Position numbers and translations under genes: made by a program. The notes below the pieces were generated by a model. The model had not been told where the DNA came from and ran no database searches. It saw only the letters and a list, made by a program, of their open reading frames with translations. A stretch of DNA of 64,000 nt, taken from a virus (taxonomy: Duplodnaviria > Caudoviricetes). The stretch is from IMG/VR virus record IMGVR_UViG_3300020161_000515, positions 1-64,000 of that record. One strand, given 5' to 3'. Below are positions 1 through 64,000 of the stretch, one piece after another (within the stretch, counting starts at the first letter, position 1; every line of letters begins with the position of its first letter).

Positions 1-25
1 AATTCTCGCTAGGTTTAAACAGTAT

Positions 26-520
26 ATGGCACTAAGTTTGATAGCTTGCATTGCAAACAATGGCACGATAGGAAAAGATGGTAAGATACCTTGGCATTTA
101 CCAAGTGATCTTAAATACTTCAAAGAGTTAACTCTTAATAGTTCTCTAATTATGGGACGTAAAACTTTTGAAAGTTTGCCAGGTGCTCTCCCTAAACGAC
201 TCAACATTGTGTTATCCAGAACTGCTAGTTTATTGGATTATGGAAAAGAGGGTGATCTGGTTGTTACATTAAGTAGCAAAGCACATGCCTTAACAGCATC
301 TAAATTCTATCATAATGTTTTTGTGATTGGCGGGGAGGAAATCTATAAAATGTTTATAGATGATGCTGACAAAATTTACCTATCAGTCCTCCCAGTTGCA
401 ATTGAAGGTGATGCGTTTTTTCCTGAAATAGATCTTGATAAATGGAAAATAACATCTACCGAGATCATTAAAGATGTGATGACATACAAACGAATGGTCT
501 TTGAACGCAAGACTATTTAA
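26..520 (+). CDS. folA: Dihydrofolate reductase (phage auxiliary nucleotide-metabolism gene)
   Basis: Canonical DHFR motifs: LIACIANNGTIGKDGKIPWHLPSDLKYFK (catalytic Asp present), LIMGRKTFESL, LPKRLNIVLSR, VFVIGGEEIY, EGDAFFPEID. Overlaps the 3' end of the convergent holin by 8 nt. Confidence 0.96.
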   Translation: MALSLIACIANNGTIGKDGKIPWHLPSDLKYFKELTLNSSLIMGRKTFESLPGALPKRLNIVLSRTASLLDYGKEGDLVVTLSSKAHALTASKFYHNVFVIGGEEIYKMFIDDADKIYLSVLPVAIEGDAFFPEIDLDKWKITSTEIIKDVMTYKRMVFERKTI

Positions 521-1010
521 GTCCTCTATATCTTTTTCTAACCTTTTCCAACACTTCGTCAATATCATCCTCAGATACATCTGAAATGTCGTATTTTCTT
601 TCAATAACTTCTTCTACTGTTTCGTCGATAACATCTTCAATCATGTCTATGACCTCTTTAGGAGTCTTAGCGTTTGATCTATCTTCAATATCAACAAAGT
701 ATTTTCCATACCTTGCTTCTAGAGTACGCTCTAGTAAAAAAAGAGTCCTGCTCCCTAAGTGACCAGCTATCCCAATGGCTACTGATGTAAGGATCATGTC
801 TACATCTTTCCAAACACAAATCCAAAAAACGATTACACCACTAAATCCACTAATAGCAAGATCACTAACAAGAGCTAACACGCTGAATCTCCCACCTTTT
901 TTGTTCTGAATCTTATATAAGTATTGAACTAGACCGCCCCAACAACTAACAAAAATAACGAACAAATAGGTCATCCATCCAACATCTAACGGCAATCTAG
1001 TATTCATCAT
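513..1010 (-). CDS. Holin, LydA-like (superfamily III), with a long acidic C-terminal tail
   Basis: Three hydrophobic segments with WGGLVQYL, SGFSGVIVFWIC and AIGIAGHLGSR, typical of LydA-type holins. SD GGAAGG upstream. Lies downstream of a CHAP endolysin. Confidence 0.75.
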   Translation of the reverse strand: MMNTRLPLDVGWMTYLFVIFVSCWGGLVQYLYKIQNKKGGRFSVLALVSDLAISGFSGVIVFWICVWKDVDMILTSVAIGIAGHLGSRTLFLLERTLEARYGKYFVDIEDRSNAKTPKEVIDMIEDVIDETVEEVIERKYDISDVSEDDIDEVLEKVRKRYRGLK

Positions 1011-1060
1011 ATCCTTCCCCGTGTATCGAATTAACAGTGTTATGATAAACCAGAAACCGT

Positions 1061-1089
1061 AAAACCTAATAAAAAGTTTTTATTTTAGG
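1061..1089 (-). terminator. Possible weak intrinsic terminator or AT-rich inverted repeat
   Basis: Minus strand CCTAA(AA)TAAAAA-C-TTTTTATTAGG followed by TTTT, directly after the stop at 1091. The stem is almost entirely A/T. Confidence 0.3.
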
Positions 1090-1090
1090 G

Positions 1091-1531
1091 TTACTTAGAC
1101 ACTCGAACCCATGCGCCATCTTGCTTCATAGCTTCCCTGGCTGCTTGCTCTCTTGCTTGGATACAAGAACCTAAGTTGTTAAATGCTTTCTCAAGACCAT
1201 CAACAGCATTTCTGATAGCCTTCATTTCTTCAACCACAATTTCTTCAGCATAGGCAGAGTTCATTGTGTGAATAAGAGAGCTTAAAGAGTTAACTCTATC
1301 AAACAGATAACGCATGTGAGTAGGCACTAACTCTTTGAACTTCAAAAAATCTATATATGCTTCATCTTTAGGAAGTATGTCAGAATAAGGATAGTCTTGT
1401 GGTGCAGACTGTTTGCCTTTATTCTTTTTACAACCGCAATCTTCTTCATACGGATTCTTTTGAAACTGAGCAGGAGGTGTTGCTTCACCTCTGCCCAAGT
1501 AAGTATATTCTTCTTCGTCTTGTGGGATCAT
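1091..1531 (-). CDS. Hypothetical protein with C-terminal coiled coil
   Basis: 146 aa ORF packed 2 nt from the upstream gene. Heptad-like C-terminal half. No family recognised. Confidence 0.65.
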   Translation of the reverse strand: MIPQDEEEYTYLGRGEATPPAQFQKNPYEEDCGCKKNKGKQSAPQDYPYSDILPKDEAYIDFLKFKELVPTHMRYLFDRVNSLSSLIHTMNSAYAEEIVVEEMKAIRNAVDGLEKAFNNLGSCIQAREQAAREAMKQDGAWVRVSK

Positions 1532-1533
1532 AA

Positions 1534-2166
1534 TTAGCCTATTACTTTAACTCTGTATGTGTATCCATTTACTGTCATGTACTTCTGGTCATAAATGACA
1601 ATATTAGATCCTGTAGGAAAAGGTATTGATGTTTCTGCTTGCCAAATTCTTCCACTAGCCATGAAAGTGGTCTTGTTACGAATGCCTACGTATGAGTCTA
1701 TGTATGTTTGTAATATGTTTCTATAAACATACGGTTCAACAGCCAATGGAGTATTAAACACCGTTAAGACAAAGTTACCATCTTTCATCTTGCTTATGAT
1801 AACAACAGGATCATCTTCCAACGCTTCTATAAAGCCTTGTTCATAACTAAGCACTCTGAAGGTGATTCCACTCTTGGTAATAAACACAGAGTCTGCAGAC
1901 AAGCCGACAAAGCTAAAAATGCCTGTTGTTACTGAGTAGTCAACACCTTCCATACCACTACCACTAGGAATTTGTTCGTACTCCTTAACAGTACATGCCA
2001 GATTATCGTCGAACTGTAACGTGATGTTCTGCAAGAATCCTGTAGTGACTTTCTCAATATACATTCTTGGAATAGTCACGGTGTTTGTGATTGGATGGTA
2101 AACGCTTGGTGCATCTGCCATTGCATTAAATGACAACAATGCGGATATTAAAACTTTCTTAAACAT
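1534..2166 (-). CDS. Hypothetical exported protein (Sec signal peptide)
   Basis: MFKKVLISALLSFNAMA-D has a basic n-region, hydrophobic h-region and A-x-A cleavage site. Strong SD AAGGAG. Confidence 0.65.
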   Translation of the reverse strand: MFKKVLISALLSFNAMADAPSVYHPITNTVTIPRMYIEKVTTGFLQNITLQFDDNLACTVKEYEQIPSGSGMEGVDYSVTTGIFSFVGLSADSVFITKSGITFRVLSYEQGFIEALEDDPVVIISKMKDGNFVLTVFNTPLAVEPYVYRNILQTYIDSYVGIRNKTTFMASGRIWQAETSIPFPTGSNIVIYDQKYMTVNGYTYRVKVIG

Positions 2167-2175
2167 TGCCTCTCC

Positions 2176-2574
2176 TTAAAGGTGATCTGCTATTTCAGCA
2201 TTGTAAATGCTATCGGGTTCTTGATCTAACACGACAACATAGAAATCATTTGAATAGGATAATGATTCAAATGTAAAAGATCCATCTTGATTACTTAAAG
2301 TTTCCCTTATTAAGTTTCCAGTGCGTCTATCGTATAAGCGCACTAGCTTGGAAATCGGAACAAAGTCCATCCTTGTTATACCTGCAATATCCTTTGTAAT
2401 GTCTCCTAGAGATTCAAGGGATAAGCCGGATTGATTAAATTTCAAGAATGATTTTAATGGTGGAGCTCTGTTAGTGATAAAACTTGTCTGAGAAGATTTA
2501 AAGTGCAAGGGTGGATTAGTGACCTTCATTGAGGACAATCCGCCATAAAAACCTACTGCACCAAGATCACTCAT
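2176..2574 (-). CDS. Small virion protein with C-terminal 'RxTG' beta-sandwich (family Q; carboxypeptidase-regulatory/prealbumin-like fold inferred)
   Basis: VRLYDRRTGNLIRETLSNQDGSFTFESL...YNAEIADHL matches the C-termini of 31049..31402 and 27489..29912. Confidence 0.7.
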   Translation of the reverse strand: MSDLGAVGFYGGLSSMKVTNPPLHFKSSQTSFITNRAPPLKSFLKFNQSGLSLESLGDITKDIAGITRMDFVPISKLVRLYDRRTGNLIRETLSNQDGSFTFESLSYSNDFYVVVLDQEPDSIYNAEIADHL

Positions 2575-3325
2575 TTACGTCGAAGAACAAATAGTTGCCA
2601 TTAATAACAGAGCAAAAGAGTTTTTTACCCATTGAAGAAACCATGTATCCTGGATTAAAAGGATACTCTGGTAAGCCAGCAAATAGTCCAGGCATTGTCC
2701 CTAGTGTGCATTGAGATAAATGATGGTACAGATGCACACTTGAAAACTGAGGACCTTTTGAATCTAAAAAGAATAGTTTCTTTCCCACCATAGTAGGATA
2801 AAACATTCCATGAAGATTAAAAGCAATGCTGTGATCTTCTGTTTCGTCAAGCATTAATCCAAACGAAGTTGAGCAGATGATAGCCTGGTTTTTAAATCTG
2901 TCATAGTCATTCCATTTTCCAAAGAATAAAACAACCTTACCGCTTATCAGATAAAAGAAATCGTGTGATGTAAACATTTCCCATCTACCGGATATGTCAT
3001 TTTTATCTATCACGAATCCGTTATCATTTTGGTAGATTGAAGGAAAGAAATGGTATGTATGACGATCTGGAAAATCATAGTCTGTTATTAAACTATCTGT
3101 GCAACCTCGTACACAAATTTCTGTATTACTCTCGTAAACATGTATCCAAGTGTTGTCAGGCATTTCATAAATAGTCTGCCTGTCATACTGGTGTTTAATC
3201 TGCCAACCTGCTCCATTCTTTGATCCGTACCCATCAACAAGAACCTTAGTTAAGATATTCCTGAATGATGTGTCATCCATCGTTAAGATGGGAGCACTGG
3301 TATCTGAGTAGCTGTAATGTCTCAT
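2567..3325 (-). CDS. Putative tail appendage protein (family P, shortened paralog)
   Basis: YSYSDTSAPIL...LTKVLVDGYGSKNGAGW matches paralogs at 6814, 29913 and 31402. Start moved from TTG 3331 to ATG 3325, which makes an ATGA overlap with the endolysin stop. Confidence 0.7.
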   Translation of the reverse strand: MRHYSYSDTSAPILTMDDTSFRNILTKVLVDGYGSKNGAGWQIKHQYDRQTIYEMPDNTWIHVYESNTEICVRGCTDSLITDYDFPDRHTYHFFPSIYQNDNGFVIDKNDISGRWEMFTSHDFFYLISGKVVLFFGKWNDYDRFKNQAIICSTSFGLMLDETEDHSIAFNLHGMFYPTMVGKKLFFLDSKGPQFSSVHLYHHLSQCTLGTMPGLFAGLPEYPFNPGYMVSSMGKKLFCSVINGNYLFFDVNE

Positions 3326-3885
3326 TTCCAACTCGGAGGATTAATGAATCCAAGAAAGTATAAACTCTTTTTGGACTTTTCAAATGATACCACACGTTTC
3401 TTAGAGTATATACCATCACCTTCACGGTCAGTGGAACCTATTCCACTCTTAGCACCAGTATTACCTTCAACGGTGATAATGGTTTTATCTGAGGCATTGT
3501 ATTCTTTTACGATGCCAGCATGACCTTTGCCTGGATCAGATCCAAGTCGCATGAAGAATATTGATCCCGGAACAGGAACAAACTCAGTCTTACCGATCTT
3601 CTTAAATCCTTCATATGATGCCTGAGATGATGGACTCATTGTGGTGGCAAATTCTTTTAACACATCTGCAGGAGCCTTAAGATCAGTTAAAGCTTTTCTC
3701 CAAATAGCCTCGCAAAACGAAGCGCAATAAGGCCAGCCAGCTTGCCAGCCAGCGTTCTTCATCCACTCTTTTATCTCAGCACTCAGTTCTTTGTTGTTCC
3801 ACTCAGAATTGGAAACTATTTCGTGAAGGTTTATGAAATTAGATGCCACTTCTATAATTTTATTACCTACTTCACTCTGATTCAT
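3322..3885 (-). CDS. Endolysin / peptidoglycan hydrolase, CHAP domain
   Basis: PYCASF (catalytic Cys), GHAGIV (catalytic His) and ITVEGNT motifs of CHAP amidases. Near the holin. Confidence 0.85.
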   Translation of the reverse strand: MNQSEVGNKIIEVASNFINLHEIVSNSEWNNKELSAEIKEWMKNAGWQAGWPYCASFCEAIWRKALTDLKAPADVLKEFATTMSPSSQASYEGFKKIGKTEFVPVPGSIFFMRLGSDPGKGHAGIVKEYNASDKTIITVEGNTGAKSGIGSTDREGDGIYSKKRVVSFEKSKKSLYFLGFINPPSWK

Positions 3886-6821
3886 TAACTTGCTCCAATA
3901 TAAAATAAACCTTTTTTATCAAACGGGTATGGATCTCCAAATACCGTAACAGGACAGTTACATCTCCAGACACCTAACGCAGACTGTTTGACATCTACTG
4001 ATGACGAAACCCAGGGAAAGTCTGGGCGAATGAATCCTAAGAACATTCTGTCATCTAACCATTCATTCATGCCTGGAACTTGAGTAGTTCCAGATAACAC
4101 TTCTTTACTTCCAGTCTTATGCACCAACATAACAACACCTTCTCGGTGTTCATAATTTGGTTTAGTAACAGATGTTACAGGAGCTTCATCACACCCTTGA
4201 ATAGGAACAGGAACTGTTGTTTCATCTTCTCCAGGACATCCTCCAGTCTTAGCAGGACGTCTAGAAACAGTGCATGAGCTAGACCATCCAAAAATAGAAA
4301 GAGCAGGTGTATTACCTGATTCATCTTGAACACCCATGCTTCCACAGCCAGGATCTCCATTTACTTTACAACACGGAGGTCCAGGCTCACCAGGACAACA
4401 GTTGCCACAACAGACAGGTTTAGTGAAGCATGGCTCCCAATATCTCATTTCCCTTCTTGGTGTCCATTTTCTTTTGCATACGCAATTGCCAGCATTATAT
4501 TTCATGGAAGTGTAGCTTCCAACATAAATATCACCTTTGGCTAGATAGACTGACTCACTATCAGTTTTAGGTATTACGCAAGCAATTCTGGTATAGTGTC
4601 CTCCTGTAAAACTCTCAAACTCAGAAGTAATGCTTCCACCTCTGACAGAAACAACTTTCCAATTTCCACATGATGCTATGTTACAAGGACCTGGATGTGC
4701 GTAAGGAGGCTCATTGCCACATGCTTCTCCACCACCACATCCTTGAGTTTGGTAATTAGAATTAGAATATGATGATAAGTCTGCTGAGTTACCTGATAAC
4801 GAAACTGAGTCAACTGAAAATGATCCTGACGTAGAAACATCTTTAGAGTTTGTAGAGCTACTAAACTGCCGATCTCCACAAGATGATTGATCTCCAGCAT
4901 CCTCTTTTCTTTCGTCAGGAGCAATGTTAGTTTCACAAGCATATCTGATTACTTTCAGATGGTTATACTGATCGTAGAAACAATAGATAGGGCCTTCGCC
5001 AGTAACTCCTTCTAAATCTGTTTTTGGAGAATAAGATAATTCTACATTGTAGCAATTGTATGTTGAATCCCATGTAAATACTCTGTCGTATTTATATCTG
5101 AATTTGAAAGTACCTGAGTCCATCAAATTGTCGCTAACAGATACAGCACCTTTCATAGCTTCATAAAACTCTTTAGAGTGAGGAAGTCCTCCATCAACTC
5201 TATTTTTAGTTTTAAGATCCTTTTTTAATGTTTCCATTTCTTCTGGTGTAGCGTTTTCTGAGTCTTGTATGACCCACCACCACGCACCTTCTTCAATATC
5301 ACCGTTAGCACAAATCTTTGTAATAGTATCTACAGCAGAATCTCCAGTGTCAACAATATCTGGATCATTGTATTGGTGAATAAATGTTGCTTCTGAACAG
5401 GTATACACAAATTGAATTGATGGTCTTACTGCCGCACGATCTTGTGCTTTCTTTTCTTTTTGTTCTTTGGTGTCACCAGGAGCATCTTGCATTTTAAGTT
5501 TAGCTAATGACTTCTCCCACTGATCTTTTAAGCTTGTTTCCTTTCTGATCTTTTCTTCTTCAAATACACTTTCCATTTGAAAGATAATAAAAGCAGTATA
5601 AAGGTAAGACTTATTTGGTGAATCCCAGTCAATCGTAACTACAGACAATTCTCTGCCATCCCAATCACTCTTCCAACCATATCCACCAACGTCAGCACCT
5701 TTGGTGTACGCCTTCAAATCTGTTTCTAGAACTATATTTCTGGTAGGACTGCAACTGGCTAGAATATAAGCTTCATAAGCATTTCTTTTCGCAATGCTGA
5801 GTGATTGAGTCCTCATCCACTTCTGAAGCATCCTGCCTTCTTTTGATGGTTGAAGTAAATTAATAATTACACCATTCCGCATCTGCAACAGATAATAGTT
5901 GCCTTGGGTGTCGGTGGCAAGCTTGGTCATTCCTTTATCAAGAGATGCTATTCTATTTGCTTTCTCAGACTCAGGACCCCAGTTCTCGTCACCATCAAGT
6001 CCTTTGTAAAAATACATTCTATTAGGAAATGTTCCTTTACCATAGATAGTTTTGTTTTTGCTGCCAAACTGAGCTTGAACGAATAGTCTGGTCTTCCCTG
6101 AGAATATACTTGCTGGCAGTTCTATCTTTATTAAAGTTTTCTTTTCTACAATATCGCAATCACAGACATCTTCACTGGTAGGAACTTTAAAAGCATTTGG
6201 TTTTTCTCGTTTTATCTTTCTTCCGTAGCTGTCTAATCCTAAAGACTTTCTGAAAGTATCTTGCCAAACAAGATAAGCATCACCTACAGATGTCTGAATA
6301 CCAGCATTGGGTGACACAGGCAATATAGGAACACCTACAGGTTCTCTTGACATTGGTGTGTGAGAGTATGATTGAAGCTCACCAGTGCCTTTAGGATCTG
6401 TGCAGTCAACACCTCTTTTAGGTGTTTCACATCCAATAGCTACAGATTTTGTAGTTCCTTTTTTACCACCTTTGTCTTTAACACCATTGCCACCAGTAAC
6501 TCTAGATGGAACAAGTGTAGGACATTCTCCTTTGTTCTCAGTAACCGTATATGATACTTTTAAGAATCCTATTACCGGACACCAATCTTTATTAGTGTAA
6601 AGAACTTCAGGAAGATATGATTTTGGATTAGTCCACAGAGTAGGCGATAACTGAACAGCACCGCTTTCTAGATATAAAGAACTTGTGCTATCTAAGAATC
6701 TGTTAAATGGCCCAAATGGTTGGGCATAAAACGTAGCAGATTCGGCAATAGTAGTGCCATTTGGAGCTATCTCACCTTTTCTAAATGGCTTTAGTTCTTT
6801 TGTTAAGTCAACACTAGGCAT
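3885..6821 (-). CDS. Large cysteine-rich putative virion protein (978 aa)
   Basis: Long ORF coupled to neighbours by overlaps, in a structural operon. About 19 Cys within ~230 aa near the C-terminus. No family recognised. Confidence 0.7.
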   Translation of the reverse strand: MPSVDLTKELKPFRKGEIAPNGTTIAESATFYAQPFGPFNRFLDSTSSLYLESGAVQLSPTLWTNPKSYLPEVLYTNKDWCPVIGFLKVSYTVTENKGECPTLVPSRVTGGNGVKDKGGKKGTTKSVAIGCETPKRGVDCTDPKGTGELQSYSHTPMSREPVGVPILPVSPNAGIQTSVGDAYLVWQDTFRKSLGLDSYGRKIKREKPNAFKVPTSEDVCDCDIVEKKTLIKIELPASIFSGKTRLFVQAQFGSKNKTIYGKGTFPNRMYFYKGLDGDENWGPESEKANRIASLDKGMTKLATDTQGNYYLLQMRNGVIINLLQPSKEGRMLQKWMRTQSLSIAKRNAYEAYILASCSPTRNIVLETDLKAYTKGADVGGYGWKSDWDGRELSVVTIDWDSPNKSYLYTAFIIFQMESVFEEEKIRKETSLKDQWEKSLAKLKMQDAPGDTKEQKEKKAQDRAAVRPSIQFVYTCSEATFIHQYNDPDIVDTGDSAVDTITKICANGDIEEGAWWWVIQDSENATPEEMETLKKDLKTKNRVDGGLPHSKEFYEAMKGAVSVSDNLMDSGTFKFRYKYDRVFTWDSTYNCYNVELSYSPKTDLEGVTGEGPIYCFYDQYNHLKVIRYACETNIAPDERKEDAGDQSSCGDRQFSSSTNSKDVSTSGSFSVDSVSLSGNSADLSSYSNSNYQTQGCGGGEACGNEPPYAHPGPCNIASCGNWKVVSVRGGSITSEFESFTGGHYTRIACVIPKTDSESVYLAKGDIYVGSYTSMKYNAGNCVCKRKWTPRREMRYWEPCFTKPVCCGNCCPGEPGPPCCKVNGDPGCGSMGVQDESGNTPALSIFGWSSSCTVSRRPAKTGGCPGEDETTVPVPIQGCDEAPVTSVTKPNYEHREGVVMLVHKTGSKEVLSGTTQVPGMNEWLDDRMFLGFIRPDFPWVSSSVDVKQSALGVWRCNCPVTVFGDPYPFDKKGLFYIGAS

Positions 6822-7731
6822 ACCAAGTATCCGAAGTTTCTAGAGCGTATGTTCTTCCATTGCATTTAACAATCATGAAAGATTTTCCAGCTAAAGCTCC
6901 GTTACCGTTAAAGGTGTCACCATGATTGAAGTATGATCCGTTATGACAAACATTCCATAATCCAGGAAGTCTTCCTCTGACGCAATTGATTGTAGGCTCA
7001 GTTACAAACACAGGAGATAAAAATAAATTACCATCAACTGGATTAGGAAACGGAAGTAAGTCTTTACTTGTGTCAGAGTGTTTACCACACAGTATGCTTG
7101 ATCCAACCTGGGTATAGCTACGCATTAGCCAATGGTTTGAGATGCTTTCATTGGTGGGTGAAAATGTTCCAAATGAGTTTGAAACATTATTGTAGTCTGT
7201 AGGACTTCTGCCAGTGATGATTAAATTAAATTTATCAGGATCTAAATTAATATCTCTGAATGAGATAAACTCACCAAAGCAATATCCATCAGCGGTGGCA
7301 AAGTTTGAAGAACTATTGTGGTTAATAAACAAGTAAAAGAACTTGTTGTTAGCCACTATCATCCAACCTCTTGCTATTGCATCTTTTGTGATACTTTTTA
7401 AGACTCCGACACCGAAAGGACTCTGAACAGCACTAGGGGTAGCATCGTCACCCGTATTGAGGGCGGTCATCTTGGAAAATCCACACATAACCATAATGTT
7501 TTCGTATCCAGTATAACCGTCATTGAGTCGAAGATAAAACTCATTACCCAATGGCTCAGCCTTCAATACTGAATTATGTAGTCCATCATAATATGGATTA
7601 GTCCAACCTGCTGGCTGTTTAGAACCGTATCCTGTTACTAGACAACTTGTTAGGATGTTTTCTAAAGATCCTACTTGTCCTGTTAAATATAATGCTCCAG
7701 AATCTGAAGCTAGGTATGTTTGTACGCTCAT
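6814..7731 (-). CDS. Putative tail appendage protein (family P)
   Basis: YLASDSGALYLTGQVGSLENILTSCLVTGYGSKQPAGWT...VRGRLPGLW...HGDTF...LETSDTW, shared with three paralogs in the window. Confidence 0.8.
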   Translation of the reverse strand: MSVQTYLASDSGALYLTGQVGSLENILTSCLVTGYGSKQPAGWTNPYYDGLHNSVLKAEPLGNEFYLRLNDGYTGYENIMVMCGFSKMTALNTGDDATPSAVQSPFGVGVLKSITKDAIARGWMIVANNKFFYLFINHNSSSNFATADGYCFGEFISFRDINLDPDKFNLIITGRSPTDYNNVSNSFGTFSPTNESISNHWLMRSYTQVGSSILCGKHSDTSKDLLPFPNPVDGNLFLSPVFVTEPTINCVRGRLPGLWNVCHNGSYFNHGDTFNGNGALAGKSFMIVKCNGRTYALETSDTWYA

Positions 7732-9368
7732 TCTGAATCCAGTCTGCTTATAACTTGTGAGTTAGATTTAATTGCATCGTTTTTGTCTTCCAATATCATA
7801 GCATACACAACGTCTGAATTTGTAGTGATAGCTATATGACCTGTGTCAGGAGATGAAACACCTTGATTTGAATAAGTACCTAGGACATGGTCATACGCCA
7901 CAACTTGTCTTGATACTGGTCTGGTTAAAGTATTTCTCTTAAAAGATCGTACTCTGAGATTAAGCAATTTAGGATCTGACGTTAGGTTAATATCTAACCA
8001 CTCTTTTTCAGACTTACCAAGGTTCATAAGAATGTGCTTGTGTGCAGCCTCAGATTTCTTAACAGAGAACGTTAACTTTCTAGTTAAAGAGTTGACACCG
8101 TTATTAATATTGATCCATACTTCATAGACTTTGGTAGCTCTATGTTTAGGAATAAATCCATAAAGCTTTCTGTCCTTAGGAGTTATCTTAATGAAAGAAC
8201 AATCAGTCTTCACTATCTTTAATAAGAATGGTCTGGCCTCATCATAGAATGTTTTACAAACAATATCTAAGGCGTATGAGAAAGTTTGCTCACAGTCATA
8301 CTCACCTAGATAAAGTGGTGACAAAAGTTCTAAAGTGTTTTTGATATAGTAGGCGTTAAGAGCAGAAGTTTCAACTTCATCAAAGTAAGGATACAAATAA
8401 TTCTGAGCAACGTTTTCTGTATCCATCATCATAAAACGTTCTGTGTTCATAGCACCATCGTATGAGAACACATAATCAATATTTATCTTTTTCTTTCTAG
8501 AAGTTCTTTTTAAAAAGGCTTTTACTTCTTTATGACCCCAGTTTTTATTCTTTGAAAGAATCAAAGCACAAACGCCTGCCACTAATGCAGCGGCATAGTC
8601 ACCACTAGATTTGTAACGAACCACTTTATCTAAGCACTCTACTATGATGTTTGTGCATGGCGCATTGACGGATACACATGATCCATAATTGCAGAACTCA
8701 TAATAAGATAAAGTTTCGTCAAAACCACCTACAGTGATTACGTTGGTATTTCTGACTGGTGATGCAAAATCTAAATTGAAATTACCAACTCTTTCACCGC
8801 TTTCAAAGTAATCACCTTTGGCACAGGCAACAGTTGTGATATTTCTATCAAGTAGTCTTTGAACTGATTTTGCTAAAGGATCATTAGATAGGCTTGTAAG
8901 AGTGTGATAGTTTTCGTCAGTAGGCATTTCAAGAAAATCTAAAAGCACTACTTGTTTTCTAGAAGGAATTGATACGGCAAGAACAGTGCTTATTGCACTG
9001 GAAACAGATGCTCTTAAATCTGTATAGTCCAGTGCAATACTGAAAATCTGAGCTTCTTTTGCGACACCATACTTCTTTCCACCTACAACAGAAGCAAGTT
9101 CTGTTCCTCTGCCAACTGTGTCAACTGTGCTAGAAAGATTATGAGATCTTCCAGCCAGTTCAATAGATCCTGAAATGATCCCAGTGCTTAAAATAAAGAT
9201 ATCTACCGAAGCGGCATTAGTTGAAAATGCTCCAGCCAAGTAGATAGAATTGGAATAATCACGCTTACAGATAAGGTCAAGATACCAGCCACGTCTAGCC
9301 AAAGCACCACTAAACGAAGCTTCTGCATCCTCAAGATGAATGTATCCAAAGCCATAAAAGACCGCCAT
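7728..9368 (-). CDS. Subtilisin (S8A, proteinase K/aqualysin-like) fold protein, catalytically dead, with a C-terminal virion-type domain
   Basis: Recognisable S8A scaffold (GWYLDLICKR, GGKKYGVAKEA, SPVRNTNVITVGG, FCNYGSCVSVNAP, ALVAGVCALILS). The triad motifs read ILSTGI (DTG D->S), GRGT (HGT H->R) and SSGDYAA (GTSMA S->D). Confidence 0.85.
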   Translation of the reverse strand: MAVFYGFGYIHLEDAEASFSGALARRGWYLDLICKRDYSNSIYLAGAFSTNAASVDIFILSTGIISGSIELAGRSHNLSSTVDTVGRGTELASVVGGKKYGVAKEAQIFSIALDYTDLRASVSSAISTVLAVSIPSRKQVVLLDFLEMPTDENYHTLTSLSNDPLAKSVQRLLDRNITTVACAKGDYFESGERVGNFNLDFASPVRNTNVITVGGFDETLSYYEFCNYGSCVSVNAPCTNIIVECLDKVVRYKSSGDYAAALVAGVCALILSKNKNWGHKEVKAFLKRTSRKKKINIDYVFSYDGAMNTERFMMMDTENVAQNYLYPYFDEVETSALNAYYIKNTLELLSPLYLGEYDCEQTFSYALDIVCKTFYDEARPFLLKIVKTDCSFIKITPKDRKLYGFIPKHRATKVYEVWININNGVNSLTRKLTFSVKKSEAAHKHILMNLGKSEKEWLDINLTSDPKLLNLRVRSFKRNTLTRPVSRQVVAYDHVLGTYSNQGVSSPDTGHIAITTNSDVVYAMILEDKNDAIKSNSQVISRLDSE

Positions 9369-11041
9369 TATATAAGACCGCTAACACCTATAGAGCTCCA
9401 ATCGTCCCATACGTCAACCTCAACTCCAGCAGGAACTATTCTTTTCACCCATACCGCTTTACATTTCAAAGGAGCAAGATCACCAATTACTAAAGGATTA
9501 AGTCTTGATGGTGTTGTGAACGTAACTCCAGCAGGAGCTGTATTCTCATCAGCAACAGTAACAGCTATTCCAGTAGTAAAACCATCACCCACTGAAGCTG
9601 GATCTAAACCCATCTGAAGTGTGTCAACTTTGGAAACTGGTTGAGAGTTAATGAAGATTTTTATATCCCACATAGTCTCAGTTAGGTGCGTGTTCGTCAC
9701 AAAGAAGCATCTGTATTCAGTATCTCCAAAATGAGACTCATAACGCTTAACAGAATCAAATAGCTCATTCTTCTTATTGCTGGAAGTTATGTCGGTGACC
9801 TGAAAGCGAACTCCTGTCTGAGGAAGAAGTGCTGTGACAATATCTATTGTAACCCATTTAGATTTAGTGGCATTAAACATCTTGTACTTGCCATTAACAG
9901 ATAGTTCAGTCCAATCACCCCATGTCCAACCATGAGTTTCAATATCAAGATCCTGGGTTGATTCTAGAATGAATGTAGGCGTGCTACCAACCTGAATTAC
10001 ATTAAGATTTTTTTGCCACCTATCTTCTAGTATGGCACAACGTTTATTACCTAGATCATATACTATTGAAAATGATTCTTCTGGTTCCCAGCCACCAGCA
10101 TCTATCACATTTATTCCTGTCAATCCTGTATTGAATTTGTATTCTGGTTTAGAAGTATCAGTTGCAGATGCTGCAACATTAGAAACAGAATAAGTATTCT
10201 TTTTGTAAACTTCTGATACCACTTCTGAGAATTTCTTGAATGACGAACTTCCTGGGATGCTTGTAAAGACATGGCAGCAGTTATCAAATTCAGGTAATAC
10301 AGGTAATGTTGAAAGTGAAGCCCCGTTAGAGAAAGAAAACGCTAAGTTAACCTCAACATAACCATTCAATGTTTTAGAATCAGGAAGTGCTATTCTAGAT
10401 GAGTATGAAGGTGTGTAAGTGGTTACCTGGCCTACTGTAGCACTCGTAATTGATAACACTTTTCTGGTGTATAAATCTAATGTGAAATCACCATTAGAAT
10501 TAAAAAAGTATTTAGTCCAAGTTGGGTATCCAATTCCAAAACTCCAAGGTATTGAATTAAACAACAACTCTCTTGTGCCAGCTATCTGAGTAGTTACATC
10601 TGTCATAGACTCAAAATCAGCAAACACGTCTGGAACAAGAATAGCGTAGTATTCTGTAAGTGTTTGAGATACCGTGACTCGTCTTAAGAATATAGAATAG
10701 CTAGTTGCTGGATCTAGCCCAACAACTGATAAATTCTGAAAGAAAGTTGGTAAGGTGTCAATCCATGTAAGACCAAGAAGAAACGGATCTTGGCATCTGC
10801 CATTGACAAACTCTTGTGATACACCATCTACATAATACTTGGTTTTTCTTTTTGAAGATATTGTAGAGGAAGATAATGAAAATCTCTTAGTAGGTTCTGG
10901 ATTTAAAAACGTAGCAACGGACTGACTTAAAATAGTCTTAGAAGATACTTGACCACCTAACGAAGAATTAGAATCCTCATTGTTTATTCCTCCACTTAAT
11001 TTAAGTTGAAGGTATGCGCCTAAATTTGAAGAAACTGTCAT
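9368..11041 (-). CDS. Putative tail-tip/baseplate-attached protein (family R) with ~360 aa insertion
   Basis: N-terminal LQLKLSGGINNEDSNSSLGGQVSS and C-terminal NELFDSVKRYESHFGDTEYRCFFVTNTH...GDLAPLKCKAVWVKR. Confidence 0.75.
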   Translation of the reverse strand: MTVSSNLGAYLQLKLSGGINNEDSNSSLGGQVSSKTILSQSVATFLNPEPTKRFSLSSSTISSKRKTKYYVDGVSQEFVNGRCQDPFLLGLTWIDTLPTFFQNLSVVGLDPATSYSIFLRRVTVSQTLTEYYAILVPDVFADFESMTDVTTQIAGTRELLFNSIPWSFGIGYPTWTKYFFNSNGDFTLDLYTRKVLSITSATVGQVTTYTPSYSSRIALPDSKTLNGYVEVNLAFSFSNGASLSTLPVLPEFDNCCHVFTSIPGSSSFKKFSEVVSEVYKKNTYSVSNVAASATDTSKPEYKFNTGLTGINVIDAGGWEPEESFSIVYDLGNKRCAILEDRWQKNLNVIQVGSTPTFILESTQDLDIETHGWTWGDWTELSVNGKYKMFNATKSKWVTIDIVTALLPQTGVRFQVTDITSSNKKNELFDSVKRYESHFGDTEYRCFFVTNTHLTETMWDIKIFINSQPVSKVDTLQMGLDPASVGDGFTTGIAVTVADENTAPAGVTFTTPSRLNPLVIGDLAPLKCKAVWVKRIVPAGVEVDVWDDWSSIGVSGLI

Positions 11042-11050
11042 AAGTAACCT

Positions 11051-11947
11051 TTAGAAAAATGCTTTAATGCCTATTGAACTGAAATCGTTTCTGAAGTCAG
11101 TAGCTAAATTAGCAGGAACTATTCGTTTCAACCAGAAGGCTTGTGCTTGTCCTGGAGATAAAGTTCCAATACTTAGTGGTGTTGCTTCTGAAGGAGTATT
11201 AAAAATAACATCTCCTGGAGCCATGCTTTCATTGAGAACTTGTGACGCAACACCTTCAGAAACACCGTCACCAATACCACTGGGATCTAATCCCATTTGA
11301 AGTACGTCAGCTCCTGAGGCTGGTTGATCTTTTAAATAAAGTCTCAGGTCATAAATATACTCTGATGGATGTGCATTATACACATAAAAACATCTGTATT
11401 CAGTATCACCTGTCTTAGATTCATATCTAGATATGTTATCCCACATCTCATTAGGAGATATTGTTTCTACTTTGTACGATAGCAAGAAATAAGTATTAGG
11501 AGATAGATCAGTAGGATGTAATGGATTTAACTCTATGTCTGCAATCATCCATCCAGTAGTAAGATCATTATCTTGCAACAAGTATCTTCCATTAGAATCT
11601 AGGTACTCAGCTTTTCTTTCATCTTTAGGAGCCCACCCTAAACCTGACGAAGTTGGCTGACCTAGCCAGATTCGTCTAGTATATGGTTGGTAGATTATGG
11701 AAGTAGTTACTAAAGAGTTTATAGCCAAGGGATATCCACTACATCTTACAATATTGATGTAGTTTATGTATTTTAAAAACTCTACATTAGTAGGAGTTAC
11801 ATGAAATACAACTCCATTTCTAATAGTGCATTGCTGGCTTGACACAATCCTAGAGGACATTTCACCACCCACACTACTTAATTGCAGAAGGTTGCTCTGT
11901 CCTCCAGAGTATCTAAATTCTAAATAACCTGCCGACGATACAGACAT
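11051..11947 (-). CDS. Putative tail-tip/baseplate-attached protein (family R) with ~120 aa insertion
   Basis: LEFRYSGGQSNLLQLSSVGGEMSS ... NEMWDNISRYESKTGDTEYRCFYVYNAH...GTLSPGQAQAFWLKR. Confidence 0.75.
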   Translation of the reverse strand: MSVSSAGYLEFRYSGGQSNLLQLSSVGGEMSSRIVSSQQCTIRNGVVFHVTPTNVEFLKYINYINIVRCSGYPLAINSLVTTSIIYQPYTRRIWLGQPTSSGLGWAPKDERKAEYLDSNGRYLLQDNDLTTGWMIADIELNPLHPTDLSPNTYFLLSYKVETISPNEMWDNISRYESKTGDTEYRCFYVYNAHPSEYIYDLRLYLKDQPASGADVLQMGLDPSGIGDGVSEGVASQVLNESMAPGDVIFNTPSEATPLSIGTLSPGQAQAFWLKRIVPANLATDFRNDFSSIGIKAFF

Positions 11948-14900
11948 TACACTAACGCCTTGTAAGCTATTCTGCTTACATCAATAACAGCAGGTGCTTC
12001 TGTTTCAGAAGTGCTGTACCGTTTGATCCAAAATGCTATTGACTGTCCTGGTGCAAGAACTCCTACAATCAATGGCTCATCATAAGTAGCCTTTGTGAAA
12101 GTAACTCCTGCTGGAGCTGCATACACATTAGCTACAGAAGCAGCAACACCATCTTTACCACTTGGATCTAGTCCAACTTCAAGTACGTCTTTGGCACTTG
12201 GTTGATCTGCTATGTAAATACCTACCTGAATAGCAGAATCACTTGGATGTGTGTTCTTTAAATATAAACATCTGTAATCAGGTGTGTGATTATAAGTGCT
12301 GGCCTTGGTCATGGTATCAAATATCAGATTATTTTGTGATGTGTAATCTGAATCTATTGCTATGATGTAGTTACCTTCCAGTGCAGTCATGCTGGTTAAA
12401 TTCAACATAAGATACGGAGAATACTTCTTAAATGCAAACGATGCGTTATCTATTTCATTATTTCTGTTTATGTTGAATCGTGTCTGAGCCTTTAATGCTT
12501 GGTCAGATATTAATGGTCTTAATTCTTCTGAAGCATCTGGGTGTTTCGTATTATTTAAAATTTTAGCAGTAACATCTGTTCTGTCAACATTGTATCTAGC
12601 AAACCAAACAGGATCTTGTCTAATTTTATTTTCTAGGAAAGGAGCAAAAGTGTTGTTCTTATTCCTATTAAAAATAAATGTTTTCAAGTTTCTAGATGTT
12701 GGTGGTGGAAATCTATCTAACGAAACCTCATTAGAGCTTGCTATTACCGTATCATCATTAAAGGATTTACGCACCTTCATGACTGCCGTCTTAGGCAATT
12801 TAAAATACGTTACCTTATCCATCTTAGAAAATGTAAAAGTAAATTCTACCGATTCAGAAGTTGGAAGTAATTCCACCACTAATAAATCACCACTCCATCT
12901 TGTGTCTGAAACTGGTGTGACAGTCTTTAATGTAAAATATGTATTGAAAGATATTGCTGTAAAAGCCAATATTACTGGTGTAGTAAGAGCATCACTCATC
13001 AAGTTATTCTTTAGCAAATTCTGAACAGTCATGCTAAGTGTGAAATCATCATAGAGTTTCAAATGGCCTGCCACTGGAGCAGTTAAGTTGAGAGTAAATT
13101 CTAACGGTGGTGGTGGAGGTATAACCATACCAGTAGTCTGAACAACAACTTCTCCATCAGGAACTCCAACAACGTCATCTGCTATTGTGAGTAACATAAA
13201 GGTGAATGATTTGCCAGTTATTGATCTAGCTAAAGGCTTTACTCTTATTTGAATTGTTGTGGTAGACCCACTTACATAATCAACTAAAAGATCTTCACTT
13301 AATTCTGTTTCAACACCATCTCTAACTCGAAAGAATTTTGAAGGTGAAATATACTCAAGAGCTCCTGTTGCTAATCTTAGTTGAGTCAAATTCAATGCAG
13401 TAGATGTCAGTGTGAGAGTTATTAAATCTCCATGCTCTAAGGTTGTCTTATCAGTTGTAAGAACTGTGTCATCTGCAACTTGTAATAGTGGCTCATGTAT
13501 TCTTAATAGGTTGGGAATCAAAGGAGTATTAAAATCATCTGATCCATTTATAAAAAATTCCAAATAATAGCTATCTGCATAAACATATGGAATGGGAGTA
13601 TTGGTAGAGATAAATCCAGAAACTACCGTTGCCGATCCAGTTGCAAGAGTTTTGTAAAATGCAGTAGACTTTCTAAGATTCAATTTCCAATGAATAGTCT
13701 GACCTTCAAAGTAGTTCAGGTTGGAAATTGTTATTAAGCCTGAACTGTTTTCATAGTAATTTTCAAGATAGTTGATAAAAGGAATTTTTAAAGTCAAATT
13801 GGATGACTGTCCTAAAGGTCCTACATACACACTTGAAATTGTGTCATAAGAACTGTTAGCAGGTATTCTTGAGTACGTTAAAGAAACCTCTTCCATAACA
13901 AACACCAGATTAAGTGATGTTGAATTTGGAATTAGTTTATCTAGTGTTACTGTTATAGTTTTAGATGGTTCTGCTGCGGTAAGCTTTACCACTATACATT
14001 TATATCCATCAGCATCAGCATTGATTATCAAAGGTGCTCCATTGTCACCTGGGATTGAAGATGCAACCACATTGGCTTTAGTACCATCTGATATAATTAA
14101 ATCTTCCATCGTAACCAAAGAACCCATACAATAAATTGCTACATACTTCTGGGCTTTGTTTTCAAATGTTAAGTTTTCAGCAAGATACGTTGAGCCTACT
14201 GTTAGTGTTAACGGAACTTTATACTCTAAAGTTGTGATAGAAGGTACTAATGAAATAACAAGAGGTCTTGGAAAGAACGTAGCAGGAATAGTAAATTGTT
14301 TTTCTGCTAGAATGGTTCTATCTTCTACTGCCTTTTCTAATTTAGCCTTCAACAAAATTTTAAATGTATAAGGAGCGGCAGCCCTTGATAATCCGTTAGC
14401 ATTAGAAAATGACAAGGTGCTGACAATTTCGCCATTAGAAAGAATGTTCTTTGTAGCTATTTGAGGGCTCATCTTGTTAAAAGAAGTAATGCTAAAATTA
14501 TCAAGAGATATGTTTTGCAAACTTTCTAAATGAATCTCAGACAGCAACCCTGGTGTTCCCTCTATACTGGATACCTGATCCACAACGAAACTGTCATAAT
14601 TTGCTACTACAAATTGGGTAGTAATAGCGTCACCAGGATTAGTGAAAACAGCATCAGCTATATTTCCAGATATGGACATATCCGGAGGAAAGGCTAAAGG
14701 TGATATCTCATACTGATGGAACGCCAGAAGTGCTCTGTCATTAGTGGCCCAAGATACATATGCGTATAAGCTAAGAGTTATTACATATGGAGCATCTAAC
14801 TTACTTAAATGATTAAGATTATTTAATGCCATAGACTCGCTTACTGTTCCATCAGAAGTTATTAATAATTCTGATGCAGCAGTTGCCACCTTCCTAAACA

Positions 14901-17900
14901 CGTTCATTGAGAAATTGTTAAATGAAATTCCTTTTCTGTCTCCATTTTTATCATAAAATTGTGAAGACTCCATGATAAGCTCAAATTTAAGTCCTGAGTA
15001 TTTATTAGCGCCCATAGCGGTGGTCTGAACATTTTCTTTATAAAAGGTTTCATAATTAGTTACGCCTATGGAAAAAGCAAGAGCATCTCCTTTACTTAAA
15101 AAATCTTTACCAGGTAATGACGTAACTATTTCTAATGGCCCAGGAAGTGCAGAAGCAGCTATAGAAAAACTCTTTGTTGATAGTATGGAATCAGATGCAC
15201 CATTAGATCCTCTTAGAAACATCTTTAATGTGAACTCAAACGGAGCTTTTGCTGCTTGTAGAAGTGAAACAGTTTTCAGATTTAGAGTTGAAGTTTTAGT
15301 TCCGCTGGTAGATAAAGATGCTCTCAGTTCATAGTAACCATTGCTAGTAAAATTTGGTAATGTGTCAAAGTTGGCGAAACTTACACCATCAGCAGATTCT
15401 AGTGTCATATAAAATATAGCCGGATCATTAACTATTACATCTGTTGCACTTATAGTTATTGATACAGAGTCACCTAACTTAGTAAAAGTTGCATCTCCTA
15501 TTGACGCTGTTGCTGCCATTGCAGCGGGTGTGGCAAAGGTCAAAGTTGGTGAATGTCCTAGAGAATGTCCATAAATTGCTCCCACAGCCCTAAATCTAAA
15601 AGTCTTTCCAGCCAGACTTGCTGCTGAAACATTCCAAGGCCTTTGATATCTAATGGTCTTAGTGCGTGTGCCAGGAAATGATACGAACTCTAAAGTGGTT
15701 ACTATTCGTGTTGTAGAAAACTCATTATCTACTACTACGAAATCTGTTATAGGTACAACACCTTCTGTAGTAAGATAAATTCTTTCCTCAGGTACGTCTA
15801 AGCATGTGACTGTTATTTCTAACTCAGCATCTCCGCTAGGATTTACGTTGTTTACAGAAATAGTAGCTGTGTTTGAAACATCCAGAATATAAGAAATATT
15901 ATATCTCTGGACTATCATAAACTCGCTCGCAGTTGAGGCATCCGTATAAATAGAGATACCCATTGTCCAGCCAGGTTGTCCTACCGCTGGAACAGTGGTG
16001 GAGATGTTTATTGATTCTCCAGAAACAACTGCCGTTCCGTTAGTCGAAGGTCGTATCCAAGCATTTCCTATAGGACTAACTCTGCCAACATACCAATAAA
16101 GAGTTGTTCCATCAGCTAGTCCAGTTAAACCTGATACTGTAAAAGATATAGCAGTAAGTTCTGGGTAGGAAGCGTTTAAATTAAATGTTGCTGGTAATAG
16201 TGCCATATTGGGATAATTGTATTCAGGTGGAAAAGCATCAGCAGTTATTAGATACTGTTGAGTAGATAAAAGTGTTCTTGTTTCTGAAGTTCTTGTAAGC
16301 TTAGCCCACAAAGATAAACTTAACGCATAAGGTGCGCCTGATCTTATCAATCCTGTCAGATTGTCTAACATCAAGTTTGCACTGTATGTCCCATCAGATA
16401 ATATTCTTGTAAAGTAACTTCTATTCGTTATCCTAGTTAAGGATGATACATCAAAATTATCAAGATTGGCTACTTGATTTGGATTTGCTGTAAGCTCAAT
16501 CAATAATCCATCTACACCCGCTGAACTAGATACTTGTTCCCTTACAAAAGTTTCATAATTTGTAACAGTAAAAGACGCTCTTACAGCATCATGTACCTGG
16601 TCAAATACTATGTCTGAAAATGAACCTGTTACTGACAAAGCATCTACTGGAGGATCTACTGGAGGTGGAGCAGGGAAGGCGTCAGCAGTAAGAGTATATT
16701 GATGTGATGCTATTACATCTCTAGCTTCCGATGTTCTGCTTGGTTTAGTAAGTAAAGATATCGTGAAGTCATATGGAGCATTTTCTCTGGAAAGACCAGA
16801 TAAGTTATTTAGCGTTATAGCACTGGTATGTGCTCCATCAGATATTCTAAAAAGCTGACACAATTTTCCAGTAATTCTAGTAAATGATTCTATTGAGAAA
16901 TTGTAAAAAGAAATAGCACTATTTGATTCTAATACTAATTCTGTCAATAAACCTGGAATTCCTGGAACACTTGATATTTGAGAATCTTCAAATGCAGTAT
17001 AATTACTAACAGATGCTGATGCTGAAATGCTATCTCCTATTGCATCAAAAAAATTAATGTCTGAGATGCTACCAGTGACAACAGCAAAATTATTTTGATT
17101 AAAAGCCGTAGGAGAAATGTAGAATGTGTCAGACTTTAAAACTAATCTTGTTTCAGAATTCTTTTTTAACTTTGTTTTTAAAGAAAGAGTAAAAAAATTA
17201 TTAGAATCTATTCCAGTTAAATCTGAAAGTGCTATAAGAAAAGTTACAAGTCCATCAGATGTAGCGAAGTGCCTGGCAAGATTCTTATTGACCTTAGTCA
17301 TGTTGGTCAATGATAGGTTATCAAATGACGCGGAAGTAGGATCCATTGGAACTTTTGAATACGGTTTTAACTCCAACTCAAATAAAAGTCCTGGTGTTCC
17401 CTCAATACTTGACCCTTCACTTTCTATAAAAGATGCGATATTGCTTATATTAACCTTAGCATAGATAGAAAACCCTATCTTTGTAAACTCAGTCCTAGCC
17501 GACATCTCGCTAAGAATTTGAACGGATGAGTCTGCATGATAACTTACTGGAGGAGTGTATCCTAAAATAAGACCAGTAGAACTTACTATCTTAAACTGTA
17601 ACGGAGTGTCATATAACTGTTGTGAAGATTTGTATTCGTTACTTACCCATTTAAGTTTTACATTAATTGTTCCAGGAAACTCTTCATAAACAACTATTTG
17701 GTTATCCCAAATTCTAGTTGTTGATGAATCTGTTACTAAAGAAAAACAACTAAAGCTCCAGTACGAAGATTCTAAAACAAAGTATATTGATCCTGATGGA
17801 CTATCTAGACACGTTATTGCGTACTCTAGAATGTCACTCTTTCCTGGGGTTAAATCACTAACTTCAACAGTACAAGAATTGTTAACATCAATTATATTAC

Positions 17901-18228
17901 AGAGTGCTATGTCATAAACAATTCTGCTAGTGCCTATATTATGTGAATCCGTTACTATAGATAATCCCATCTTTTCATTTCTATACACCATTGGGATGTT
18001 GGTGGAAATGCTGATAGATTCATCTTGGACTATAGCTGATGTGTAATCTCCTGAATTGAAATTACCTGTTGCTATTGTTCCACCACTACCTGACGGATAC
18101 ACTATCCCAACAGCCCAGTAAACCGTAGTTCCGTTAGCTATTCCAATTAGACCTGAGACAGTAAATGTAACGGGAGTACCTTCGTCGTAAGAAGGCTCTA
18201 AGTTCGTAGTGATGTTAAGTAATGACAC
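11947..18228 (-). CDS. Giant repeat (Ig-like inferred) tail appendage protein, 2,093 aa, ending in the C-terminal half of family R
   Basis: About six ~140 aa repeats (GLL.EL.LES....F.NF...R..APY.F) and 2-3 copies of a second repeat, with poly-Pro hinges. C-terminal NNLIFDT...DYRCLYLKNTH...GVLAPGQSIAFWIKR. Starts at a GTG directly after the upstream TAG. Confidence 0.8.
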   Translation of the reverse strand: MSLLNITTNLEPSYDEGTPVTFTVSGLIGIANGTTVYWAVGIVYPSGSGGTIATGNFNSGDYTSAIVQDESISISTNIPMVYRNEKMGLSIVTDSHNIGTSRIVYDIALCNIIDVNNSCTVEVSDLTPGKSDILEYAITCLDSPSGSIYFVLESSYWSFSCFSLVTDSSTTRIWDNQIVVYEEFPGTINVKLKWVSNEYKSSQQLYDTPLQFKIVSSTGLILGYTPPVSYHADSSVQILSEMSARTEFTKIGFSIYAKVNISNIASFIESEGSSIEGTPGLLFELELKPYSKVPMDPTSASFDNLSLTNMTKVNKNLARHFATSDGLVTFLIALSDLTGIDSNNFFTLSLKTKLKKNSETRLVLKSDTFYISPTAFNQNNFAVVTGSISDINFFDAIGDSISASASVSNYTAFEDSQISSVPGIPGLLTELVLESNSAISFYNFSIESFTRITGKLCQLFRISDGAHTSAITLNNLSGLSRENAPYDFTISLLTKPSRTSEARDVIASHQYTLTADAFPAPPPVDPPVDALSVTGSFSDIVFDQVHDAVRASFTVTNYETFVREQVSSSAGVDGLLIELTANPNQVANLDNFDVSSLTRITNRSYFTRILSDGTYSANLMLDNLTGLIRSGAPYALSLSLWAKLTRTSETRTLLSTQQYLITADAFPPEYNYPNMALLPATFNLNASYPELTAISFTVSGLTGLADGTTLYWYVGRVSPIGNAWIRPSTNGTAVVSGESINISTTVPAVGQPGWTMGISIYTDASTASEFMIVQRYNISYILDVSNTATISVNNVNPSGDAELEITVTCLDVPEERIYLTTEGVVPITDFVVVDNEFSTTRIVTTLEFVSFPGTRTKTIRYQRPWNVSAASLAGKTFRFRAVGAIYGHSLGHSPTLTFATPAAMAATASIGDATFTKLGDSVSITISATDVIVNDPAIFYMTLESADGVSFANFDTLPNFTSNGYYELRASLSTSGTKTSTLNLKTVSLLQAAKAPFEFTLKMFLRGSNGASDSILSTKSFSIAASALPGPLEIVTSLPGKDFLSKGDALAFSIGVTNYETFYKENVQTTAMGANKYSGLKFELIMESSQFYDKNGDRKGISFNNFSMNVFRKVATAASELLITSDGTVSESMALNNLNHLSKLDAPYVITLSLYAYVSWATNDRALLAFHQYEISPLAFPPDMSISGNIADAVFTNPGDAITTQFVVANYDSFVVDQVSSIEGTPGLLSEIHLESLQNISLDNFSITSFNKMSPQIATKNILSNGEIVSTLSFSNANGLSRAAAPYTFKILLKAKLEKAVEDRTILAEKQFTIPATFFPRPLVISLVPSITTLEYKVPLTLTVGSTYLAENLTFENKAQKYVAIYCMGSLVTMEDLIISDGTKANVVASSIPGDNGAPLIINADADGYKCIVVKLTAAEPSKTITVTLDKLIPNSTSLNLVFVMEEVSLTYSRIPANSSYDTISSVYVGPLGQSSNLTLKIPFINYLENYYENSSGLITISNLNYFEGQTIHWKLNLRKSTAFYKTLATGSATVVSGFISTNTPIPYVYADSYYLEFFINGSDDFNTPLIPNLLRIHEPLLQVADDTVLTTDKTTLEHGDLITLTLTSTALNLTQLRLATGALEYISPSKFFRVRDGVETELSEDLLVDYVSGSTTTIQIRVKPLARSITGKSFTFMLLTIADDVVGVPDGEVVVQTTGMVIPPPPPLEFTLNLTAPVAGHLKLYDDFTLSMTVQNLLKNNLMSDALTTPVILAFTAISFNTYFTLKTVTPVSDTRWSGDLLVVELLPTSESVEFTFTFSKMDKVTYFKLPKTAVMKVRKSFNDDTVIASSNEVSLDRFPPPTSRNLKTFIFNRNKNNTFAPFLENKIRQDPVWFARYNVDRTDVTAKILNNTKHPDASEELRPLISDQALKAQTRFNINRNNEIDNASFAFKKYSPYLMLNLTSMTALEGNYIIAIDSDYTSQNNLIFDTMTKASTYNHTPDYRCLYLKNTHPSDSAIQVGIYIADQPSAKDVLEVGLDPSGKDGVAASVANVYAAPAGVTFTKATYDEPLIVGVLAPGQSIAFWIKRYSTSETEAPAVIDVSRIAYKALV

Positions 18229-19719
18229 CTATGGGCTCACTAATAAAGGAAAAGAAAATGTTAACTCATCTATTACGGTAACAGGAGCAGATCTGCAAAA
18301 TCTCTTTGCAAATTTTTCTTTCTCGTATGTGTTAGTGATAAGCTCTGACTCTAAGAATGTGTTTTCTGGAACTTCAACGTATTCGTAGTACCCATCATCT
18401 TTTAAATGATAGTCCATAGGAACTTTTATTTCTACAACATCTCCAGTTAAGAATCCATGAGGTATCGCATTACCACCAGTTATCTCAGCAGTAAAATCAT
18501 ATTGGTCATCTAACAGAGTTTCAAGGGAATGGTATGAAACAGATGCATCTGATAAGACTCTGCAAATAGCTAAGAAACCTTCAACTCTAAATTCTATTAC
18601 AAACGGAGTAAAATTTTCCCTAACTCTTTCATGTCTTGTTATTTTGAATCTAGTAGGTGAGTCATATTCAACATCGTATGCTCCATTAAAATCGTTAAGA
18701 TATGTACCCTTTGGTCTAGCAATAGGATATAAGCAGATTATGGAATCATCAGATAAGAAATGAGGTTCTTCTTCATTTATGTAATATGAAATAATTTCCG
18801 CTTTCTTATCAAATAAAGAATAGCGTATCAATCCAGATAGTCTGGGTTGAACACTAGGCACTGTAAAAGGATACTCATAGACGAAAGTATAGTCGTCAAG
18901 TACCTTTACGCTTGCAGTACAGTAGAATGGATGAACCGCTGTTCCTTCAAATTTACTAACATCAATAACATCTCCATTGGAGTATTGATGAGGTACTACA
19001 GCACCGTTCCTAGATATCTGACCTTCAGCATATCCAATCTTAGCCTTTATCTGTACTATCTCTTCATCTATTCTTAATTGTGTAGAGTTAAGATAGTTAA
19101 CTTCAAAAAGATCTGCATCTTGTGAAATATACATTGGCTGAACAGCCTGGCGTCCTACTGTAAGATCACTAGCAGTTATTCCTGAACTGTGCTTTAAGTT
19201 TAGAACTTCTAAGTCTTTGAAATTATTTAAGACTGGATCATAGTTGTAATACATGCCATTCTTAAAAACTCTTGTGCTTACTAATCTTAAAATGTACTTT
19301 CCAACGCCTTCTAAAATTACTGGTGATGGATGAACAGTCCAAGGTATAGCTGGACTAAACATTTCAATAGACGATGCTGAGATATTTGACAACTCTGTTA
19401 TCCTGGTGCTGAATAAACCCATCACACCATCTTTTATCTTTAGACCTACATAGTTTTTATTAACAGTGTCTCCAAGAACAGGAGTCTTGTTTGAATCGGT
19501 TAAGTCAAATCCATTGACATCTATTATCTTTACTGAGCCTCCAACAGTGAAAGCAGAGTTATTTGTAACGCTTGTGCTATTACCCAAGGCATAATATTTA
19601 GCATTAAATTTTGAAACTTTGGTAGAGCTAATTCCACCACCAAGACTAGCCTGAGGATTGGTATTAGCGTCACCACCTGAGTATCTGAATTCTAGGTATG
19701 CTGCATTTATTTCAGTCAT
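18229..19719 (-). CDS. Virion protein carrying only the N-terminal half of family R plus two small beta-barrel repeats
   Basis: YLEFRYSGGDANTNPQASLGGGISST at the N-terminus. Two H-x-x-x-x-GD-V repeats (PHQYSNGDVIDV, PHGFLTGDVVEI). Ends in TAG in frame with the next ORF. Confidence 0.75.
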   Translation of the reverse strand: MTEINAAYLEFRYSGGDANTNPQASLGGGISSTKVSKFNAKYYALGNSTSVTNNSAFTVGGSVKIIDVNGFDLTDSNKTPVLGDTVNKNYVGLKIKDGVMGLFSTRITELSNISASSIEMFSPAIPWTVHPSPVILEGVGKYILRLVSTRVFKNGMYYNYDPVLNNFKDLEVLNLKHSSGITASDLTVGRQAVQPMYISQDADLFEVNYLNSTQLRIDEEIVQIKAKIGYAEGQISRNGAVVPHQYSNGDVIDVSKFEGTAVHPFYCTASVKVLDDYTFVYEYPFTVPSVQPRLSGLIRYSLFDKKAEIISYYINEEEPHFLSDDSIICLYPIARPKGTYLNDFNGAYDVEYDSPTRFKITRHERVRENFTPFVIEFRVEGFLAICRVLSDASVSYHSLETLLDDQYDFTAEITGGNAIPHGFLTGDVVEIKVPMDYHLKDDGYYEYVEVPENTFLESELITNTYEKEKFAKRFCRSAPVTVIDELTFSFPLLVSP

Positions 19720-19730
19720 AAGATAGCCTT

Positions 19731-19832
19731 AATTTAAGCCGTTTTAAGCGGCTTTATTAGTTCGCCGCTATGATGGTATTACTTAACTAATTTGTAGCCG
19801 TAAATGACCAGATTCTTGCCAAATACGGCTAT
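19731..19832 (+). repeat. Dispersed structured intergenic repeat, copy 1
   Basis: aatttaagccgttttaagcggctt (24 nt identical to the reverse complement of copy 3), core tggtattactt, and ccagattcttgccaaata (18 nt shared with copy 2). Stems aagccg/cggctt and tagccgta/tacggcta. Confidence 0.8.
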
Positions 19833-19858
19833 GTTCTCAAGCTACTTAACAACAATTG

Positions 19859-20281
19859 TTAAGCATTGCCTTCAGTGATTGAGGCACTGATAACACTGAT
19901 TGGGCCACCTTGAATAATGTCGGTGCTGTTTAATTTAATATCGCCTGAACCTGAGTTATTGCTAACATCTAAGTCCATAACGAAACCACCGTCACCGTTG
20001 CTAATTCTAGCCCAAGTTGCAGTACCGTTATTATCGGCAGCAGTATCTTGAGCAACAGCAGAGAAGGTAAGAACACCGTTGTCAATACTGGCAGCACAAG
20101 GCTTGCTGAATGTCAGAGTACCTAATAACAAGTTGGTGAATGGGTCAATAGCACCGCCTGAAGTTGCTGGTCTATTACCTGAGTAAATTTTTAATGTACC
20201 AGGAGTAGCACCTGCGTCAATAGCGTTAGCTATTTGGGTTGCACGATTGTTCCGGACACTTGTTGCAAATTTAATAGTCAT
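19859..20281 (-). CDS. Small conserved phage virion (minor tail) protein
   Basis: RNNRATQIANAIDAGATPGTLKIYSG.RPAT...LLGTL...GTATWARI motif, a widespread ~130-140 aa phage structural family. Confidence 0.75.
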   Translation of the reverse strand: MTIKFATSVRNNRATQIANAIDAGATPGTLKIYSGNRPATSGGAIDPFTNLLLGTLTFSKPCAASIDNGVLTFSAVAQDTAADNNGTATWARISNGDGGFVMDLDVSNNSGSGDIKLNSTDIIQGGPISVISASITEGNA

Positions 20282-20317
20282 TGATCTGTTTCCTATAAAG
20301 TTTTATATCTGTAATTT

Positions 20318-23300
20318 TTAATCGCCTAAAACTACGGTAGTATGAGTTTTAACTCTTCGTTCTGAATCAGGATCGAATACAACCGAGTACTCTCCCTCAA
20401 TCAAATTTGTGACCTCAAATGAGACTGTACTCAAATGCTGGACTTGGATCACCTCACCTGTGTCTCCATCATATACTCTTATGTAGCCTTTCTTATCGGA
20501 AGGCTTAGAAGAACTGTCAGGTATTATATCACCTTCAATGCTGTAATAAACATCAGAAATGGCTTCTGCAGGTTTATCATAAACATTGATCCTAGCTGCA
20601 AATACAGAACCATCTAGCTCACTGAACCAGTGTCCGAAGGTTCTATACATTAATTTTAGTTCTATTGAAATGGATTCAGTTGTAGCGTCAATATATCCTT
20701 TGACAGGTATATATCCAATAATAACTGGAATCACTGAATCTAATACTAGATCAGCTCTGACACCAATAGGAACTATGTATTCTAAGTTTATATCACTGAG
20801 GGCGTTTTGTAAAGTTGCATCCATATAAGCTCTTGCAACAACAGCTAATCTAAAATCAGCCTGTGCATAATCCATCATGCCAAAGAACTCTAATTCTAAC
20901 GGTCTTGCTCTGTTAAGTAAAATACTTGGATAGCACCTTTCTGTTTCAGCATTAAATACAGAATAAGCATCTGTTTGCAATTGAAGGTCTGTTGTAATAT
21001 CACCAGCCTTAACCAACATCCATACATCAGTGTTAGATGATCTTGTGTATTTCATCTTGATGTAACATGAGGCATGTCTTAGTGTGTTCTCAAATTTCAG
21101 AACAATGTATTTAATGGCTAGTTTAAAATCAGCAACAGAATCAGCAGTTACAGGATTGAAAACCTTAATAGCCATTTCAGTTCTAACTCTGAAATTCATC
21201 TCAGGTTCGTCAGGAGTGGCTAAGATAAACATCCAACGGTACTCTCTGACCTCACCAATGATGTGAGTTTTTATATCTGTAGTGCTTGTTCTGATATATC
21301 CGAAACAATGAAAAGGAACGGTGGCATATATATTAGACGAACTATCTTGAAGCGTTGCTCTGAAGTATGCAGGCATTACTGCTCTCATAGCCATATAAAA
21401 ATCTATATGGTTGGTGAAAACATTGAACATGCCTTCTGCTCCACCAGCTCTAAGTTTTATCTTAGAAGTTGTTTCTTTAGTGGTAAGATGCATTGTTCCT
21501 ATCATGACCTCAAGAACCATTGCAATCAAGCAGTCAACTGTAAGTGCTCCACCACGTTCTTCTAGTATGCCTACTATTGGTATCCGGCCTTTAAATGCGG
21601 CAGCAGCATCAGAGAATGGCATCTGTGTGCCTTCATACACAAACATTGGAGGATTGTCGTATCCTATATATCCAGGTTCATTTGGTTTGTTTGGTCTAGA
21701 TCCTAAGTCAACAATGAAATGACCTTTTACAAGTAATGGAGTATAAAGCTGGATATCTGCTTCCACATACGCAGTACATTTGAGCATGTCATGTTGAATG
21801 GCTCTAAATCCTTGTAATTCGGACGTGGTGTAACGACCTAACCATCTTGGATCATCAAACTCCTCTTCTGGATCACCTACCAAGTGATCGTATCCTACCA
21901 TTTTGCCGTAGGTATTCTCAGCAATAACAAACTGGAATAATCTAAGATCAGCAGTTCTAGTAACAAGCCTAGCAACTATTCTTGATAGAAGTCTTATTTG
22001 TGAAGTAGAATCTTCTAGAACTCTTCTAAAATATATCTGGGTTCTAGGATTCATCAACTCTATTTCAAAGATAACTGATCCAGTGTTTGGATTTAAAACA
22101 CCTGATAGATTTGAGAATAGAATAGTTGACTCAACTCTAGGAGTTGTTCCTATTAATCGCCCCCCTCTGGATACGTCGCCATTAACAGTGATGCCAATAT
22201 TATGAGTAGAAGAATCAAGTAATCCGAAGATTCTGTAAGGTACTCTGAGGTAAATGTATATGAATTTAACATTTTCTAATTGAACGTGTGACGTTCCAGT
22301 AAAATGATTAATGATAGACATTATGTTAATTGTTAACGAAATGTCACCTGTGTTTCCATTCATCTCACCGTGTCTGGTGTGTGGTGATGAGAATAAGAAA
22401 TTTGAGAAAGCATCATCTAGTGTACGTTTCAAAAATATAATAATGCTGCCTGATCCTGCTGCATCTAGAACAGCATCAGCAAGAACAGAAGATATCCTCA
22501 AACCAGAACCTATTACTTTAATCTCAAAAGATATTCGTGTTGTATCTTCAGTAACAGTATTTAATATTAAATCTGTTGTTAGTGCCAAGTTAATAGATGA
22601 GTTCAAGAATGTCGTAGCATTTAATCTCAAACCTTGAGTTGGATTGTTGGCTAGTATTTTTGACAGAACATCCTGAATTTGTAGTGCGAATCCTGCCTCA
22701 TAATCTGGTGGACGAATATAAGTGTTTAATGCAAAGTCTGAAGTAACCTTCTCAGTAATACATTCCAAAATAAAGAATGAGTCCTGCTTACCGTATATTT
22801 CAGTAGTGATGTTCTTAGTCTTACACTCAATTGTAGCTCTGACATTAACTATCGTCATAGCCTTTATCTTAGGTTCTATATTATCTAGCCTTGGTCTAAA
22901 TACAGCATAGAACGTTAAGCCTTTGAAGACCGGAATAATATTTGGAGTTGTTGGAGTCATTACTCCATACACCGGAACTGCCATTGAAATTACAGACAGT
23001 GCTGGATTTGTTTTGGCTAAGAAAGTTACCAAAGTTCTGAATGGAACTGTTCCTTCTATTTTTGAGATGATGGAAGGTGTTTTAGTTTGTATTCTTCCTA
23101 TAACAGGATGGTTTAATCCTATAGATGCCACGCATGTCTTAGTGGTAACTGCCATTACCATCAAAGATGATTTGCTATTGTGCAGTCTCAAATCCAGCAA
23201 TACATTGCTGAGATTAAATTTAAACAGCATATTTAATGGAACTGGAATTCTTCCTTCACCTAAGAAGTAGTCATTCTTTAATTGGCTTGACAGTGTAAAT

Positions 23301-26300
23301 CTGCATAAAGAGAATAGTTTAACCGTTGGAGTAATTGTCTCAGTTACAGCATCTAGCGTTATCAGTTGCTCATCTCTGTGAGCAATGTATATCAATACTT
23401 CTGGAGTATTTGTGTATGCTTGTATTACCCCTGTTTCTAATGGACAGTATATCTTAGGTATGACGAATTGAGTTATTGCCGCCATTGTTCCCTTAATGGC
23501 AGTAAACATTTTGAATCCACCTGAAACAGATTCAGTGTTCAACATGAAGTTAAGAACTTCTGGAACAGGAGTTTTTAAGTTTATTGATGGAAGAACATCA
23601 TCTAAATATAAATTCAATAAAGTGTTGAACGGTATCCTTGCTTCTATCCTAGCAGTAGAATACAGAACTAAGTGCATGGTTCCTGTATTGGAGGAAAGAA
23701 CCATATAAGATTTAGCATTACCAGTGTTGGCTTCTATCTTTCCTATGTTAACAGTTCGCATTAGGAATGATGCACTAGCACCTGGAGTTTTTATTGAAAT
23801 AAATACATCTGTTCTAACTGGATTTCTTAACAGTATGTTAGGTATTACATCTTTTGTGTTCAATAAAAGACTTACTTTAGCAAGTGGTTGAATTATATCT
23901 ATATCGAACTCAACGTCTTTCAATGTTACATTAAATGATCCGTGAACAGAGGAAACTAATCTTATGCCTGGAATAACTCTTTCAAGTAATGATTCTAAAA
24001 TAAGATCTCTTGGCTCAGGAAGTAATGCTCTAAAATACGCTTCTGCATCATCTAAGATTGATTTGAAAGTAATGCTGTTTGGATGCATAAGCATCCCATT
24101 AAACGCAACTCCAAGAGCATACCAATAGTAATCTGTTTTGCCTGAATGAGTTACATTATATTTTGAATCAGCCTCGCCTGAGACTAAAAGCATCGCTACT
24201 GAATGACCTAGTCCTAGCATGTGCATAGAAACATTCTCAAGTCTAGGTGTCATATTGACTAAGTAACTCTGAGCAACTATCCCTTTAATGTCAGCCTTAG
24301 CGTATGCGTAATAGTCAGAATTCATTCTAGCATCAAGTGTTCCCTTTATTGGACCATATCCTGTAAATGTTGCTAAAGCTTGTTGAGTCTCACCATTTAA
24401 TCTTGCATAAAAATTAGCACTTATTATCTCGGGTATAACTGATTCAAGTTCAGAATCTAATCTCAATCTTATTACATGGAATCCTTGAGACTCCATTACA
24501 ACATCTGGTGTTGTAGGAATAAGTTTTAAAAGAGTATAAACATTAACCTTAATACCAAGTGCCATTAAGATGTTGTCAGTTACTACAGATAAAAATACAC
24601 CATTAGACACCATCAATCTTATGTTTGCTAGACAGTTCTCAGTAAAGGTATACAGAGCACCTACTGAAGGACTTTCTAATGAATACGAAACTTCTGAGAT
24701 ATCATCAACTTGTTTAACAACATCCATTCCATAAACAACACTGAACAACGTAGAGTCTTGTTTTAAAACTCTTTCGTTTAACAATTCAGTAATGACAGAA
24801 TCTTCTTTAAGATATATGTTATTCGATATGTATTCTAGCTGTTCAACAAAAGCAGAATTGCTCAATGACCACGATGGTAAAGAAGTGGAATTAATGCTCT
24901 TGCAAATACTAGAGTGAGACTTGATAAACGGAATTAGTAACTCTTTAGGTGAATCTAATGAATGTGATTCTTCCATTAAGTTTTCAGAAGTAAAGTGAAT
25001 GTAGCTATACTCTGCTGTAACTAATTTGCTTACAAAATCAGGTGAATTAAGATCATAAACTAAAGGTATTGAAAGATCAAAACTATTTCTGGCATTACCA
25101 AAATAAGATATTGTAGAATTCTCTGATAAATATGTTCCGCAGTTTTTCTTATATGAAATAATAAAGTTTACTTCAAATTCTGTTGGAAGCAGAATATCAT
25201 GATTGGTGTCAAACTCTAAGAATTTTTCTTGTACTGTCTGAAGGTTGTGTGTAGTGTAAAAACCAAGATCTTTTAGTATCAACGACTTCAAAGAGTTATC
25301 TGAGTAAAAAGAAAGTTGTCTTTCTTTCAGAGTTTCAATTCTATGAATCTCATCAAAAATTATCTCAAATTCTCTGTAAGCATCAATTCTGTAAAAAGAA
25401 CCTTCAGTGATAATTGTTAACCCACCAACCGATACATTGTATCCATTAGCTAAGGTAGTTGCTTTGTCATTTAATGCTCTTACTTCTACAAGATCTCTTT
25501 CAGTAACATTTGAGACACTTCTATCAATCATAGGATAGATATTATTTAAGCTGCTTTCAGCTACGCCTTTTCCAAGAATACCTGACAATGATAATAAATT
25601 TAATCTGGTTAAGGATCCATAACAAAGAATTTCATAAAAAATCTGGCTAAAGATTGGTCTATCTTCTCTTTCAGGATTAAGGACATATCCGAAACTGCTA
25701 AGTATCTCAGAAGAGTCTTTTGCAAGACCGCTTGTTATGGATGACACATTAACAAGATTTGTTTCAGGAGTTAGTACCTTAGAAAGTCGCACAAGATTCG
25801 TAGCGACTACTTCTTTACATGAAACAGATGCTACCATCGTAACGAAGCTTCCTATCTCCTTCATCATCCTAATTGTAACTGGAGCCGTTACTGCATCAAT
25901 TATTAATTCTAGAGGTTGGGCGTGAGCGATTCGTATTAAAGAAACAGGTGATGGTGTTGTTGCACTTAAATCTACTTGGATATTAATAGGTATTACTACA
26001 TGAAAGTACATGCTGCAATTTGTAAGACCTTCTAACTTTCCGGATACTTGGTACGCAAAGGTTGTCATCCTGACTGGAGCTAGATACGATGACCATTGTC
26101 CGTATGAAGTTGAACCTTTAGCCTTAAATATAGCAGAAGGAGTTACAGCAGTAAGAGTTCCTACATATGTGACCGCTTTTATATTTGAAAAAGAATCCTC
26201 AAGGGATGACACCCATTTTCCAAACAATTGTTTGAGAAGCACGATACTGGATTTAGTATCGGTGCTGACTGTGGATATAAAGTGCCCACTTGTTGGAGGA

Positions 26301-27469
26301 TAGTTATAAAGAACAATATCCACAGATGGGTTTACTGTAGAACTTTGTACTCTTACATAAACGTGCTGAGGTATCCTAGCTATAAAAGATGCCAGCGGTG
26401 TTGCTGTAAAGCCTTCAATTGTTAAAGATAAAGGAGCTTTTTGAAACAACGTTCCATTCATAATAACATCAGCCAGAACAGAATCAAGTGGTCCTGATAC
26501 TGTCATAGGTGTTGTCATGGTGAATGTAGAAACAACATCAGATAAAAGCGAATCTAAATACATCGCTTTAGTCTTTATGAAAGATAACCTGATTGTTGAG
26601 TAAGGCGTTAATGTGGTAAAACTAAATGTTCCAGTGGTAGGAGCATAGAAGTTTAGCCATTGTCTATAAGTTGCGCTTCCTGTGTTAGCATCAATAATTA
26701 CATCTACAGCAAATGCAGTCTTTAAAGATATGGCAGACTGAACTGATCCTGTATTGGCTGATATATCTGCATTAATCGCAATAACAGTCTGTAACGAGAT
26801 GTCTGATGTGACTGATTGAGTTGTCACATCTAAAGATATAACGCCTAAAGACTGGCATGTCGCAATTATTGAAAGAGTTACATTATCAAGTGTCTTGCTT
26901 AATACACCTGTCCTAGGTGTTACATGAGTTAGGCTGAATGATCTTGATACGTTGCCAGTAGTGAAAGATAACGTTCCAACATATGGGTCATAAAAATGAC
27001 ATGAGAACTCAGCAGTAGCATTATCTAATAATGATGCAAGAGCGTTTTCAGGTATACCAGTTATTATTCCAGATAAAGTTGAATCCTGTAACGTAGGATT
27101 CATTCTTATTTCAAAGAAGTTTACATAGAATTTGTTGAATTGGAATGGAACAACTCTGCCATTAGGCTGTTCGTAACCATCATCGGTAAAGTTGAAAAGA
27201 ACAGAAGTTGGAACTGTATAATATAGTCCGTCATTCGATTTTACTAAGATTGTAGGCGAAATATCTTGAGTTGCTGTAACTAAAGATAATTCTCTTTCTG
27301 ATGCACTGGCTAGTAATTGAAAATAAGCACTTGACGATTCTAGAGTAGAATCTAATGTTAACTGTATTCCACCAAGCAGATCAAAATTGATCGCACTCCC
27401 ACTAGGTGGATAGTAAGGACCTATAAGATTAAAGTGAATGGCATTGCCATTAGGAGGAGTATAGATCAT
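20318..27469 (-). CDS. Very large beta-repeat tail fibre/appendage protein (2,383 aa)
   Basis: N-terminal YTPPNGNAIHF / YYPPSGSAINF motifs. Dozens of ~30 aa beta-strand repeats. Short C-terminal beta-sandwich (IRVYDGDTGE...). Confidence 0.75.
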   Translation of the reverse strand: MIYTPPNGNAIHFNLIGPYYPPSGSAINFDLLGGIQLTLDSTLESSSAYFQLLASASERELSLVTATQDISPTILVKSNDGLYYTVPTSVLFNFTDDGYEQPNGRVVPFQFNKFYVNFFEIRMNPTLQDSTLSGIITGIPENALASLLDNATAEFSCHFYDPYVGTLSFTTGNVSRSFSLTHVTPRTGVLSKTLDNVTLSIIATCQSLGVISLDVTTQSVTSDISLQTVIAINADISANTGSVQSAISLKTAFAVDVIIDANTGSATYRQWLNFYAPTTGTFSFTTLTPYSTIRLSFIKTKAMYLDSLLSDVVSTFTMTTPMTVSGPLDSVLADVIMNGTLFQKAPLSLTIEGFTATPLASFIARIPQHVYVRVQSSTVNPSVDIVLYNYPPTSGHFISTVSTDTKSSIVLLKQLFGKWVSSLEDSFSNIKAVTYVGTLTAVTPSAIFKAKGSTSYGQWSSYLAPVRMTTFAYQVSGKLEGLTNCSMYFHVVIPINIQVDLSATTPSPVSLIRIAHAQPLELIIDAVTAPVTIRMMKEIGSFVTMVASVSCKEVVATNLVRLSKVLTPETNLVNVSSITSGLAKDSSEILSSFGYVLNPEREDRPIFSQIFYEILCYGSLTRLNLLSLSGILGKGVAESSLNNIYPMIDRSVSNVTERDLVEVRALNDKATTLANGYNVSVGGLTIITEGSFYRIDAYREFEIIFDEIHRIETLKERQLSFYSDNSLKSLILKDLGFYTTHNLQTVQEKFLEFDTNHDILLPTEFEVNFIISYKKNCGTYLSENSTISYFGNARNSFDLSIPLVYDLNSPDFVSKLVTAEYSYIHFTSENLMEESHSLDSPKELLIPFIKSHSSICKSINSTSLPSWSLSNSAFVEQLEYISNNIYLKEDSVITELLNERVLKQDSTLFSVVYGMDVVKQVDDISEVSYSLESPSVGALYTFTENCLANIRLMVSNGVFLSVVTDNILMALGIKVNVYTLLKLIPTTPDVVMESQGFHVIRLRLDSELESVIPEIISANFYARLNGETQQALATFTGYGPIKGTLDARMNSDYYAYAKADIKGIVAQSYLVNMTPRLENVSMHMLGLGHSVAMLLVSGEADSKYNVTHSGKTDYYWYALGVAFNGMLMHPNSITFKSILDDAEAYFRALLPEPRDLILESLLERVIPGIRLVSSVHGSFNVTLKDVEFDIDIIQPLAKVSLLLNTKDVIPNILLRNPVRTDVFISIKTPGASASFLMRTVNIGKIEANTGNAKSYMVLSSNTGTMHLVLYSTARIEARIPFNTLLNLYLDDVLPSINLKTPVPEVLNFMLNTESVSGGFKMFTAIKGTMAAITQFVIPKIYCPLETGVIQAYTNTPEVLIYIAHRDEQLITLDAVTETITPTVKLFSLCRFTLSSQLKNDYFLGEGRIPVPLNMLFKFNLSNVLLDLRLHNSKSSLMVMAVTTKTCVASIGLNHPVIGRIQTKTPSIISKIEGTVPFRTLVTFLAKTNPALSVISMAVPVYGVMTPTTPNIIPVFKGLTFYAVFRPRLDNIEPKIKAMTIVNVRATIECKTKNITTEIYGKQDSFFILECITEKVTSDFALNTYIRPPDYEAGFALQIQDVLSKILANNPTQGLRLNATTFLNSSINLALTTDLILNTVTEDTTRISFEIKVIGSGLRISSVLADAVLDAAGSGSIIIFLKRTLDDAFSNFLFSSPHTRHGEMNGNTGDISLTINIMSIINHFTGTSHVQLENVKFIYIYLRVPYRIFGLLDSSTHNIGITVNGDVSRGGRLIGTTPRVESTILFSNLSGVLNPNTGSVIFEIELMNPRTQIYFRRVLEDSTSQIRLLSRIVARLVTRTADLRLFQFVIAENTYGKMVGYDHLVGDPEEEFDDPRWLGRYTTSELQGFRAIQHDMLKCTAYVEADIQLYTPLLVKGHFIVDLGSRPNKPNEPGYIGYDNPPMFVYEGTQMPFSDAAAAFKGRIPIVGILEERGGALTVDCLIAMVLEVMIGTMHLTTKETTSKIKLRAGGAEGMFNVFTNHIDFYMAMRAVMPAYFRATLQDSSSNIYATVPFHCFGYIRTSTTDIKTHIIGEVREYRWMFILATPDEPEMNFRVRTEMAIKVFNPVTADSVADFKLAIKYIVLKFENTLRHASCYIKMKYTRSSNTDVWMLVKAGDITTDLQLQTDAYSVFNAETERCYPSILLNRARPLELEFFGMMDYAQADFRLAVVARAYMDATLQNALSDINLEYIVPIGVRADLVLDSVIPVIIGYIPVKGYIDATTESISIELKLMYRTFGHWFSELDGSVFAARINVYDKPAEAISDVYYSIEGDIIPDSSSKPSDKKGYIRVYDGDTGEVIQVQHLSTVSFEVTNLIEGEYSVVFDPDSERRVKTHTTVVLGD

Positions 27470-27488
27470 TACTCTTACTGGCTAGAAG

Positions 27489-29912
27489 TTAAGTTGGTGT
27501 TAGTTTATCATAAACCATCGCATTGTAATCATCATCTGGAACAGCTACCGCAAAATAGTCTGCTTTGTTAGTATTTAAACCTACATAATCAAAAGAAAAG
27601 TTACCATTTGAGTCAGATATAGTGCCAGCTATCTTTCTTCCGGTTCTTCTATGAAACAAAAATACTTTAACTCCAGGTATAGGCACTACTCCGGCCTTTA
27701 CTGTTCCTGATAATATTCCTTCTTTGTATCCTGCAGGTACTCTTGTTTCAGTCCAAAATTCACCACCCTCCCACCAAGGTAAAGGTATTGTTTTTTCAAA
27801 AATATCTGCTCTATAAAGATTTGTAGGATTAGGAAGATAAAGAGATTGATTAACCATAGGAACAGGGTCAGTTCCAAAAACCTCTTTTACGGTGGCTGGT
27901 GGAATCCAACTTCCTACATTCTGTTTGTAGTATCTGTTAGGTATAAAGTTGGATGTATATCTAGCAACTCCTTTAGTAACTCTTAACTCATCACAATAGA
28001 TAGCGGCAGGATGGTCAAGTGTGCTAGAATTTCCAAAATAAAGATGAAGTGCCTTTATAGAGTATGTAAATGCAACACTGGAATCAAGTGTTCCATTTAT
28101 GTAGAAATACAATACATTATTGTATCTTACTACGGCAAGATGATACCAAGTAAGACCATCTGATAAAGTTGCGTTACTTGTAAGAATAACAGTTCCATCA
28201 TAAAGATAAAATTTAAAATGAGCAGGTGATGATTCGTTTGGAGCAAAGCCACAATAAAATCCACCAGCCTCACCCACCTGACCAAAATAGAAAAAACATC
28301 CTAGGTTTCCGTAATAATATTTTCCTCCAGTTGACTTAGGCCATACAAATGATTCTATGGTGAAATCTACAGTTCCAAAATTCCAATCATTGCTTTGCGC
28401 TGGTTGAAAAACAGAGTTCCAAGAAGATGTATGAAAAGACCCATAAGGACCTATTACTGCTGCGGTATAAGTGTTTCCACTACCCAGACTAAGTATTTTT
28501 CTTCTAGTAGAACTTAGATCCAAACATGTTATTCCGTCATTTTCTGGACAATACAATACTATATTATTGAAATACGGATCAGATTTATCAATAGGACCTT
28601 CAGAAGGAATTGAATCTGTTGGAATATCAAATTCACCCCAATATCTAGCAACACCCTTAGTTATTCTAAATTCATCAATGTTACCTACGAAGCATTCTCC
28701 ATAATTTGAATCTGCTCCAATATAAACAGTTGTTTGGTTAAAATTAGCATCTACAGCAGGATTGACATAAATAGATCCTCCAGAAGGAGCTCCATTTATA
28801 TATATAAAGATATAGCCATCTTTTCTAGTGACTGCTACATGTGTCCATGAATTAGTTGGACATGTAGCACTGGTAGCAACCATCCCTTTCCATCCATTAT
28901 AATAATAATCCACCTCAACTATCATTGGATTAGAAGCACCGCTTCTAGCGATAGCTAGGCATCCGTTGGTGCTATGAGTTCCAAATCTAGCTATAGTGGC
29001 CCAGTCATAGTTAAGTGCAGTAGGACGTATCCAACATTCAACAGTAAAATCTCCCGAACCTAATGCGAGGTCAGCATGAGTAACTGAAAGTCTGCCTGTT
29101 CCTGATGGAAGATTTAAGCACGAAGATCCTATTTTACTCTGAGATGTTATTATAGTTGAATTATAGACTGTTACCGTTTTAGGAGTAGATGAGCTATCTG
29201 TTACAGTGGTAGATCCATCAGTATCTTCAAAGTGAAGCAAAAGAACTGTATCAGCATCTGCAGAGTATTCAGTAGTTTGTGGAACAAATCGTGGGAGTCC
29301 TGACCAGTATCTGCATACCATAGAATATCTAAGGCAATCCATATAACCGTTATAGTCATAACTGGATCCTCCTATCTGTGATCCGATCTGAATATATGCA
29401 GGTACATTCATTAAGGAGCAGTTAGTTGAAGAAGAAATGTCCATCAGTCCATCAATGTAAATTCTGTAATCATTATCCTTTCTACAGAAGGCTATATGAT
29501 GCCAGACATTGTCATTTATTATTTTTACTCCATAAATATTATACCAATATCCACTATACCACACAAGTCTTCCAGCACTGTTTATGTAACAATGCCATGA
29601 GGATGTTCCTTGAGTAATATCAAACAAAGACGCATTAATGTCTGTTGTTTTAATAAACATTTCTAATGTAAAATCATTCCTATACGTAGGCCAGACCGAC
29701 TCATCTAAGTTAGTGACAACTCTTATGTAATCACCTGACCCATCAAAATAAGCACAAGAGTTTCCGAACTTCTTTTCTGCTGTTACTATTTTGACATTTC
29801 CCATAGCCTCAATAGTTTTAGGAGAGGGAGATTCGTCTGTAAAGACAGTAGACTGATCTGCACCTTCAAAATTAAGAAGTAACTTTACAGAACTCCAATA
29901 TGTGTCAGACAT
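27489..29912 (-). CDS. Tail fibre/receptor-binding protein with three LamG (concanavalin A-like) domains and a C-terminal family Q domain
   Basis: Three repeats of LLL.FEG...FTD.S...FDGSGDY...DFT.E.(W/F)I...WHH(I/V)A..R...Y.(Y/I)NG...G.(M/I)DE.R(I/V)TKGVARY. C-terminal VFLFHRRTGRKIAGTISDSNGNFSF...YNAMVYDKL. Confidence 0.88.
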   Translation of the reverse strand: MSDTYWSSVKLLLNFEGADQSTVFTDESPSPKTIEAMGNVKIVTAEKKFGNSCAYFDGSGDYIRVVTNLDESVWPTYRNDFTLEMFIKTTDINASLFDITQGTSSWHCYINSAGRLVWYSGYWYNIYGVKIINDNVWHHIAFCRKDNDYRIYIDGLMDISSSTNCSLMNVPAYIQIGSQIGGSSYDYNGYMDCLRYSMVCRYWSGLPRFVPQTTEYSADADTVLLLHFEDTDGSTTVTDSSSTPKTVTVYNSTIITSQSKIGSSCLNLPSGTGRLSVTHADLALGSGDFTVECWIRPTALNYDWATIARFGTHSTNGCLAIARSGASNPMIVEVDYYYNGWKGMVATSATCPTNSWTHVAVTRKDGYIFIYINGAPSGGSIYVNPAVDANFNQTTVYIGADSNYGECFVGNIDEFRITKGVARYWGEFDIPTDSIPSEGPIDKSDPYFNNIVLYCPENDGITCLDLSSTRRKILSLGSGNTYTAAVIGPYGSFHTSSWNSVFQPAQSNDWNFGTVDFTIESFVWPKSTGGKYYYGNLGCFFYFGQVGEAGGFYCGFAPNESSPAHFKFYLYDGTVILTSNATLSDGLTWYHLAVVRYNNVLYFYINGTLDSSVAFTYSIKALHLYFGNSSTLDHPAAIYCDELRVTKGVARYTSNFIPNRYYKQNVGSWIPPATVKEVFGTDPVPMVNQSLYLPNPTNLYRADIFEKTIPLPWWEGGEFWTETRVPAGYKEGILSGTVKAGVVPIPGVKVFLFHRRTGRKIAGTISDSNGNFSFDYVGLNTNKADYFAVAVPDDDYNAMVYDKLTPT

Positions 29913-31040
29913 CTATGTGTACCAGGAGTTTGAAATTTCTAAAAATATCTGACCGTCAGAATAAATATTCCAAGCCATAAAAGTTCTATGTGAATCTACT
30001 CCCGTTCCTTGAAAGATGTCACCATGAGCTAGAGGCTTGTAATGAAACGGATTCCACAATCCAGGAATCTTTCCTCTTATTCCCAAAGGATCTCCTATAT
30101 ATACTGGAGAGTAATGAAGCTTTCCATCCATTGGATGGGGAAAAGAATACCCTCCTGTTCCCAATCCAGTAACTAATCCTGGATTAGGTGAAAGCTTTGA
30201 AATGTTTCTAGAAGATCCTATTCCTCCATATCTTCTAGCTACATAGTGATAGGAGTTAGTTCCACTATAGTTGGTTAATGCTGCGAAGCTTTGTGGAGAG
30301 TTGTTGTATTGATTACCTATTGAAATTGTAGCGTAAGGGTCTGTTGGATCAACTGGTAGAATATCTCCAAAGAAGTTTGGAGACCAATATGAGTTTGATG
30401 CGACAGATGTGCTGTAATCTGCAAGCCATATTAAAAATTCTTCTGATGCCAAAAGCATCCAAAATCTAGGGGTAGAAGAATCAGATTTCCACCAAAACAT
30501 TCCACCGGACATCTGAGTATCTGTTGGAAAGAGTGAAACAAGTGTGTTTATATCTGCGGCAGATTCACATCCTCTGAATTTAGTAGTACCAGCAACGGAA
30601 TCATCCATGTGCATACAGAATAAATTACTTCCGGCACCTTGTTTATACACAACTTTATTAGATGCTGAAAACAGCTTAGTCCAGTTAGCTGGTGCTACTT
30701 TAGCAGATATTGTTCCGGTAGCGGGTGTTGCAGGAGTACCTGTAACCTGAATAGTAACAGCATTAGCAGTTGTTGGAGTGGCTTCAAACTGACCATTATA
30801 TTCCACCTCATTCGCACCAGCTATTAAGATCTGAGGATGAACACAAGGGTTACCTAAAACGAATCCGTGTGCTACTGGAAAATTTATAGTAGCTGTTGAA
30901 CCTGATCTTGTGATGGTTACTGTTTGTGCTCCATATCCATTAACCAAACAAGCATCAAGTAGATTTATCATTGAGCCTACTGTACTGATGCTAGTAGGTG
31001 CTCCATAATCTGTACTTCTAAAAACGCAAACTGTTGGCAT
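29913..31040 (-). CDS. Putative tail appendage protein (family P) with a small beta-barrel insertion
   Basis: FRSTDYGAP...LLDACLVNGYG, insertion with AHGFVLG...YNGQF, then APANWTK...IRGKIPGLW...HGDIF. Confidence 0.8.
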   Translation of the reverse strand: MPTVCVFRSTDYGAPTSISTVGSMINLLDACLVNGYGAQTVTITRSGSTATINFPVAHGFVLGNPCVHPQILIAGANEVEYNGQFEATPTTANAVTIQVTGTPATPATGTISAKVAPANWTKLFSASNKVVYKQGAGSNLFCMHMDDSVAGTTKFRGCESAADINTLVSLFPTDTQMSGGMFWWKSDSSTPRFWMLLASEEFLIWLADYSTSVASNSYWSPNFFGDILPVDPTDPYATISIGNQYNNSPQSFAALTNYSGTNSYHYVARRYGGIGSSRNISKLSPNPGLVTGLGTGGYSFPHPMDGKLHYSPVYIGDPLGIRGKIPGLWNPFHYKPLAHGDIFQGTGVDSHRTFMAWNIYSDGQIFLEISNSWYT

Positions 31041-31048
31041 ATTCTTTC

Positions 31049-31402
31049 CTAAACTGGTTGTAATAGATCATAAATAAGGGCGTTGTATTTTTCTGGATCA
31101 GTAAAAGGCCCTTTTAAATATGACACAGCATAATAATCTTTAGATGATCTGTCTAATGTTTTAAATGTGAAATTACCTAATGAATCTGTCAACGTACTAA
31201 ACATTAACCTTCCTGTTGGCCTGTAATACAGAAACACAATTTCGCCAGGTTGTGGAATTCCATTTAACGAAACATTGCCTGATATTGTTCCTTCTACGTC
31301 AATAGCAGACCAAGGTGTTATAGCAAGACCGTTTATCCAACTTGGTAAAACTTTTGTCTTTGTTACTGGATATGCTATTGCCAATACGTTAAGGTGAGCC
31401 AT
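31049..31402 (-). CDS. Small virion protein (family Q)
   Basis: VFLYYRPTGRLMFSTLTDSLGNFTFKTL...YNALIYDLLQP. Confidence 0.75.
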   Translation of the reverse strand: MAHLNVLAIAYPVTKTKVLPSWINGLAITPWSAIDVEGTISGNVSLNGIPQPGEIVFLYYRPTGRLMFSTLTDSLGNFTFKTLDRSSKDYYAVSYLKGPFTDPEKYNALIYDLLQPV

Positions 31403-32469
31403 TATGATACATCCGAGACTTCAAATGCCAGACTACCCGCCCCAGTCTGAACATACAAAAAGATTTTACCAGCCAACTCACCTGATCCATAAAAAGTGTC
31501 ATAGTTGGTCATAGGAAGATTGTGAAGAATAGCCCAGCATCCTGGGATAACACCTCGTCTTGCTCCTACCTGCTCTGAAATATAAATAGGAGCAAGTAAT
31601 ACACCACCAGTAACAGGCTCTGGAAATGGGTACCCTGAGTTATATCCAGAATATGATGAGCAAATTCTATCAGAAGTCATAGCCATTAAAATACTTCCGC
31701 CTACCTGAGTATAACTTCTAGCCATGTATCGGTATGAGTAAGATGCGTCAGGTCGTTCTAAATAGCTAGTAGAACCACCTTCTATTAAAATTGTGTGGTA
31801 GGCATCACCAATCTTAAATGACTTAATATCTCCAAAGCACATTCCACAACTCCAAGGATTGTGTATTATGAAATGAAAGATATTATTAACGGCTATCAAT
31901 GTCCATGGGTAGTTTCCTCTCCATAAATTGCCACCGTCACCACCTAATTGAGCTGTTGATGGAAAAAGACCTGTTCCTGTGTCAATATCCGTCATAGTCT
32001 CATAACCTCTGAAGTATGTTCCAGAGGTGCTTCCTGTGTCTATCATTCTCAAATAAAATCCATTAGAACCTGCAGGCTGTTTAAATGCCGCACTGTTTGT
32101 TCCTACAAATTCCTTAGTCCAACCTGCTGGAGATCTTTTTACTGAAAGAGTTCCTGATGCTGGTGAATTTGGTGTTCCTGAAATTGTGTATGTAAAAGAA
32201 TTAGGACTTGTAATGGTACAAGTGAAAGCTCCATTATATGCAGGATCAAGTGACCCTGAGATAGTGAGATGGGCTGGCATGATTGTAGAATAGCCATGAT
32301 CTGCTGATGTTATAGCAGTAACTAGATTTCCAACTCTAGTTAAAGATAATAAATTTAATGACCCATATCCAGTAACTAAACAGGCTTCTAAAATTGCAAC
32401 AGATTGACCAGCATTGGCAACACTTGAAGGTGCTCCGTAGTCGGTACTCTTATATACGAATGTTGCCAT
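31402..32469 (-). CDS. Putative tail appendage protein (family P) with a small beta-barrel insertion
   Basis: YKSTDYGAP...ILEACLVTGYG, insertion with DHGYS...YNGAF, then SPAGWTKEF...RRGVIPGCW...YDTF. Confidence 0.8.
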   Translation of the reverse strand: MATFVYKSTDYGAPSSVANAGQSVAILEACLVTGYGSLNLLSLTRVGNLVTAITSADHGYSTIMPAHLTISGSLDPAYNGAFTCTITSPNSFTYTISGTPNSPASGTLSVKRSPAGWTKEFVGTNSAAFKQPAGSNGFYLRMIDTGSTSGTYFRGYETMTDIDTGTGLFPSTAQLGGDGGNLWRGNYPWTLIAVNNIFHFIIHNPWSCGMCFGDIKSFKIGDAYHTILIEGGSTSYLERPDASYSYRYMARSYTQVGGSILMAMTSDRICSSYSGYNSGYPFPEPVTGGVLLAPIYISEQVGARRGVIPGCWAILHNLPMTNYDTFYGSGELAGKIFLYVQTGAGSLAFEVSDVS

Positions 32470-32486
32470 GTTTTCCTCAAAATAGC

Positions 32487-32578
32487 GGCTGTTTAAGCCG
32501 TGATTTGTTGCGGTGCTACGTTGGTATTACTTAACAGCCAATCACGCTTAAACAGCCAGATTCTTGCCAAATATAGCC
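32487..32578 (+). repeat. Dispersed structured intergenic repeat, copy 2
   Basis: Long hairpin ggctgtttaagccgtgatt / aatcacgcttaaacagcc enclosing ggtgctacgttggtattacttaac, followed by ccagattcttgccaaata as in copy 1. Confidence 0.8.
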
Positions 32579-32582
32579 AGGT

Positions 32583-32816
32583 TTAAATGTAGTATCGCTT
32601 CAAACTCGTCTCCGGTTGAAGTCGTCCTACAATAACACCATTCTCGATATGAACTTGATCGCCTTCTCCTAGTGTTGAAAGCAATGTACTCTTACAATCA
32701 AGCTGACCTTTAATGGTGCTAACTTTAACTCTGTCGCCTTGAATATTTACAACTTTCCCAGTAGAGTAAGATCTAACTGGATTAAGAACGCCTCGTAATT
32801 CGTCAATTATGCTCAT
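32583..32816 (-). CDS. Small tail-tip protein, OB-fold-like (spike-associated, inferred)
   Basis: TGKVVNIQGDRVKVST...GEGDQVHIENG beta pattern. Sits directly after the hub genes. Confidence 0.5.
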   Translation of the reverse strand: MSIIDELRGVLNPVRSYSTGKVVNIQGDRVKVSTIKGQLDCKSTLLSTLGEGDQVHIENGVIVGRLQPETSLKRYYI

Positions 32817-32825
32817 AAAAAACCT

Positions 32826-33176
32826 TTACATCTCATCAGTAGCAACAAAATACTTGGAAGGTTTTTTAACTTTGAGATTCGTCAATGCTAATAGTGATGA
32901 AGAGCCTATCTGGACTTTATGACTTATGCCAGTTATTTTCCCCCGCCAAGTGGTATTTAGAATTGAATCTTCCACCTCTATAATCTGACCTAATCGAATA
33001 TTCTTGGTAAATGGGATGTCAAACGAAACGACTTGATGACCCACCCCAGATTCATCAAGCACTGATCTACCTCGACATAAAGCACATTCTTCGCCTTGAA
33101 TGAGAACATCATACACATCCTCATGTTTATAAGGATGTGCTCCAGTTCTTTGTACTATTACATCAGTTAAGATCAT
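32826..33176 (-). CDS. Tail-tip/baseplate hub C-terminal-like domain protein
   Basis: SFDIPFTKNIRLGQIIEVED...GKITGISHKV resembles the terminal beta-barrel of gp27/Tal-type hub proteins. Confidence 0.55.
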   Translation of the reverse strand: MILTDVIVQRTGAHPYKHEDVYDVLIQGEECALCRGRSVLDESGVGHQVVSFDIPFTKNIRLGQIIEVEDSILNTTWRGKITGISHKVQIGSSSLLALTNLKVKKPSKYFVATDEM

Positions 33177-33742
33177 TAAACAGGCTCGTCAAACATTGCA
33201 GCAACAAAGACAACAATATCATATTTATCCAAACCAAGTGGAGAATGTGACAAGGTATATACTTGTGCAGATGCTGTATATGACACTTCTAGCAATCCTA
33301 TAGCCCCGTACTTATCAAATGCAGCACCACCACCTGAGAATGTGATAGTTGACTGTCCACCTGATGGTGCAGTAATAGCCGCACGAATTCCACCGCTGCC
33401 TAACCAATTTGCAGAAAATCCGCTTGAACATGGATAGTTAAGTGATGTTTCTTTTACTCCACCAACAGTGATTGTGTCATTAATCTCAACAGAAGCAGTA
33501 CCACCACCTGTATTTGATCCGTGACTAGCAAAGATGTCTGTGATAGATACGTTATTAGATTTGAATAATAACCACTGTACGGAATCACCTGGTCTAAATG
33601 ACGTTGAGGAATTAAGACCTCCATCAGCAGGATCTCTTGAGTCTACTTCAGCCTTAAGTTCACCTTTAGCAGAGCCACTTGTTGAGAACGAAAAGTTTAC
33701 GTTAAAGCTGGATGTAACCTGGGTTTTTTTAAATTTAGCCAT
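33176..33742 (-). CDS. Tail-tip structural protein (family S)
   Basis: KKTQVTSSFNVNF N-terminus shared with 33755..34282. Body resembles the repeats in 37073..39139. Confidence 0.6.
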   Translation of the reverse strand: MAKFKKTQVTSSFNVNFSFSTSGSAKGELKAEVDSRDPADGGLNSSTSFRPGDSVQWLLFKSNNVSITDIFASHGSNTGGGTASVEINDTITVGGVKETSLNYPCSSGFSANWLGSGGIRAAITAPSGGQSTITFSGGGAAFDKYGAIGLLEVSYTASAQVYTLSHSPLGLDKYDIVVFVAAMFDEPV

Positions 33743-33754
33743 TGTGAATACCTT

Positions 33755-34282
33755 TTATTTTCTAGTACCTATCGCCATAATATCTATGGAGTAATTATCT
33801 TTGTAGGCGGAAGGAACCGGATGAGTTAATTCGTAGTAATCGCCTATTGCAGTATATTTTATAACAACAGAAGCAAGAACGTATGCAACCGCATCACTTG
33901 ATTTTTTAGGAATAAGTAGTCCTTCTTTAAGCTCCACTCCTGCGTAGTTGTATCCTCTTCCTACTGCCTCTATGCTATTTAGAGTCACTATCTCATATTG
34001 CGTGTTTACTGGATTTATTCCTGTTATAGAAACAAACTCAGTTCGTTCTAAATTCTTCTTTCCAAGATATGTTATGTTTCCAAGAGTACAAATTAATTGA
34101 ACATCCTCAATTCTAGTCTTGTCGAAGAAAACATAAAACCTCTTTGGTGATCCAGGTATTGATGAATCAAAATTTGAATCAGTTTCTAACTTAATGTCAC
34201 CACTTGTCTTTCCAGATGTGGTTGCAGTTCCTCTGTCAAAACCTACTGTAAAATTAGATGTTACTTGAGTCTTTTTAGACAT
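33755..34282 (-). CDS. Tail-tip structural protein (family S)
   Basis: KKTQVTSNFTVGF; paralog of the downstream gene. Confidence 0.6.
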   Translation of the reverse strand: MSKKTQVTSNFTVGFDRGTATTSGKTSGDIKLETDSNFDSSIPGSPKRFYVFFDKTRIEDVQLICTLGNITYLGKKNLERTEFVSITGINPVNTQYEIVTLNSIEAVGRGYNYAGVELKEGLLIPKKSSDAVAYVLASVVIKYTAIGDYYELTHPVPSAYKDNYSIDIMAIGTRK

Positions 34283-35342
34283 TAGGATCTACCGTTAAAA
34301 ACTGTGCTTCATATGCTTCTGGAGCATGAACATTCCAAGAATAAAAACGTGTTCTATATGTGATAACTGCTAACGAATACGCCATTAATGGATCAGTAGA
34401 ATATACGTTTTTAGTGTATTGGTCAAATATTATTCCTTGTAAAGAAACATCTTGCCACTTAACTGAAATGATCTCATAGACAGGTTGCTTGGTACTGGCT
34501 GTTCCGTCAGTAAATGTTATCAGCTCATCTTCTTCTATATTGAATCCTTCTTGTTTTGAACCGTAGTCCAAATTAATAAGATATGAAGTAGTCTCTAAAT
34601 TTATGTCTCTAAACGGATATGGGTATATACGAATGATTCCTTTTAGATTTTGATCTTCAGGATTCCAAACAACTTCATATGTGTCAGAAGGTTCCGAATT
34701 ATTAGTGTTTCGGATCCTCACATAATCATAATAAGATTCAAGAGTGTAATCATAAGAAATTTTAATAAGATTTTCTACTTCAGTGAAAGAATGCTCTGGA
34801 ACAATAAGATCATACTGAAGTGGTGAGATGCTGAATAAAGGTCTTGCTACGAATGTTCCGTCAGGCTCACATTCAAGTACGCCACCAGCAGCCTCAACTA
34901 TTTTCTTAGCTATTGAAATTCTGCTTGAATTAGTCTCAGCCAATGAGAATTTACTTAACGTCCAATCGAGTTGATTAAAGAATGAATCTTTTAATAACCA
35001 GTTTATAGGTCTAAAATCAAGTAGCTCATCAACCACTTCTCTAGCCCTTCTATCTGTTAACAAAGTGTATGACAAAGGTACTTTAAAAGGAGGTTCAAGT
35101 AAACACGTTGAGGATCTTCCTACTATAGTAAAAGAAGCGTTAGCTGGGCCTGATCTATCTAACTTTTTACTCTCTACAATAAATGTCCAGACTTCATCTG
35201 TAATCTGAATATCAAAGAAGCTTCCTTTATCTATGGAATCGAAGTCGTCAAGATCTCCTACTGTAGCTGTGCATGACCAGTATGGAGAATTTTCGTCAAT
35301 TGATATTTCTGCTGACAGAATATTTAGTAATAATGCTGGCAT
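34275..35342 (-). CDS. Baseplate hub / tail-tip (gp27/Tal-like) N-terminal domains
   Basis: FIVESKKLDRSG...FTIVGRS...LDW.L..FS......I....IVEAAGGVL......F..RP pattern of hub proteins. Position downstream of TMP and Dit. Confidence 0.6.
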   Translation of the reverse strand: MPALLLNILSAEISIDENSPYWSCTATVGDLDDFDSIDKGSFFDIQITDEVWTFIVESKKLDRSGPANASFTIVGRSSTCLLEPPFKVPLSYTLLTDRRAREVVDELLDFRPINWLLKDSFFNQLDWTLSKFSLAETNSSRISIAKKIVEAAGGVLECEPDGTFVARPLFSISPLQYDLIVPEHSFTEVENLIKISYDYTLESYYDYVRIRNTNNSEPSDTYEVVWNPEDQNLKGIIRIYPYPFRDINLETTSYLINLDYGSKQEGFNIEEDELITFTDGTASTKQPVYEIISVKWQDVSLQGIIFDQYTKNVYSTDPLMAYSLAVITYRTRFYSWNVHAPEAYEAQFLTVDPNV

Positions 35343-35343
35343 A

Positions 35344-36720
35344 TTATGGAGTTGTCATAATGATGTTGAAATTATTATCTTCTTCTGCATCGTTAAAGAA
35401 CTCAGCATAGTTAGATACAGGTACTGTGTTTTCAAATGTACTGTTCTCTAGTAAGAACGATGATACATAATTTTTGCAATCATTTAATGACTCTAGAGAA
35501 CTTGAAACTTCTAATGAATCAAAACTTATAGAAAGAAAAGAAGATACATTTGAATAACAATTATTATAGAGAACAATGTTATTTGTGATATGTACGCCAC
35601 AGGTTGAATCCAATATAAATGAAGATGAGACTAATGATGGATCTGAAGTAACAGAAACAAAATAACTAGATAAGCTTATAGAAGAATCTGAAATAGAAGA
35701 TAATGCGTTAGCCACCGTCATGGATGAATCTGAAAGGGATGCTAGTGCATTATTCACTGTAACAGAACAGTCTGCTATTGATGAGAAAGCGTTATTAACA
35801 GATGACAGGTATTCTACAAAGGAATACAAGGCATTAGAAACAGGAACAGAATAATTAGTGATTGAGTCTAAAGTGCTTCTGGTAGAAGAAGTATCGTTAC
35901 AGATTACATTAAATATAGAAGATGCAGTAATGGAACATCTATTAATAAATGAAACATATTCTGCGGCAGAAACTGAATAGCTACTGAGTGCTTCTAATTT
36001 GTTAGATAACTTAGTAGAAGAACCATATGCTATTGCTAAATCATTAAATGATCTTGTAGAGTATGTTGATCCAACACTTAAATCTTGAGTGGCTTTAAAC
36101 GTATAAGAATTTTGTACCAATAATTGAGCTGGGTCTATTCTGTTAGCAAATGTTGAGAATATTAAAACAGGTGCAGAAGTTGGAACTGAGTGCAGATTGA
36201 AACAAGTAAAAGAGTTCTTAATAGACCCAAGAAATGCGTATGATACTTCTAAAGATTTTCTAGGATTATATGCGAAGTAAGAGCTTATATCTAAAGGATT
36301 GGCAACTACTAATGCGAAGCTATTGTCTGCGTTAAAGATGTTTCTAGGCCACGAAGCTTGCTCGTCCAGCATGTCAAAAGATGATTTAATTTCAAATCTT
36401 GTGAATAGTTCTAGGTACGATCTAGGTTTTTCAAATTCGTAAAATGAAGTAAGATTGCTTTTTAAAAAGTGCGTGTATGCAGGAGCGTTAAAGGAAGCAG
36501 CACCTTTGACTCTGTATGTTAGTTTCTGAACTAAGAATGAGTCAGTTTTAAATTTATCTGTAAATGATAAAAAAGATGTTGCTTTCATATTTATATTAGG
36601 ATCCAGTAAGAAGTCAACATTATTAGATACAGGTGACTCATATGCCTTATCAAAGACAAAATAGAACGCAGAAGTTTCTAATGAATTTTCTGCAACTAAG
36701 TATGATGAGATCCTGTTCAT
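35344..36720 (-). CDS. Ser-rich 14-residue-repeat virion protein (beta-solenoid inferred)
   Basis: About ten 14 aa repeats (e.g. NALYSFVEYLSSVN, NAFSSIADCSVTVN, NALASLSDSSMTVA). N-terminal F.F...YESP..N.V.F motif like the 2,383 aa protein. Confidence 0.65.
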   Translation of the reverse strand: MNRISSYLVAENSLETSAFYFVFDKAYESPVSNNVDFLLDPNINMKATSFLSFTDKFKTDSFLVQKLTYRVKGAASFNAPAYTHFLKSNLTSFYEFEKPRSYLELFTRFEIKSSFDMLDEQASWPRNIFNADNSFALVVANPLDISSYFAYNPRKSLEVSYAFLGSIKNSFTCFNLHSVPTSAPVLIFSTFANRIDPAQLLVQNSYTFKATQDLSVGSTYSTRSFNDLAIAYGSSTKLSNKLEALSSYSVSAAEYVSFINRCSITASSIFNVICNDTSSTRSTLDSITNYSVPVSNALYSFVEYLSSVNNAFSSIADCSVTVNNALASLSDSSMTVANALSSISDSSISLSSYFVSVTSDPSLVSSSFILDSTCGVHITNNIVLYNNCYSNVSSFLSISFDSLEVSSSLESLNDCKNYVSSFLLENSTFENTVPVSNYAEFFNDAEEDNNFNIIMTTP

Positions 36721-37076
36721 TAAATTGCTTTAGATTTTCCATCACTTTCAATTTCTGTTATAAACATATCTGCCAATTTTTTAGCCGCACTAGGTAGGTA
36801 ATGTTTGCCATCTTCGTGAGCTTCTTGAACTTCCGCAGTCCTCATCTTAACTTCAGCCGGTGTGTACGGAGTTATTGACCTACTGGCTGACTTAGCTGGA
36901 GGCGGATTAAATGTCATAGTAGTTAACTTTCCAGTAACATCATCTATGAACATAATTCTGTGAACAACCTCTATATCTAATACTGGGCCGTCATAGTCTG
37001 AAGGTAATTGATTCTCATGAAACAATCCTTCATTAGTTAAATGCAGTATAGAGTATTTACGTTTGTATTCTATCAT
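36720..37076 (-). CDS. Hypothetical protein
   Basis: 118 aa ORF translationally coupled to both neighbours. Confidence 0.6.
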   Translation of the reverse strand: MIEYKRKYSILHLTNEGLFHENQLPSDYDGPVLDIEVVHRIMFIDDVTGKLTTMTFNPPPAKSASRSITPYTPAEVKMRTAEVQEAHEDGKHYLPSAAKKLADMFITEIESDGKSKAI

Positions 37077-39139
37077 TGTGATTGACCAAATAAGTCTCTA
37101 AGATATTTTATTTCTTTCTTGCTAACAGTGTTATTAACCGATAGATCAGACACAGTTTCACCAGTAACAGAAAACCCATCAGAAAAATATCTAAACATAT
37201 ATTGAACATTATGAGTTGGATCTCTAAACGCAGTTTTAGGAAGAACGTAATTTAACTCATATACAGAATAACGAATGTTGTATGTGACTTTGATACTTCC
37301 GGAACAACTAACCATTACTCCATTTTTATCAACTAATGCGAACTCATCAGGACGAAGATACTTTGTTCCGGTTATTCTGAAAGTTCGCTTATACCCATCA
37401 TACTCACCTTCATACACTTGAGATTTCTTTGCTCCAAATGCAACGTATATCCCACTAGACCCACCTTCTATTGGAACGTCAGGAGTAAAAGGTCCTATAG
37501 GACTCCAAGTGGGATCAATCGGTATAGATTTAAGTTTGCCTGAGTTGGCTGATTTGATTGGTAATGTCTCTGTATATGGTTGAACCTTGTTATAGACTTT
37601 AGTGGCCCTTAAAGATATGCTTTTAACATCACCACCAGAAGTATTTCCAAAGATTCCACTCTTTATACTGTATGCCGCTATGTCAAACTCATACTGACCA
37701 TATCCTTTTAAAAGAACATACTCTCTGACCTTAATATCTTTTGGCCCCATATCTTCTATGCGTGATTCATATTCTTCTTTAGCAGATATAGCCTCACACT
37801 GAACGACATAGTTCTCAGCAACGTAACCTTCTTTCTTCATATCAGGACAACAAGATGAATCTCTGTCAACCTGAACAGTTCCAACAGTTCCGTTTGAGTA
37901 TTCTAAGAAAAGCAATCCTTTAGATTTTTCTTCTTTATACTTTCTGCTTTCAGGAGAGTCATTGTTGTCAGGACAATAGTCGGTACTGAACTCTATCAAG
38001 TAGTCATATCTTTTTGCCGTATATGACACAACAACAGCACCGAAGTATTTTGGTTCTACAATCCAAATGTCTTTGGCTGCCTCAATAGCATTGGTATCTT
38101 TGTTATATGCAAGACTAGGAGCTCCCATAGAATTGGAATATTCGCCCTTAGTTGGATTCTTAAATTCAACATCTTCAGGATCATAAATAGCATAATACCC
38201 AGATCCTCTGAACTCTGACATATCCTCTATAATAACAGTTCCTTGTGCAGGATGCTGTAACGAAACAGAAGTAGATCCGTTGAAGATTAATGTTTCTTCA
38301 AAGTATTCAGAATAACCACCGTAGTCCTCAGTAGATGCAATAGGGCCTTTGATTATATCAATCTTAGATGCCTCAACTCCATACACATGAAGAACTTTAA
38401 TACAGCCATTTGATGCACCAGAAGAGGTCTGACCTGTAATCATGTTTCCAGATACAGGCTGCGTTTTATCATCAATCTTTTTCTTTTTATCGGAGCAACA
38501 CTGAGAATCTCTACCGCCTGATGCTGAAGAAGCACCATTTGAAAACAGAGCAGTTATGGTAAAATTTGTTTCTATTGGAGCTGTTACACCTTTAGTCTCA
38601 GGACATGGCAATCCATCAAGATTAACAAAATATAAAGTCTTGCTAGTAGAATAAGTAGCTACAAAATTACCATAGAACTTATCTGCATCATTTTCACTTA
38701 ATGAGATCATTCCTCCACTCTTAACAACTGGAGTTACATTAGATGATGATCCTACAAACTTCTTAGTAGAGTTAGGTAATATTTCTTCTTTTATTAATGT
38801 GAGATTAACTTCTGAGAACGAAACTCCACCTTTTGGAACTCCTGATGTTTGTGCCGTATTAGAACCTGATACAGATATTGTTTCTTTGAAAGATTCTGTT
38901 CCTCCACTAGAATGAGTAAATGATCCATGACCAGAATGAAATACTTGTGACGGAGCTTCTCCATACGAATGAAAGACTGTGACGCATTTGTTCTTAGCAA
39001 TGGACTCAGGAATCGCCACTTCTTTAGAAGATGAGTACCCACTTCTTATTGAAGGAACGGCTGATCCTGAGCTTGCTCCTTTGGCACTAGAAGTAAACTT
39101 ATAGGTCAAAGAAGCTGTTGCAAACTTATCCTCAGACAT
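37073..39139 (-). CDS. Tail-tip structural protein with three family S-like repeats
   Basis: Repeated units (C.KV.H.YG...F.ET....GS....L) separated by RDSQCC and RDSSCC linkers. Confidence 0.65.
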   Translation of the reverse strand: MSEDKFATASLTYKFTSSAKGASSGSAVPSIRSGYSSSKEVAIPESIAKNKCVTVFHSYGEAPSQVFHSGHGSFTHSSGGTESFKETISVSGSNTAQTSGVPKGGVSFSEVNLTLIKEEILPNSTKKFVGSSSNVTPVVKSGGMISLSENDADKFYGNFVATYSTSKTLYFVNLDGLPCPETKGVTAPIETNFTITALFSNGASSASGGRDSQCCSDKKKKIDDKTQPVSGNMITGQTSSGASNGCIKVLHVYGVEASKIDIIKGPIASTEDYGGYSEYFEETLIFNGSTSVSLQHPAQGTVIIEDMSEFRGSGYYAIYDPEDVEFKNPTKGEYSNSMGAPSLAYNKDTNAIEAAKDIWIVEPKYFGAVVVSYTAKRYDYLIEFSTDYCPDNNDSPESRKYKEEKSKGLLFLEYSNGTVGTVQVDRDSSCCPDMKKEGYVAENYVVQCEAISAKEEYESRIEDMGPKDIKVREYVLLKGYGQYEFDIAAYSIKSGIFGNTSGGDVKSISLRATKVYNKVQPYTETLPIKSANSGKLKSIPIDPTWSPIGPFTPDVPIEGGSSGIYVAFGAKKSQVYEGEYDGYKRTFRITGTKYLRPDEFALVDKNGVMVSCSGSIKVTYNIRYSVYELNYVLPKTAFRDPTHNVQYMFRYFSDGFSVTGETVSDLSVNNTVSKKEIKYLRDLFGQSQ

Positions 39140-39141
39140 TC

Positions 39142-40146
39142 TTATTCTGACTCGCCTTCAACCACGATAACGAATTTGTTGCCTGTGAAGCTTTGTGTTC
39201 CAGCAGGTACGATTCGTTTAAACCACAATGGAATTGATTGTGATACCGTCTTGAAAACAATGGTGTCATTAGCAGCGAATGTTCCAGATAGCCCAGCTAG
39301 TGGTAATCTGAAGTACGCAGCAGAATAAGTTGGATTGGTTGGTGCAATATCAGCGGCAGCAGATACAGAACCTAATGATCCAATGGTGTCACCAGAAATA
39401 GTAGCCTGGGTAGCACTTGTGAAAGTGATAGTCCAAGTTTGGTCAATGGTGGCCTTGGATGACAACTGAATAGGATGATCTGTGCTGTTATAAACACCAG
39501 CAGTAGATGACACTAAAAGATTAGTGATGCTGGTCTCAACGTCACCAGCCTGATAAACTGAAGAAACTCTTGTGTTAGATGATGTGTAAGCACTCACTAA
39601 CGGAGCAGCAAGTGTAATGGTTATCAAGTCATCTTGTCTGACTGGGTTGCCATTAACAGCATGATATTCTTCAGTAGTTCCGGCAGTTGTGTCGTCGATA
39701 GTTGCCTTGTTGCTGATTCTTATTAAATCACCATCTTTGAAAATATCAACAGTAGTGCTTTCAACCTGGACTACTATAGTAGATGCTCCAGCAGAAGCAT
39801 TTGAACTCAGGTGTCCGCACCCATAAACCCTTTCAGTACCAGTGATAGTAGATTGAGTATCAGTTTTAGTAGCAGGAAAAAAGAAGACCATATCCTGAGC
39901 TGGGGTTGGATTCTCAATATAAACTTTTGCATCTATCATCGGTAATGACTGAACAGGTTCTAACTGAGCGAATATCTTTCTAAACTTTTCAGAACCAGCG
40001 GCACGTTCTGCAAAGGTGATAACCGGAAAGAGTTGGTTAGATGCACCTGATATGATTTGAGTGTTGCTTCGTCTACCACCGTTGCCAGAAGTATCATTGT
40101 AGGCTAAGCTTTTGTAATATTTAATGTCTGTTCTTTCAATTGACAT
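39142..40146 (-). CDS. Conserved tail-tip protein (distant family R relative)
   Basis: DIKYYKS..NDTSGNGGR...I.SG.SNQLFP.I...ER..G...RKIF, a motif recurrent in genes following Dit-like genes in long-tailed proteobacterial phages and prophages. C-terminal IPLWFKR.VPAG like family R. Confidence 0.7.
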   Translation of the reverse strand: MSIERTDIKYYKSLAYNDTSGNGGRRSNTQIISGASNQLFPVITFAERAAGSEKFRKIFAQLEPVQSLPMIDAKVYIENPTPAQDMVFFFPATKTDTQSTITGTERVYGCGHLSSNASAGASTIVVQVESTTVDIFKDGDLIRISNKATIDDTTAGTTEEYHAVNGNPVRQDDLITITLAAPLVSAYTSSNTRVSSVYQAGDVETSITNLLVSSTAGVYNSTDHPIQLSSKATIDQTWTITFTSATQATISGDTIGSLGSVSAAADIAPTNPTYSAAYFRLPLAGLSGTFAANDTIVFKTVSQSIPLWFKRIVPAGTQSFTGNKFVIVVEGESE

Positions 40147-40187
40147 ACTAACCTCAGATTGTTATTAATTTAATTTAATAATAGATA

Positions 40188-40922
40188 TTAATCATCTATT
40201 TCTACTTTATAATCTATAAGAGCTGTATAAACTTTAGGATCAATATATTCTTTATACAATTCAGCAACTCTTTTAATTTCAGATTCTTTAGCTTCTTTAT
40301 AGGCTTGAAAGGCTAATAACTCGGTTTCAAAACATCCTAAATAAATATTTTCATTATTTATTCTACAATCAGCTCTATATGAATTTTTACATCTAGTATT
40401 AATGCTAACACCTATTGGAAGACCTCCTCTAGAAGATCCACATTTTGTAAAAAGCTTATTAACATCTTGTGGAACTAAACAACACCTTTCTTTTGAATAA
40501 AGTTTATTGCCTTTTATTAAAATATCTTTATCTAATTGCCAATTTAATAATGAACCTACCATCTGTTCATAATCGTGTGCAAAATTCTGAAAGTTGTACC
40601 AAGATTCTGAAACAAAACAACCTTCGTATGTAGGATGATCTTTTAAAGAAAGAGTATCATAACATCTTTGAAGCAAATTAGTCCAGATACTATAAAGTTT
40701 TTTATGTGAATTTTTTGAAAAATTTCCTACACCATAAAAGCCTATTCCACAAACAGAAGGAAAATAAGGATTTTTTACATTTCCTTTTCTTAAATTACCT
40801 GTTTCACAATAAGTTTCATAACCATCTTCAAAAATAACTCTTACATTAAGAGCGTTTAAATACTCTACAACAGTACAAAGACCTGAATTTGTTTTAAAAA
40901 CATCGCCAACAGATGGTTTCAT
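40188..40922 (-). mobile_element. Free-standing homing endonuclease, HNH-type with C-terminal AP2-like DNA-binding domain
   Basis: YSIW..LLQRCY...PTYEGC.VSESW.NFQNF...WQLDKDIL.KGNK.YS...C..VP..VN and the AP2-like Y...C.......YLG.F.T...AF.AY. Visibly more AT-rich than flanking genes. Confidence 0.85.
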
Positions 40923-40943
40923 CGTAATACCTATTAATAAATT

Positions 40944-41318
40944 TTAAAGAGTTATTAGTTTTATAGTACCGAAATGATAATCAGATGGTTCTTCACCATC
41001 TACGAATGGTTCAAGCTCAACAGCAGGACTATCTTGATGCCTAAACATGACATTAGCAAAAAACCCATGATACTCGAAAGTATAAGACATTCCTGAAGAG
41101 TTTGCTAGTGCTATTATTGAGTCTACTTGAGAGGCAGTAAGCCAGCCTTGAGTCTGAGTAGCCTGCAACGTGATGTGTCGCCCATTAACAGCAGCAACAG
41201 ATTGCATAATAGTCTTTCCACCAAGAGTAACGACTGAGCCTTGATATACTGGACTATGTTTATGCTTGTCACTCCAGATCATCTCTGGAGGAAGTATTAA
41301 GTTTGATATTTTTATCAT
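40944..41318 (-). CDS. Distal tail (Dit)-like protein
   Basis: W.D....SPV.Q..V.TLGG......A..GR.ITL....GW......V.FRH.D..AVE..P motif. Lies immediately after the TMP with an ATGA overlap. Confidence 0.7.
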   Translation of the reverse strand: MIKISNLILPPEMIWSDKHKHSPVYQGSVVTLGGKTIMQSVAAVNGRHITLQATQTQGWLTASQVDSIIALANSSGMSYTFEYHGFFANVMFRHQDSPAVELEPFVDGEEPSDYHFGTIKLITL

Positions 41319-44300
41319 CTTACGTTCTTCAATACTTTTAAGAGTTCGTGAGCTGTATCTCTATCTGACTTCATAGAGAATGGATTTGGATTATCGCCAA
41401 CCTTCAAATGAACCTCAACAACATCGTGCGAATCGTTTGAGGCTGGCTTAGAAGTCTGAACATATCCACCTGAGCTATAATGTGCGATAGCTCTTGGGTC
41501 ATAGTTTAAGCTAGAAGTTACTGAACTCCTAATGCCTGATATTACTCCACCACTTTGTTTAAACTGCAGAACACCATTGTTTAAGGCATCCATGAAGTTG
41601 ATGCCAAACTTGTTAACAGCAGTCTTACGCATTATAAACTCACCAGCCTCAAGCATGGCAGGAACTTTGTCACCATCACCAGCACCAGGAACAACTGAGT
41701 AGTTTGGCTTAGTGAATACGTCTCCACCAGTGGCAAAATGAGCCACCTGCATAGGTTCTATGACACCTCCGAAGTGGTGGCCTGGAGCTCCTGATGAAGT
41801 GTATCTAGTAACAATGTCAACCACCTTTCCACGAATATCATTAATCGCAGATTTAATTCTATCAAGAACTGAAGTAGCCTTATCTTGAACTTCTATAGGA
41901 ATCTTGGCATTGGCAGCGGTAAGCTCTGATAACTTCTGAGCAACCTTCTCAAGTTCTGGTGAAGCATTATCTGTTATAAAAATACCGTTTTCTTTAGTGG
42001 CTTGTAACTTGGTATTGATGGTAGATAACTTAGTCATTATCTCTTCTGAACCAGGGAACGATACTGGCATATTAAAACCATCAACAGCCTGAGTCACCCA
42101 TGATTCTTTTAATGCTGATAACTTTTGTTCTGCTGGAGCTGTATCAGCGTTTATCTTTATACCTTTTTCAGATACATCTGTAAATGCCTGTGATACCTCA
42201 GTGACCTTGGTTTTCAACTGATCTAGTTCGTCTCTTGTTCCAGGTAGTCCTATTGTTCCAACAGGTAGGTTTATTTTAAATTTATCATCAGCATTTACCT
42301 GATCTGGAAGTTGTTTTAATTCTTCAGAAGCCTTATTTACATCAACAGTAGGTTCAATTTTTATAGTAGATGCAACATTGGTTACTACTTCGGTAAGTTC
42401 TTCTAAATTTGACATTCCTCTATCAATAGCAGCCTTTGGAATTATTTCTGCATTGACAGGAGTATTGATCTTATTGGTAAGCTCTACTAATTGATTACCA
42501 ACATCCATCAAGTTTTGTTGATAGTCTTTTATACCTGAATCAGGTACTGTAGAAGCCTTGCCAAGAAACTCTATAGCCTTAACCTTAACAGCATCTAACG
42601 ATTGTGATAGTCCGTTTTTAACTAAGTCATTATAGGCAGATAATTTTGAGTATGCCTCAGGCGAAACAACTCCAGTTATCTTACCACTCTCTAATGTGGC
42701 CTGACTAACCCGTAAGTTTCGCATAGCATTATCAATTAATCCTAACTGGTTTTTAAGACTATCAAGGTCAGATACATCAGCTATTTCACCAATACTTATT
42801 CCAGTAAAACCCATTAAAACATTTTTAGCGAATGTTGCATTACTAGATAGTTTAGTAAATCCATCTAAAGTAGTAGCATCAACCAATGGAGGAACTTTCG
42901 GTATTGTATCTACTTGTTGTTTTATGGTTGAGGCAAATTCTAGGAATTTCTGCAAGTTTGGATTAATGTCAACTTGAGGTTCTATTTTAATAGTACCCGC
43001 AGTCTTTTCTACCGCTAGAGTTAATTCCTTTAGTTTCTCTATTCCGCCAGTAATATTACTGTCAGGCAGAAAATTAAAATCTGCAGGTTGAGCCAATTTT
43101 GCAACTAATTTATCAACTTGTTTACTTGTATGCTCCATGCTGTAGTCAAACGATTGAAATGTATCTTGAAACATAGAATCAGGAATCTTAAAGACTTCAC
43201 CTGTTTTTACATCAATCTCAGCTAACGATTTAACAATTCCATTTTTTAGAAGCTCATTATAAGCAGTTAATTTTTCATACTCACCATCTTTTAGCCCTCC
43301 AGATATCTTGAGAGCATCCAGCATAGAGTGAACTTTAAGTACGTCATAGTATGCTGCATCTACTTTAAAAAGTTCCTTCTCAAGATTTCTCCAGCTATTT
43401 CCTTGCTCTTGTATTCCTTGGATACTTATTCCTGTAAATTCTTTAAGAACACCTTCAGCAAACTTAACATCTTCAGACATCTTAGCAAAGCCAGATAATG
43501 TGGTAGCGTCTACTAATTTTGGAAACTTAGGTACATCTAGTATGTTTTTGTTTAGTGTTGTAGTGAAGTTTAAGAAAGATTGTAATGCTGGAGCTGTATC
43601 TACTTTAGGTATGAAAGGTTCAGCTTTCATTAATCCAGTAAATTCTTTGAACTTTTCTGCAACAGGTTGTAATGCCTGAACAAGTGAGTCTGGTGAAACT
43701 GGTTGAATAACAGGTGGTTCTATAGGCGGTAATTCAACTTTAGGTATCTCAACCGTAGGAGTTATTACCACAGGTGGCACTTCTGCTTTAGGTATCTCTA
43801 CCTTAGGCATTTCTATTTTAGGAGTTATTACTACAGGTGGTATTTCTGCTTTAGGTACTTCAACCTTGGGTATTTCAACTTTAGGTGCTACCACTATCGG
43901 TTTATTTAAAAGATCAGTTTGAGTCTTAAGAATAAGCTCATTCATATCTTTAAGCCTTTGGCTACCTTGTTCTATTCCATCAGTGGTCACGCTAAGGCTT
44001 ATTGCTCTATTTTTAGTATAGTCGAAAGATTCTTGTAACTTTCCTTTCATTATATCTATGACTTCATTCACTTTCGTAAACTCTTTTATGTCAATAGCTC
44101 CACTTGAAAAGTCAGCAGCAAGAGCAGTTTGAACTTTATCTAGATCAGCTACAGCATTTGAAACATCTTGAAGTTGTTTTTCAGCCTCACTAAAATTAGA
44201 TATTACTCCTATATTTAACTTATCGTATCTAGTCAAGGCTTGTAAGGCATTATCAAAGGCTCTGGTATCCACCATTGCTTCTTTTAGCTTGGTAGTATCA

Positions 44301-47300
44301 ATGCTGAAAGCCTGTCTAGCTGATGGTTCAACCTTGGTATAGGTGACCATTGATTTTTGAAGATCACCAGCTAATTTCAATCCATCTGAATACTTGCTAA
44401 CACCATCAGTAAGAACTCTTACAGCTTTGTTAGTCTGTTCAAATTCTCTTGATTGAGCAGTTGCGAACTTAGCGGAATCAATCTCTTTGACTTTCATTCC
44501 AAGAGCGTCATACACCGCTATAACGTTGCCTAATTTATCTTTGACATTATTAAGCGATTCAGTTTTGAAATCTAATGGAACAGGTTTGGCTAAAGTGTTT
44601 TTAACAGTCTCAACAATAGGAGCCTGTTTAGCCATTTCATTCCCAACATTTGTGGCAGCAGCGGCAATACCTTCCACTCCGGCAGCAGCACCTTTGGCAG
44701 AATCTTCAATAGCTTTTGCTCCAGCGGCAACCTGTTCTCCTGATTTCTTTGCTGCATCTCCTTGTTGCTCAGTAGAAGTTTTAGCTTCGTCAGTCTTGGT
44801 TTTAAGCTCAACCATGCTCTTAGGCACGTTTTTAGCAGATTCTGCAATAGCTCTATTCTTAGCTTCAACGGCATCTAAGGCTGGTTGTAATGCCATAGCT
44901 GTTTCAGAAGCCCTGCCATAATCTAACAATTCTGTAGACTTTCTTACACGATCTATGACTCGTATCTGCTCTTCAATAGCCATAGTGGTAGTACGAATGT
45001 TCTTTTTAAATTCGTCATTACCAGAAGTCCTTCCTAGATTTTTATACATGTCCTCTAGGTCTTTTTTGACTTTCTTCAGAGCTTCTAGATCAAGATCTTT
45101 TGCAGCGTCTTTTACTACATTTGTTTGACCTTCTTTTAATCCTTTTCCAAGCTCTATATCTACCTTTATAGGTATTACTGATAGTATGTCAGTAAAATGT
45201 TTTGAGGCTTCTTTAGCCTTAGCTGCAATATCTTCTTTATTTAGAACAAGATCAAGCCCTTTCATCTCAGTAAAAGTATCTAACTGACCTTGCATCAACT
45301 CTTTATAAGTTTTTACATCATCTAAAGCCTTGGTCAAAGAAGCCTTTTGCTTTTCATTTTTAACTTCTGGCAGTATAAGAGATAACGCATCTTCTAGCTT
45401 CTGAAGATCTTTTACTTGATCTTCAGCAAGCCTTGATGTTAGTTCCAATTGTTTCTGAGCGTTACCTGAATCCCAAGATGAATCTAAGACATCATTGAAC
45501 GCACTTGCAAAATTTGACTGAGCTAGGTTGGCTTCTGCGACAGCTTTCTCAAGATTATTATAATAATCTATAGCAGCCATATTCTCGGTTGCAGATTTTA
45601 TAGGTGCTGCATTCTTTACTAGCTCATCTCTCTTTTCAATAACAGCATTAAGTTCTTCTAAAGCCTTTTTATCGTCAAGCAATCCTTTCTGGATACTAAC
45701 AGTGCCATTAGCAATATCCGCAAAACCTCCAGATTTTACTGCTAACTTCTCAAATAACGAAATAAGCTTCTCAATAGCTGCAACCATTTTATCGCTTGTT
45801 TCTTGTATTATTTGTCCAGTCTTTGCTATCTCCTCCTGAAGTTTTCTTTGTGCCTCCACAAGCATTTGAGTTGCGCCATCTTTAGCAGAATTCCAAATGC
45901 TTCGGATTTCATCAACCTGTTGTTTAACAGAAGTGACTAATCCACTATCACCTGATTTAGCAATGTCAGATTGTTTAGCCTTTAGTAGATCAGCAGCCTC
46001 TTCTGCAAGACTCATTGCCTTGGCATAATGACCAGCTTCTGCTTCTGTTCTAGCCTCAGCAGACTTTTTAGTAGCTTCTACCTTAGCCTGCTCAATGCTA
46101 TCAAATCCTCCCATGTCAAAAGGATCTTTAGAAATTGCAGTTGAAAACTTATCCAATGACTTATTGAACGAAACTGCCTTAGCCTCTAGTGAGTTAATAG
46201 CGGTAGCTAAATTCTCGCTTTGAGAAATCATCTGATCCATTGACTCTTTATACACATCTTCAGATTTCTTAAGAGTGGCTATAAATTTGTTATATGAATC
46301 TATCTGAGCTTCAGCAAGACCAGCAGAACCTGTTCCAGTAACACTGGTCTCAGCTAATGCCTTTCTTATTGACTCTTCTTTCCGTAGTGATTCCGTTATT
46401 ATAGTTTCACGTCTTTGATTTTGCTCTATTATCCTATCTGTTACAAAAGCCTCGTAAGTACCAGTTTCATCTGCCTTCAGTTTCTCAGCGGCTATTGTAG
46501 CCTTGGTAGTTCTGGATAATAAATCCAACTTAGTTTTATTTATTTCAGCATCTTTTCTAGCATTAGCATCTAATTGTTTATCTATAGAATCAAAGGCTTT
46601 TTTGTAGTCAGATTCTATTTTTTTAGAAACTTCGCCAGCAGATTTTTCAAGCTCTTTAAATGACTCTTCTAATTTCGCAGTATTGGTTTGCAGTTCTAAC
46701 GAAACTGCTATTACTGATTTAATGTCTCCGGTGTCACTAAGAGACTTTTTAAAATCTTTTATTTCTTTCTCAAACTTCTCAGTTAATTGGTTTATCTCTG
46801 TTTGACCAATTTTTCCTTGGGCTACAAGCCTGTCAATCCAAAGTTTTAAACGTTCTGAAATAGCGTCATCTAACTGGGCGTCCTTAGTGATATACGATAA
46901 ACTTTCCAAAGATTGTCTGAACGCAGATACCATCACTTCTGTATTGGCTAATACTTCTTGAGAATCTTGTGCTGAAAACTCTGCTTTCTTTAGCCATCTG
47001 TTCTTGTTTTTATTTAAAGCATCTGCAAGTATTAATGCCTTTGCATCTATCGCTTGAACAAGAGTTTCTATACTTGTCTTTTCTATTTCTTGTCTGCTCT
47101 TAGATACGAACTTTTCCATAGCTAATGGATCAATAATTCCATTTTCCATTAGCTTCAGTCTGGTAGTTTCTTTTAATCCGGCAAATGCAACGTCAATCCC
47201 TTCAAGTTTTATTCCATTCATTTTATAAGTAAATGTTACATCTTTGTTGCCAGTTTTCTCAAAGATGCTTTTTATCTTATCTATTTTTTCTTTAGAAATC

Positions 47301-50300
47301 GTGTCACCTTTTATATCAAGATCAATATTAGATGCACCTCTTTTACTAGCCTCAATCCAGTTTTTTAAAGCCTTTTCAGCATCCTTAATATCGTTTGCAT
47401 ACTTAACCATAGATTCAGATTGCTTATCCATGTTAAGAGCAGTTTCTTTAGCACGTTCTACTTGCGTAAAGTATCTGTATAAACCATAAACAGCAGTACC
47501 TAGAGCAGCCAGGGCTATTATTGCAGCGATGTATGGATTAGCCATCATAGACAAGCTTAATGCCATAAATGCTTCTGAAAGCACTCCAAGACTAGCAGTT
47601 GCCATTGCTAATCTTCCTACTAGCACCGCTAGTCCTGTTCCAAATCCAGCAATAGTCTTAGCAATGCCAGTCATTATTGTTGAACCAAGAAGCAGTAGTG
47701 CAGATCCGAAAGAGTTTACCTTTTCTCTTAATACTGAAACACCTGCGGCAGCAGACTTAGACGCTCCAACTGCCAGAGCAGCCTCACCTGTCATAACTTG
47801 ACCAGCAGCAATGACTGTCTGAGTTGTTCCTAAAGTCTTAGTAGCTGAGGTAAGCCCGTTCATGACTACTGTAGCTCTAGCAGCAGAGCTACCCAAGACA
47901 TTCAATGCAGCGGCATGAGCAAACGTAGAAGCAGCAGAAATTCCAGTGGCGGCAGCCTCAGCATGTAGAAGCACTATGCCAGCGGCTAATGTTTTCATAA
48001 AGATATTCATAGCCCCAACAAACTGAGCTACTGGAACTATTACTAAGAACCATGCGAAGGTCATTGATCCTAATGCAGCCATAGCAGCAGCAATAGAAGC
48101 GGCAACAACATCTAGCACTTTAGCAACAGGGCCTAGTGCGCTATGAATATTTGCGAAAGTTTGGACAACTGATGTTCCTACATCTAACAAAAGTTTTAAA
48201 GGGCCTTCTAGATTGGATGAGATTGTGTGCATCAAACTTTGAATTGATCTTGTAAACAATTCAAATTTTCCTTGCAATGTGTTCTGCATTACATCTGCCA
48301 TTGCAGCAGTTGTTCCACCAGCAGTATCTAGCCTACCTATAAATTCGTCTAATGCACCAGATCCTTGTCTTAGTAATGCAGCAACACCAGGACCAGCTCT
48401 TTGACCAAACAACGCTAGAACTTCATCTGATTTTATTCCAGCCTTTTCTAATTGACGTAATACTTCCGCAAAGCCTATAAAGTCACCATTGGCATTTTTA
48501 ATCTGTAATCCTGCACCACCTATTCTGTCGCCAAGATCACTCATCAACTTGGCTTCTTCTTTGGTTGGATTGAATAAATGCTCTAACATTCCGCGTAATG
48601 CAGTACCAGCCATTGTGCCTTGTAGGCCAGCATTAGATAAAACACCAATAGTTCCTACAGTTTCTTGTAACGAAACCCCAAACCCTTTGGATAACGCACC
48701 AACGTATGTAAATGCGTGTCCTATATCTGAAACACTGGCAGTAGATTCGTTAGCGGCTTTTACTAGAACATCTGAAGCTACGGATGTTTCTTTAACAGAT
48801 AATCCATAAGTATTCATCATGTGGGTTACAGTGGTGGCAGCCTCACCTACACCGATAGCAGCACCTTGGGCTAATCTAAGTACAGTAGGTAAAGCACCTA
48901 TAGCATCTTTAGCTGAAAAACCAGCCCTTGATAATTCTTCTAAACCTTTAGTAGCTTCTACTGGACTAAATCTTGAAAACGCTGTCAAGTTAAGAGTTGT
49001 ATGAACCAGTTCTTTCATTGATTCGTTAGAAGCCTCAGTAACACCTTGGACGACACCCATTGCATCACTGAAAGAAGAAAAGTCTTTTACTGCCTTAGCA
49101 AAAGGAGCAAGCATGGCCTGACCCATCATCATGATACCCATTGACCATGTGACAACACCAGATCTTAATCGAACGAATTGATCCTCTAACTCAGTTAGAC
49201 CCATTTCTAGGTCTTTGATTGCATTTTTAGAAACTCCTAAATCTTTAGCCAGATTAGTGAAGTAGTTGCTAATCATTTTAGATAACAACGATCCTTCTTC
49301 AGTAACAGCTCTCATGGTGGCTCGTAAGCCAACAAGTTGTTCTATAGCCTTGCTGAAAACAGAAGTAGATTTTAGAATTTCTGAGTTCATCTCAGAAGTG
49401 TTACCTAATCCTATTCTCTGAGACTGCATTCTTACCTGCATCTCATCAAGTGATTTCAAAATAGTCTTAATGCTTTCTTCTGCATTATTAGCATTAAGCT
49501 TAATATTGTATTCTTTCTCTAGACTGGCAACAAACTCTTTATCTATTTTTAAAAGTTTTTCAAACTGAGTAAAGGCTTCTGAATTAAGTCTGATATTAGT
49601 GAAGTATTCTTGAAGCCTTGTTACTTCTTTTTCTGCAGTAGCTAGATCTTTTAATACTTCTTTTATCTGTAAATTAGAAAACTTTAACTCAAAGTTGGTA
49701 GCCTGTTTAGCATTGAAGATATGTGCATTATTTAATGTTGCCGCTACTTCACCTATTCTAGTCAATTCACTAGATAAGTTCTTTAGCTGTCCTGGCAACT
49801 CTTTCATGGAAGTTTGCATACCACGAAACATCGTGGTCTCATTAACTTTCTTCATTCCATCGGCTAGTGTCTTAGTAACACCACCTAATTCAGAAAGAAC
49901 AACTTTTAAAGCATTTGCTCTAGTAGTCTCTGAGACAGTTTCGTCAGTTAAGATTTTTAACTGATTTATAAGCGTTTCTATTCCGGAAACATTAATTCCA
50001 AAGGATGAAAATAAAGATCTGAAATCTTCAAATGATTTGGTAAGAACACTAAGAGTATTTAAAACTTCTGTTCCATTAAGTCTGATATGTAGTGACTCAT
50101 CAGCCGTACCAGAAGCCATCTGTTTTAGGTAATTGAAACTACTAACAACAGTGGAAATTGCTGCAGATATTGAAACTTCAGATTGTTTAGCAGAAGCATT
50201 TAATTTGTTGAATAAGTTTACATTTGTGCCTTCTGCACTTAACTGGGTTAAAGTCTGAACCATCTTGCTCAGATTTGACTCTAATCCTTTAATTGATGAT

Positions 50301-53300
50301 GCAGTAGAAGATACTTGAGCAGACCATCCACCAATGCTAGGAAGCAATGTTAGTTTAGATGCTTCTGCTAAGGCTTCTTCTGACCTAACAACTGCATCTA
50401 TAGCAGCCTTTACAGCCTTCAGATCATCATCAGCCTTTCTAATATCAAGATTCTGGAACGCATTCTTTATATCTCCAAATCCTGTAAAGGTTGCATTATT
50501 TCCAGTTAATTTTTTATACAAAATAGCTATCTGGTTAGCACCATTTGAAATAACATCTTTGATAGCATTTACTTCTTTTTCAACACTATTTTTTGTAGTG
50601 ACCAGGCTTTGTGGTAAGAACTCTAATCCTGATTTAGCAGTAATCTTGCCGGAAGAAAGTTTATCAGTATTGGCTATTAAATCTTTAATAGTCTTTGAAA
50701 CAGACTCCATTGACGCAACAACGGATTTGTTTGCAGATATTTCTTGCGCTTCGGCATCAGTAAAAGCTTTCTTCTTTTCAGCGGCCTTGGTGTAGGCATC
50801 AACATTTGCACTTACTTCTGTAGTAAGAGCAGCCATCTCAGCAACCATCACCTGAACGGTAGATGCTGAACTTGATGGAAGTACCGAAGATTTGCTAAGG
50901 TCGTTAAAACTATTTGCAAGAGTTGTTGCCTCAGCCTGCAGCCTATTCATTAACCTAAGAACGTTGGAAAACTCAGCTCCATTATTAAGACTATCTACAG
51001 CAGGTAAAGTTGCTAATTGCTCTTTAATGCCTTTAAGTCGTGTAGAATAATTTGATAGTGATTCTTCTGAAACCTTAATATCACGGGTAAATGCGTTTAT
51101 CGAAGAAATGGCAGCTTCAGATCCTTCTTTAAACTGGTTGAGTATTCTCAACATCTCCTGAAACGTCTGTATCTCACCTTGATCTTGAGATACAGACATT
51201 TTCATGTTGATTAATGCAGCAGCCTCAGCTATCTGTCTGGTAAGTTCTTCACGTTTCTTTAATGCAGTAAGAACGTCAGCTTCAGTTTTAAACTCTTCAA
51301 GCTCACCTCTAAGCAATTGCTCATGGTCACTTACTATGTTCTTTATTCTGCCATTAATATTAGCGTAGACTTTATCTTGGTCATCAAGTCCTTTTGTCAT
51401 TGACTTAATGATCTGCTCACCAACTTGGAATAGTTTTATTTGATTGGCAACAGCAGGGTTTTCTGTAGTCTCAGCTTTGTTTGCTCTTATTAAGAATGAA
51501 GTGTATTCGTTTACTTTCTCAAGTAGTGCGTTCCACGAAGTTAATGTTTTTGGATTGACAGAAGGACCTAGTTCAGCCTTCATCATATTGGCTATCGAAC
51601 TATCTGGCTTTAATGCGTCTAAGAAAGCCTTCAGTGATTTAGCTTTGGTCTGAGCTTTATCTAGGTTGTCAGTTAGTAAAGATGGGCCACTCTTTGTTCC
51701 AAAGTTAGCCAATACTTTCTGTGCAGTTTCTACCGACGCAGAAAAAGCTCTCACCTTTGCAACAGCAGTAGTGATCTGAGCTTCGTCTATGAATTTTGGA
51801 GTTGTTGTTTGTTTGAACTCTACTGCCTTGGCAGCGTCTCTAGCCATTGTAGCTAGTTGAGATAACATTCCTTTTTCTTTCTCAAGAAGCATTAATACGT
51901 TAGTAGCAGCCTCACCAACTCTAAACTGACTCTCAGCAATAGCATTTGAGAAGCTTGTTATCTGATTAAATGATGCTGCTAAACTACTTATGCTCTCCGC
52001 AATTCCAGCAATATCAATCAGTTTTACAGGTTGACCAGCTTTAGATTTTAATGAGCTGAAGAATGACTCTAAACCAGAAGCAGCGGCAAGACTTTCAAAT
52101 AGACCAACTTGCTCTCTTAGAGCAACATTCTTCGTTGACATTGCAGCAGATAATGCCCATTCTTCTGCCGCTATTGCAGAAAGTTTTTGAGCTATACCAG
52201 ATACGTTCCTTGATAATCTGTCAAAATGACCAGCCTGAGTTCCTACAGAGGTATCACTTATAATATCTTCAAGGTTTACATTAATGCCTTTTAGATTTTC
52301 TACGACTGCTTCTTGCATAGCCTTTTTCATGCCAAGAAGTCTGTCTTTGAAAAAGTCTGATCCAGGTAGTGTTATATTTATTCTTGTTTCTTGAACAGCT
52401 TTTAATCCGTCAAAGATAGCCTTTAAATCTGCTACTGAAAGTTTAACCTTTGCAATAGATTCAGTCATTTTGTTGGCATATTCAGTAAAAGGATCTGCTT
52501 GTATCTTTACACCTAGAATTGCCTGAATATCTTTTTGAAATGGTTTAAAGTTTCTTTCTACCTGTTCTACGGCTGTTTTTAAAGACTCATTAAATCTTCC
52601 GTAACCTATTCCAGGAAGTTCTACTTTGTTTTCTTTCTTGTTGAAAAATTCATTCAATGCAACCTGAACAGATTGAGCATACGCCTGTATCTGCTCATTA
52701 CCTTGTTTAGGTACTTCTACCTTACCTAATCTAAAGTTGATTGGAATAGTTCCAACAGCCAAAAACTCTGAGCGAATGTCATCTAATTTTCTTTCTGCTG
52801 CCCTTCTGGCTTCTTCTAACGAATTGATAAAAGGTCTGAAATCAGCTTCATGTATAGTAAGATTAGAAAACTTTAATAAACCCTCATTATTCCTTTGAAG
52901 TTCTGCTGCTAAACCTAATAATTTACTGAAAGCCTGTGTTACAGAAGTGGCAGTTCCTCTAAATTTTTTAAGATCAGTCTCAGACTTGGTCATGGCGGTC
53001 ATGTTCTCGCCAATCTTCTTAATGCCTGATGCTACTGTGCCAAGACTTCCACCCACTGAAGCATCACGCAATCTGCCTACGGCAGTCGCAAGATCTCCAA
53101 CACTGGATATAGTGCCTTTATTAATCTTTATATTGTTTAGAGGTTCTTTGAGATTAGTCGTCGAAGTGTTTACATCTCTTACAAGCTTGTCCATTGCACC
53201 TTTAAAGGTCTGCAACGGAGCAAATGACTCTGTGATTATGGCGGGGATTTCTTTAAAACTGTTTCCAACAGATTTAGTTACGTCTTTGGCCTCAGATGAT

Positions 53301-53434
53301 AACCTAGTAAATCCATCTATTGATTCTTTTACACTCGCAAGCAGGGTAGTTAAGCTCTCAGCGGCAGCTTGGGTGTCTGCCAGAACTTTTACGTCTAATA
53401 CGCCTAAGATATTATTATCAGCCATCTCATTCAC
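41315..53434 (-). CDS. Giant tail tape measure protein (TP901-type core), ~4,036-4,039 aa
   Basis: Core FSDAMGVVQGVT...FSPVEATKGLEELSRAGFS...AANES.....G..AGT.LRG. C-terminal FATGG...GAGDGDKVPAMLEAGEFIMRK.AV..FG..FM.ALN. Coiled-coil composition. Likely true start is ATG at 53425 (SD GGTGA) rather than GTG 53434. Confidence 0.95.
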   Translation of the reverse strand: MNEMADNNILGVLDVKVLADTQAAAESLTTLLASVKESIDGFTRLSSEAKDVTKSVGNSFKEIPAIITESFAPLQTFKGAMDKLVRDVNTSTTNLKEPLNNIKINKGTISSVGDLATAVGRLRDASVGGSLGTVASGIKKIGENMTAMTKSETDLKKFRGTATSVTQAFSKLLGLAAELQRNNEGLLKFSNLTIHEADFRPFINSLEEARRAAERKLDDIRSEFLAVGTIPINFRLGKVEVPKQGNEQIQAYAQSVQVALNEFFNKKENKVELPGIGYGRFNESLKTAVEQVERNFKPFQKDIQAILGVKIQADPFTEYANKMTESIAKVKLSVADLKAIFDGLKAVQETRINITLPGSDFFKDRLLGMKKAMQEAVVENLKGINVNLEDIISDTSVGTQAGHFDRLSRNVSGIAQKLSAIAAEEWALSAAMSTKNVALREQVGLFESLAAASGLESFFSSLKSKAGQPVKLIDIAGIAESISSLAASFNQITSFSNAIAESQFRVGEAATNVLMLLEKEKGMLSQLATMARDAAKAVEFKQTTTPKFIDEAQITTAVAKVRAFSASVETAQKVLANFGTKSGPSLLTDNLDKAQTKAKSLKAFLDALKPDSSIANMMKAELGPSVNPKTLTSWNALLEKVNEYTSFLIRANKAETTENPAVANQIKLFQVGEQIIKSMTKGLDDQDKVYANINGRIKNIVSDHEQLLRGELEEFKTEADVLTALKKREELTRQIAEAAALINMKMSVSQDQGEIQTFQEMLRILNQFKEGSEAAISSINAFTRDIKVSEESLSNYSTRLKGIKEQLATLPAVDSLNNGAEFSNVLRLMNRLQAEATTLANSFNDLSKSSVLPSSSASTVQVMVAEMAALTTEVSANVDAYTKAAEKKKAFTDAEAQEISANKSVVASMESVSKTIKDLIANTDKLSSGKITAKSGLEFLPQSLVTTKNSVEKEVNAIKDVISNGANQIAILYKKLTGNNATFTGFGDIKNAFQNLDIRKADDDLKAVKAAIDAVVRSEEALAEASKLTLLPSIGGWSAQVSSTASSIKGLESNLSKMVQTLTQLSAEGTNVNLFNKLNASAKQSEVSISAAISTVVSSFNYLKQMASGTADESLHIRLNGTEVLNTLSVLTKSFEDFRSLFSSFGINVSGIETLINQLKILTDETVSETTRANALKVVLSELGGVTKTLADGMKKVNETTMFRGMQTSMKELPGQLKNLSSELTRIGEVAATLNNAHIFNAKQATNFELKFSNLQIKEVLKDLATAEKEVTRLQEYFTNIRLNSEAFTQFEKLLKIDKEFVASLEKEYNIKLNANNAEESIKTILKSLDEMQVRMQSQRIGLGNTSEMNSEILKSTSVFSKAIEQLVGLRATMRAVTEEGSLLSKMISNYFTNLAKDLGVSKNAIKDLEMGLTELEDQFVRLRSGVVTWSMGIMMMGQAMLAPFAKAVKDFSSFSDAMGVVQGVTEASNESMKELVHTTLNLTAFSRFSPVEATKGLEELSRAGFSAKDAIGALPTVLRLAQGAAIGVGEAATTVTHMMNTYGLSVKETSVASDVLVKAANESTASVSDIGHAFTYVGALSKGFGVSLQETVGTIGVLSNAGLQGTMAGTALRGMLEHLFNPTKEEAKLMSDLGDRIGGAGLQIKNANGDFIGFAEVLRQLEKAGIKSDEVLALFGQRAGPGVAALLRQGSGALDEFIGRLDTAGGTTAAMADVMQNTLQGKFELFTRSIQSLMHTISSNLEGPLKLLLDVGTSVVQTFANIHSALGPVAKVLDVVAASIAAAMAALGSMTFAWFLVIVPVAQFVGAMNIFMKTLAAGIVLLHAEAAATGISAASTFAHAAALNVLGSSAARATVVMNGLTSATKTLGTTQTVIAAGQVMTGEAALAVGASKSAAAGVSVLREKVNSFGSALLLLGSTIMTGIAKTIAGFGTGLAVLVGRLAMATASLGVLSEAFMALSLSMMANPYIAAIIALAALGTAVYGLYRYFTQVERAKETALNMDKQSESMVKYANDIKDAEKALKNWIEASKRGASNIDLDIKGDTISKEKIDKIKSIFEKTGNKDVTFTYKMNGIKLEGIDVAFAGLKETTRLKLMENGIIDPLAMEKFVSKSRQEIEKTSIETLVQAIDAKALILADALNKNKNRWLKKAEFSAQDSQEVLANTEVMVSAFRQSLESLSYITKDAQLDDAISERLKLWIDRLVAQGKIGQTEINQLTEKFEKEIKDFKKSLSDTGDIKSVIAVSLELQTNTAKLEESFKELEKSAGEVSKKIESDYKKAFDSIDKQLDANARKDAEINKTKLDLLSRTTKATIAAEKLKADETGTYEAFVTDRIIEQNQRRETIITESLRKEESIRKALAETSVTGTGSAGLAEAQIDSYNKFIATLKKSEDVYKESMDQMISQSENLATAINSLEAKAVSFNKSLDKFSTAISKDPFDMGGFDSIEQAKVEATKKSAEARTEAEAGHYAKAMSLAEEAADLLKAKQSDIAKSGDSGLVTSVKQQVDEIRSIWNSAKDGATQMLVEAQRKLQEEIAKTGQIIQETSDKMVAAIEKLISLFEKLAVKSGGFADIANGTVSIQKGLLDDKKALEELNAVIEKRDELVKNAAPIKSATENMAAIDYYNNLEKAVAEANLAQSNFASAFNDVLDSSWDSGNAQKQLELTSRLAEDQVKDLQKLEDALSLILPEVKNEKQKASLTKALDDVKTYKELMQGQLDTFTEMKGLDLVLNKEDIAAKAKEASKHFTDILSVIPIKVDIELGKGLKEGQTNVVKDAAKDLDLEALKKVKKDLEDMYKNLGRTSGNDEFKKNIRTTTMAIEEQIRVIDRVRKSTELLDYGRASETAMALQPALDAVEAKNRAIAESAKNVPKSMVELKTKTDEAKTSTEQQGDAAKKSGEQVAAGAKAIEDSAKGAAAGVEGIAAAATNVGNEMAKQAPIVETVKNTLAKPVPLDFKTESLNNVKDKLGNVIAVYDALGMKVKEIDSAKFATAQSREFEQTNKAVRVLTDGVSKYSDGLKLAGDLQKSMVTYTKVEPSARQAFSIDTTKLKEAMVDTRAFDNALQALTRYDKLNIGVISNFSEAEKQLQDVSNAVADLDKVQTALAADFSSGAIDIKEFTKVNEVIDIMKGKLQESFDYTKNRAISLSVTTDGIEQGSQRLKDMNELILKTQTDLLNKPIVVAPKVEIPKVEVPKAEIPPVVITPKIEMPKVEIPKAEVPPVVITPTVEIPKVELPPIEPPVIQPVSPDSLVQALQPVAEKFKEFTGLMKAEPFIPKVDTAPALQSFLNFTTTLNKNILDVPKFPKLVDATTLSGFAKMSEDVKFAEGVLKEFTGISIQGIQEQGNSWRNLEKELFKVDAAYYDVLKVHSMLDALKISGGLKDGEYEKLTAYNELLKNGIVKSLAEIDVKTGEVFKIPDSMFQDTFQSFDYSMEHTSKQVDKLVAKLAQPADFNFLPDSNITGGIEKLKELTLAVEKTAGTIKIEPQVDINPNLQKFLEFASTIKQQVDTIPKVPPLVDATTLDGFTKLSSNATFAKNVLMGFTGISIGEIADVSDLDSLKNQLGLIDNAMRNLRVSQATLESGKITGVVSPEAYSKLSAYNDLVKNGLSQSLDAVKVKAIEFLGKASTVPDSGIKDYQQNLMDVGNQLVELTNKINTPVNAEIIPKAAIDRGMSNLEELTEVVTNVASTIKIEPTVDVNKASEELKQLPDQVNADDKFKINLPVGTIGLPGTRDELDQLKTKVTEVSQAFTDVSEKGIKINADTAPAEQKLSALKESWVTQAVDGFNMPVSFPGSEEIMTKLSTINTKLQATKENGIFITDNASPELEKVAQKLSELTAANAKIPIEVQDKATSVLDRIKSAINDIRGKVVDIVTRYTSSGAPGHHFGGVIEPMQVAHFATGGDVFTKPNYSVVPGAGDGDKVPAMLEAGEFIMRKTAVNKFGINFMDALNNGVLQFKQSGGVISGIRSSVTSSLNYDPRAIAHYSSGGYVQTSKPASNDSHDVVEVHLKVGDNPNPFSMKSDRDTAHELLKVLKNVR

Positions 53435-53458
53435 CAGTATAGGAATTCTCTAGTGAAT
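53429..53458 (-). promoter_or_regulatory. Hairpin overlapping the TMP ribosome-binding site
   Basis: ATTCACTAG-12 nt-CTGGTGAAT forms a 9 bp stem with one G.U. Its 3' arm contains the GGTGA SD of ATG 53425. Confidence 0.5.
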
Positions 53459-53466
53459 AATAGCAT

Positions 53467-53502
53467 AAAAAAACCTCCAGCAGCAAAAGCCACTAAAGGT
53501 TT
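53467..53502 (-). terminator. Rho-independent terminator between the chaperone and TMP genes
   Basis: ACCUUUAGUGGC-UUUU-GCUGCUGGAGGU is a 12 bp stem with four G.U pairs that form only on the minus-strand RNA, followed by a U-run. Confidence 0.75.
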
Positions 53503-53505
53503 AGT

Positions 53506-54254
53506 TTAAACTCTAGAAAAAGCGGCAGCTAAACGCATCCATTCTTTCTTGTTAGCATCTGGATCTTCTTGTTTCGGTATCTTACTTTCTCGCTTCTTAA
53601 CAAGACCTTTTATGTAATCACCCGAACCATTCGTACCCATCCAAGAATTTATTATGAACGAATCGTTTTCTTCCTCTTCTATCCTTATACACTCTCTGAC
53701 AAAAACTCCAACTTCAGACAGTGTATAAGTTCTTATATCTTTCCAGCTATGGTTATGTTCAATTAAAAATTGAATTAACTTACCAATGGAATCCTGGTCT
53801 GAGGGGACGTTACTTTTGTTCCCATGAACTGGGATATCCGATCCCCCAGACCGTTGAAGTTTTTTATTAATGAATCTTGAGACTCAATATTCACATCAAG
53901 GCAGAAGTTAAATAAGTCAAGAGCTTTATCTAACGGCAATGATTTAATATCTTCAACGTCAAGTCCTGACATGTCTGAAAGTATATCTGGACTTTCTTGC
54001 ATAATGATTCGCAGCAACGCCAGGATGGTCAATGAAGTCTGAGTGGCTTCATCTGCACCTTCAACCGGAGCAGGAATGTTGTCTTGAATTTTATCTGAAA
54101 TGAGCGAAAGCTTGTCAAGTATTGACGCTAATTCCTCAATACTCAATGGAGTAATTTCAACTTCTGTTGCTCCAATTGTGTATTTTTTGTTAGGAAAAAG
54201 AGCAGCCCAGTCAGAGTCTTGAAGTCTTACTTTTTGTTTAGTTTGCCTTGCCAT
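53506..54254 (-). CDS. Tail assembly chaperone, frameshifted long form (gpGT-like), ~249 aa, via -1 frameshift at 53859-53865
   Basis: The -1 frame is open for 117 codons from the slippery site to TAA 53506-53508 (LQRSGG...QFLIEHNHSWKDIRTYTLSEVGVF...AAAFSRV). It has no ATG/GTG/TTG start in its first ~70 codons and is closed upstream by TGA at 53884-53886. Confidence 0.88.
53775..54254 (-). CDS. Tail assembly chaperone, short form (gpG-like)
   Basis: 159 aa acidic ORF upstream of the TMP, containing A AAA AAC near its 3' end. Confidence 0.85.
   Translation of the reverse strand: MARQTKQKVRLQDSDWAALFPNKKYTIGATEVEITPLSIEELASILDKLSLISDKIQDNIPAPVEGADEATQTSLTILALLRIIMQESPDILSDMSGLDVEDIKSLPLDKALDLFNFCLDVNIESQDSLIKNFNGLGDRISQFMGTKVTSPQTRIPLVS
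53796..53865 (-). promoter_or_regulatory. Programmed -1 ribosomal frameshift signal (slippery heptamer plus stimulatory stem)
   Basis: A AAA AAC (53865-53859), 6 nt spacer TTCAAC, then GGTCTGGGGGA (53852-53842) pairing with TCCCCTCAGACC (53807-53796). Confidence 0.85.
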
Positions 54255-54269
54255 ACGTCACCGTAAATT

Positions 54270-54380
54270 GATTAAAAACATAGCGAGAATTTCAACGTCA
54301 GTCGGTCAAATTTCAACGATATTTTGAAAGTAATACCATCGTAGCACCAAGCTATTAAGCCGCTTAAAACGGCTTAAATT
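54270..54380 (-). repeat. Dispersed structured intergenic repeat, copy 3 (inverted relative to copies 1 and 2)
   Basis: Reverse complement reads aatttaagccgttttaagcggctt...ggtgctacgatggtattactt...aattctcgctatgttt. Perfect 8 bp stem ttaagccg/cggcttaa. Confidence 0.8.
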
Positions 54381-54400
54381 GACACGATCTTGATATTGAT

Positions 54401-54429
54401 ATTATATATAAAATTCAGGTAGCAATCAA
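54401..54429 (-). promoter_or_regulatory. Sigma70-type promoter upstream of the tail assembly chaperone
   Basis: TTGATT, 17 nt spacer, TATAAT on the minus strand, in an intergenic gap. Confidence 0.7.
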
Positions 54430-54435
54430 GGATTA

Positions 54436-54948
54436 TTATGATCTTACTTTAAAGATCAATTTGTCCTTAAAACGATTATAAAGACCAGCAGGACTGATCT
54501 GAGTATCTACTGAATATCCACCCAAATTCAAAAATCTTGCTACCAGTGTACTACATACCTCGCCTTTGAAGTCAGGCAGTTTAAGTTTCAAACTTTCACC
54601 TAAACCAATGCTTATAAAGTCTCCGTAAGCATACGGAACTTTACCTGTGCTTTCGATCAAATGTGGGGACAATTTAACAAAGTCTATGTCCAATCTGAAT
54701 AAGTCGAAGTCACAATAAGTAGACAAAGATACTATCCGTTGACCACCAATATGCTGCTCTAACACCATCCATCTAACTTCTTCTCCAACACGAATACTGA
54801 AGACAATTGCTGCATGAAAGTATGGTGATTTAGTCCACAGTTTCGTAACCTTACTCATCAAATTACCTTTTCCTTTGACTAAGATAAAATCTCCACTTTT
54901 TAAGAAAGGTCTTATATCTGTATATTTAGAATAAAGAATAGTTTCCAT
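54436..54948 (-). CDS. Permuted papain-like amidase (YiiX/YebB-like NlpC/P60)
   Basis: LKSGDFIL...S......T.SPYFHAAIV (His first) ... PY.Y....EVCSTLV (Cys last) is the permuted NlpC/P60 order. Confidence 0.8.
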   Translation of the reverse strand: METILYSKYTDIRPFLKSGDFILVKGKGNLMSKVTKLWTKSPYFHAAIVFSIRVGEEVRWMVLEQHIGGQRIVSLSTYCDFDLFRLDIDFVKLSPHLIESTGKVPYAYGDFISIGLGESLKLKLPDFKGEVCSTLVARFLNLGGYSVDTQISPAGLYNRFKDKLIFKVRS

Positions 54949-54951
54949 AAG

Positions 54952-55782
54952 TTACACCGTATGATTTCTATACATCCCAACAATAAAACAAGCCCTTAAA
55001 TTATCCGTAGTATTCATGTTTTCAACTTTAAAACGGATCTTATAAGGGTAAGGAATCATTTGTGGCTCTGGAGCCTCAATATGCCCGTAATGAGAATCTC
55101 TCATCATTGCGTAGCTGGTTATGAACCTGTTTACCAATGTTTCGGTAGGTAAAATAAAATACTTACCTGTTCCGGTAGCATTAGGCACCCATGATCCATT
55201 GTAATCATTATTACCACCAGTTCCGTTTGGTGCTGGGAATGGTATTCCAGCAGGACAGATAATTTCAACACTGAAATGGCAATGATCTTCTACGCCCCAA
55301 TAATGTACCTGACAATCCTTAATCCAAACATCTTCAAGGAACTGCATATCGTTTTGATATTCTTCACCAGGAGGAATCAAGAACGTCATATGATTGCCTT
55401 CACCAATCGTATGATTAACAAGATCGTCACCTTTACTTGAGTAGTACCATAATTTGTCTTTTGGTCTATCTGAAGTGGTACATATCTGATTACCGTCTTT
55501 AGTTACTTGAGATACAATTGTATTGGCAGATAATATTGTAAGGTGAGCGCAAGAAGTAGAAGCTCCTGAACCTAAATTTTGTTTAAGATCAAGAGCTGCC
55601 TGAACAGCAGAAGAGATGGGCTTGTTAATGTCAGAAGTATTGTCTACATTGCCAAGACCTATATTTTCTTTTGTTAAGATTGAAGGATCTAGATCTTCCA
55701 ACAATACCGTATAGTTCTTAATATCTGCCGTTGTTACAGTATCGTCACGAATCTGTGCGCCGGTTATTGTAGTCGTAGGCAT
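54952..55782 (-). CDS. Short fibre/decoration protein
   Basis: LTKENIGLGNVDNTSDINKPISSAVQAALDLK is a common phage trimeric fibre repeat. N-terminal T.I.G.QI motif. Confidence 0.7.
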   Translation of the reverse strand: MPTTTITGAQIRDDTVTTADIKNYTVLLEDLDPSILTKENIGLGNVDNTSDINKPISSAVQAALDLKQNLGSGASTSCAHLTILSANTIVSQVTKDGNQICTTSDRPKDKLWYYSSKGDDLVNHTIGEGNHMTFLIPPGEEYQNDMQFLEDVWIKDCQVHYWGVEDHCHFSVEIICPAGIPFPAPNGTGGNNDYNGSWVPNATGTGKYFILPTETLVNRFITSYAMMRDSHYGHIEAPEPQMIPYPYKIRFKVENMNTTDNLRACFIVGMYRNHTV

Positions 55783-55824
55783 TATTTTCCCATAGATACT
55801 AATAGTTAGATTTAATATCCTTCA

Positions 55825-55852
55825 ATTATAAACAATTTATAAATTTAGTAAA
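55825..55852 (-). promoter_or_regulatory. Possible promoter with an overlapping palindrome
   Basis: TTTACT, 16 nt spacer, TATAAT. The spacer holds the perfect palindrome aatttataaatt (55834-55845). The region is very AT-rich, so a chance match is plausible. Confidence 0.3.
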
Positions 55853-55858
55853 GAACTA

Positions 55859-56701
55859 TTACAAAGATGTAGTTCTATAACTAACTAATAAACTATCTAC
55901 TGATTGCGGAACCATATCATTCGAGAATGTTATGGTATCAGCAGCAATAGTGTAGTCTACTGTTCCGCCAGCGTTCATAAGCATCCCATTTAGGAATACA
56001 TGTTCGCTGTTGGCATCTGGAGTATGTGATAGTACAAACTGTTTGTTTACACCATCCATACTTCCGGTTATGCCAGAACCTATGGTCTGTTTATCATAGA
56101 ACGTTGTAGCAGATGCGGCAGCAACAGCACCAGAAACAGCTTCTGAAACAGTCTTACCAATGTAAACATAGGCTTGAACTGTGCCAGTTGATCCATAATT
56201 AATCATTGAAGCAGGTACGTCAGTTTCCTGAGTAACTACACCAGCGAAACAATCTATAAACCAATCAGATGAATCTAATGGGGTTGTTTCTGTTGCACCG
56301 TTGAACAACTTGGGTCGGTACGCCGCCCCAGCAGAAGCAGGAATGATGTTCCCGATTCTATCATTGGCAGCATAAGCGACACCTGTTCTTGGATTTATTT
56401 TACCCACCAAATCGGCAGGTACTGTAGAATCCAGATAGCAGAAGTAAGCTGAAGGAGTACCAGTCCCATCGGTTCCAGATACAGCAGTCAATTTCAATGT
56501 TAATAAACTGGATACTATTCCAGCATTACTAGCATGAGCAGGATCTGTAGCATGGAACTTTTCAGCCCAAGAGAACTGTCCCATCGAAATGGGTAAAGTT
56601 CCTTCTGGTTCGTTAAAAGACTCACGACCATTATTGGTATGAATCTTACCTAGTGCCAGCTTGTAGGCGATATTGGCTTTTGTTTGATCTGTAAATGACA
56701 T
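55859..56701 (-). CDS. Virion structural protein with a C-terminal beta-sandwich
   Basis: C-terminal DGVNKQFVL...VFLNG.L......DYTI...TITF......D.LLVSY, a domain common in large-phage virion proteins. Confidence 0.65.
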   Translation of the reverse strand: MSFTDQTKANIAYKLALGKIHTNNGRESFNEPEGTLPISMGQFSWAEKFHATDPAHASNAGIVSSLLTLKLTAVSGTDGTGTPSAYFCYLDSTVPADLVGKINPRTGVAYAANDRIGNIIPASAGAAYRPKLFNGATETTPLDSSDWFIDCFAGVVTQETDVPASMINYGSTGTVQAYVYIGKTVSEAVSGAVAAASATTFYDKQTIGSGITGSMDGVNKQFVLSHTPDANSEHVFLNGMLMNAGGTVDYTIAADTITFSNDMVPQSVDSLLVSYRTTSL

Positions 56702-56713
56702 GATCTATTCTCC

Positions 56714-58660
56714 TTATAGCCAAGTTAATGCAATGTTAGAAATCTTACCAGTCCATGTAGGACTTGCAGTAATTCTAACTACGATAACTTTACCAGAAGT
56801 AGAAGTATTTTTAGAACCAAGTGTCAAGCCCCAGTTTGTTGGTCTGGAATTTCCAAAGGTACTAGCATAACATCCAATATCTGTATCATTGCCGCTATGA
56901 GCCACACAAGCATCTTTCCATTCAACCGTACCACCAGCATTCTTCGTAGTATTAGGAGCTAATACTTCTAATGTTACGTTGGTCCCACTAGCACCTGTAG
57001 CAACAGGAACAAATGTAGTTCCGGTAGCAGTAACATTAAGTCTGAAGTTGCTTCTGGACGCAGCATCATAAAAATATCGAAGATAAGTTCTGTTTCCAGA
57101 TGCTGTTGAATAGTTTGGATTTGAACCGTATCCATTTGCAGCCGCCGAGAAGTCTCCATTGGTAATAGTTCCAATGTGTGAAGTAGCCTTAGGATAGGTC
57201 AACTCACCAAATGAAACAAGCAATCCAGATACATGATTTGCATTACCAGTTAACAAGTTCTGAGCTGAATCCCAAGTGTAGGATGAAGCACCCATTCCAC
57301 CTGCGCCATAGCTAGTATCTGTTAACGAAATTCCACCATGAATACGGAAGCCTTCACCGTTGAAAGTCTCGGTTGTTACGTTAGCATCATCTGCCACTGA
57401 GTCTAACAACAATCCAGTGATGGATGCTGAACCAGATGTCAGTGTAGATTGAACTGTTCGCAAGACGGAAGTGGTCAATGAAAACCCTACGTTGTAAAGT
57501 CTGCTATTGTTGACAGTAACAGTCTTTCCAGTTAAGATCACATCGTCTGTATAAGCGTTAGCAGCAGGCATAGACTGTGCAGCAGCAGTACAGTTAGTTC
57601 CGTTAAATGAGATAGCGGAAGCACTGGCAGAGTAGGTATTCTTGTAAGCGTTTGAGATCGTAATAGCGTAACTTGCAGTTGCGCCAGTATGATATCTTAC
57701 ACCTGACAAGTATTTACTTCCAGTTGCATTTAACGCAGATAAAGCACCTGTGTTAAATGCTGTTGCAGTTGCATCGTTGTCCACAATCCAGGAAGTAACG
57801 TTAGTGTCACGATACAAGCCTGTGGCATATTCGTGTCTAACTCTTACTGAGTTGTAGCCAGGACGCATAGAAGCAGCAGCAACGTTGACAGTTCCAGTTC
57901 TGTATTTAAACAAATCTAAGAATGTACCTTTGTCAAATTTAACAGCGGTAGCAGTAGTTAAATTGAATCCAGAACCATTTGCGTTTACTGATGCTCCAGA
58001 AGCGAAAGCTGTTAAATCCACTGAGTGGACAACAGTTCCATTAACTTCTAAATGCAACGTACCTTTATCACCGTCACCAAACGCATAGTTTGGATGAGGA
58101 CGATCATTGGTATAGTTAGGTACAACATTCTGAGCCAGGGTAGCTGTAACAGCCGTAGCAGCATTGATAATACCTCTAATATCACCAGCAGGTGAGTAAG
58201 AGCTGTTAATCAGTGACGATGGATGGCTTGTTAAACCTGGAATAGAATGTGACGGGTCAAAGCTAAGTTTACCTGATACTCCAGCAGTTGCAGAAGTAGC
58301 GTTAACTAAGTTTGGAGCCGGGCTTGGAGCCAATGCACCTAAGATCTCATTGAAACGGTCTACAGCCGTACCAATGGGAGTGGTTGGAACGAAGTCGGTA
58401 AAGATCCCGTCAACATATTGCCCATCTTCAGCAGCGCCTATAACGCCGCTTGCTTGAGCAGAGAATGTTTGTAAATATCTTTTATTAACAACGTCCAAAT
58501 CGTTTACAGGATCAGGAATACCAGTGATAGTACCCGGATCAACTGTGTTGCCGTCATTGATGTTCCAATCTTGCGATTTAAGGAAATCTAATTCCAGCCT
58601 TCCCAGATCAAGAGTATTACCTCTTATCTGTTCTTTTGCGTGAATAGTTGATCTAGACAT
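56714..58660 (-). CDS. Large T/A/S-rich virion structural protein
   Basis: ITGIPDPVNDLDVVNKRYL (trimeric stalk-like motif) and IGAAEDG.Y.DG.FTDF...TP.GTAVDRFNE.L..LAP motif. Beta-rich body. Confidence 0.7.
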   Translation of the reverse strand: MSRSTIHAKEQIRGNTLDLGRLELDFLKSQDWNINDGNTVDPGTITGIPDPVNDLDVVNKRYLQTFSAQASGVIGAAEDGQYVDGIFTDFVPTTPIGTAVDRFNEILGALAPSPAPNLVNATSATAGVSGKLSFDPSHSIPGLTSHPSSLINSSYSPAGDIRGIINAATAVTATLAQNVVPNYTNDRPHPNYAFGDGDKGTLHLEVNGTVVHSVDLTAFASGASVNANGSGFNLTTATAVKFDKGTFLDLFKYRTGTVNVAAASMRPGYNSVRVRHEYATGLYRDTNVTSWIVDNDATATAFNTGALSALNATGSKYLSGVRYHTGATASYAITISNAYKNTYSASASAISFNGTNCTAAAQSMPAANAYTDDVILTGKTVTVNNSRLYNVGFSLTTSVLRTVQSTLTSGSASITGLLLDSVADDANVTTETFNGEGFRIHGGISLTDTSYGAGGMGASSYTWDSAQNLLTGNANHVSGLLVSFGELTYPKATSHIGTITNGDFSAAANGYGSNPNYSTASGNRTYLRYFYDAASRSNFRLNVTATGTTFVPVATGASGTNVTLEVLAPNTTKNAGGTVEWKDACVAHSGNDTDIGCYASTFGNSRPTNWGLTLGSKNTSTSGKVIVVRITASPTWTGKISNIALTWL

Positions 58661-58673
58661 GAGGAGTTCTCAA

Positions 58674-59030
58674 TTAGACGATTGAAACTAATCCAGATAC
58701 TGCAATTTCAGAAGCAGTTGCAACATACAAGACACCTTCCACAACAGTAGCTTTATGCTCTACTGGAATGTTATCACTCACCCATTGAATAAAGTCAGCA
58801 GGCGGTGTTTCACTAGCATAGAAGAAGTAAGGGTCGATGACTTCTTCTCTGAAGGTAGTGACTTCTTGTTCTTCAACAATGTCAGCACCAACAGTTAAAA
58901 CAGTAACTCCATCATCAGCCATAACGTCTGGGTTTTTGCCCACAACAACTGGTTGAATTGATTTTTCTTCGTGTTGGATAACTTGAAGACCTTTTCCAAA
59001 CACATCAAATAATTCTTCTTTAGTTTTCAT
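58674..59030 (-). CDS. Hypothetical acidic protein
   Basis: 118 aa ORF with an SD, within the structural operon. Confidence 0.6.
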   Translation of the reverse strand: MKTKEELFDVFGKGLQVIQHEEKSIQPVVVGKNPDVMADDGVTVLTVGADIVEEQEVTTFREEVIDPYFFYASETPPADFIQWVSDNIPVEHKATVVEGVLYVATASEIAVSGLVSIV

Positions 59031-59088
59031 ACCTTTTCCTATATTGGAGTTAAAACGAAATATAAGCTCTTATATTGTATCAGGGATT

Positions 59089-59550
59089 TTAAGATCCCCA
59101 AACGAATTTTGCGTTTCTAGCATTTACAACCTCATCCATTAGTGCAGAGATTAATGACTCAAAAACACCTGTAGCAGCAAACTCTGTGTCATCGCTTACC
59201 CCTTGAAGAGTAGGTGTAGAGAAGTTTGTCAGCCAGTAGATATTTTGTGAAACAGAGTTGCTAGAATTTGTACTAGCATAAAGCGGTGTAGTAAATTCTA
59301 GAACATCAGAACCTACCGGAGTGCTTAATGAAAAGTTAGTCAGCCAGTAGATATTTTGTGAAACAGAGTTGTTAGAATTTGTACTAGCATAAAGCGGTGT
59401 TGAAAACTCCAACGTATCTGATCCAACAGGAGAACTTACTGAGAAGTTTGTCAACCAGTAAATGTTCTGTGAAATAGCATTGTTAGAATCTGTACTAGCA
59501 TAAAGCGGTGTATTAAATTCTAAAGTGTCAGTATCACCTTGATCCGCCAT
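59089..59550 (-). CDS. Small repeat-containing partner protein (family U, ends F.WGS)
   Basis: Three 37 aa tandem repeats. C-terminal KFVWGS like 61882 and 62091. Confidence 0.7.
   Translation of the reverse strand: MADQGDTDTLEFNTPLYASTDSNNAISQNIYWLTNFSVSSPVGSDTLEFSTPLYASTNSNNSVSQNIYWLTNFSLSTPVGSDVLEFTTPLYASTNSSNSVSQNIYWLTNFSTPTLQGVSDDTEFAATGVFESLISALMDEVVNARNAKFVWGS
59218..59529. repeat. Tandem 111 bp coding repeat x3
   Basis: aagcggtgt recurs at 59281, 59392 and 59503 (period 111). Protein unit D.LEF.TPLYAST.S.N..SQNIYWLTNFS. Confidence 0.9.
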
Positions 59551-59560
59551 AACGTTCTCC

Positions 59561-60715
59561 TTATGCTGGGATTATAAAATTGTTGCCTAAGTAGTAATGA
59601 GCCAAAACAGATCCTGATTCAGAATGAAACTGTTCTGCGTCAACTTTAACATTGACTGTATCCAACATAGCCCAATCCTTTCCCATGCCAGCTATTTTAA
59701 TACCAAACATTCTGCCTCGGTATGTCTTAAGGGCATTACAATTTGTCAGATCCATTTCAAGAACATGAGGTGTTATACAATACGGCAAACTTGTTGATGG
59801 GTTATTGCCAGTTGGAAGTATGTCGATAATAGTCTGAGACATCATCATACCATTAGTTCCATTACCATACTGCCAGTTATCAAACTCAGTATAAACAATA
59901 GCATTCTGGCCTTGAGGAGAAGTATAACTGGCATTATTAGTGGACGAAATGGCGCAAATCTTAGGATGAGAATACATGACCTGAAGATTAGAAACTCTTT
60001 CAGCGTTATCACCTGTATCACCTGAGGTTGTTCTAGGCAAAGATAAGTATCTGTATCCTATGTTAGCAGTACCAGCAGCGTCTTTCATCGTAAGCATGGA
60101 TACGATATTGTAGACATTGACAGGCATATTAGATAAGGATGCTGGTACTTGAGATCCACCATTTCCAGAGAATGTAGTGAAATATCCAAAATTTGGATAC
60201 GTTCCGGCAACTTCTCCATTATCAAGAGAAAACTCAACACAACCTATCGCAAAAGGTTTACTTGAGGCTGAGGGAACATATGAAGCGGAATATCCCCAGT
60301 TGCCATTGCTATTTATTCTAGATAAAAGAATAAGATATCTAGAATTGGCAAAAATGTAAAGATACCCACCGTTAACAGTATCCATAGATAATGATCTGTA
60401 AGTAGATCCTTTATAAAGATACGCCTCATTCGTTCCTACATGAGAAGTTGCATTCCAGTTCTCAAAAACTCTTATTACTAAGGATGGGTTTCCTGAAGAG
60501 TAATACTCTAGTAAAACGTATTTAAACTTTGAAGGATATTGAGAAAGTGGAGCTTTGTAAACCCTTCCACTATTTGGAGCGTTTTCGTCATGCAGTTCCC
60601 AACCATGAGCAACGATAACATCTTCAACAGACTGTTTAATAGCAGGTACTGTTTCGCCTGCTGTATATGCTACATACCACGAATTACTTCCTAGTGCTTG
60701 TGTGTTAATTGTCAT
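59561..60715 (-). CDS. Putative receptor-binding/appendage protein (family T), 384 aa
   Basis: MTINTQALGSNSWYVAYTAGET...GW..HD...VYKA...KY...RVFE.WNA..HVGTNE...YRGRMFG.K...LD.V...HYYLGNN..IPA. Confidence 0.75.
   Translation of the reverse strand: MTINTQALGSNSWYVAYTAGETVPAIKQSVEDVIVAHGWELHDENAPNSGRVYKAPLSQYPSKFKYVLLEYYSSGNPSLVIRVFENWNATSHVGTNEAYLYKGSTYRSLSMDTVNGGYLYIFANSRYLILLSRINSNGNWGYSASYVPSASSKPFAIGCVEFSLDNGEVAGTYPNFGYFTTFSGNGGSQVPASLSNMPVNVYNIVSMLTMKDAAGTANIGYRYLSLPRTTSGDTGDNAERVSNLQVMYSHPKICAISSTNNASYTSPQGQNAIVYTEFDNWQYGNGTNGMMMSQTIIDILPTGNNPSTSLPYCITPHVLEMDLTNCNALKTYRGRMFGIKIAGMGKDWAMLDTVNVKVDAEQFHSESGSVLAHYYLGNNFIIPA
60650..60715. repeat. 66 bp perfect direct repeat, copy 1 (5' end of a family T gene)
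   Basis: Identical to 61816-61881. Confidence 0.95.
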
Positions 60716-60726
60716 AAAGATACCTA

Positions 60727-61881
60727 TTAAGCTGGAATTACTACATTATTACCAAGATAATAATGAGAATGAGAAGTTCCTAAAGAACTGTGAAACAAAT
60801 CAGAGTCAACTAAAACATTAACCGAATCCAGCCAGTTCCAATTTTTACCCATTCCGGCGTACTTAACACCAAACATTCTGCCTCTGTATGATGACACCTT
60901 GTTAACATCAGCCGTACTCATCTCAATTACTCTGGGAGTGATACACCAAGGCATGTTAGTAAGAGAGTTATTGCCAGTTGGAAGTATGTCTTTAACGTTC
61001 CAAGAAAAAATAGGAGCTACTCTATCTATAGTATAATATGAAGGATATGCTGCCATGTACTGATTATATCCACCAGGACCTGCTACATAACAACCACTAC
61101 CCCAAGGACAATGAAAGAACGCTGATTTTTTTATAGTTGATCGCGGGTGGTCGTATAATGCCTGAACGTTAGACTTTCTTTCTGCTAGAACAGACAGTGA
61201 TCCATCAACTGATCTTGGGATACTCAAATATCTAAAACCAATGACTGGGCAACTAGCAAAGCTTGTATCAGTGTAATTAACTCCACCTTTAGCAATTCCT
61301 GAAAATTGAGCCGGAGTGTGAAGATTTCCATTAAGAGAATTAGAACTGAATAATCCAAAGTTAGGATACGTTCCAACTGTTTCAAAATCATTTTCAATTG
61401 CGAATTCTACACAGCCCGTAGCAAACTGGTACGCCAGGTTTCCATATCCCCAATAGCCAGTTGAGATTATCTTATTTAAGAATATAGCATATCTTGCTGT
61501 AGCGAAGATATAAATATATCCTCCACCAACTAAATCAATCCCTTGTGAGCCATAATACCAACCTGCTGGATTACTAAACGCAGACCCATTAAGAGCACAC
61601 TCATTTGTTCCAACGTGTGTTGAGGCATTCCAAGTTTCAAATACTCTGGGAGCCATGTATGAAGCATTGCTCCAATCAAGCATCAAATATTTGAATGTGC
61701 CTGAGTTGGCTACAGGCGCCTTGTAAACGATTTTATCAGTCCCTGCGGCTGAGTCATGCACTGACCAGCCAGCGTTTAAAATAACCGCCTCAACGGCTGT
61801 TTTAAGGGCAGAAGTTGTTTCGCCTGCTGTATATGCTACATACCACGAATTACTTCCTAGTGCTTGTGTGTTAATTGTCAT
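60727..61881 (-). CDS. Putative receptor-binding/appendage protein (family T), 384 aa
   Basis: Same N- and C-terminal motifs as 59561..60715 with a divergent middle. Confidence 0.75.
   Translation of the reverse strand: MTINTQALGSNSWYVAYTAGETTSALKTAVEAVILNAGWSVHDSAAGTDKIVYKAPVANSGTFKYLMLDWSNASYMAPRVFETWNASTHVGTNECALNGSAFSNPAGWYYGSQGIDLVGGGYIYIFATARYAIFLNKIISTGYWGYGNLAYQFATGCVEFAIENDFETVGTYPNFGLFSSNSLNGNLHTPAQFSGIAKGGVNYTDTSFASCPVIGFRYLSIPRSVDGSLSVLAERKSNVQALYDHPRSTIKKSAFFHCPWGSGCYVAGPGGYNQYMAAYPSYYTIDRVAPIFSWNVKDILPTGNNSLTNMPWCITPRVIEMSTADVNKVSSYRGRMFGVKYAGMGKNWNWLDSVNVLVDSDLFHSSLGTSHSHYYLGNNVVIPA
61816..61881. repeat. 66 bp perfect direct repeat, copy 2
   Basis: Identical to 60650-60715, offset 1,166 bp. 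Confidence 0.95.
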
Positions 61882-62091
61882 TTAAGACCCCCATGAAAAG
61901 CTTAATGTGCGAACAGGAACTACTTTATAACTGGCCTTCAGCATGTTAGGTGAAAGAGTATCACCTAAATTAGCGAACAGTATTTTCTGTTCTTGAGAAG
62001 TCAGAAATTGTCTTCCAAATGTGTTAGAGTTTACTGTTGTATTATCTGATGCAACAGAGTTTGGGGAATAAAAAGAACCAAGAGATGCCAT
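61882..62091 (-). CDS. Small partner protein (family U, ends FSWGS)
   Basis: Start moved to ATG 62091 (MASLGSF, TAATG overlap), matching the start of 62091..62414. Confidence 0.65.
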   Translation of the reverse strand: MASLGSFYSPNSVASDNTTVNSNTFGRQFLTSQEQKILFANLGDTLSPNMLKASYKVVPVRTLSFSWGS

Positions 62092-62414
62092 TATTTCCCC
62101 CAACTAAATTTTGTTAGAATTATTTCTTGTAAATCAGGAAGTCCTGTACTCACAAAAAGCCCATCAAAAGGGCCTTTTGGAGTGAAGAACATTTTAAGTC
62201 TTGAAGCAGATACAAACAATGAAGCTAGAACAGAATCATTTGTAGCGTAGTTGTTTGGCAGAGCAGGATCAAAAACAGGTTCCATCACTCCCTTAGGAGT
62301 GAAGAACATATTTAATCTTGATGACGAGACAAACATAGCAACAGATTGCTGATTAGTGGTGTTTGTGCTTCCCACTAAATTATCTATAACTTCAAATGAT
62401 CCTAGACTAGCCAT
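62091..62414 (-). CDS. Small partner protein (family U, ends FSWGK) with an internal duplication
   Basis: MASLGSF start. Two copies of FVS.SRL.MFFTPKG. Confidence 0.65.
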   Translation of the reverse strand: MASLGSFEVIDNLVGSTNTTNQQSVAMFVSSSRLNMFFTPKGVMEPVFDPALPNNYATNDSVLASLFVSASRLKMFFTPKGPFDGLFVSTGLPDLQEIILTKFSWGK

Positions 62415-62423
62415 AAACCCTTC

Positions 62424-63761
62424 TTATGCTGGAAGCATTATTCCGTGTGGAGTCATATAGTGATTCGTTACTGTTCCGGTAGCAGCAGGGAACATATCTG
62501 AATCAACTTTCAACGTACAAGTATCCATAGGATTATAAGTGATAGCGGTATCAGTAACCTTCAGTCCATAAATGCGACCAAGCTTATCTTTTACTTTCAT
62601 TCTGGTCTCAGCCAGAAAGTAATCTGACCGTGAGGCAGTAGCATAAAGACCTGTTCCACCTGTAACATTAAATCCTCTGTTAGGACACATTTCCCTTTTG
62701 AAAACAGAAAGTGACTCTGATTCGCTAAACGAAATAACCTGAGGTGTAAATGCCCAATATGTGTTTCCACCACTTTTATTAGTCATACTTGATAAAACTC
62801 TTTGAGTAACATCAAGTAGATTTCCATAAAGTTTAGTATGGATTTTGGTCTTCCATCCAGTGAACACAAATCCGCCACTTAGGTTATATTTAATGCTAGA
62901 AGAACATGCCTGAACACTTCTGGTAGGGAATCTGTTTTCAACCCAAGGTAAAATAGCAGCAAGATATTTAGCACCAGCACCAGTATAACCTTCTATGGTT
63001 CGTGGCATAGCTAACTGACCAAGGCCAATGAATCCAGCAGGAGTGTGAGTGGCAGCATTGTCATAATGTCCAAAAGGTACTGATAGTTCTGTAGCTACTT
63101 TTAAATCAAGAACGCCTGCAGCCGAGTTACCTAAAACATAGCCCATCTTGGCAAAGCCAGCATCTTCAGCAACAGCCCCAGTCAATGGATACTGACCAAA
63201 GCACTTATTCATATTAAGAGGAGCTCTTAAGTATTTGCTGTTGATATACAAGAAGTTAGTTGAAGCGTTACTTGCTCTGGAATCATCTACTGACAACTCA
63301 AAACATCCGATAACACCGTTTCCATATGTTCCATTAGCAGTACCATAAAGGTTGTTGCTTAATTTTGCGTTAACAGCAAAGTATCTGTTAGTTGCAAATA
63401 AATAAACAACTCCACCAATAGATACACCTCCATTCAATGAAATGGCCTGATACACTGAAGTTGGTGCTTCTGGATAACTACACTCATTTGTCCCAACATG
63501 AGTAGTTGCGTTCCAAGTTTCGTACACTCTAACCTTAACACCAGATGCGTCAATGATAAAACGAATATATTTATATGACGATCCATTCTTACAGATCGCT
63601 TTGTAAATAACATCTTGGTTTGCAGTAACGGTGTCATGAAGTGTCCAACCGTGAGCAACTATCCAATCATTACAAGCGGAAAACAATGCTGAAGGTGTTT
63701 CTGTGTATGAATACGAAATCATCACAGAATTACTTCCTAATGATAATACATCAATTGTCAT
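62424..63761 (-). CDS. Putative receptor-binding/appendage protein (family T), 445 aa
   Basis: MTIDVLSLGSNS...HGW.LHD...YKA...KY...RVYETWNATTHVGTNE...GRIYGLKV...NPMDTCTLKVDS...LPA. Confidence 0.75.
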   Translation of the reverse strand: MTIDVLSLGSNSVMISYSYTETPSALFSACNDWIVAHGWTLHDTVTANQDVIYKAICKNGSSYKYIRFIIDASGVKVRVYETWNATTHVGTNECSYPEAPTSVYQAISLNGGVSIGGVVYLFATNRYFAVNAKLSNNLYGTANGTYGNGVIGCFELSVDDSRASNASTNFLYINSKYLRAPLNMNKCFGQYPLTGAVAEDAGFAKMGYVLGNSAAGVLDLKVATELSVPFGHYDNAATHTPAGFIGLGQLAMPRTIEGYTGAGAKYLAAILPWVENRFPTRSVQACSSSIKYNLSGGFVFTGWKTKIHTKLYGNLLDVTQRVLSSMTNKSGGNTYWAFTPQVISFSESESLSVFKREMCPNRGFNVTGGTGLYATASRSDYFLAETRMKVKDKLGRIYGLKVTDTAITYNPMDTCTLKVDSDMFPAATGTVTNHYMTPHGIMLPA

Positions 63762-63771
63762 GTTGTTCTCC

Positions 63772-64000
63772 TTATGCTGGTAACAGGATTGAGTAACCTG
63801 TTAAATAATGGGTTGCATCAGTGCCGTTAGTAGCAGGGAATTGTTCTGAGTCTACTTTCAACGTGCAGGTGTCCATAGGATTAAAATCTATAGAAGTATC
63901 AGCAACCTTGATGCCATAAATTCTTCCATAATACTTCTTAACCAGCATAGTTTGTTCTATGGAATATGTCTTTATCGTACATTTTGGACTGTAGGTTAAG
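63772..64000 (-). CDS. Family T paralog, C-terminal fragment (truncated by the window edge)
   Basis: Manual translation ...YYGRIYGIKVADTSIDFNPMDTCTLKVDSEQFPATNGTDATHYLTGYSILLPA*, open to the edge. Confidence 0.85.
   Translation of the reverse strand, partial: LTYSPKCTIKTYSIEQTMLVKKYYGRIYGIKVADTSIDFNPMDTCTLKVDSEQFPATNGTDATHYLTGYSILLPA

Follow-up and report, generated by a model that had tools for sequence, protein, structure and literature searches.

Multi-tailspike or "branched" phages carry several receptor-binding proteins per virion, as in CBA120 (TSP1-4), G7C (gp63.1/gp66) and the Klebsiella phage phiK64-1. Their attachment parts are conserved and their distal parts variable, and exchange of modules changes the host range. 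In phage JBD30, gp47 and gp48 (PDB 8RK3/8RK5) form heterodimers that stack into lateral, pilus-binding baseplate arms, with three gp47-gp48 heterodimers in each arm (Valentova et al. 2024, PMC11445458). The Thermus phages P23-45/P74-26 are very long-tailed siphoviruses, with a tape measure protein (TMP) of 5,002 aa and a tail of ~0.8-1 micrometre (PMC10034513, 10.1101/2022.12.01.518664).

Here we describe 64,000 nucleotides (the window) of an uncultured lake-water phage. Based on the families, folds, conservation of the P-Q cassette and mosaic divergence observed here, our main reading, to which we give a probability of roughly 0.65, is that of a long-tailed siphovirus with an adsorption apparatus (~53 kb) built from few duplicated families and diversified by duplication and segment replacement. 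The logic is the same as in CBA120, G7C and phiK64-1, with several (here putative) receptor-binding proteins and conserved attachment but variable distal parts, although the morphotype and the protein families differ. Neither T4 gp10-like adaptor domains nor beta-helix depolymerases were found by Pfam or PHROG. As in P23-45/P74-26, the giant TMP implies an exceptionally long non-contractile tail, but the lineage and habitat are unrelated and the TMP is shorter. The earlier note on this DNA proposed a very long-tailed phage with an unusually branched, plug-in adsorption apparatus. The exceptionally long TMP agrees with the long tail, and branching and plug-in docking would be putative. "Unusual" is too strong a word, as the building blocks are widespread (more than 500 homologues of P, 829 cluster representatives of T-like proteins, and arrays in jumbo phages). 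The genome is a rich example of multiplied attachment genes and not a new kind of system.

Gene order and the tape measure protein

The contig (78.4 kb, GC 37%) is probably about half of a genome of 120-165 kb. Real ORFs lie on the minus strand throughout, with a coding density of 97.8%. The order is terminase-portal-capsid-tail tube, a 14-kb extra block, chaperone, TMP, 39 kb of distal-tail genes and lysis genes, and in detail the siphovirus module runs TerS/TerL, portal, protease, MCP, Ig-bearing major tail protein, chaperone with a frameshift frame and TMP. Distal-tail genes fill 2176-41318 (39.1 kb) downstream of the TMP gene, and the extra block occupies 13.8 kb between the tail-tube and chaperone genes (Table 1). 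The window is thus supported as most of the structural arm of a freshwater siphovirus. A 75.9-kb IMG/VR relative (G001, CheckV completeness 51%) is syntenic with the structural module. No megablast match to the contig was obtained among cultured phages, and no RNA dataset carrying the phage is listed among the sequencing runs. The letters "17103 to 8773" in the aligned contigs were disregarded, as they match over only ~20 nt.

The tape measure of ~4,000 aa proposed earlier was recovered as a protein of 4,039 aa with the TMP core domain and TMP PHROGs, its gene following a chaperone gene that has a shifted frame and preceding those of the baseplate. The G001 orthologue has 3,367 aa. The first ~1,175 aa show no TMP homology, and no RNA-polymerase domain was detected in the protein by Pfam or PHROG. 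Blastp self-comparison listed no internal repeats in it or in the giants. Provided that the whole TMP is the ruler, the tail would measure ~0.6 micrometre. In P23-45, part of the 5,002-aa TMP is an RNA polymerase (10.1101/2022.12.01.518664), so the full length of the TMP here need not be ruler. Within the baseplate-core region, sequence/profile searches of the PDB with 39142 (genes without a family letter are named by their first coordinate) gave nothing significant, and 37073 and 35344 had no function-assigning match in Pfam or PHROGs.

Table 1 Features of the window, with genome positions (coordinates above 64000) for those that lie beyond it
Feature	Positions	Strand	Evidence or remark
Q3, Q domain at C-terminus	2176-2574	-	Q HMM
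P4, partial; P match is the N-terminal part	2567-3331	-	P HMM 1e-8
CHAP lysin	3322-3885	-	CHAP PF05257
978-aa protein without Q domain	3885-6821	-	No Q domain by blastp or HMM
P3	6814-7731	-	P HMM 3e-68
Subtilase-like (S8) protein within fibre cluster	7728-9368	-	PF00082 E 3.7e-10; phrog_3677
R family	9368-19719	-	phrog_13135; blastp/HMM
R, N- and C-modules	9368-11041	-	
R, N- and C-modules	11051-11947	-	
R, C-module only, 2,093 aa	11947-18228	-	
R, N-module only	18229-19719	-	
Conserved 140-aa virion structural protein	19859-20281	-	phrog_3758 E 1.8e-30
Orphan giant, 2,383 aa, apparently with conserved ends and hypervariable middle	20318-27469	-	Windowed identity profile
Q2, three Laminin_G_3 lectin-type domains then C-terminal Q domain	27489-29912	-	PF13385 E 4.5e-48, 3 stretches; Q at residues 691-807
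P2, gp47/gp48-fold protein, inserted beta-barrel at residues ~36-118	29913-31040	-	AF2 pLDDT 89.6
Q1, free-standing Q domain, 117 aa	31049-31402	-	Q HMM; blastp to other Q copies
P1, gp47/gp48-fold protein	31402-32469	-	P HMM E 3e-125; phrog_9998, phrog_9600
Baseplate-core region	32826-41318	-	Synteny with G001; phrog_4408, phrog_6128, phrog_6079
Baseplate-core gene	32826-33176	-	
Baseplate-core paralogs	33755-34282 and 33176-33742	-	Duplicate 33755 not in G001 synteny
Baseplate-core gene	34275-35342	-	
Baseplate-core gene	35344-36720	-	Not in G001 synteny
Baseplate-core gene	36720-37076	-	
Baseplate-core gene	37073-39139	-	Not in G001 synteny
Baseplate-core gene	39142-40146	-	Similar gene accompanies P in 50/80 viral loci; faint R echo
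HNH endonuclease, inserted in baseplate-core region	40188-40922	-	Absent from G001 synteny
Baseplate-core gene	40944-41318	-	Similar gene accompanies P in 36/80 viral loci
TMP, 4,039 aa	41315-53434	-	PF10145 residues 1488-1666, E 1.4e-38; 13 TMP PHROGs over residues 1176-2678
Chaperone overlapping shifted frame, as lambda G/GT	53506-53883	-	Open frame fills 340-nt gap before TMP
Tail assembly chaperone	53775-54254	-	phrog_1442
Extra block: T1-T4, small S proteins, fibre-like and collagen-like proteins	54436 to genome 68244	-	Fibre PHROG and collagen matches
Fibre-like proteins	54952-55782, 56714-58660, genome 65160-65819, genome 65899-67140	-	
S-type protein	59089-59550	-	3 x 111-nt repeats
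T4	59561-60715	-	gp47/gp48-fold paralog
T3	60727-61881	-	gp47/gp48-fold paralog
S proteins	61882-62103 and 62091-62414	-	
T2	62424-63761	-	gp47/gp48-fold paralog
T1	genome 63772-65148	-	gp47/gp48-fold paralog
Collagen-like protein	genome 67403-67888	-	

P and T proteins and the P-Q cassette

The paralog families named in the earlier note were verified by blastp or HMM, with P x4 (one partial), T x4, Q x3, R x3-4, and S x2 plus 3 x 111-nt repeats. Its family "U x3" could not be mapped with certainty and may correspond to the fibre-type N-termini of 65899/65160/54952 or to the three LamG repeats.

Comparison of predicted structures connects P and T. The P2 model (AF2 pLDDT 89.6) aligned with 8rk3_K at a VIA-align Z of 20.3 (rmsd 2.8 A, 244 residues), and Foldseek returned 8rk3_G/K (E 2.8e-5 and 1e-4, probability 1.0). 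The next-best matches (Z 8-9) cover only the inserted barrel, which resembles the endosialidase/Uba1 beta-barrel. The T3 model (AF2 pLDDT 71) aligned with 8rk3_K at Z 15.8 (rmsd 3.7 A, 240 residues; next best 5.3), and 8rk3_K/G were the only significant PDB matches of the T model in Foldseek (probability 1.0). In length, the matched chains correspond to gp47 and gp48, which form the tail-fibre-forming heterodimer (PMC11445458). Based on these models, P and T are one structural superfamily, as the earlier note had suspected, and share the JBD30 gp47/gp48 fold. At the sequence level, a broad T HMM matched the P member 6814 at E 3e-5 and gp48 at E 0.04 (small database), hhalign of P against T gave E 0.076, and the P profile had no match among PDB sequences. 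A shared GW...RG..PG...D(T/S)(F/V) skeleton was not matched as a literal pattern under bounded-gap readings, but the family consensuses do show GW and RG..(P)G.W/K.

As with gp47/gp48, the genes are paralogous and adjacent (P1/P2, T1/T2 and T3/T4; G001 also has two P genes), encode products of about 300-450 aa and belong to a siphovirus tail module, a likeness that here concerns the genes alone. Unlike JBD30, there are eight genes rather than two, identity to gp47/gp48 is only 9-12%, P1/P2 carry an inserted beta-barrel and the T proteins have long variable loops. The genes do not lie between the TMP and Dit genes: the P genes are 9-39 kb downstream of TMP and the T genes upstream of the chaperone. 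By analogy with JBD30, the eight "brick" proteins (P and T), mostly encoded as adjacent pairs, would heterodimerise and stack into lateral arms at the tail end. The gp47/gp48 arm, solved so far in one small Pseudomonas phage, would then be a widely used and expandable attachment building block.

Among 79 other viral loci, at least 50 have a Q domain in the gene directly after P; these Q-bearing proteins range from 97 to 933 aa, and Q is usually C-terminal. P is present in one copy in 71 of these loci and in two copies in the remaining 8. Five whole records hold 1-2 copies each, and four P and four T genes are found here. Homologues of P are known in phages of beta- and gammaproteobacteria, including the cultured phages Sano (Xylella) and DLP3/DLP5 (Stenotrophomonas). 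Infection by Sano, and by some of the DLP phages at least, depends on pili. Pseudomonas phage 8P has a P homologue in a podovirus-like context, so the P family is not restricted to a single mounting site. A single-protein scan of IMG/VR found no close P relatives. Encoded directly after P, the Q proteins share a conserved ~110-aa C-terminal beta-sandwich, preceded by N-terminal cargo that varies (three LamG domains of lectin type in this phage), and may dock on P. The complex prediction for P2 and the Q domain scored 0.00, which has no bearing either way on docking.

The T paralogs share 35-46% identity (blastp), and an F-x-W-G motif ends all three S proteins of the block (62091-62414, 61882-62103 and 59089-59550). 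The block is absent from G001 and present at at least 90% identity on a 116-kb ENA contig. Tandem T-like arrays occur in jumbo-phage contigs, and a T-like representative had no tblastn match in cultured phages.

The R family, the giant protein and variation among relatives

The R genes combine conserved terminal modules with middles of about 80, 120, 380 and 2,400 aa. The N-module gene (18229-19719) and the 2,093-aa C-module gene (11947-18228) are in frame across a TAG (18229-18231); no tRNA, hence no suppressor, was found on the contig. The contigs aligned to this genome list no change at this TAG, at a depth of about 3 and with none of the listed pieces spanning it. Relatives of R in the Atlas are unnamed viral clusters of 250-260 aa only, and PDB sequence/profile searches with R and with its C-domain gave nothing significant. 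The conserved 140-aa virion structural protein travels with P and Q: of 80 loci with P, 41 contain it. Several contigs carry it at an identity of at least 90%.

The 2,383-aa giant has no Pfam or PHROG match and only 2 homologues among the 1,310-4,171-aa proteins of a 5.8-billion collection. It is 72% identical overall to the closest homologue, with ends at 95-100% and a middle at 27-66%, the divergence being concentrated in residues 300-1300. The domain insertion put forward in the earlier note is thus borne out, in R and apparently in the giant, as insertion or replacement between conserved ends. These ends would be the fixed part, and the swapped or inserted middles a fast-evolving and probably receptor-contacting part. 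For 3885-6821, the Atlas gave no usable match and Pfam and PHROGs no function-assigning one.

On the closest relative contig, 39142, 37073, 34275, P1, Q1, P2, Q2, S8, P3, 3885, CHAP and Q3 are at least 90% identical, and no R gene reaches this identity. T1-T4 are likewise at least 90% identical in the closest relatives. A 50.9-kb relative contig carries the genes of 2176-7731 at an identity of at least 90%, except for P4, whose annotated sequence is missing from the protein collection. Both ENA relatives (50.9 and 116 kb) were compared via 90% identity clusters only. The gene set is therefore not invariant among relatives, given that G001 lacks the T block and the closest relative an R gene at this identity. 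R and the middle of the giant, which differ among lake phages that are otherwise nearly identical, are the first host-range candidates in an abundant uncultured freshwater lineage with probably unusually long tails. The R family and the conserved P-Q cassette, both defined here and as yet uncharacterised, are present in hundreds of viral contigs.

No reverse transcriptase or invertase was found among contig ORFs of at least about 120 aa, nor any DGR-like template/variable repeats on the contig; the repeats that turned up were 5' ends of paralogs and the 3 x 111-nt tandem. For this part of the genome, the earlier view that neither DGRs nor invertases drive the diversification holds, and duplication is seen in P, T, Q, S and 33176/33755. 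Diversity would stem from duplication and conversion of genes and from the replacement of segments.

Alternative readings of the attachment genes

P, T, Q, R and the giant would be located on the virion, where they may serve the use of several receptors. It is possible, though we lean against it, that the paralogs are instead bricks of one composite structure, with P/T pairs at successive positions in one or few arms or a collar, and that copy number reflects architecture (size, symmetry mismatch) and not several specificities. The three stacked heterodimers of a JBD30 arm (PMC11445458) would fit such a structure, and so would the pattern in the closest relatives, where P1, P2, P3 and T1-T4 are conserved and variation falls on R and the giant, which fits P/T as scaffold and not as specificity element. 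However, the differences among the T paralogs lie mainly in long surface loops that were modelled poorly, as would be expected if these were exposed for binding, lectin domains occur in one of the Q proteins, and the distant relative G001 lacks the entire T block. This absence, the position between tube and chaperone genes and the collagen-like and fibre-type proteins within the block would also suit an acquired accessory module that decorates the neck, head or tail tube (whiskers/side fibres) and not the tail tip. A 65160-like gene followed by a T-array unit recurs in jumbo-phage contigs of 220-280 kb, which suggests a transferable module. We consider this decoration somewhat unlikely, as baseplate arm proteins are the only solved relatives of T, and gene position only weakly indicates virion position.

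A more elaborate reading is doubtful: the eight bricks would make three or four heterodimeric arms that differ chemically, the T set, shared with jumbo phages, would be mounted away from the baseplate, on the neck or along the 0.6-micrometre tail, and R and the giant would act as loop-display adhesins, with middles that strains exchange. If true, this would be a siphovirus with several independent receptor-search devices. That the large ORFs (the 2,383-aa giant, the 2,093-aa R protein and 3885-6821) are ejected or internal proteins or envelope-acting enzymes and not adhesins seems improbable. They have no recognisable binding or fibre domain and are interspersed with the CHAP lysin and the S8-like protein, but they lie in the late distal-tail operon, the C-module of the R giant is also found in small R proteins (one of them directly before P in another phage), and conserved ends with a variable middle are typical of host-range proteins. 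Least probable by far is an assembly artefact, with a chimeric contig or with paralog arrays that result from the collapse or expansion of repeats. The contig does come from a metagenome assembly without terminal repeats, yet composition and strand use are uniform along it, and contigs of two further lake studies match it over stretches of 0.3-0.9 kb, with an identity of 99-100% in the first and of ~96% in the second. Proteins at least 90% identical also occur on two independent ENA contigs of 116 and 50.9 kb.

Fold of the P and T proteins

The AlphaFold model of P2, a member of the P family, has a pLDDT of 89.6, and in the PDB it matches at full length two chains, of 305 and 317 residues, both from the JBD30 baseplate entry 8RK3. 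These chains correspond to gp48 (307 aa) and gp47 (318 aa), the tail-fibre-forming proteins with a "brick" fold. Based on VIA-align, P2 and an 8RK3 chain superpose with Z 20.3 and an rmsd of 2.8 Å over 244 residues; the next rows, at Z 8-9, are limited to an inserted beta-barrel (residues 36-118), which is similar to the endosialidase/Uba1 barrel. For the T3 model (pLDDT 71, loops of low confidence), a search independent of P2 found the same two chains as the only significant matches (Z 15.8, runner-up 5.3). As both models match gp47/gp48, the guess in the earlier note that P and T form one superfamily is supported by structure. The sequence link is faint: E is 0.076 between P and T by hhalign, and a broad T HMM detects P3 at E 3e-5 and gp48 at 0.04.

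The recurring families P, Q, R, S and T, noticed from sequence alone, were confirmed by blastp and HMMs. P and T have four members each, P4 being the N-terminal part of its ORF, and Q has three: the whole of Q1 and the C-termini of Q2 and Q3. The ORFs starting at 33176 and 33755 are a duplicated pair. The S proteins have common N-terminal or repeat motifs, and all their C-termini read F-x-W-G-(S/K). Small S protein(s) follow each T pair and, by analogy with Q and P, may be partners of T.

JBD30 gp47 and gp48 heterodimerise, with three heterodimers stacked per arm, and three lateral arms built of these stacks grip the type IV pilus (PMC11445458). We propose that lateral arms of the present virus would be made of paired brick proteins, with Q proteins as accessory partners bearing cargo and the R and giant proteins as exchangeable parts contacting the receptor. 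The gp47/gp48 arm is known from one phage, and multi-receptor phages and giant tape measure proteins (TMPs) are already known. Added here are a siphovirus context with a TMP of 4,039 aa, brick proteins of two subfamilies encoded at two loci (one within the tube-chaperone junction), the wide occurrence of the P-Q cassette, and the R family.

Features of the contig and of related T-like arrays (positions beyond 64,000 lie on the same contig)
Feature	Position	Strand	Remark
Small and large terminase, portal, protease/scaffold, major capsid protein, connectors	first in transcription direction	minus	
Major tail protein	68340-69332	minus	Ig-bearing
T block	54436-68244	minus	13.8 kb, genes without known function
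T1; T2; T3; T4	63772-65148; 62424-63761; 60727-61881; 59561-60715	minus	
S proteins	62091-62414; 61882-62103; 59089-59550	minus	last with three 37-aa repeats
Identical T4/T3 5' ends	60681-60715; 61847-61881		35 nt
Second T4/T3 patch	59753-59829; 60919-60995		equal offset
Enoyl-CoA hydratase-like	54436-54948	minus	170 aa, T block end
Tail chaperone	53775-54254	minus	overlapping shifted frame fills gap before TMP gene
TMP	41315-53434	minus	4,039 aa
Distal-tail genes	after TMP, down to 2176	minus	39 kb
HNH endonuclease	40188-40922	minus	
P1; P2; P3; P4	31402-32469; 29913-31040; 6814-7731; within 2567-3331	minus	
Q1; Q2; Q3	31049-31402; 27489-29912; 2176-2574	minus	
P2/Q2 junction	29910-29915	minus	
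Giant	20318-27469	minus	2,383 aa
Virion protein	19859-20281	minus	140 aa
R genes	18229-19719; 11947-18228; 11051-11947; 9368-11041	minus	
R junction	18226-18234	minus	CCA TAG GTG
S8-like protein	7728-9368	minus	
CHAP lysin	3322-3885	minus	
Holin	513-1010	minus	
Hairpin elements	19709-19835; 32470-32583; 54328-54402		third inverted
T-like array, L099	4237-11939		281 kb, five genes
T-like array, L100	3322-12459		220 kb, five genes

Distribution of P, Q and T

The homologues of P number more than 500, all without a name. Among cultured phages, P occurs in those of Xylella, Stenotrophomonas, Xanthomonas, Ralstonia, Acidovorax, Curvibacter and Pseudomonas, with a podovirus-like gene context in one of them. 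P is single in 71 of 79 IMG/VR loci and double in the other 8, and each of five whole records has one or two copies. The gene directly after P carries a Q domain, usually C-terminal, in at least 50 of the 79 loci, and its products range from 97 to 933 aa, which argues that P and Q form a two-gene cassette that is conserved and carries variable cargo. That of Q2 comprises three LamG lectin-type domains. Companions of the cassette are the 140-aa virion protein and relatives of the ORFs starting at 39142 and 40944. At the P2/Q2 junction the ATG of Q2 comes immediately after the TAG of P2 and in frame with it. A read-through fusion is conceivable, but the arrangement may simply be tight gene packing.

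By a word-indexed search T seemed rare (7 matches), and an exhaustive HMMER search returned 829 cluster representatives, mostly of ~310 aa. Five T-like genes stand in tandem on jumbo-phage contigs of 220-280 kb, some fused to encode proteins of 1,000-1,700 aa (the arrays of L099 and L100 include fusions of 997 and 1,707 aa), and a relative of the gene at 65160-65819 precedes each array. L099 also has two relatives of the gene at 54952-55782.

Divergence among relatives and the R and giant proteins

In a more distant relative, whose capsid protein is 56% identical, synteny extends between the terminase and P genes. Missing from it are the entire T block, the HNH endonuclease and the extra copy at 33755, and it has unrelated proteins in the positions of the ORFs at 37073 and 35344. 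Conserved baseplate genes flank the inserted HNH homing-type gene (phrog_953, E 8e-67) on both sides. At ≥90% identity, the closest relative contig shares the ORFs at 39142, 37073, 34275 and 33176, P1, Q1, P2 and Q2, as well as the S8-like protein, P3, the ORF at 3885, the CHAP protein and Q3; it has none of the four R genes at this level. Together with the data on the giant and the R middles below, this pattern fits P, T, Q and the 140-aa virion protein as conserved scaffolds, and R and the giant as specificity parts that change fast. The subtilase-like (S8) protein lies among the fibre genes and had been read from sequence as a putative pseudo-enzyme with every catalytic residue replaced.

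In the 1,310-4,171-aa size range of a 5.8-billion collection, only two proteins are homologous to the giant. With the closer of them it shares 95-100% identity in the first 200 residues and 82-100% in the last 700, and only 27-66% in residues 300-1300. The R N-module (~40 aa) is found in the ORFs starting at 18229, 11051 and 9368, and the C-module (~140 aa) in those at 11947, 11051 and 9368. R proteins in other genomes have ~250-260 aa; the middles here span ~120, ~380 and ~2,400 aa, the latter across an in-frame TAG. The two ORFs joined there have the N-module only and the C-module only, and the two remaining R genes encode both in a single chain. The pair could be a nonsense-split gene or be read through to give a ~2,590-aa protein; no suppressor tRNA was found on the contig. 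Stop codons are TAA in 48 cases, TGA in 8 and TAG in 7, and the large terminase and holin genes end in TAG; therefore, global recoding is absent.

Diversification would proceed via duplication, gene conversion and segment replacement. The 5' ends of T3 and T4 are identical, within a 101-nt stretch of 86% identity; together with the second patch at equal offset, this suggests conversion between neighbouring paralogs.

Contig and tape measure

The window corresponds to the first 64 kb of one 78,408-bp virus contig with all credible genes on the minus strand and a coding density of 97.8%. The module is of siphovirus type, as no sheath gene was found on the contig. No terminal repeat is present on it, a 75.9-kb syntenic IMG/VR relative has a completeness rating of 51%, and proteins ≥90% identical to those here are encoded on two independent contigs (116 kb and 50.9 kb); thus, the contig is probably about half of a genome of 120-165 kb. 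Searches of it found neither a reverse transcriptase or invertase nor a repeat pair of DGR type, which supports, for this half, the earlier proposal of diversification without DGRs or invertases. The same sequence is present in lake/freshwater metagenomes from three studies.

By the usual rule of ~0.15 nm of tail per TMP residue, the tail would be ~0.6 µm long, and that of the syntenic relative, whose TMP has 3,367 aa, ~0.5 µm. Likeness to known TMPs is confined to residues 1176-2678. Part of the 5,002-aa TMP of the Thermus phage P23-45 is an RNA polymerase (10.1101/2022.12.01.518664), therefore the full 4,039 aa need not be ruler. Pfam and PHROG scans detected no enzyme domain in this TMP.

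A PHROG annotated as enoyl-CoA hydratase-like (E 8e-13) matches the protein at the T block end, which has no Pfam match. The CHAP-domain gene sits within the cluster of fibre genes, with the last P-Q pair downstream of it and the holin gene ~2.3 kb away, and its product could be a tail-associated lysin or the endolysin. A ~110-nt intergenic element containing a GC-rich hairpin occurs in three copies, each at a module border (the 140-aa virion protein/R genes, baseplate core/P1 and T block/chaperone); the copies may act as terminator/promoter units or mark recombination borders.

Follow-up and report, generated by a model that had tools for sequence, protein, structure and literature searches.

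S8 proteases require an Asp-His-Ser triad, and the proteinase K-like enzymes of subfamily S8A (proteinase K, aqualysin and the Vibrio and Serratia proteinase K-like proteases; structures 2b6n, 4dzt, 1s2n and 1ic6) are the described proteins whose mature-domain fold is shared by the protein that concerns us here. PCSK9 also has an intact triad, which is used once for autoprocessing, and its prodomain stays bound; its physiological role is to bind LDLR EGF-A, for which it uses a surface remote from the active site, and a C-terminal beta-rich domain follows. Other subtilases have given up catalysis altogether: CspC and CspA of Clostridioides difficile, subtilisin-like pseudoproteases of the Csp branch of S8, regulate spore germination and act by binding or signalling and not by cleavage (PMC6636752; PMC7200643; PMC12880746). 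Among cultured phages, S8 domains occur in Bacillus phages pW2, Tsamsa, SP-15 and Goe3, in Agrobacterium phage Atu_ph07 and in cyanophage proteins annotated as "baseplate" or "fibre."

In the current study, we compared with these systems a gene from a stretch of viral DNA of 64,000 nucleotides (the window; Caudoviricetes, record IMGVR_UViG_3300020161_000515). An earlier note, made from the sequence alone, had read its product, here called pseudo-S8, as a subtilisin pseudo-enzyme that retains the fold, and our analysis bears this out: judged by alignment and structural model, pseudo-S8 is a catalytically dead homologue of the proteinase K-type subtilases in which the complete S8 fold is predicted to be kept. 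It fits the known kind of subtilase pseudoenzyme exemplified by CspC and CspA, with which it shares the S8 fold, the substitution of catalytic residues and maintenance by selection. Unlike these, it is phage-encoded, proteinase K-like, devoid of a prodomain, fused to a predicted Ig-like domain and part of a tail module, and no Csp entry was found among its top sequence or fold matches, so that it is probably an analogue of the Csp proteins and not one of their clade. The S8 proteins of cultured phages are 26-30% identical to pseudo-S8 in the S8 domain only, and none has its architecture. What is new here, as far as alignments can tell, is a family of about 17 phage-encoded lineages that lack the nucleophile Ser and the full triad.

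Homology and fold of pseudo-S8

The pseudo-S8 ORF is real and, as the earlier note had it, uninterrupted, and an independent ENA assembly carries a 99% identical copy of the gene (Table 1). The protein matches PF00082 with 40 bits (E 3.7e-10), above the gathering cut-off of 21.8 bits, and a phmmer search of the PDB returned the proteinase K-like enzyme 2b6n and aqualysin 4dzt (E 4e-11). Its best PHROG match is phrog_3677 ("protease," a profile of 1125 positions; E 6.5e-23), and protease models of NCBIfam were matched far below threshold only. By these sequence comparisons, S8 homology is far beyond chance.

The AF2 model of pseudo-S8 has a mean pLDDT of 89.4, and Foldseek gave a match for its S8 fold with E 5e-19. 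VIA superimposed 263 of about 275 residues on 1s2n_B, 2b6n_A and 4dzt (Z 36.3-36.5; rmsd 2.0 Å), and across the proteinase K-like enzymes as a whole the values were Z 35-36.5, rmsd 2.0-2.2 Å and 21-26% identity over some 263 aligned residues. The catalytic domain of PCSK9 also fits the model well (Z 33; rmsd 2.0-2.3 Å; 26% identity). Taken with the sequence matches, the model indicates that pseudo-S8 is an S8 superfamily homologue with the subtilisin alpha/beta fold.

Fold alignments begin at model residue 24, and residues 1-20 have pLDDT values of 46-57. With the fold beginning this early, the protein has neither propeptide nor signal peptide, in agreement with the earlier note, and no Inhibitor_I9 domain (PF05922) was detected anywhere in the whole 78-kb record. 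An I9 propeptide and a secretion signal are typical of active S8 peptidases, if not universal among them. Subtilisins normally need their propeptide for folding, and Csp proteins retain a prodomain; pseudo-S8 has neither the prodomain nor the intact triad of PCSK9. If the models are right, the pseudo-S8 family folds without a propeptide, which would bear on subtilase folding.

Table 1. Features of the pseudo-S8 locus (positions in the window)
Feature	Position	Strand	Basis
Pseudo-S8 gene, predicted subtilase pseudoenzyme, 546 aa, ATG start	7728..9368	(-)	ORF, PF00082, AF2 model, 99% copy elsewhere
N-terminal 23 residues ahead of S8 fold	9300..9368	(-)	Low model confidence; no signal peptide or propeptide
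Proteinase K-type S8 fold, residues 24-342	8343..9299	(-)	VIA and Foldseek on AF2 model
Ser61 at catalytic Asp position (ILSTGI)	9186..9188	(-)	Asp in 61/63 S8 homologues; Ser in 13/17 family members
Arg87 at catalytic His position (GRGTELA)	9108..9110	(-)	His in 61/63 S8 homologues
Remodelled cleft wall (SLGG replaced, family-specific insertion, Pro149)	8901..8936	(-)	Alignment columns 142-156
Gly185 at oxyanion-hole Asn position (CAKGD)	8814..8816	(-)	Asn in 62/63 S8 homologues; Asp in 14/17 family members
Asp257 at nucleophile Ser position (SSGDYAA)	8598..8600	(-)	Ser in 61/63 S8 homologues
Cadherin-like/He_PIG Ig domain, residues ~343-440	8049..8342	(-)	VIA fold match; Pfam in relatives
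C-terminal beta-sandwich, residues ~441-530	7779..8048	(-)	All-beta secondary structure, full model
Upstream neighbour, 557 aa, fibre-like, phrog_13135 C-terminal domain	9368..11041	(-)	PHROG match
Downstream partner, 305 aa, phrog_9600 "tail assembly protein"	6814..7731	(-)	phrog_9600, E 2.9e-44
Third gene of conserved trio, 978 aa, Cys-rich	3885..6821	(-)	Syntenic homologues in relatives

The substituted active site

Catalytic columns were read in an alignment of 80 sequences (63 S8 homologues and 17 members of the pseudo-S8 family), with which three pairwise alignments to PDB structures agreed at the triad positions. The three replacements called by eye in the earlier note (Asp to Ser, His to Arg and Ser to Asp) were found at exactly the codons it gave, and its reading of the oxyanion-hole AAGN as CAKGD was likewise correct; the Asn lost here is the equivalent of subtilisin Asn155. 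Across the family, the catalytic His column holds H (6 members), T (3), E (3) and R (2), and the nucleophile column holds K (6), D (5), R (2) and one each of H, A, L and I, with Ser in 0/17.

The earlier note had also considered the structural motifs intact, which is true of the S8 fold but not of the cleft. Of the two cleft walls, the G-S-G around residue 100 (subtilisin numbering) is absent, and the S-L-G-G around residue 125 is lost in that N-x-S-L-G-G is replaced by L-x-D-x-L-(E/R)-x-P149 together with an insertion of about 10 aa; Pro149 is invariant in the family (17/17). Unlike the proteinase K-like enzymes, then, pseudo-S8 shows none of the attributes of an active S8 peptidase (Asp-His-Ser triad, oxyanion Asn, SLGG and GSG cleft walls, propeptide and signal peptide), and it has in addition an Ig/beta-sandwich C-terminal extension and, at residues ~145-156 and ~189-197, two insertions peculiar to the family.

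Of the seven pseudo-domains with a charged residue 87, residue 257 has the opposite charge in 6/7 and a like charge in 0/7 (E-K three times, D-K, D-R, R-D and R-H), these sequences being few and phylogenetically related. The old active site may accordingly be imagined as filled by two polar or charged residues that pair across the former His and Ser positions, which in this protein would be Arg87 and Asp257.

One alternative is that pseudo-S8 is a hydrolase with non-canonical chemistry, using either a swapped Ser61-His87-Asp257 triad or, in members with Lys257, a Ser/Lys dyad. All five of the closest clusters have Ser61 and Asp257, and four of them retain His87, so that these four have Ser, His and Asp together but with the places of Ser and Asp switched; the Ser...Asp pattern is seen again in domains of two tandem proteins, P0019 and P0027. 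However, position 87 is Arg in the window phage itself, no column across the 17 representatives is invariant for Ser, Thr, His or Lys, and position 61, the counterpart of Asp32 in subtilisin, is buried and out of reach of a substrate. With the oxyanion Asn and the two walls of the cleft lost as well, we think such chemistry very improbable.

The state of the cleft also weighs on a suggestion of the earlier note, namely, that the protein is a decoy for host protease inhibitors, which by sequestering these or host proteases would serve as a counter-defence. An inactive protease that keeps its fold might in theory bind canonical inhibitors, but these bind at the cleft strands and the oxyanion hole; because a decoy needs a canonical cleft, and both walls and the oxyanion hole are remodelled here, the suggestion is disfavoured. 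Moreover, pseudo-S8 has no secretion signal and its gene is coupled to structural tail genes and not to early or anti-defence genes, and we give the decoy hardly any credence. Canonical peptide binding is rejected in view of the same remodelling.

The family and its maintenance by selection

The pseudo-S8 family comprises about 17 cluster representatives of 540-605 aa that are 21-46% identical, all of which (17/17) match PF00082 (best E 3.9e-17). The survey of triad state that the earlier note had proposed found a full triad in none of them. Arg at the catalytic His position is confined to the window phage and its 99% identical twin (L007, from another sample) and, separately, P0007; the His-to-Arg change is lineage specific, since the four nearest relatives retain GHGT. 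Three longer proteins, P0017, P0019 and P0027 (965-1171 aa), contain two or three S8 domains each, most of them degenerate as in pseudo-S8 and several with the Ser...Asp pattern, but they are tandem arrays without the He_PIG and beta-sandwich tail. The contigs that carry them span just 3-4 kb.

Beyond these representatives, tblastn against 50,697 phage records gave no full-length family member, only matches to the S8 domain (26-29% identity), and a megablast search for relatives among cultured phages with 20 kb of context around the gene gave nothing. GTDB genomes scanned with the close-family alignment contained no relative, and a word-indexed search and a 17-sequence profile added no further members. 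Scans of viral contigs with sub-alignments yielded six loci, two of them with a full-length gene. Our search of the literature on phage pseudo-subtilases and tail-associated subtilisin-like proteins found no relevant paper; one on T5 was set aside, as subtilisin is a reagent there.

Between the window phage and its twin, pseudo-S8 shows 34.5 synonymous and 6.5 non-synonymous differences (dN/dS 0.05); more distant pairs give 0.11-0.37, with dS saturated. These substitution patterns indicate that purifying selection maintains the gene. The earlier note had surmised that selection kept the fold and removed catalysis, and the low dN/dS, the lack of a nucleophile Ser down to 21% identity and the conserved synteny all speak for it. 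The loss of every catalytic residue might instead mark the decaying remnant of a formerly active phage protease. Against this, the frame is intact in every copy and the full-length architecture is kept down to 21% identity; decay is refuted by this architecture, the dN/dS and the conserved synteny, and we assign it next to no probability. Given about 17 phage lineages with a dead S8 domain under purifying selection, an enzyme fold appears to have been repurposed.

Comparison with the twin places pseudo-S8 (98.9% identical) in a conserved block (96-99%) outside the variable fibre block upstream. The fibre-like genes of 298 and 557 aa just upstream are only about 80% identical to those of the twin (81.5% for the latter, at whose junction with pseudo-S8 lies a mosaic boundary), and in place of the 2093-aa fibre-like gene the twin has one of 1150 aa. 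This matters for a possibility akin to the receptor, S-layer or pilus binding suggested in the earlier note, that pseudo-S8 is a primary receptor-binding protein that sets host range, its cleft or C-terminal domains binding a pilus, an S-layer or an outer-membrane protein. The tail-distal position of the gene and the Ig-like domains are in keeping with such a role, and PCSK9 offers a precedent for an S8 domain serving purely as a protein-binding surface. However, a host-range gene should vary between close phages, and this one does not, for which reason the possibility is disfavoured. In addition, no part of the protein is better conserved than the S8 domain, the C-terminal domains show no hypervariability, and the window holds several far larger fibre-like candidates (2093, 2383 and 807 aa). 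We consider a host-range determinant improbable.

Tail neighbourhood and proposed role

A run of tail genes of siphovirus type has pseudo-S8 at its distal end. A tape-measure domain (PF10145) is found in a 4039-aa ORF on the same strand, tail and baseplate PHROGs occupy the interval between that ORF and pseudo-S8, and endolysin and holin genes come after; no sheath gene was found. The stop codon of the 557-aa gene overlaps the pseudo-S8 start by 1 nt (TAATG), and the pseudo-S8 stop overlaps the start of the 305-aa gene by 4 nt (ATGA). Pseudo-S8 sits directly upstream of a phrog_9600-type gene of about 300 aa and a gene of about 950-1090 aa, a trio that is syntenic in seven relatives (L002, L003, L005, L007, L008, L010 and L014); in L004, pseudo-S8 has one syntenic neighbour on either side. 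The 305-aa product is 33-37% identical to a protein of Xylella phage Salvo and its relatives whose gene immediately precedes that of the tail fibre, and the 978-aa Cys-rich protein has no match in Pfam, PHROG or NCBIfam and no usable one in the ESM Atlas.

Because the S8 fold extends to about residue 342, the C-terminal extension is about 205 aa long and not about 240 aa as the earlier note had estimated. It probably comprises a cadherin-like Ig domain followed by another beta-sandwich. Residues ~343-440 match Ig modules of cadherin, SraP and GH107 at VIA Z 10-11, against a background of Z 7-8. Pfam He_PIG (PF05345) is found in 6/17 relatives (best E 2e-7); in the window protein and its isolated C-terminal pieces it was not detected, and Pfam matched nothing in those pieces. 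The second sandwich is possibly transthyretin/CarboxypepD_reg-like. Modelled on their own, residues 301-546 gave a mediocre structure (pLDDT 68), whose fold-match lists were filled by the Ig domain.

As Fraser et al. are said to have reported in 2006, Ig-like domains in phages occur almost exclusively on virion proteins. This, the position of the gene in a tape-measure-to-lysis operon and its coupling to both neighbours make a virion-displayed binding module, as the earlier note envisaged, plausible, and other phage proteins with S8 domains (matches in BFVD) carry baseplate or fibre annotations. We favour, with a probability of roughly 0.55, the view that pseudo-S8 is a tail-tip subunit of the virion. 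Its rigid S8 globule would serve as a scaffold or docking body for a complex with the two downstream proteins, and its two C-terminal beta-sandwich domains would point outward and contribute weak, accessory adhesion to the cell surface, the receptor binding that determines specificity presumably falling to another protein.

Much of the same evidence could be produced by a non-virion assembly factor that folds or attaches the 305-aa adaptor and/or the ~1000-aa Cys-rich protein and then leaves, in the manner of fibre chaperones or of the folding help that subtilisin prodomains give in trans. This is favoured by the strict association and translational coupling of pseudo-S8 with the two genes that follow it, by high conservation without a hypervariable region and by the natural tendency of proteases to bind peptides, and a 546-aa factor of this sort would yield identical synteny and selection signals. 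However, known fibre chaperones are small and usually encoded after their client, whereas pseudo-S8 is large, lies ahead of its would-be clients and bears two Ig-like/beta-sandwich domains typical of exposed virion proteins. Its canonical peptide-binding cleft is also remodelled, and we regard an assembly factor as a serious but rather unlikely alternative.

Databases label genes of this kind "protease" (phrog_3677, PF00082), so that a phage annotated in this way would be credited, in error, with a protease of the virion or of lysis; the family-wide, selected loss of the protease machinery corrects that label. Subtilase pseudoenzymes are few (CspC and CspA and, functionally, PCSK9), and the family provides a viral example. 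Should pseudo-S8 prove to be a tail-tip component, it would represent a new building block for siphovirus baseplates, a stable, monomeric scaffold with Ig-like modules that is a candidate for ligand binding. A more speculative idea, which we hold only tentatively and think unlikely, is that pseudo-S8 is the founding case of a phage-specific class of subtilase pseudoenzymes, in single and tandem forms, in which the proteinase K fold has become an adhesin or docking body of the tail tip and whose old groove, with its co-varying charged pair and family-specific Pro insertion, binds a host surface ligand or the phage's own fibre. With such a class, siphoviruses would have a kind of scaffold for receptor binding or as an adaptor that is new.

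The C-terminal end of the protein, described in the earlier note as "Q-like," does resemble the product of ORF 2176-2574, albeit in a weak phmmer match (E 0.02), and that ORF itself has a sub-threshold SdrD_B match. Paralogy of the C-terminal domains inside the window is seen in weak matches only (E 0.014-0.02).

Fold, catalytic site and selection

The 546-aa protein termed pseudo-S8 (S8, the subtilase family of peptidases) had been read by eye, in an earlier note, as a subtilisin pseudoenzyme in which all of the catalytic residues are replaced. Our analysis confirms an S8 fold with a dead catalytic site and extends that observation with the loss of the substrate cleft walls and a family of 17 members. 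Pfam profile PF00082 matches pseudo-S8 at 40 bits (E value, 3.7e-10; gathering score, 21.8), and its top PDB sequence matches by phmmer are the proteinase K-like structures 2b6n and 4dzt (E value, 4e-11). An AlphaFold2 model computed from an 80-row alignment has a mean pLDDT of 89.4, and its residues 24 to 342 superpose on 1s2n, 2b6n, and 4dzt with Z scores of 36.3 to 36.5 (rmsd 2.0 Å, 263 residues), which bears out the claim that the fold has been retained. The next fold match is the catalytic domain of PCSK9 (Z score, 33), a case of binding-only use to which pseudo-S8 is analogous. On grounds of homology, pseudo-S8 belongs to the S8 superfamily as a non-peptidase, and its closest branch is that of proteinase K. 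As had also been claimed, it has neither a signal peptide nor a propeptide: the S8 fold starts at residue 24, and no Inhibitor_I9 domain occurs across the 78.4-kb IMG/VR record that contains the window (completeness estimate, 56%).

The catalytic columns, read in an 80-sequence alignment that included 63 S8 homologues, coincide exactly with the codons at which replacements had been proposed (see the table), and the triad positions of pseudo-S8 are the same in three PDB alignments. Beyond what had been noticed, the substrate cleft has lost its two walls; the N-x-S-L-G-G wall has become L-x-D-x-L-(E/R)-x-Pro149 with an insertion of about 10 residues, and the G-S-G wall is absent as well. Pseudo-S8 fails every criterion of an active S8 peptidase.

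Positions of pseudo-S8, its catalytic columns, and other features of the window
Feature	Position	Size or motif	Remark
Pseudo-S8 ORF	7728..9368 (-)	546 codons	ATG start, uninterrupted
Catalytic Asp column	Ser61	ILSTGI	Asp in 61/63 S8 homologues
Catalytic His column	Arg87	GRGTELA	His in 61/63 S8 homologues
Oxyanion column	Gly185	CAKGD	Asn in 62/63 S8 homologues
Nucleophile column	Asp257	SSGDYAA	Ser in 61/63 S8 homologues
Upstream neighbour	9368..11041 (-)	557 aa	
Downstream neighbour	6814..7731 (-)	305 aa	phrog_9600 member
Cys-rich protein gene	3885..6821 (-)	978 aa	
Second tail assembly paralogue	29913-31040		Upstream of a fibre-like gene
Third tail assembly paralogue	31402-32469		Upstream of another tail-end gene
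Fourth tail assembly paralogue	2567-3331		N-terminal part only; after endolysin
Small ORF	2176-2574	132 aa	SdrD_B match below threshold
HNH endonuclease gene	40188-40922		phrog_953, E 8e-67
Mosaic region	9368-18228		Versus L007:3970-10001 in the twin
ORF pair	18229-19719 and 11947-18228	CCA TAG GTG	In frame; twin counterparts L007:2442-7422

The reading frame is maintained by selection. Against its 99% identical counterpart in the twin (the closest related phage, from another sample), pseudo-S8 shows 34.5 synonymous and 6.5 non-synonymous differences (dN/dS, 0.05), and more distant pairs give ratios of 0.11 to 0.37 with dS saturated. The earlier view that selection has kept the fold is therefore upheld, and a decay remnant is ruled out. 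Nor is the gene an assembly artifact, since an independent ENA assembly contains, on a 50.9-kb contig, a copy with 98.9% identity.

Two further domains follow the S8 domain. Residues ~343 to 440 are modeled as a cadherin-like Ig domain, with fold matches to cadherin, SraP, and glycoside hydrolase Ig modules (Z scores, 10 to 11); Pfam He_PIG is detected in 6/17 relatives (best E value, 2e-7), with no Pfam match to it in pseudo-S8 of the window itself. Residues ~441 to 530 form a second beta-sandwich in the model, putatively of the transthyretin/CarboxypepD_reg type on the basis of a sequence motif, and weakly match the C-terminal segment of the 132-aa ORF (E value, 0.02). ORFs of about 140 aa like the latter lie downstream of the module in related loci. 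The data show that pseudo-S8 has the S8 fold, is noncatalytic and under selection, and carries predicted Ig-like domains toward its C terminus.

A family of noncatalytic relatives

When 1.84 billion cluster representatives were searched exhaustively with HMMER, 16 further proteins of 540 to 605 aa proved to align with pseudo-S8 over their full length (21 to 46% identity). Among the 17, the nucleophile position is K in 6, D in 5, R in 2, and H, A, L, or I in 1 each, and never Ser; the catalytic Asp position is Ser in 13/17, the oxyanion position is Asp in 14/17, and the catalytic His is kept in only 6/17. The full-length alignment contains no invariant column of Ser, Thr, His, or Lys, which is evidence against any conserved hydrolytic chemistry. 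Because the four nearest relatives retain GHGT, the His-to-Arg change must have come late in the pseudo-S8 lineage; another representative (P0007) changed independently in the same way. Positions 87 and 257 appear to covary in charge, albeit in few and related sequences: where 87 is charged, 257 carries the opposite charge in 6/7 and a like charge in 0/7 (E-K three times, D-K, D-R, R-D, and R-H). A salt bridge or hydrogen bond between them may fill the old active site. Noncanonical catalysis, including a swapped Ser61-His87-Asp257 triad in the His-retaining relatives, seems very improbable: the oxyanion hole and cleft are lost, position 87 is Arg in the window phage, and position 61 corresponds to the buried Asp32 of subtilisin.

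Searches of cultured phages and of GTDB genomes turned up no member of the family, and a search of open-access text yielded no publication on it. In its mode of action, pseudo-S8 is analogous to the Clostridioides difficile pseudoproteases CspC and CspA (PMC6636752, PMC7200643, PMC12880746). Unlike these and PCSK9, it is phage encoded, lacks a prodomain, is fused to Ig-like modules, and lies in a tail module.

Four metagenomic proteins of 925 to 1171 aa (P0017, P0019, P0027, and P0044; loci L019 to L022, on contigs of 3 to 4 kb), the first three from the HMMER search, each consist of two or three S8 domains in tandem, nearly all of them degenerate at the catalytic positions (e.g., SNDD/GQNE/GQNH and GPDI/SQDN/DHND); judged by sequence, they look like arrays of pseudo-subtilisin domains.

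Tail module and possible function

All genes from the tape-measure gene (4039 aa; PF10145, E value, 8e-43) to the lysis genes lie on the minus strand, with baseplate and fibre PHROGs between them. The lysis genes comprise the phrog_9589 endolysin of the window and a holin that was called in the twin. There is no sheath gene, so the module appears siphovirus-like. The stop codon of the 557-aa gene overlaps the pseudo-S8 start (TAATG), and the start of the 305-aa gene overlaps its stop (ATGA). In Xylella phage Salvo and in many Xanthomonas, Stenotrophomonas, and Pseudomonas siphoviruses, the gene immediately preceding the tail fibre gene codes for a protein with 33 to 37% identity to the 305-aa protein. 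The order of pseudo-S8, a ~300-aa protein, and a ~930- to 1090-aa protein is kept in L002, L003, L005, L007, L008, L010, and L014, even at 25 to 28% pseudo-S8 identity; the short contig L004 holds just one neighbour on each side. The pseudo-S8 gene is in tight linkage with the two tail-end genes that follow it.

We favor, at a probability of about 0.55, a virion tail-tip subunit in which accessory adhesion would come from the beta-sandwich domains and the S8 globule would act as a docking body or scaffold. The main rival, in which pseudo-S8 would help to assemble the two proteins encoded downstream without being part of the virion, is considerably less probable. The earlier interpretation stands insofar as the fold was kept and catalysis lost under selection; its proposals of a decoy or a receptor binder fare less well. 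A decoy for inhibitors conflicts with the remodeled cleft and the structural operon context and is highly unlikely. A specificity-determining receptor binder is doubtful because of the conservation pattern: conservation within the protein is highest in the S8 domain, there is no hypervariable region, and the block from pseudo-S8 through the 146-aa gene before the holin gene is 96 to 99% identical to the twin. In contrast, the fibre-like 298- and 557-aa genes just upstream are ~80% identical, and the 2093-aa gene is replaced by one of 1150 aa. This difference places a mosaic boundary at the 557-aa/pseudo-S8 junction and pseudo-S8 in the conserved core rather than in the exchangeable fibre set.

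From the alignment with the twin, the mosaic region looks like a swappable fibre cassette adjoining a fixed core. Amber readthrough, proposed for the in-frame ORF pair, is not conserved at this locus, since the twin counterparts are separated by TAA-T-ATG and lie in different frames, the second encoding a different, 1150-aa protein.

The 978-aa protein is conserved across all related loci, and its gene stands where Salvo-like phages have their tail fibre gene; the protein has no match in Pfam, PHROG, or NCBIfam and no homologue among cultured phages, and its Atlas model is poor (pLDDT, 0.28). With three further phrog_9600/phrog_9998 "tail assembly protein" genes, the 305-aa gene, itself upstream of another tail-end gene, makes up a set of four paralogues, which may be adaptors mounting different fibres. 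The HNH endonuclease gene lies within the tail run, just past the tape-measure gene, and in L008 and L009 the homologue of pseudo-S8 also has HNH genes next to it.

Follow-up and report, generated by a model that had tools for sequence, protein, structure and literature searches.

A conserved split gene pair carries the two parts of an R-family domain in the tail-appendage module of a long-tailed phage

The locus is a conserved split gene pair in the tail-appendage module of a long-tailed phage: gene 1 ends at an in-frame amber codon, gene 2 starts at the GTG directly behind it, and each holds one part of the same R-family domain. Our preferred explanation, which we regard as probable, is that the two polypeptides are made by coupled translation and together restore one beta-sandwich in trans. 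The earlier note, made from the letters of the window (the whole stretch of 64,000 nucleotides that was analysed), had offered three options for this locus, namely, amber readthrough, complementation of the halves in trans, and a recent mutation or assembly error. Complementation in trans is the best supported of these, as indicated by the start codon directly after the stop, the relatives of gene 2 that start at the same place, the ordinary character of the junction, and an AlphaFold model with a single sandwich.

Division of an R-family domain between two genes

The genes, the parts of the domain, and the two single-chain paralogs are as follows.

18229..19719, minus strand: gene 1, 496 aa, with the N motif of the R family, an N-domain that the single-chain relative P0003 also has (aa 1 to 215), and two more small modules.
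11947..18228, minus strand: gene 2, 2,093 aa, with ~1,900 aa of repeated modules and then the R-family C half.
19609..19719, minus strand: R-family N motif, gene 1 aa 1 to 37, MTEINAAYLEFRYSGG..N.NP..SLGG.IS (A4 profile, E = 2e-11; N-motif HMM, E = 5e-27).
11956..12348, minus strand: R-family C half, gene 2 aa 1961 to 2091 (A4 profile positions 35 to 165).
11051..11947, minus strand: R paralog o11051, a single chain of 298 aa with a ~125-aa insert between N motif and C half (A4 positions 2 to 165).
9368..11041, minus strand: R paralog o9368, a single chain of 557 aa with a ~370-aa insert (A4 positions 4 to 166).

When A4, an R-family profile made from 70 sequences, was run against all ORFs of the contig, gene 1 covered profile positions 1 to 37 only (E = 2e-11) and gene 2 covered positions 35 to 165 only (aa 1961 to 2091; E = 7e-37). 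The two pieces are exactly complementary, and membership in the family, with both N motif and C half, belongs to gene 1 and gene 2 jointly and to neither alone. By BLASTP, gene 1 aa 1 to 36 matched the N-terminus of o11051 (53% identity), and gene 2 aa 1967 to 2092 matched the C-termini of o11051 and o9368 (36 to 38%; E = 1e-21 to 1e-24). Both methods thus bear out the initial observation that one R domain is split across the in-frame TAG and that each downstream paralog has both halves.

The R family comprises phrog_13135 (matched by gene 2 at aa 1968 to 2087), KVP40.0353, and hypothetical proteins of schizo-T4-like Vibrio phages and of an N4-like Alteromonas phage; Pfam has no family on gene 1, gene 2, or the R family. 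Both halves are found in 86 of 87 family ORFs (80 other phage loci), the remaining one being cut by a contig end, and the other members checked are all single chains of about 165 to 560 aa. In the minimal members (about 165 aa), the N motif runs directly into the C half. Like the family, the gene pair has the N motif xLSGGxxNxxPxxSLGG and the C half EYRCxYxxN...GLDP...FWxKR and is located in a tail or neck gene neighborhood. Unlike the other members checked, the gene 1/gene 2 lineage has the largest passenger and is the only one that is split. A split intein was also considered and was rejected, since neither protein has a Pfam family and the first 60 residues of gene 2 contain no HN-Cys/Ser/Thr junction.

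In the AlphaFold2 model of o11051 (pLDDT, 85.5; pTM, 0.84), the N motif and the C half belong to the same beta-sandwich. The N motif has a pLDDT of ~97 in this model despite the ~125-aa insert, and single beta-sandwich domains align with it from residues 1 to 8 through residue 298 (Z, 5 to 8). No match was found in a PDB sequence search with the family profile, Foldseek against the PDB gave nothing significant, and matches in BFVD were to uncharacterised proteins only. The AlphaFold2 model of P0003, which was based on an 8-sequence alignment, is poor (pLDDT, 44.8), and only its C half is usable.

The amber stop in independent samples and in relatives

The one point in favor of a recent nonsense mutation, a pseudogene, or an assembly or sequencing error is that a lone in-frame stop breaks what is one chain in the paralogs. 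This option was rejected, and we consider it highly improbable. In run X3, a lake metagenome from another study, a contig covering 18012 to 18389 spans the junction with 0 differences, and runs X2 and X4 have depth in the junction bin with no listed difference. The exact 496-aa product is also recorded in JGI, ENA, and Logan assemblies. Strain X6, whose coverage does not include the junction, differs from gene 2 at 13 synonymous and 5 nonsynonymous sites and from gene 1 at 4 and 2 such sites, respectively. The differences downstream of the stop are therefore mostly synonymous, and the strain comparison shows purifying selection on both ORFs. We conclude that both ORFs are translated. No RNA data are listed among the sequencing runs carrying the sequence.

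The boundary between the genes is also found in distant relatives, which further argues against a recent mutation. The sole full-length relative of gene 1, P0002 (511 aa; 47% full-length identity), has the C-terminus ...TFSFPLLIQN, and its last residue aligns with that of gene 1. The N motifs of the two are identical at 33 of 40 positions, and the residue preceding the stop differs (P in gene 1 versus N in P0002). Three relatives of gene 2, P0007 (1,150 aa), P0006 (1,150 aa), and P0008 (488 aa), have no N motif and, at the protein level, start with Met 1 to 5 residues from the position of the GTG. P0007 and P0002 share the same longest contig (Logan, 48,523 bp); P0006 lies on an ENA contig of 50,920 bp and P0008 on a JGI contig of 1,590 bp. 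Identity to P0006, P0007, and P0008 is 66 to 74% over the C-terminal 200 aa of gene 2, where the C half lies, and the best-conserved parts of the pair are its N motif and C half, with about 35 to 47% identity elsewhere. Judged from these protein alignments, the gene boundary is conserved at 35 to 47% identity in up to four lineages.

The earlier note had suggested a comparison with related genomes for a fused ORF or a conserved TAG. A fused gene 1-gene 2 form was absent among 1.84 billion representatives searched with no length limit (P0001 to P0003 only), and a word-based search with the junction-spanning aa 300 to 900 of the read-through form returned gene 2 itself only when proteins of 1,424 to 4,533 aa were covered. 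Gene 1 had no match in cultured phages by megablast or tblastn, and no relatives of gene 1 or P0008 were found in scans of viral, metagenome, and genome contigs.

These relatives also bear on the possibility that the genes encode two independent proteins with no domain reassembly; the N motif could, for instance, dock to the tail as a peptide and the C half could form a terminal domain by itself, in which case the split would do no more than divide two appendage proteins. In favor of this, each of the two genes has a number of its own modules, but we find the possibility rather unlikely. In P0003 (399 aa), the N-domain of gene 1 (aa 1 to 215; 55% identity) continues directly into the C-terminal part of gene 2, which puts the N motif and the C half on one chain, as in the minimal members and the 86 ORFs described above. 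Furthermore, conservation in the pair is concentrated in just these two parts, and the N motif is confidently modeled and aligned within the same sandwich as the C half.

The stop-start junction and possible amber readthrough

Four features describe the junction and the module that follows it.

18229..18231, minus strand: gene 1 TAG stop, in an inter-module linker behind an xFxFP module-end motif.
18226..18228, minus strand: gene 2 GTG start, abutting the gene 1 stop.
17665..18228, minus strand: copy 1 of a ~190-aa module, at the N-terminus of gene 2.
15667..16206, minus strand: internal duplicate of this module, gene 2 aa 675 to 854 (38% identity; E = 9e-32).

The minus strand reads ...CCT TTA TTA GTG AGC CCA TAG GTG TCA TTA... 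across the junction, and the C-terminus of gene 1 is ...TFSFPLLVSP, followed by TAG. The genes are in frame with a gap of 0 nt (496 + 1 + 2,093 = 2,590 codons). The GTG at 18226..18228 is probably a termination-reinitiation site; in the internal copy of the module, the equivalent position is Met675 (ATG). As had been noted, the GTG lacks a strong Shine-Dalgarno (SD) sequence (GTGAG only), yet this is undistinctive, as a 4-nt SD core precedes only 16 of the 41 genes. ATG is the start codon in 38 of the 41 genes, and GTG is rare as a start in this genome.

The junction resembles the ordinary coupled junctions of the operon. Overlaps or gaps of ≤2 nt occur at 18 of its 40 junctions, 3 of these 18 having an SD core, and a second abutting in-frame junction (TAG followed by ATG, at 29913/29912) is found between two unrelated genes. 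TAG terminates 5 of the 41 genes, and no other gene is interrupted. The ORF o29913, which ends in TAG, stops within one residue of the end of its paralog o6814, and o6814 itself has a stop that overlaps the following gene in another frame. Since TAG ends other genes at homologous C-termini, there is no change of code, and by this sequence comparison TAG is a true stop in this genome.

In programmed or suppressor-mediated readthrough, a fraction of ribosomes would decode the TAG to give, beside the 496-aa product, a covalent 2,590-aa chain whose passenger loop is closed, possibly in addition to reinitiation. That the ORFs are in frame and without a gap, as first noted, is correct and is compatible with this reading, as are the conserved position of the stop in P0002, the single-chain domain of the other family ORFs examined (except the one cut by a contig end), and the proline before the stop. 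Proline in this position can weaken termination in E. coli. However, the residue is not conserved, and no positive support was found for readthrough itself, which we consider unlikely. The search for a CUA-anticodon tRNA that had been proposed as a check was negative, with ARAGORN detecting no tRNA of any kind in either the window or the 78,408-bp contig; this contig represents the structural half of the genome only, and a phage tRNA(CUA) could thus lie elsewhere. There is no RNA structure around or downstream of the stop (fold of 18100 to 18260, z = −0.41). The use of TAG to close other genes, the start codon directly behind the stop where the gene 2 products of relatives also begin, and the similar junction between unrelated genes at 29913/29912 all argue against readthrough.

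A combination of the two outcomes, which we consider decidedly unlikely, is that the conserved amber is deliberately leaky. Most ribosomes would stop and restart, giving two chains clipped together via the split beta-sandwich, and a minority would read through to the closed 2,590-aa loop form. If so, one locus would yield two architectures of one appendage with an unchanged genetic code, a double-stranded DNA phage counterpart of the A1 protein of Q-beta, which is made by UGA readthrough.

Proposed assembly in trans and comparison with known systems

Under the preferred two-chain reading, the ancestor would have been an anchor domain, namely, the small beta-sandwich of the R family (phrog_13135, with KVP40.0353 as the typical member), that took up passenger domains behind its first ~35 residues, and the passenger would have grown to ~2,400 residues in the gene 1/gene 2 lineage. 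The stop and the directly following start codon lie in one inter-module linker of this passenger. We infer translational coupling, with ribosomes that stop at the TAG and initiate again at the GTG next to it; about equal amounts of the 496-aa and 2,093-aa chains would result. The N motif of the short chain would then supply the first strand or strands missing from the beta-sandwich at the C-terminus of the long chain, such that a single anchor node would connect both chains and leave two arms free. We infer this reassembly in trans from the model of a single-chain paralog, not of the pair. Points against the two-chain reading are that GTG is a rare start, that a split is unusual for the R family, in which a covalent link might matter, and that a suppressor tRNA may lie in the half of the genome outside the 78,408-bp contig.

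Comparable systems are the gene pairs that are coupled by termination-reinitiation and whose products are subunits of a heteromeric complex (Huber et al. 2019, PMC6728339; 2023, PMC10666635); coupled, closely spaced pairs are enriched for such subunits (PMC10666635). Like these, gene 1 and gene 2 are on the same strand with stop and start directly adjacent, would not need a strong SD, and would be expected to have a fixed stoichiometry. The most common arrangements in coupled pairs are overlaps of −4 and −1 nt, whereas gene 1 and gene 2 have a gap of 0 nt, are in frame, and use a GTG start. Their products also are pieces of one ancestral domain instead of two ordinary subunits.

An in-frame stop inside what is otherwise one long structural protein is reminiscent of phage readthrough and recoding, as with the TAG-to-Gln code 15 of crAss-like phages (PMC9523058, PMC11210395). 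Recoded phages have many in-frame TAGs and reported suppressor tRNAs; here, there is one such TAG, no tRNA in 78,408 bp, a start codon behind the stop, and normal termination of other genes by TAG.

Completion of an incomplete beta-sandwich by the N-terminal strand of another chain, as proposed here, resembles donor-strand complementation in chaperone-usher pili (FimA, PapA). However, there is no sequence relationship and no chaperone or usher, and the R family normally supplies the strand in cis. In VIA-align comparisons of the o11051 model, FimA, PapA, and related pilins (Z, 5.3 to 6.6) scored no better than other beta-sandwiches (e.g., the GH123 N-domain; Z, 8.1), and such Z scores are usual for common arrangements. 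A search of the literature turned up no paper on strand complementation in phage tail fibers. The fibers of T4 (gp34 to gp37) and the G7C gp63.1/gp66 and CBA120 TSP adaptors with gp10-like domains are multigene or branched structures in which whole domains dock. The gene pair is similar in that a long appendage would be built of separately encoded chains docking via small conserved domains, but here it is one domain whose parts are distributed over the two chains. No gp10-like domain was found.

If assembly in trans is correct, a small natural beta-sandwich divided over two polypeptides would form the joint in a phage appendage of very large size, and an uncharacterised, widespread phage family (phrog_13135/KVP40.0353-like) would be defined as an insertion-tolerant anchor domain, with passengers ranging from none to about 2,400 residues. 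Such a definition would help in the annotation of tail modules, and the domain could possibly serve as a display scaffold. For annotation more generally, an in-frame stop between complementary halves need not indicate readthrough, recoding, or a pseudogene.

Complementary split of one R domain

The R family (phrog_13135, KVP40.0353-like) comprises anchor domains made of an N motif and a C half, between which passenger sequence can be inserted. In the window, two minus-strand genes that abut in frame (...CCT TTA TTA GTG AGC CCA TAG GTG TCA TTA CTT...) and that read through would amount to 2,590 codons each carry part of this domain:

18229-19719, minus: gene 1, 496 aa, ATG start, TAG stop
11947-18228, minus: gene 2, 2,093 aa, GTG start, 0-nt gap after the gene 1 TAG
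17665-18228, minus: first module of gene 2 (~190 aa)
15667-16206, minus: internal copy of that module, gene 2 aa 675-854

The first 36 residues of gene 1 match the N-termini of two single-chain R paralogs, o11051 (298 aa) and o9368 (557 aa), and the last ~130 residues of gene 2 match their C-termini (BLASTP, window proteins). When the R-family profile, built from 70 sequences (alignment A4), was searched against every ORF of the contig, o9368 covered profile positions 4-166 and o11051 positions 2-165, gene 1 only positions 1-37, and gene 2 only positions 35-165 (residues 1961-2091). The division of the domain between the two genes described in the earlier note thus holds, and the pieces are exactly complementary (1-37 versus 35-165).

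The C-terminus of gene 1 has an xFxFP motif similar to those closing the internal modules of gene 2 (...DAFP, ...LAFP, and ...TFFP), which places the TAG in an inter-module linker, outside any domain. Homology between the first gene 2 module and its internal copy (38% identity, E 9e-32) starts two residues upstream of the gene 2 start codon, with P-stop-V aligned to P-N-M, and the copy has an ATG (Met675) at the position equivalent to the GTG start. A third, weaker copy is located around aa 1496-1664 (24% identity, E 2e-4).

Conservation of the split and selection on both ORFs

The exact 496-aa gene 1 product is on record in JGI, ENA, and Logan assemblies, and Logan contigs assembled from the lake-water metagenomes of another study also carry the phage. 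A contig from metagenome run X3 has zero differences across 18012-18389, and runs X2 and X4 have depth in the junction bin with no difference listed. The strain in run X6 is ~3-4% diverged, and its contigs do not reach the junction. Its listed differences are mostly synonymous (13 synonymous versus 5 nonsynonymous in gene 2; 4 versus 2 in gene 1), indicating that both frames are under purifying selection. In one X6 contig each, at a depth of 2.6-3.4, single bases are missing at window 17003, which would frame-shift the large gene, and at 20315; at such depth, the former may be a contig error.

Among 1.84 billion representative proteins, with no length limit, the only gene 1-like proteins were gene 1 itself, P0002, and P0003. 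P0002 (511 aa) aligns with gene 1 over the full length at 47% identity, and the C-termini of the two coincide in the alignment (...TFSFPLLIQN and ...TFSFPLLVSP, respectively). In P0003 (399 aa), the gene 1 N-domain (residues 1-215) runs straight into the last ~185 residues of gene 2, and the whole passenger is absent; this one single-chain relative shows that gene 1 and gene 2 code for parts of a single unit. The last 200 residues of gene 2 recovered three close relatives among longer proteins:

P0006: 1,150 aa
P0007: 1,150 aa; longest contig 48,523 bp, shared with P0002
P0008: 488 aa

None of them has the N motif, and each starts with M, 11-12 residues ahead of a conserved EG...T(I/F)T motif (MTINFTELQVVEG, MSFSFSEPQVYEG, and MAATWNITDPLTEG); the window gene 2 start (VSLLNITTNLEPSYDEG) lies 15 residues ahead of it. 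P0007 is 35% identical to gene 2 over 880 residues. Judged from these sequences, the gene 1/gene 2 boundary may be present in up to four lineages. Comparison of relatives thus yielded a boundary conserved at the protein level and no fused long form in the collection of 1.84 billion proteins. The recent nonsense mutation or assembly error once considered is ruled out by this boundary in distant relatives and by the identical X3 contig, the TAG being unchanged in an independent study, and an error or pseudogene of any kind is highly improbable.

Translation across the junction

The junction resembles those elsewhere in the operon, where 18 of 40 junctions have an overlap or a gap of ≤2 nt and a 4-nt Shine-Dalgarno core precedes only 3 of the 18 downstream genes at such tight junctions. 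A second abutting in-frame junction, TAG|ATG, is found at 29913/29912 (window 29910-29915, minus strand) between two unrelated genes:

29913-31040, minus: phrog_9998/9600 "tail assembly" paralog (o29913), upstream partner
27489-29912, minus: triple-LamG protein, downstream partner

No junction in the operon other than these two has a gap of 0 nt, and both have TAG as the stop. Few genes in this genome start with GTG. The 4,039-aa tape measure gene has a listed GTG start (53432-53434, minus) and the gene at 2567-3331 a TTG start (3329-3331, minus), each with an ATG two codons downstream; both may be miscalled, in which case the gene 2 GTG would be the sole non-ATG start in the operon. Termination-reinitiation requires overlaps or very short distances, and subunits of heteromeric complexes are overrepresented among the products of such pairs (PMC10666635; PMC6728339).

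Amber readthrough to the 2,590-codon product, as proposed in the earlier note, left no positive sign. Neither the window nor the 78,408-bp contig contains a tRNA according to ARAGORN, a result that is not decisive because the contig holds structural genes only (terminase, portal, capsid, major tail, tape measure, and tail-tip). This phage uses TAG as a normal stop codon (5 of 41 genes): o29913, which ends in TAG, stops within one residue of the end of its paralog o6814, and the stop of o6814 itself overlaps the following gene in a different frame. Furthermore, the predicted fold of the junction RNA is no more stable than folds of shuffled sequence (z -0.41), and the residue ahead of the TAG is not conserved (P in gene 1, N in P0002). 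Readthrough is therefore not supported and, alone or as a minor extra product, is quite unlikely.

The R family and a domain probably rebuilt in trans

A scan of IMG/VR with the R-family alignment returned 80 loci, over all ORFs of which separate HMMs for the N motif and the C half were run. The C half is present in 87 ORFs, 69 of which also have the N motif by HMM; 16 of the other 18 show a diverged N motif by eye, one is a duplicate (L048, identical to L047, with a diverged N motif), and one is truncated by a contig end. None of the 80 loci has the N motif and C half in separate ORFs. In minimal members (~165 aa), the N motif (xLSGGxxNxxPxxSLGG) is directly joined to the C half (EYRCxYxxN...GLDP...FWxKR); at this join, 260-aa forms carry an insert of ~90 aa, o11051 ~125 aa, and o9368 ~370 aa. 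The family matches phrog_13135 and has no Pfam model and no sequence relative in the PDB. Its members include KVP40.0353, encoded between gp15 and gp16, and a gene from an N4-like Alteromonas phage; each is annotated only as hypothetical. In other loci, family members have tail and baseplate proteins as neighbors.

A fourth, distant member (window 39142-40146, minus strand; 334 aa; E 4.6e-14 against profile A4) aligns profile positions 2-90 to aa 6-92 and 85-166 to aa 248-337. This break differs from that in other members, so more than one position in the domain accepts inserts across the family. Tandem arrays of two to four R paralogs with differing inserts occur in other uncultivated phages (L006:5605-10464, L019:3481-6765, L003, and L008), a plug-in arrangement shared with the window. 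One X4 contig skips 246 nt (82 codons, in frame) of o11051 (window 11134-11381), with only 24 letters on the shorter side and loose ends nearby; this is probably another organism or a repeat artifact.

A confident AlphaFold2 model of o11051 (70-sequence alignment; pLDDT 85.5, pTM 0.84) places the N motif with a pLDDT of ~97 despite ~125 residues between it and the C half. An exhaustive search for similar structures aligned single beta-sandwich domains over the model from residues 1-8 to residue 298; among them were the GH123 N-domain (Z 8.1), the PorA N-domain, PapD-like/MSP domains, and chaperone-usher pilins (Z 5-7). Such Z values indicate a common fold only. In a poor model, in which the N motif was not placed, alignment started only at about residue 260. 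Indirectly, this suggests that the N motif contributes a strand to the beta-sandwich that contains the C half.

Complementation of the halves in trans, also raised earlier, is favored by their exact complementarity, the conserved boundary, and the operon-like junction, with assembly itself extrapolated from the paralog model. Ribosomes would stop at the TAG and reinitiate at the abutting GTG, giving roughly equimolar 496-aa and 2,093-aa chains, and the N motif of the short chain would complete the C-terminal beta-sandwich of the long one, similar in outline to donor-strand complementation in pili. Two chains made by reinitiation, with the domain rebuilt in trans, is the probable reading; two proteins from the same junction without reassembly of the domain are unlikely. 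The outcome would be one anchor node bearing two arms with free distal ends, whereas the single-chain paralogs carry a closed passenger loop. Coupled gene pairs and multichain phage fibers are already well known; what is new is the conserved division of one small domain between two genes and the recognition of the uncharacterized R family as an insertion-tolerant anchor.
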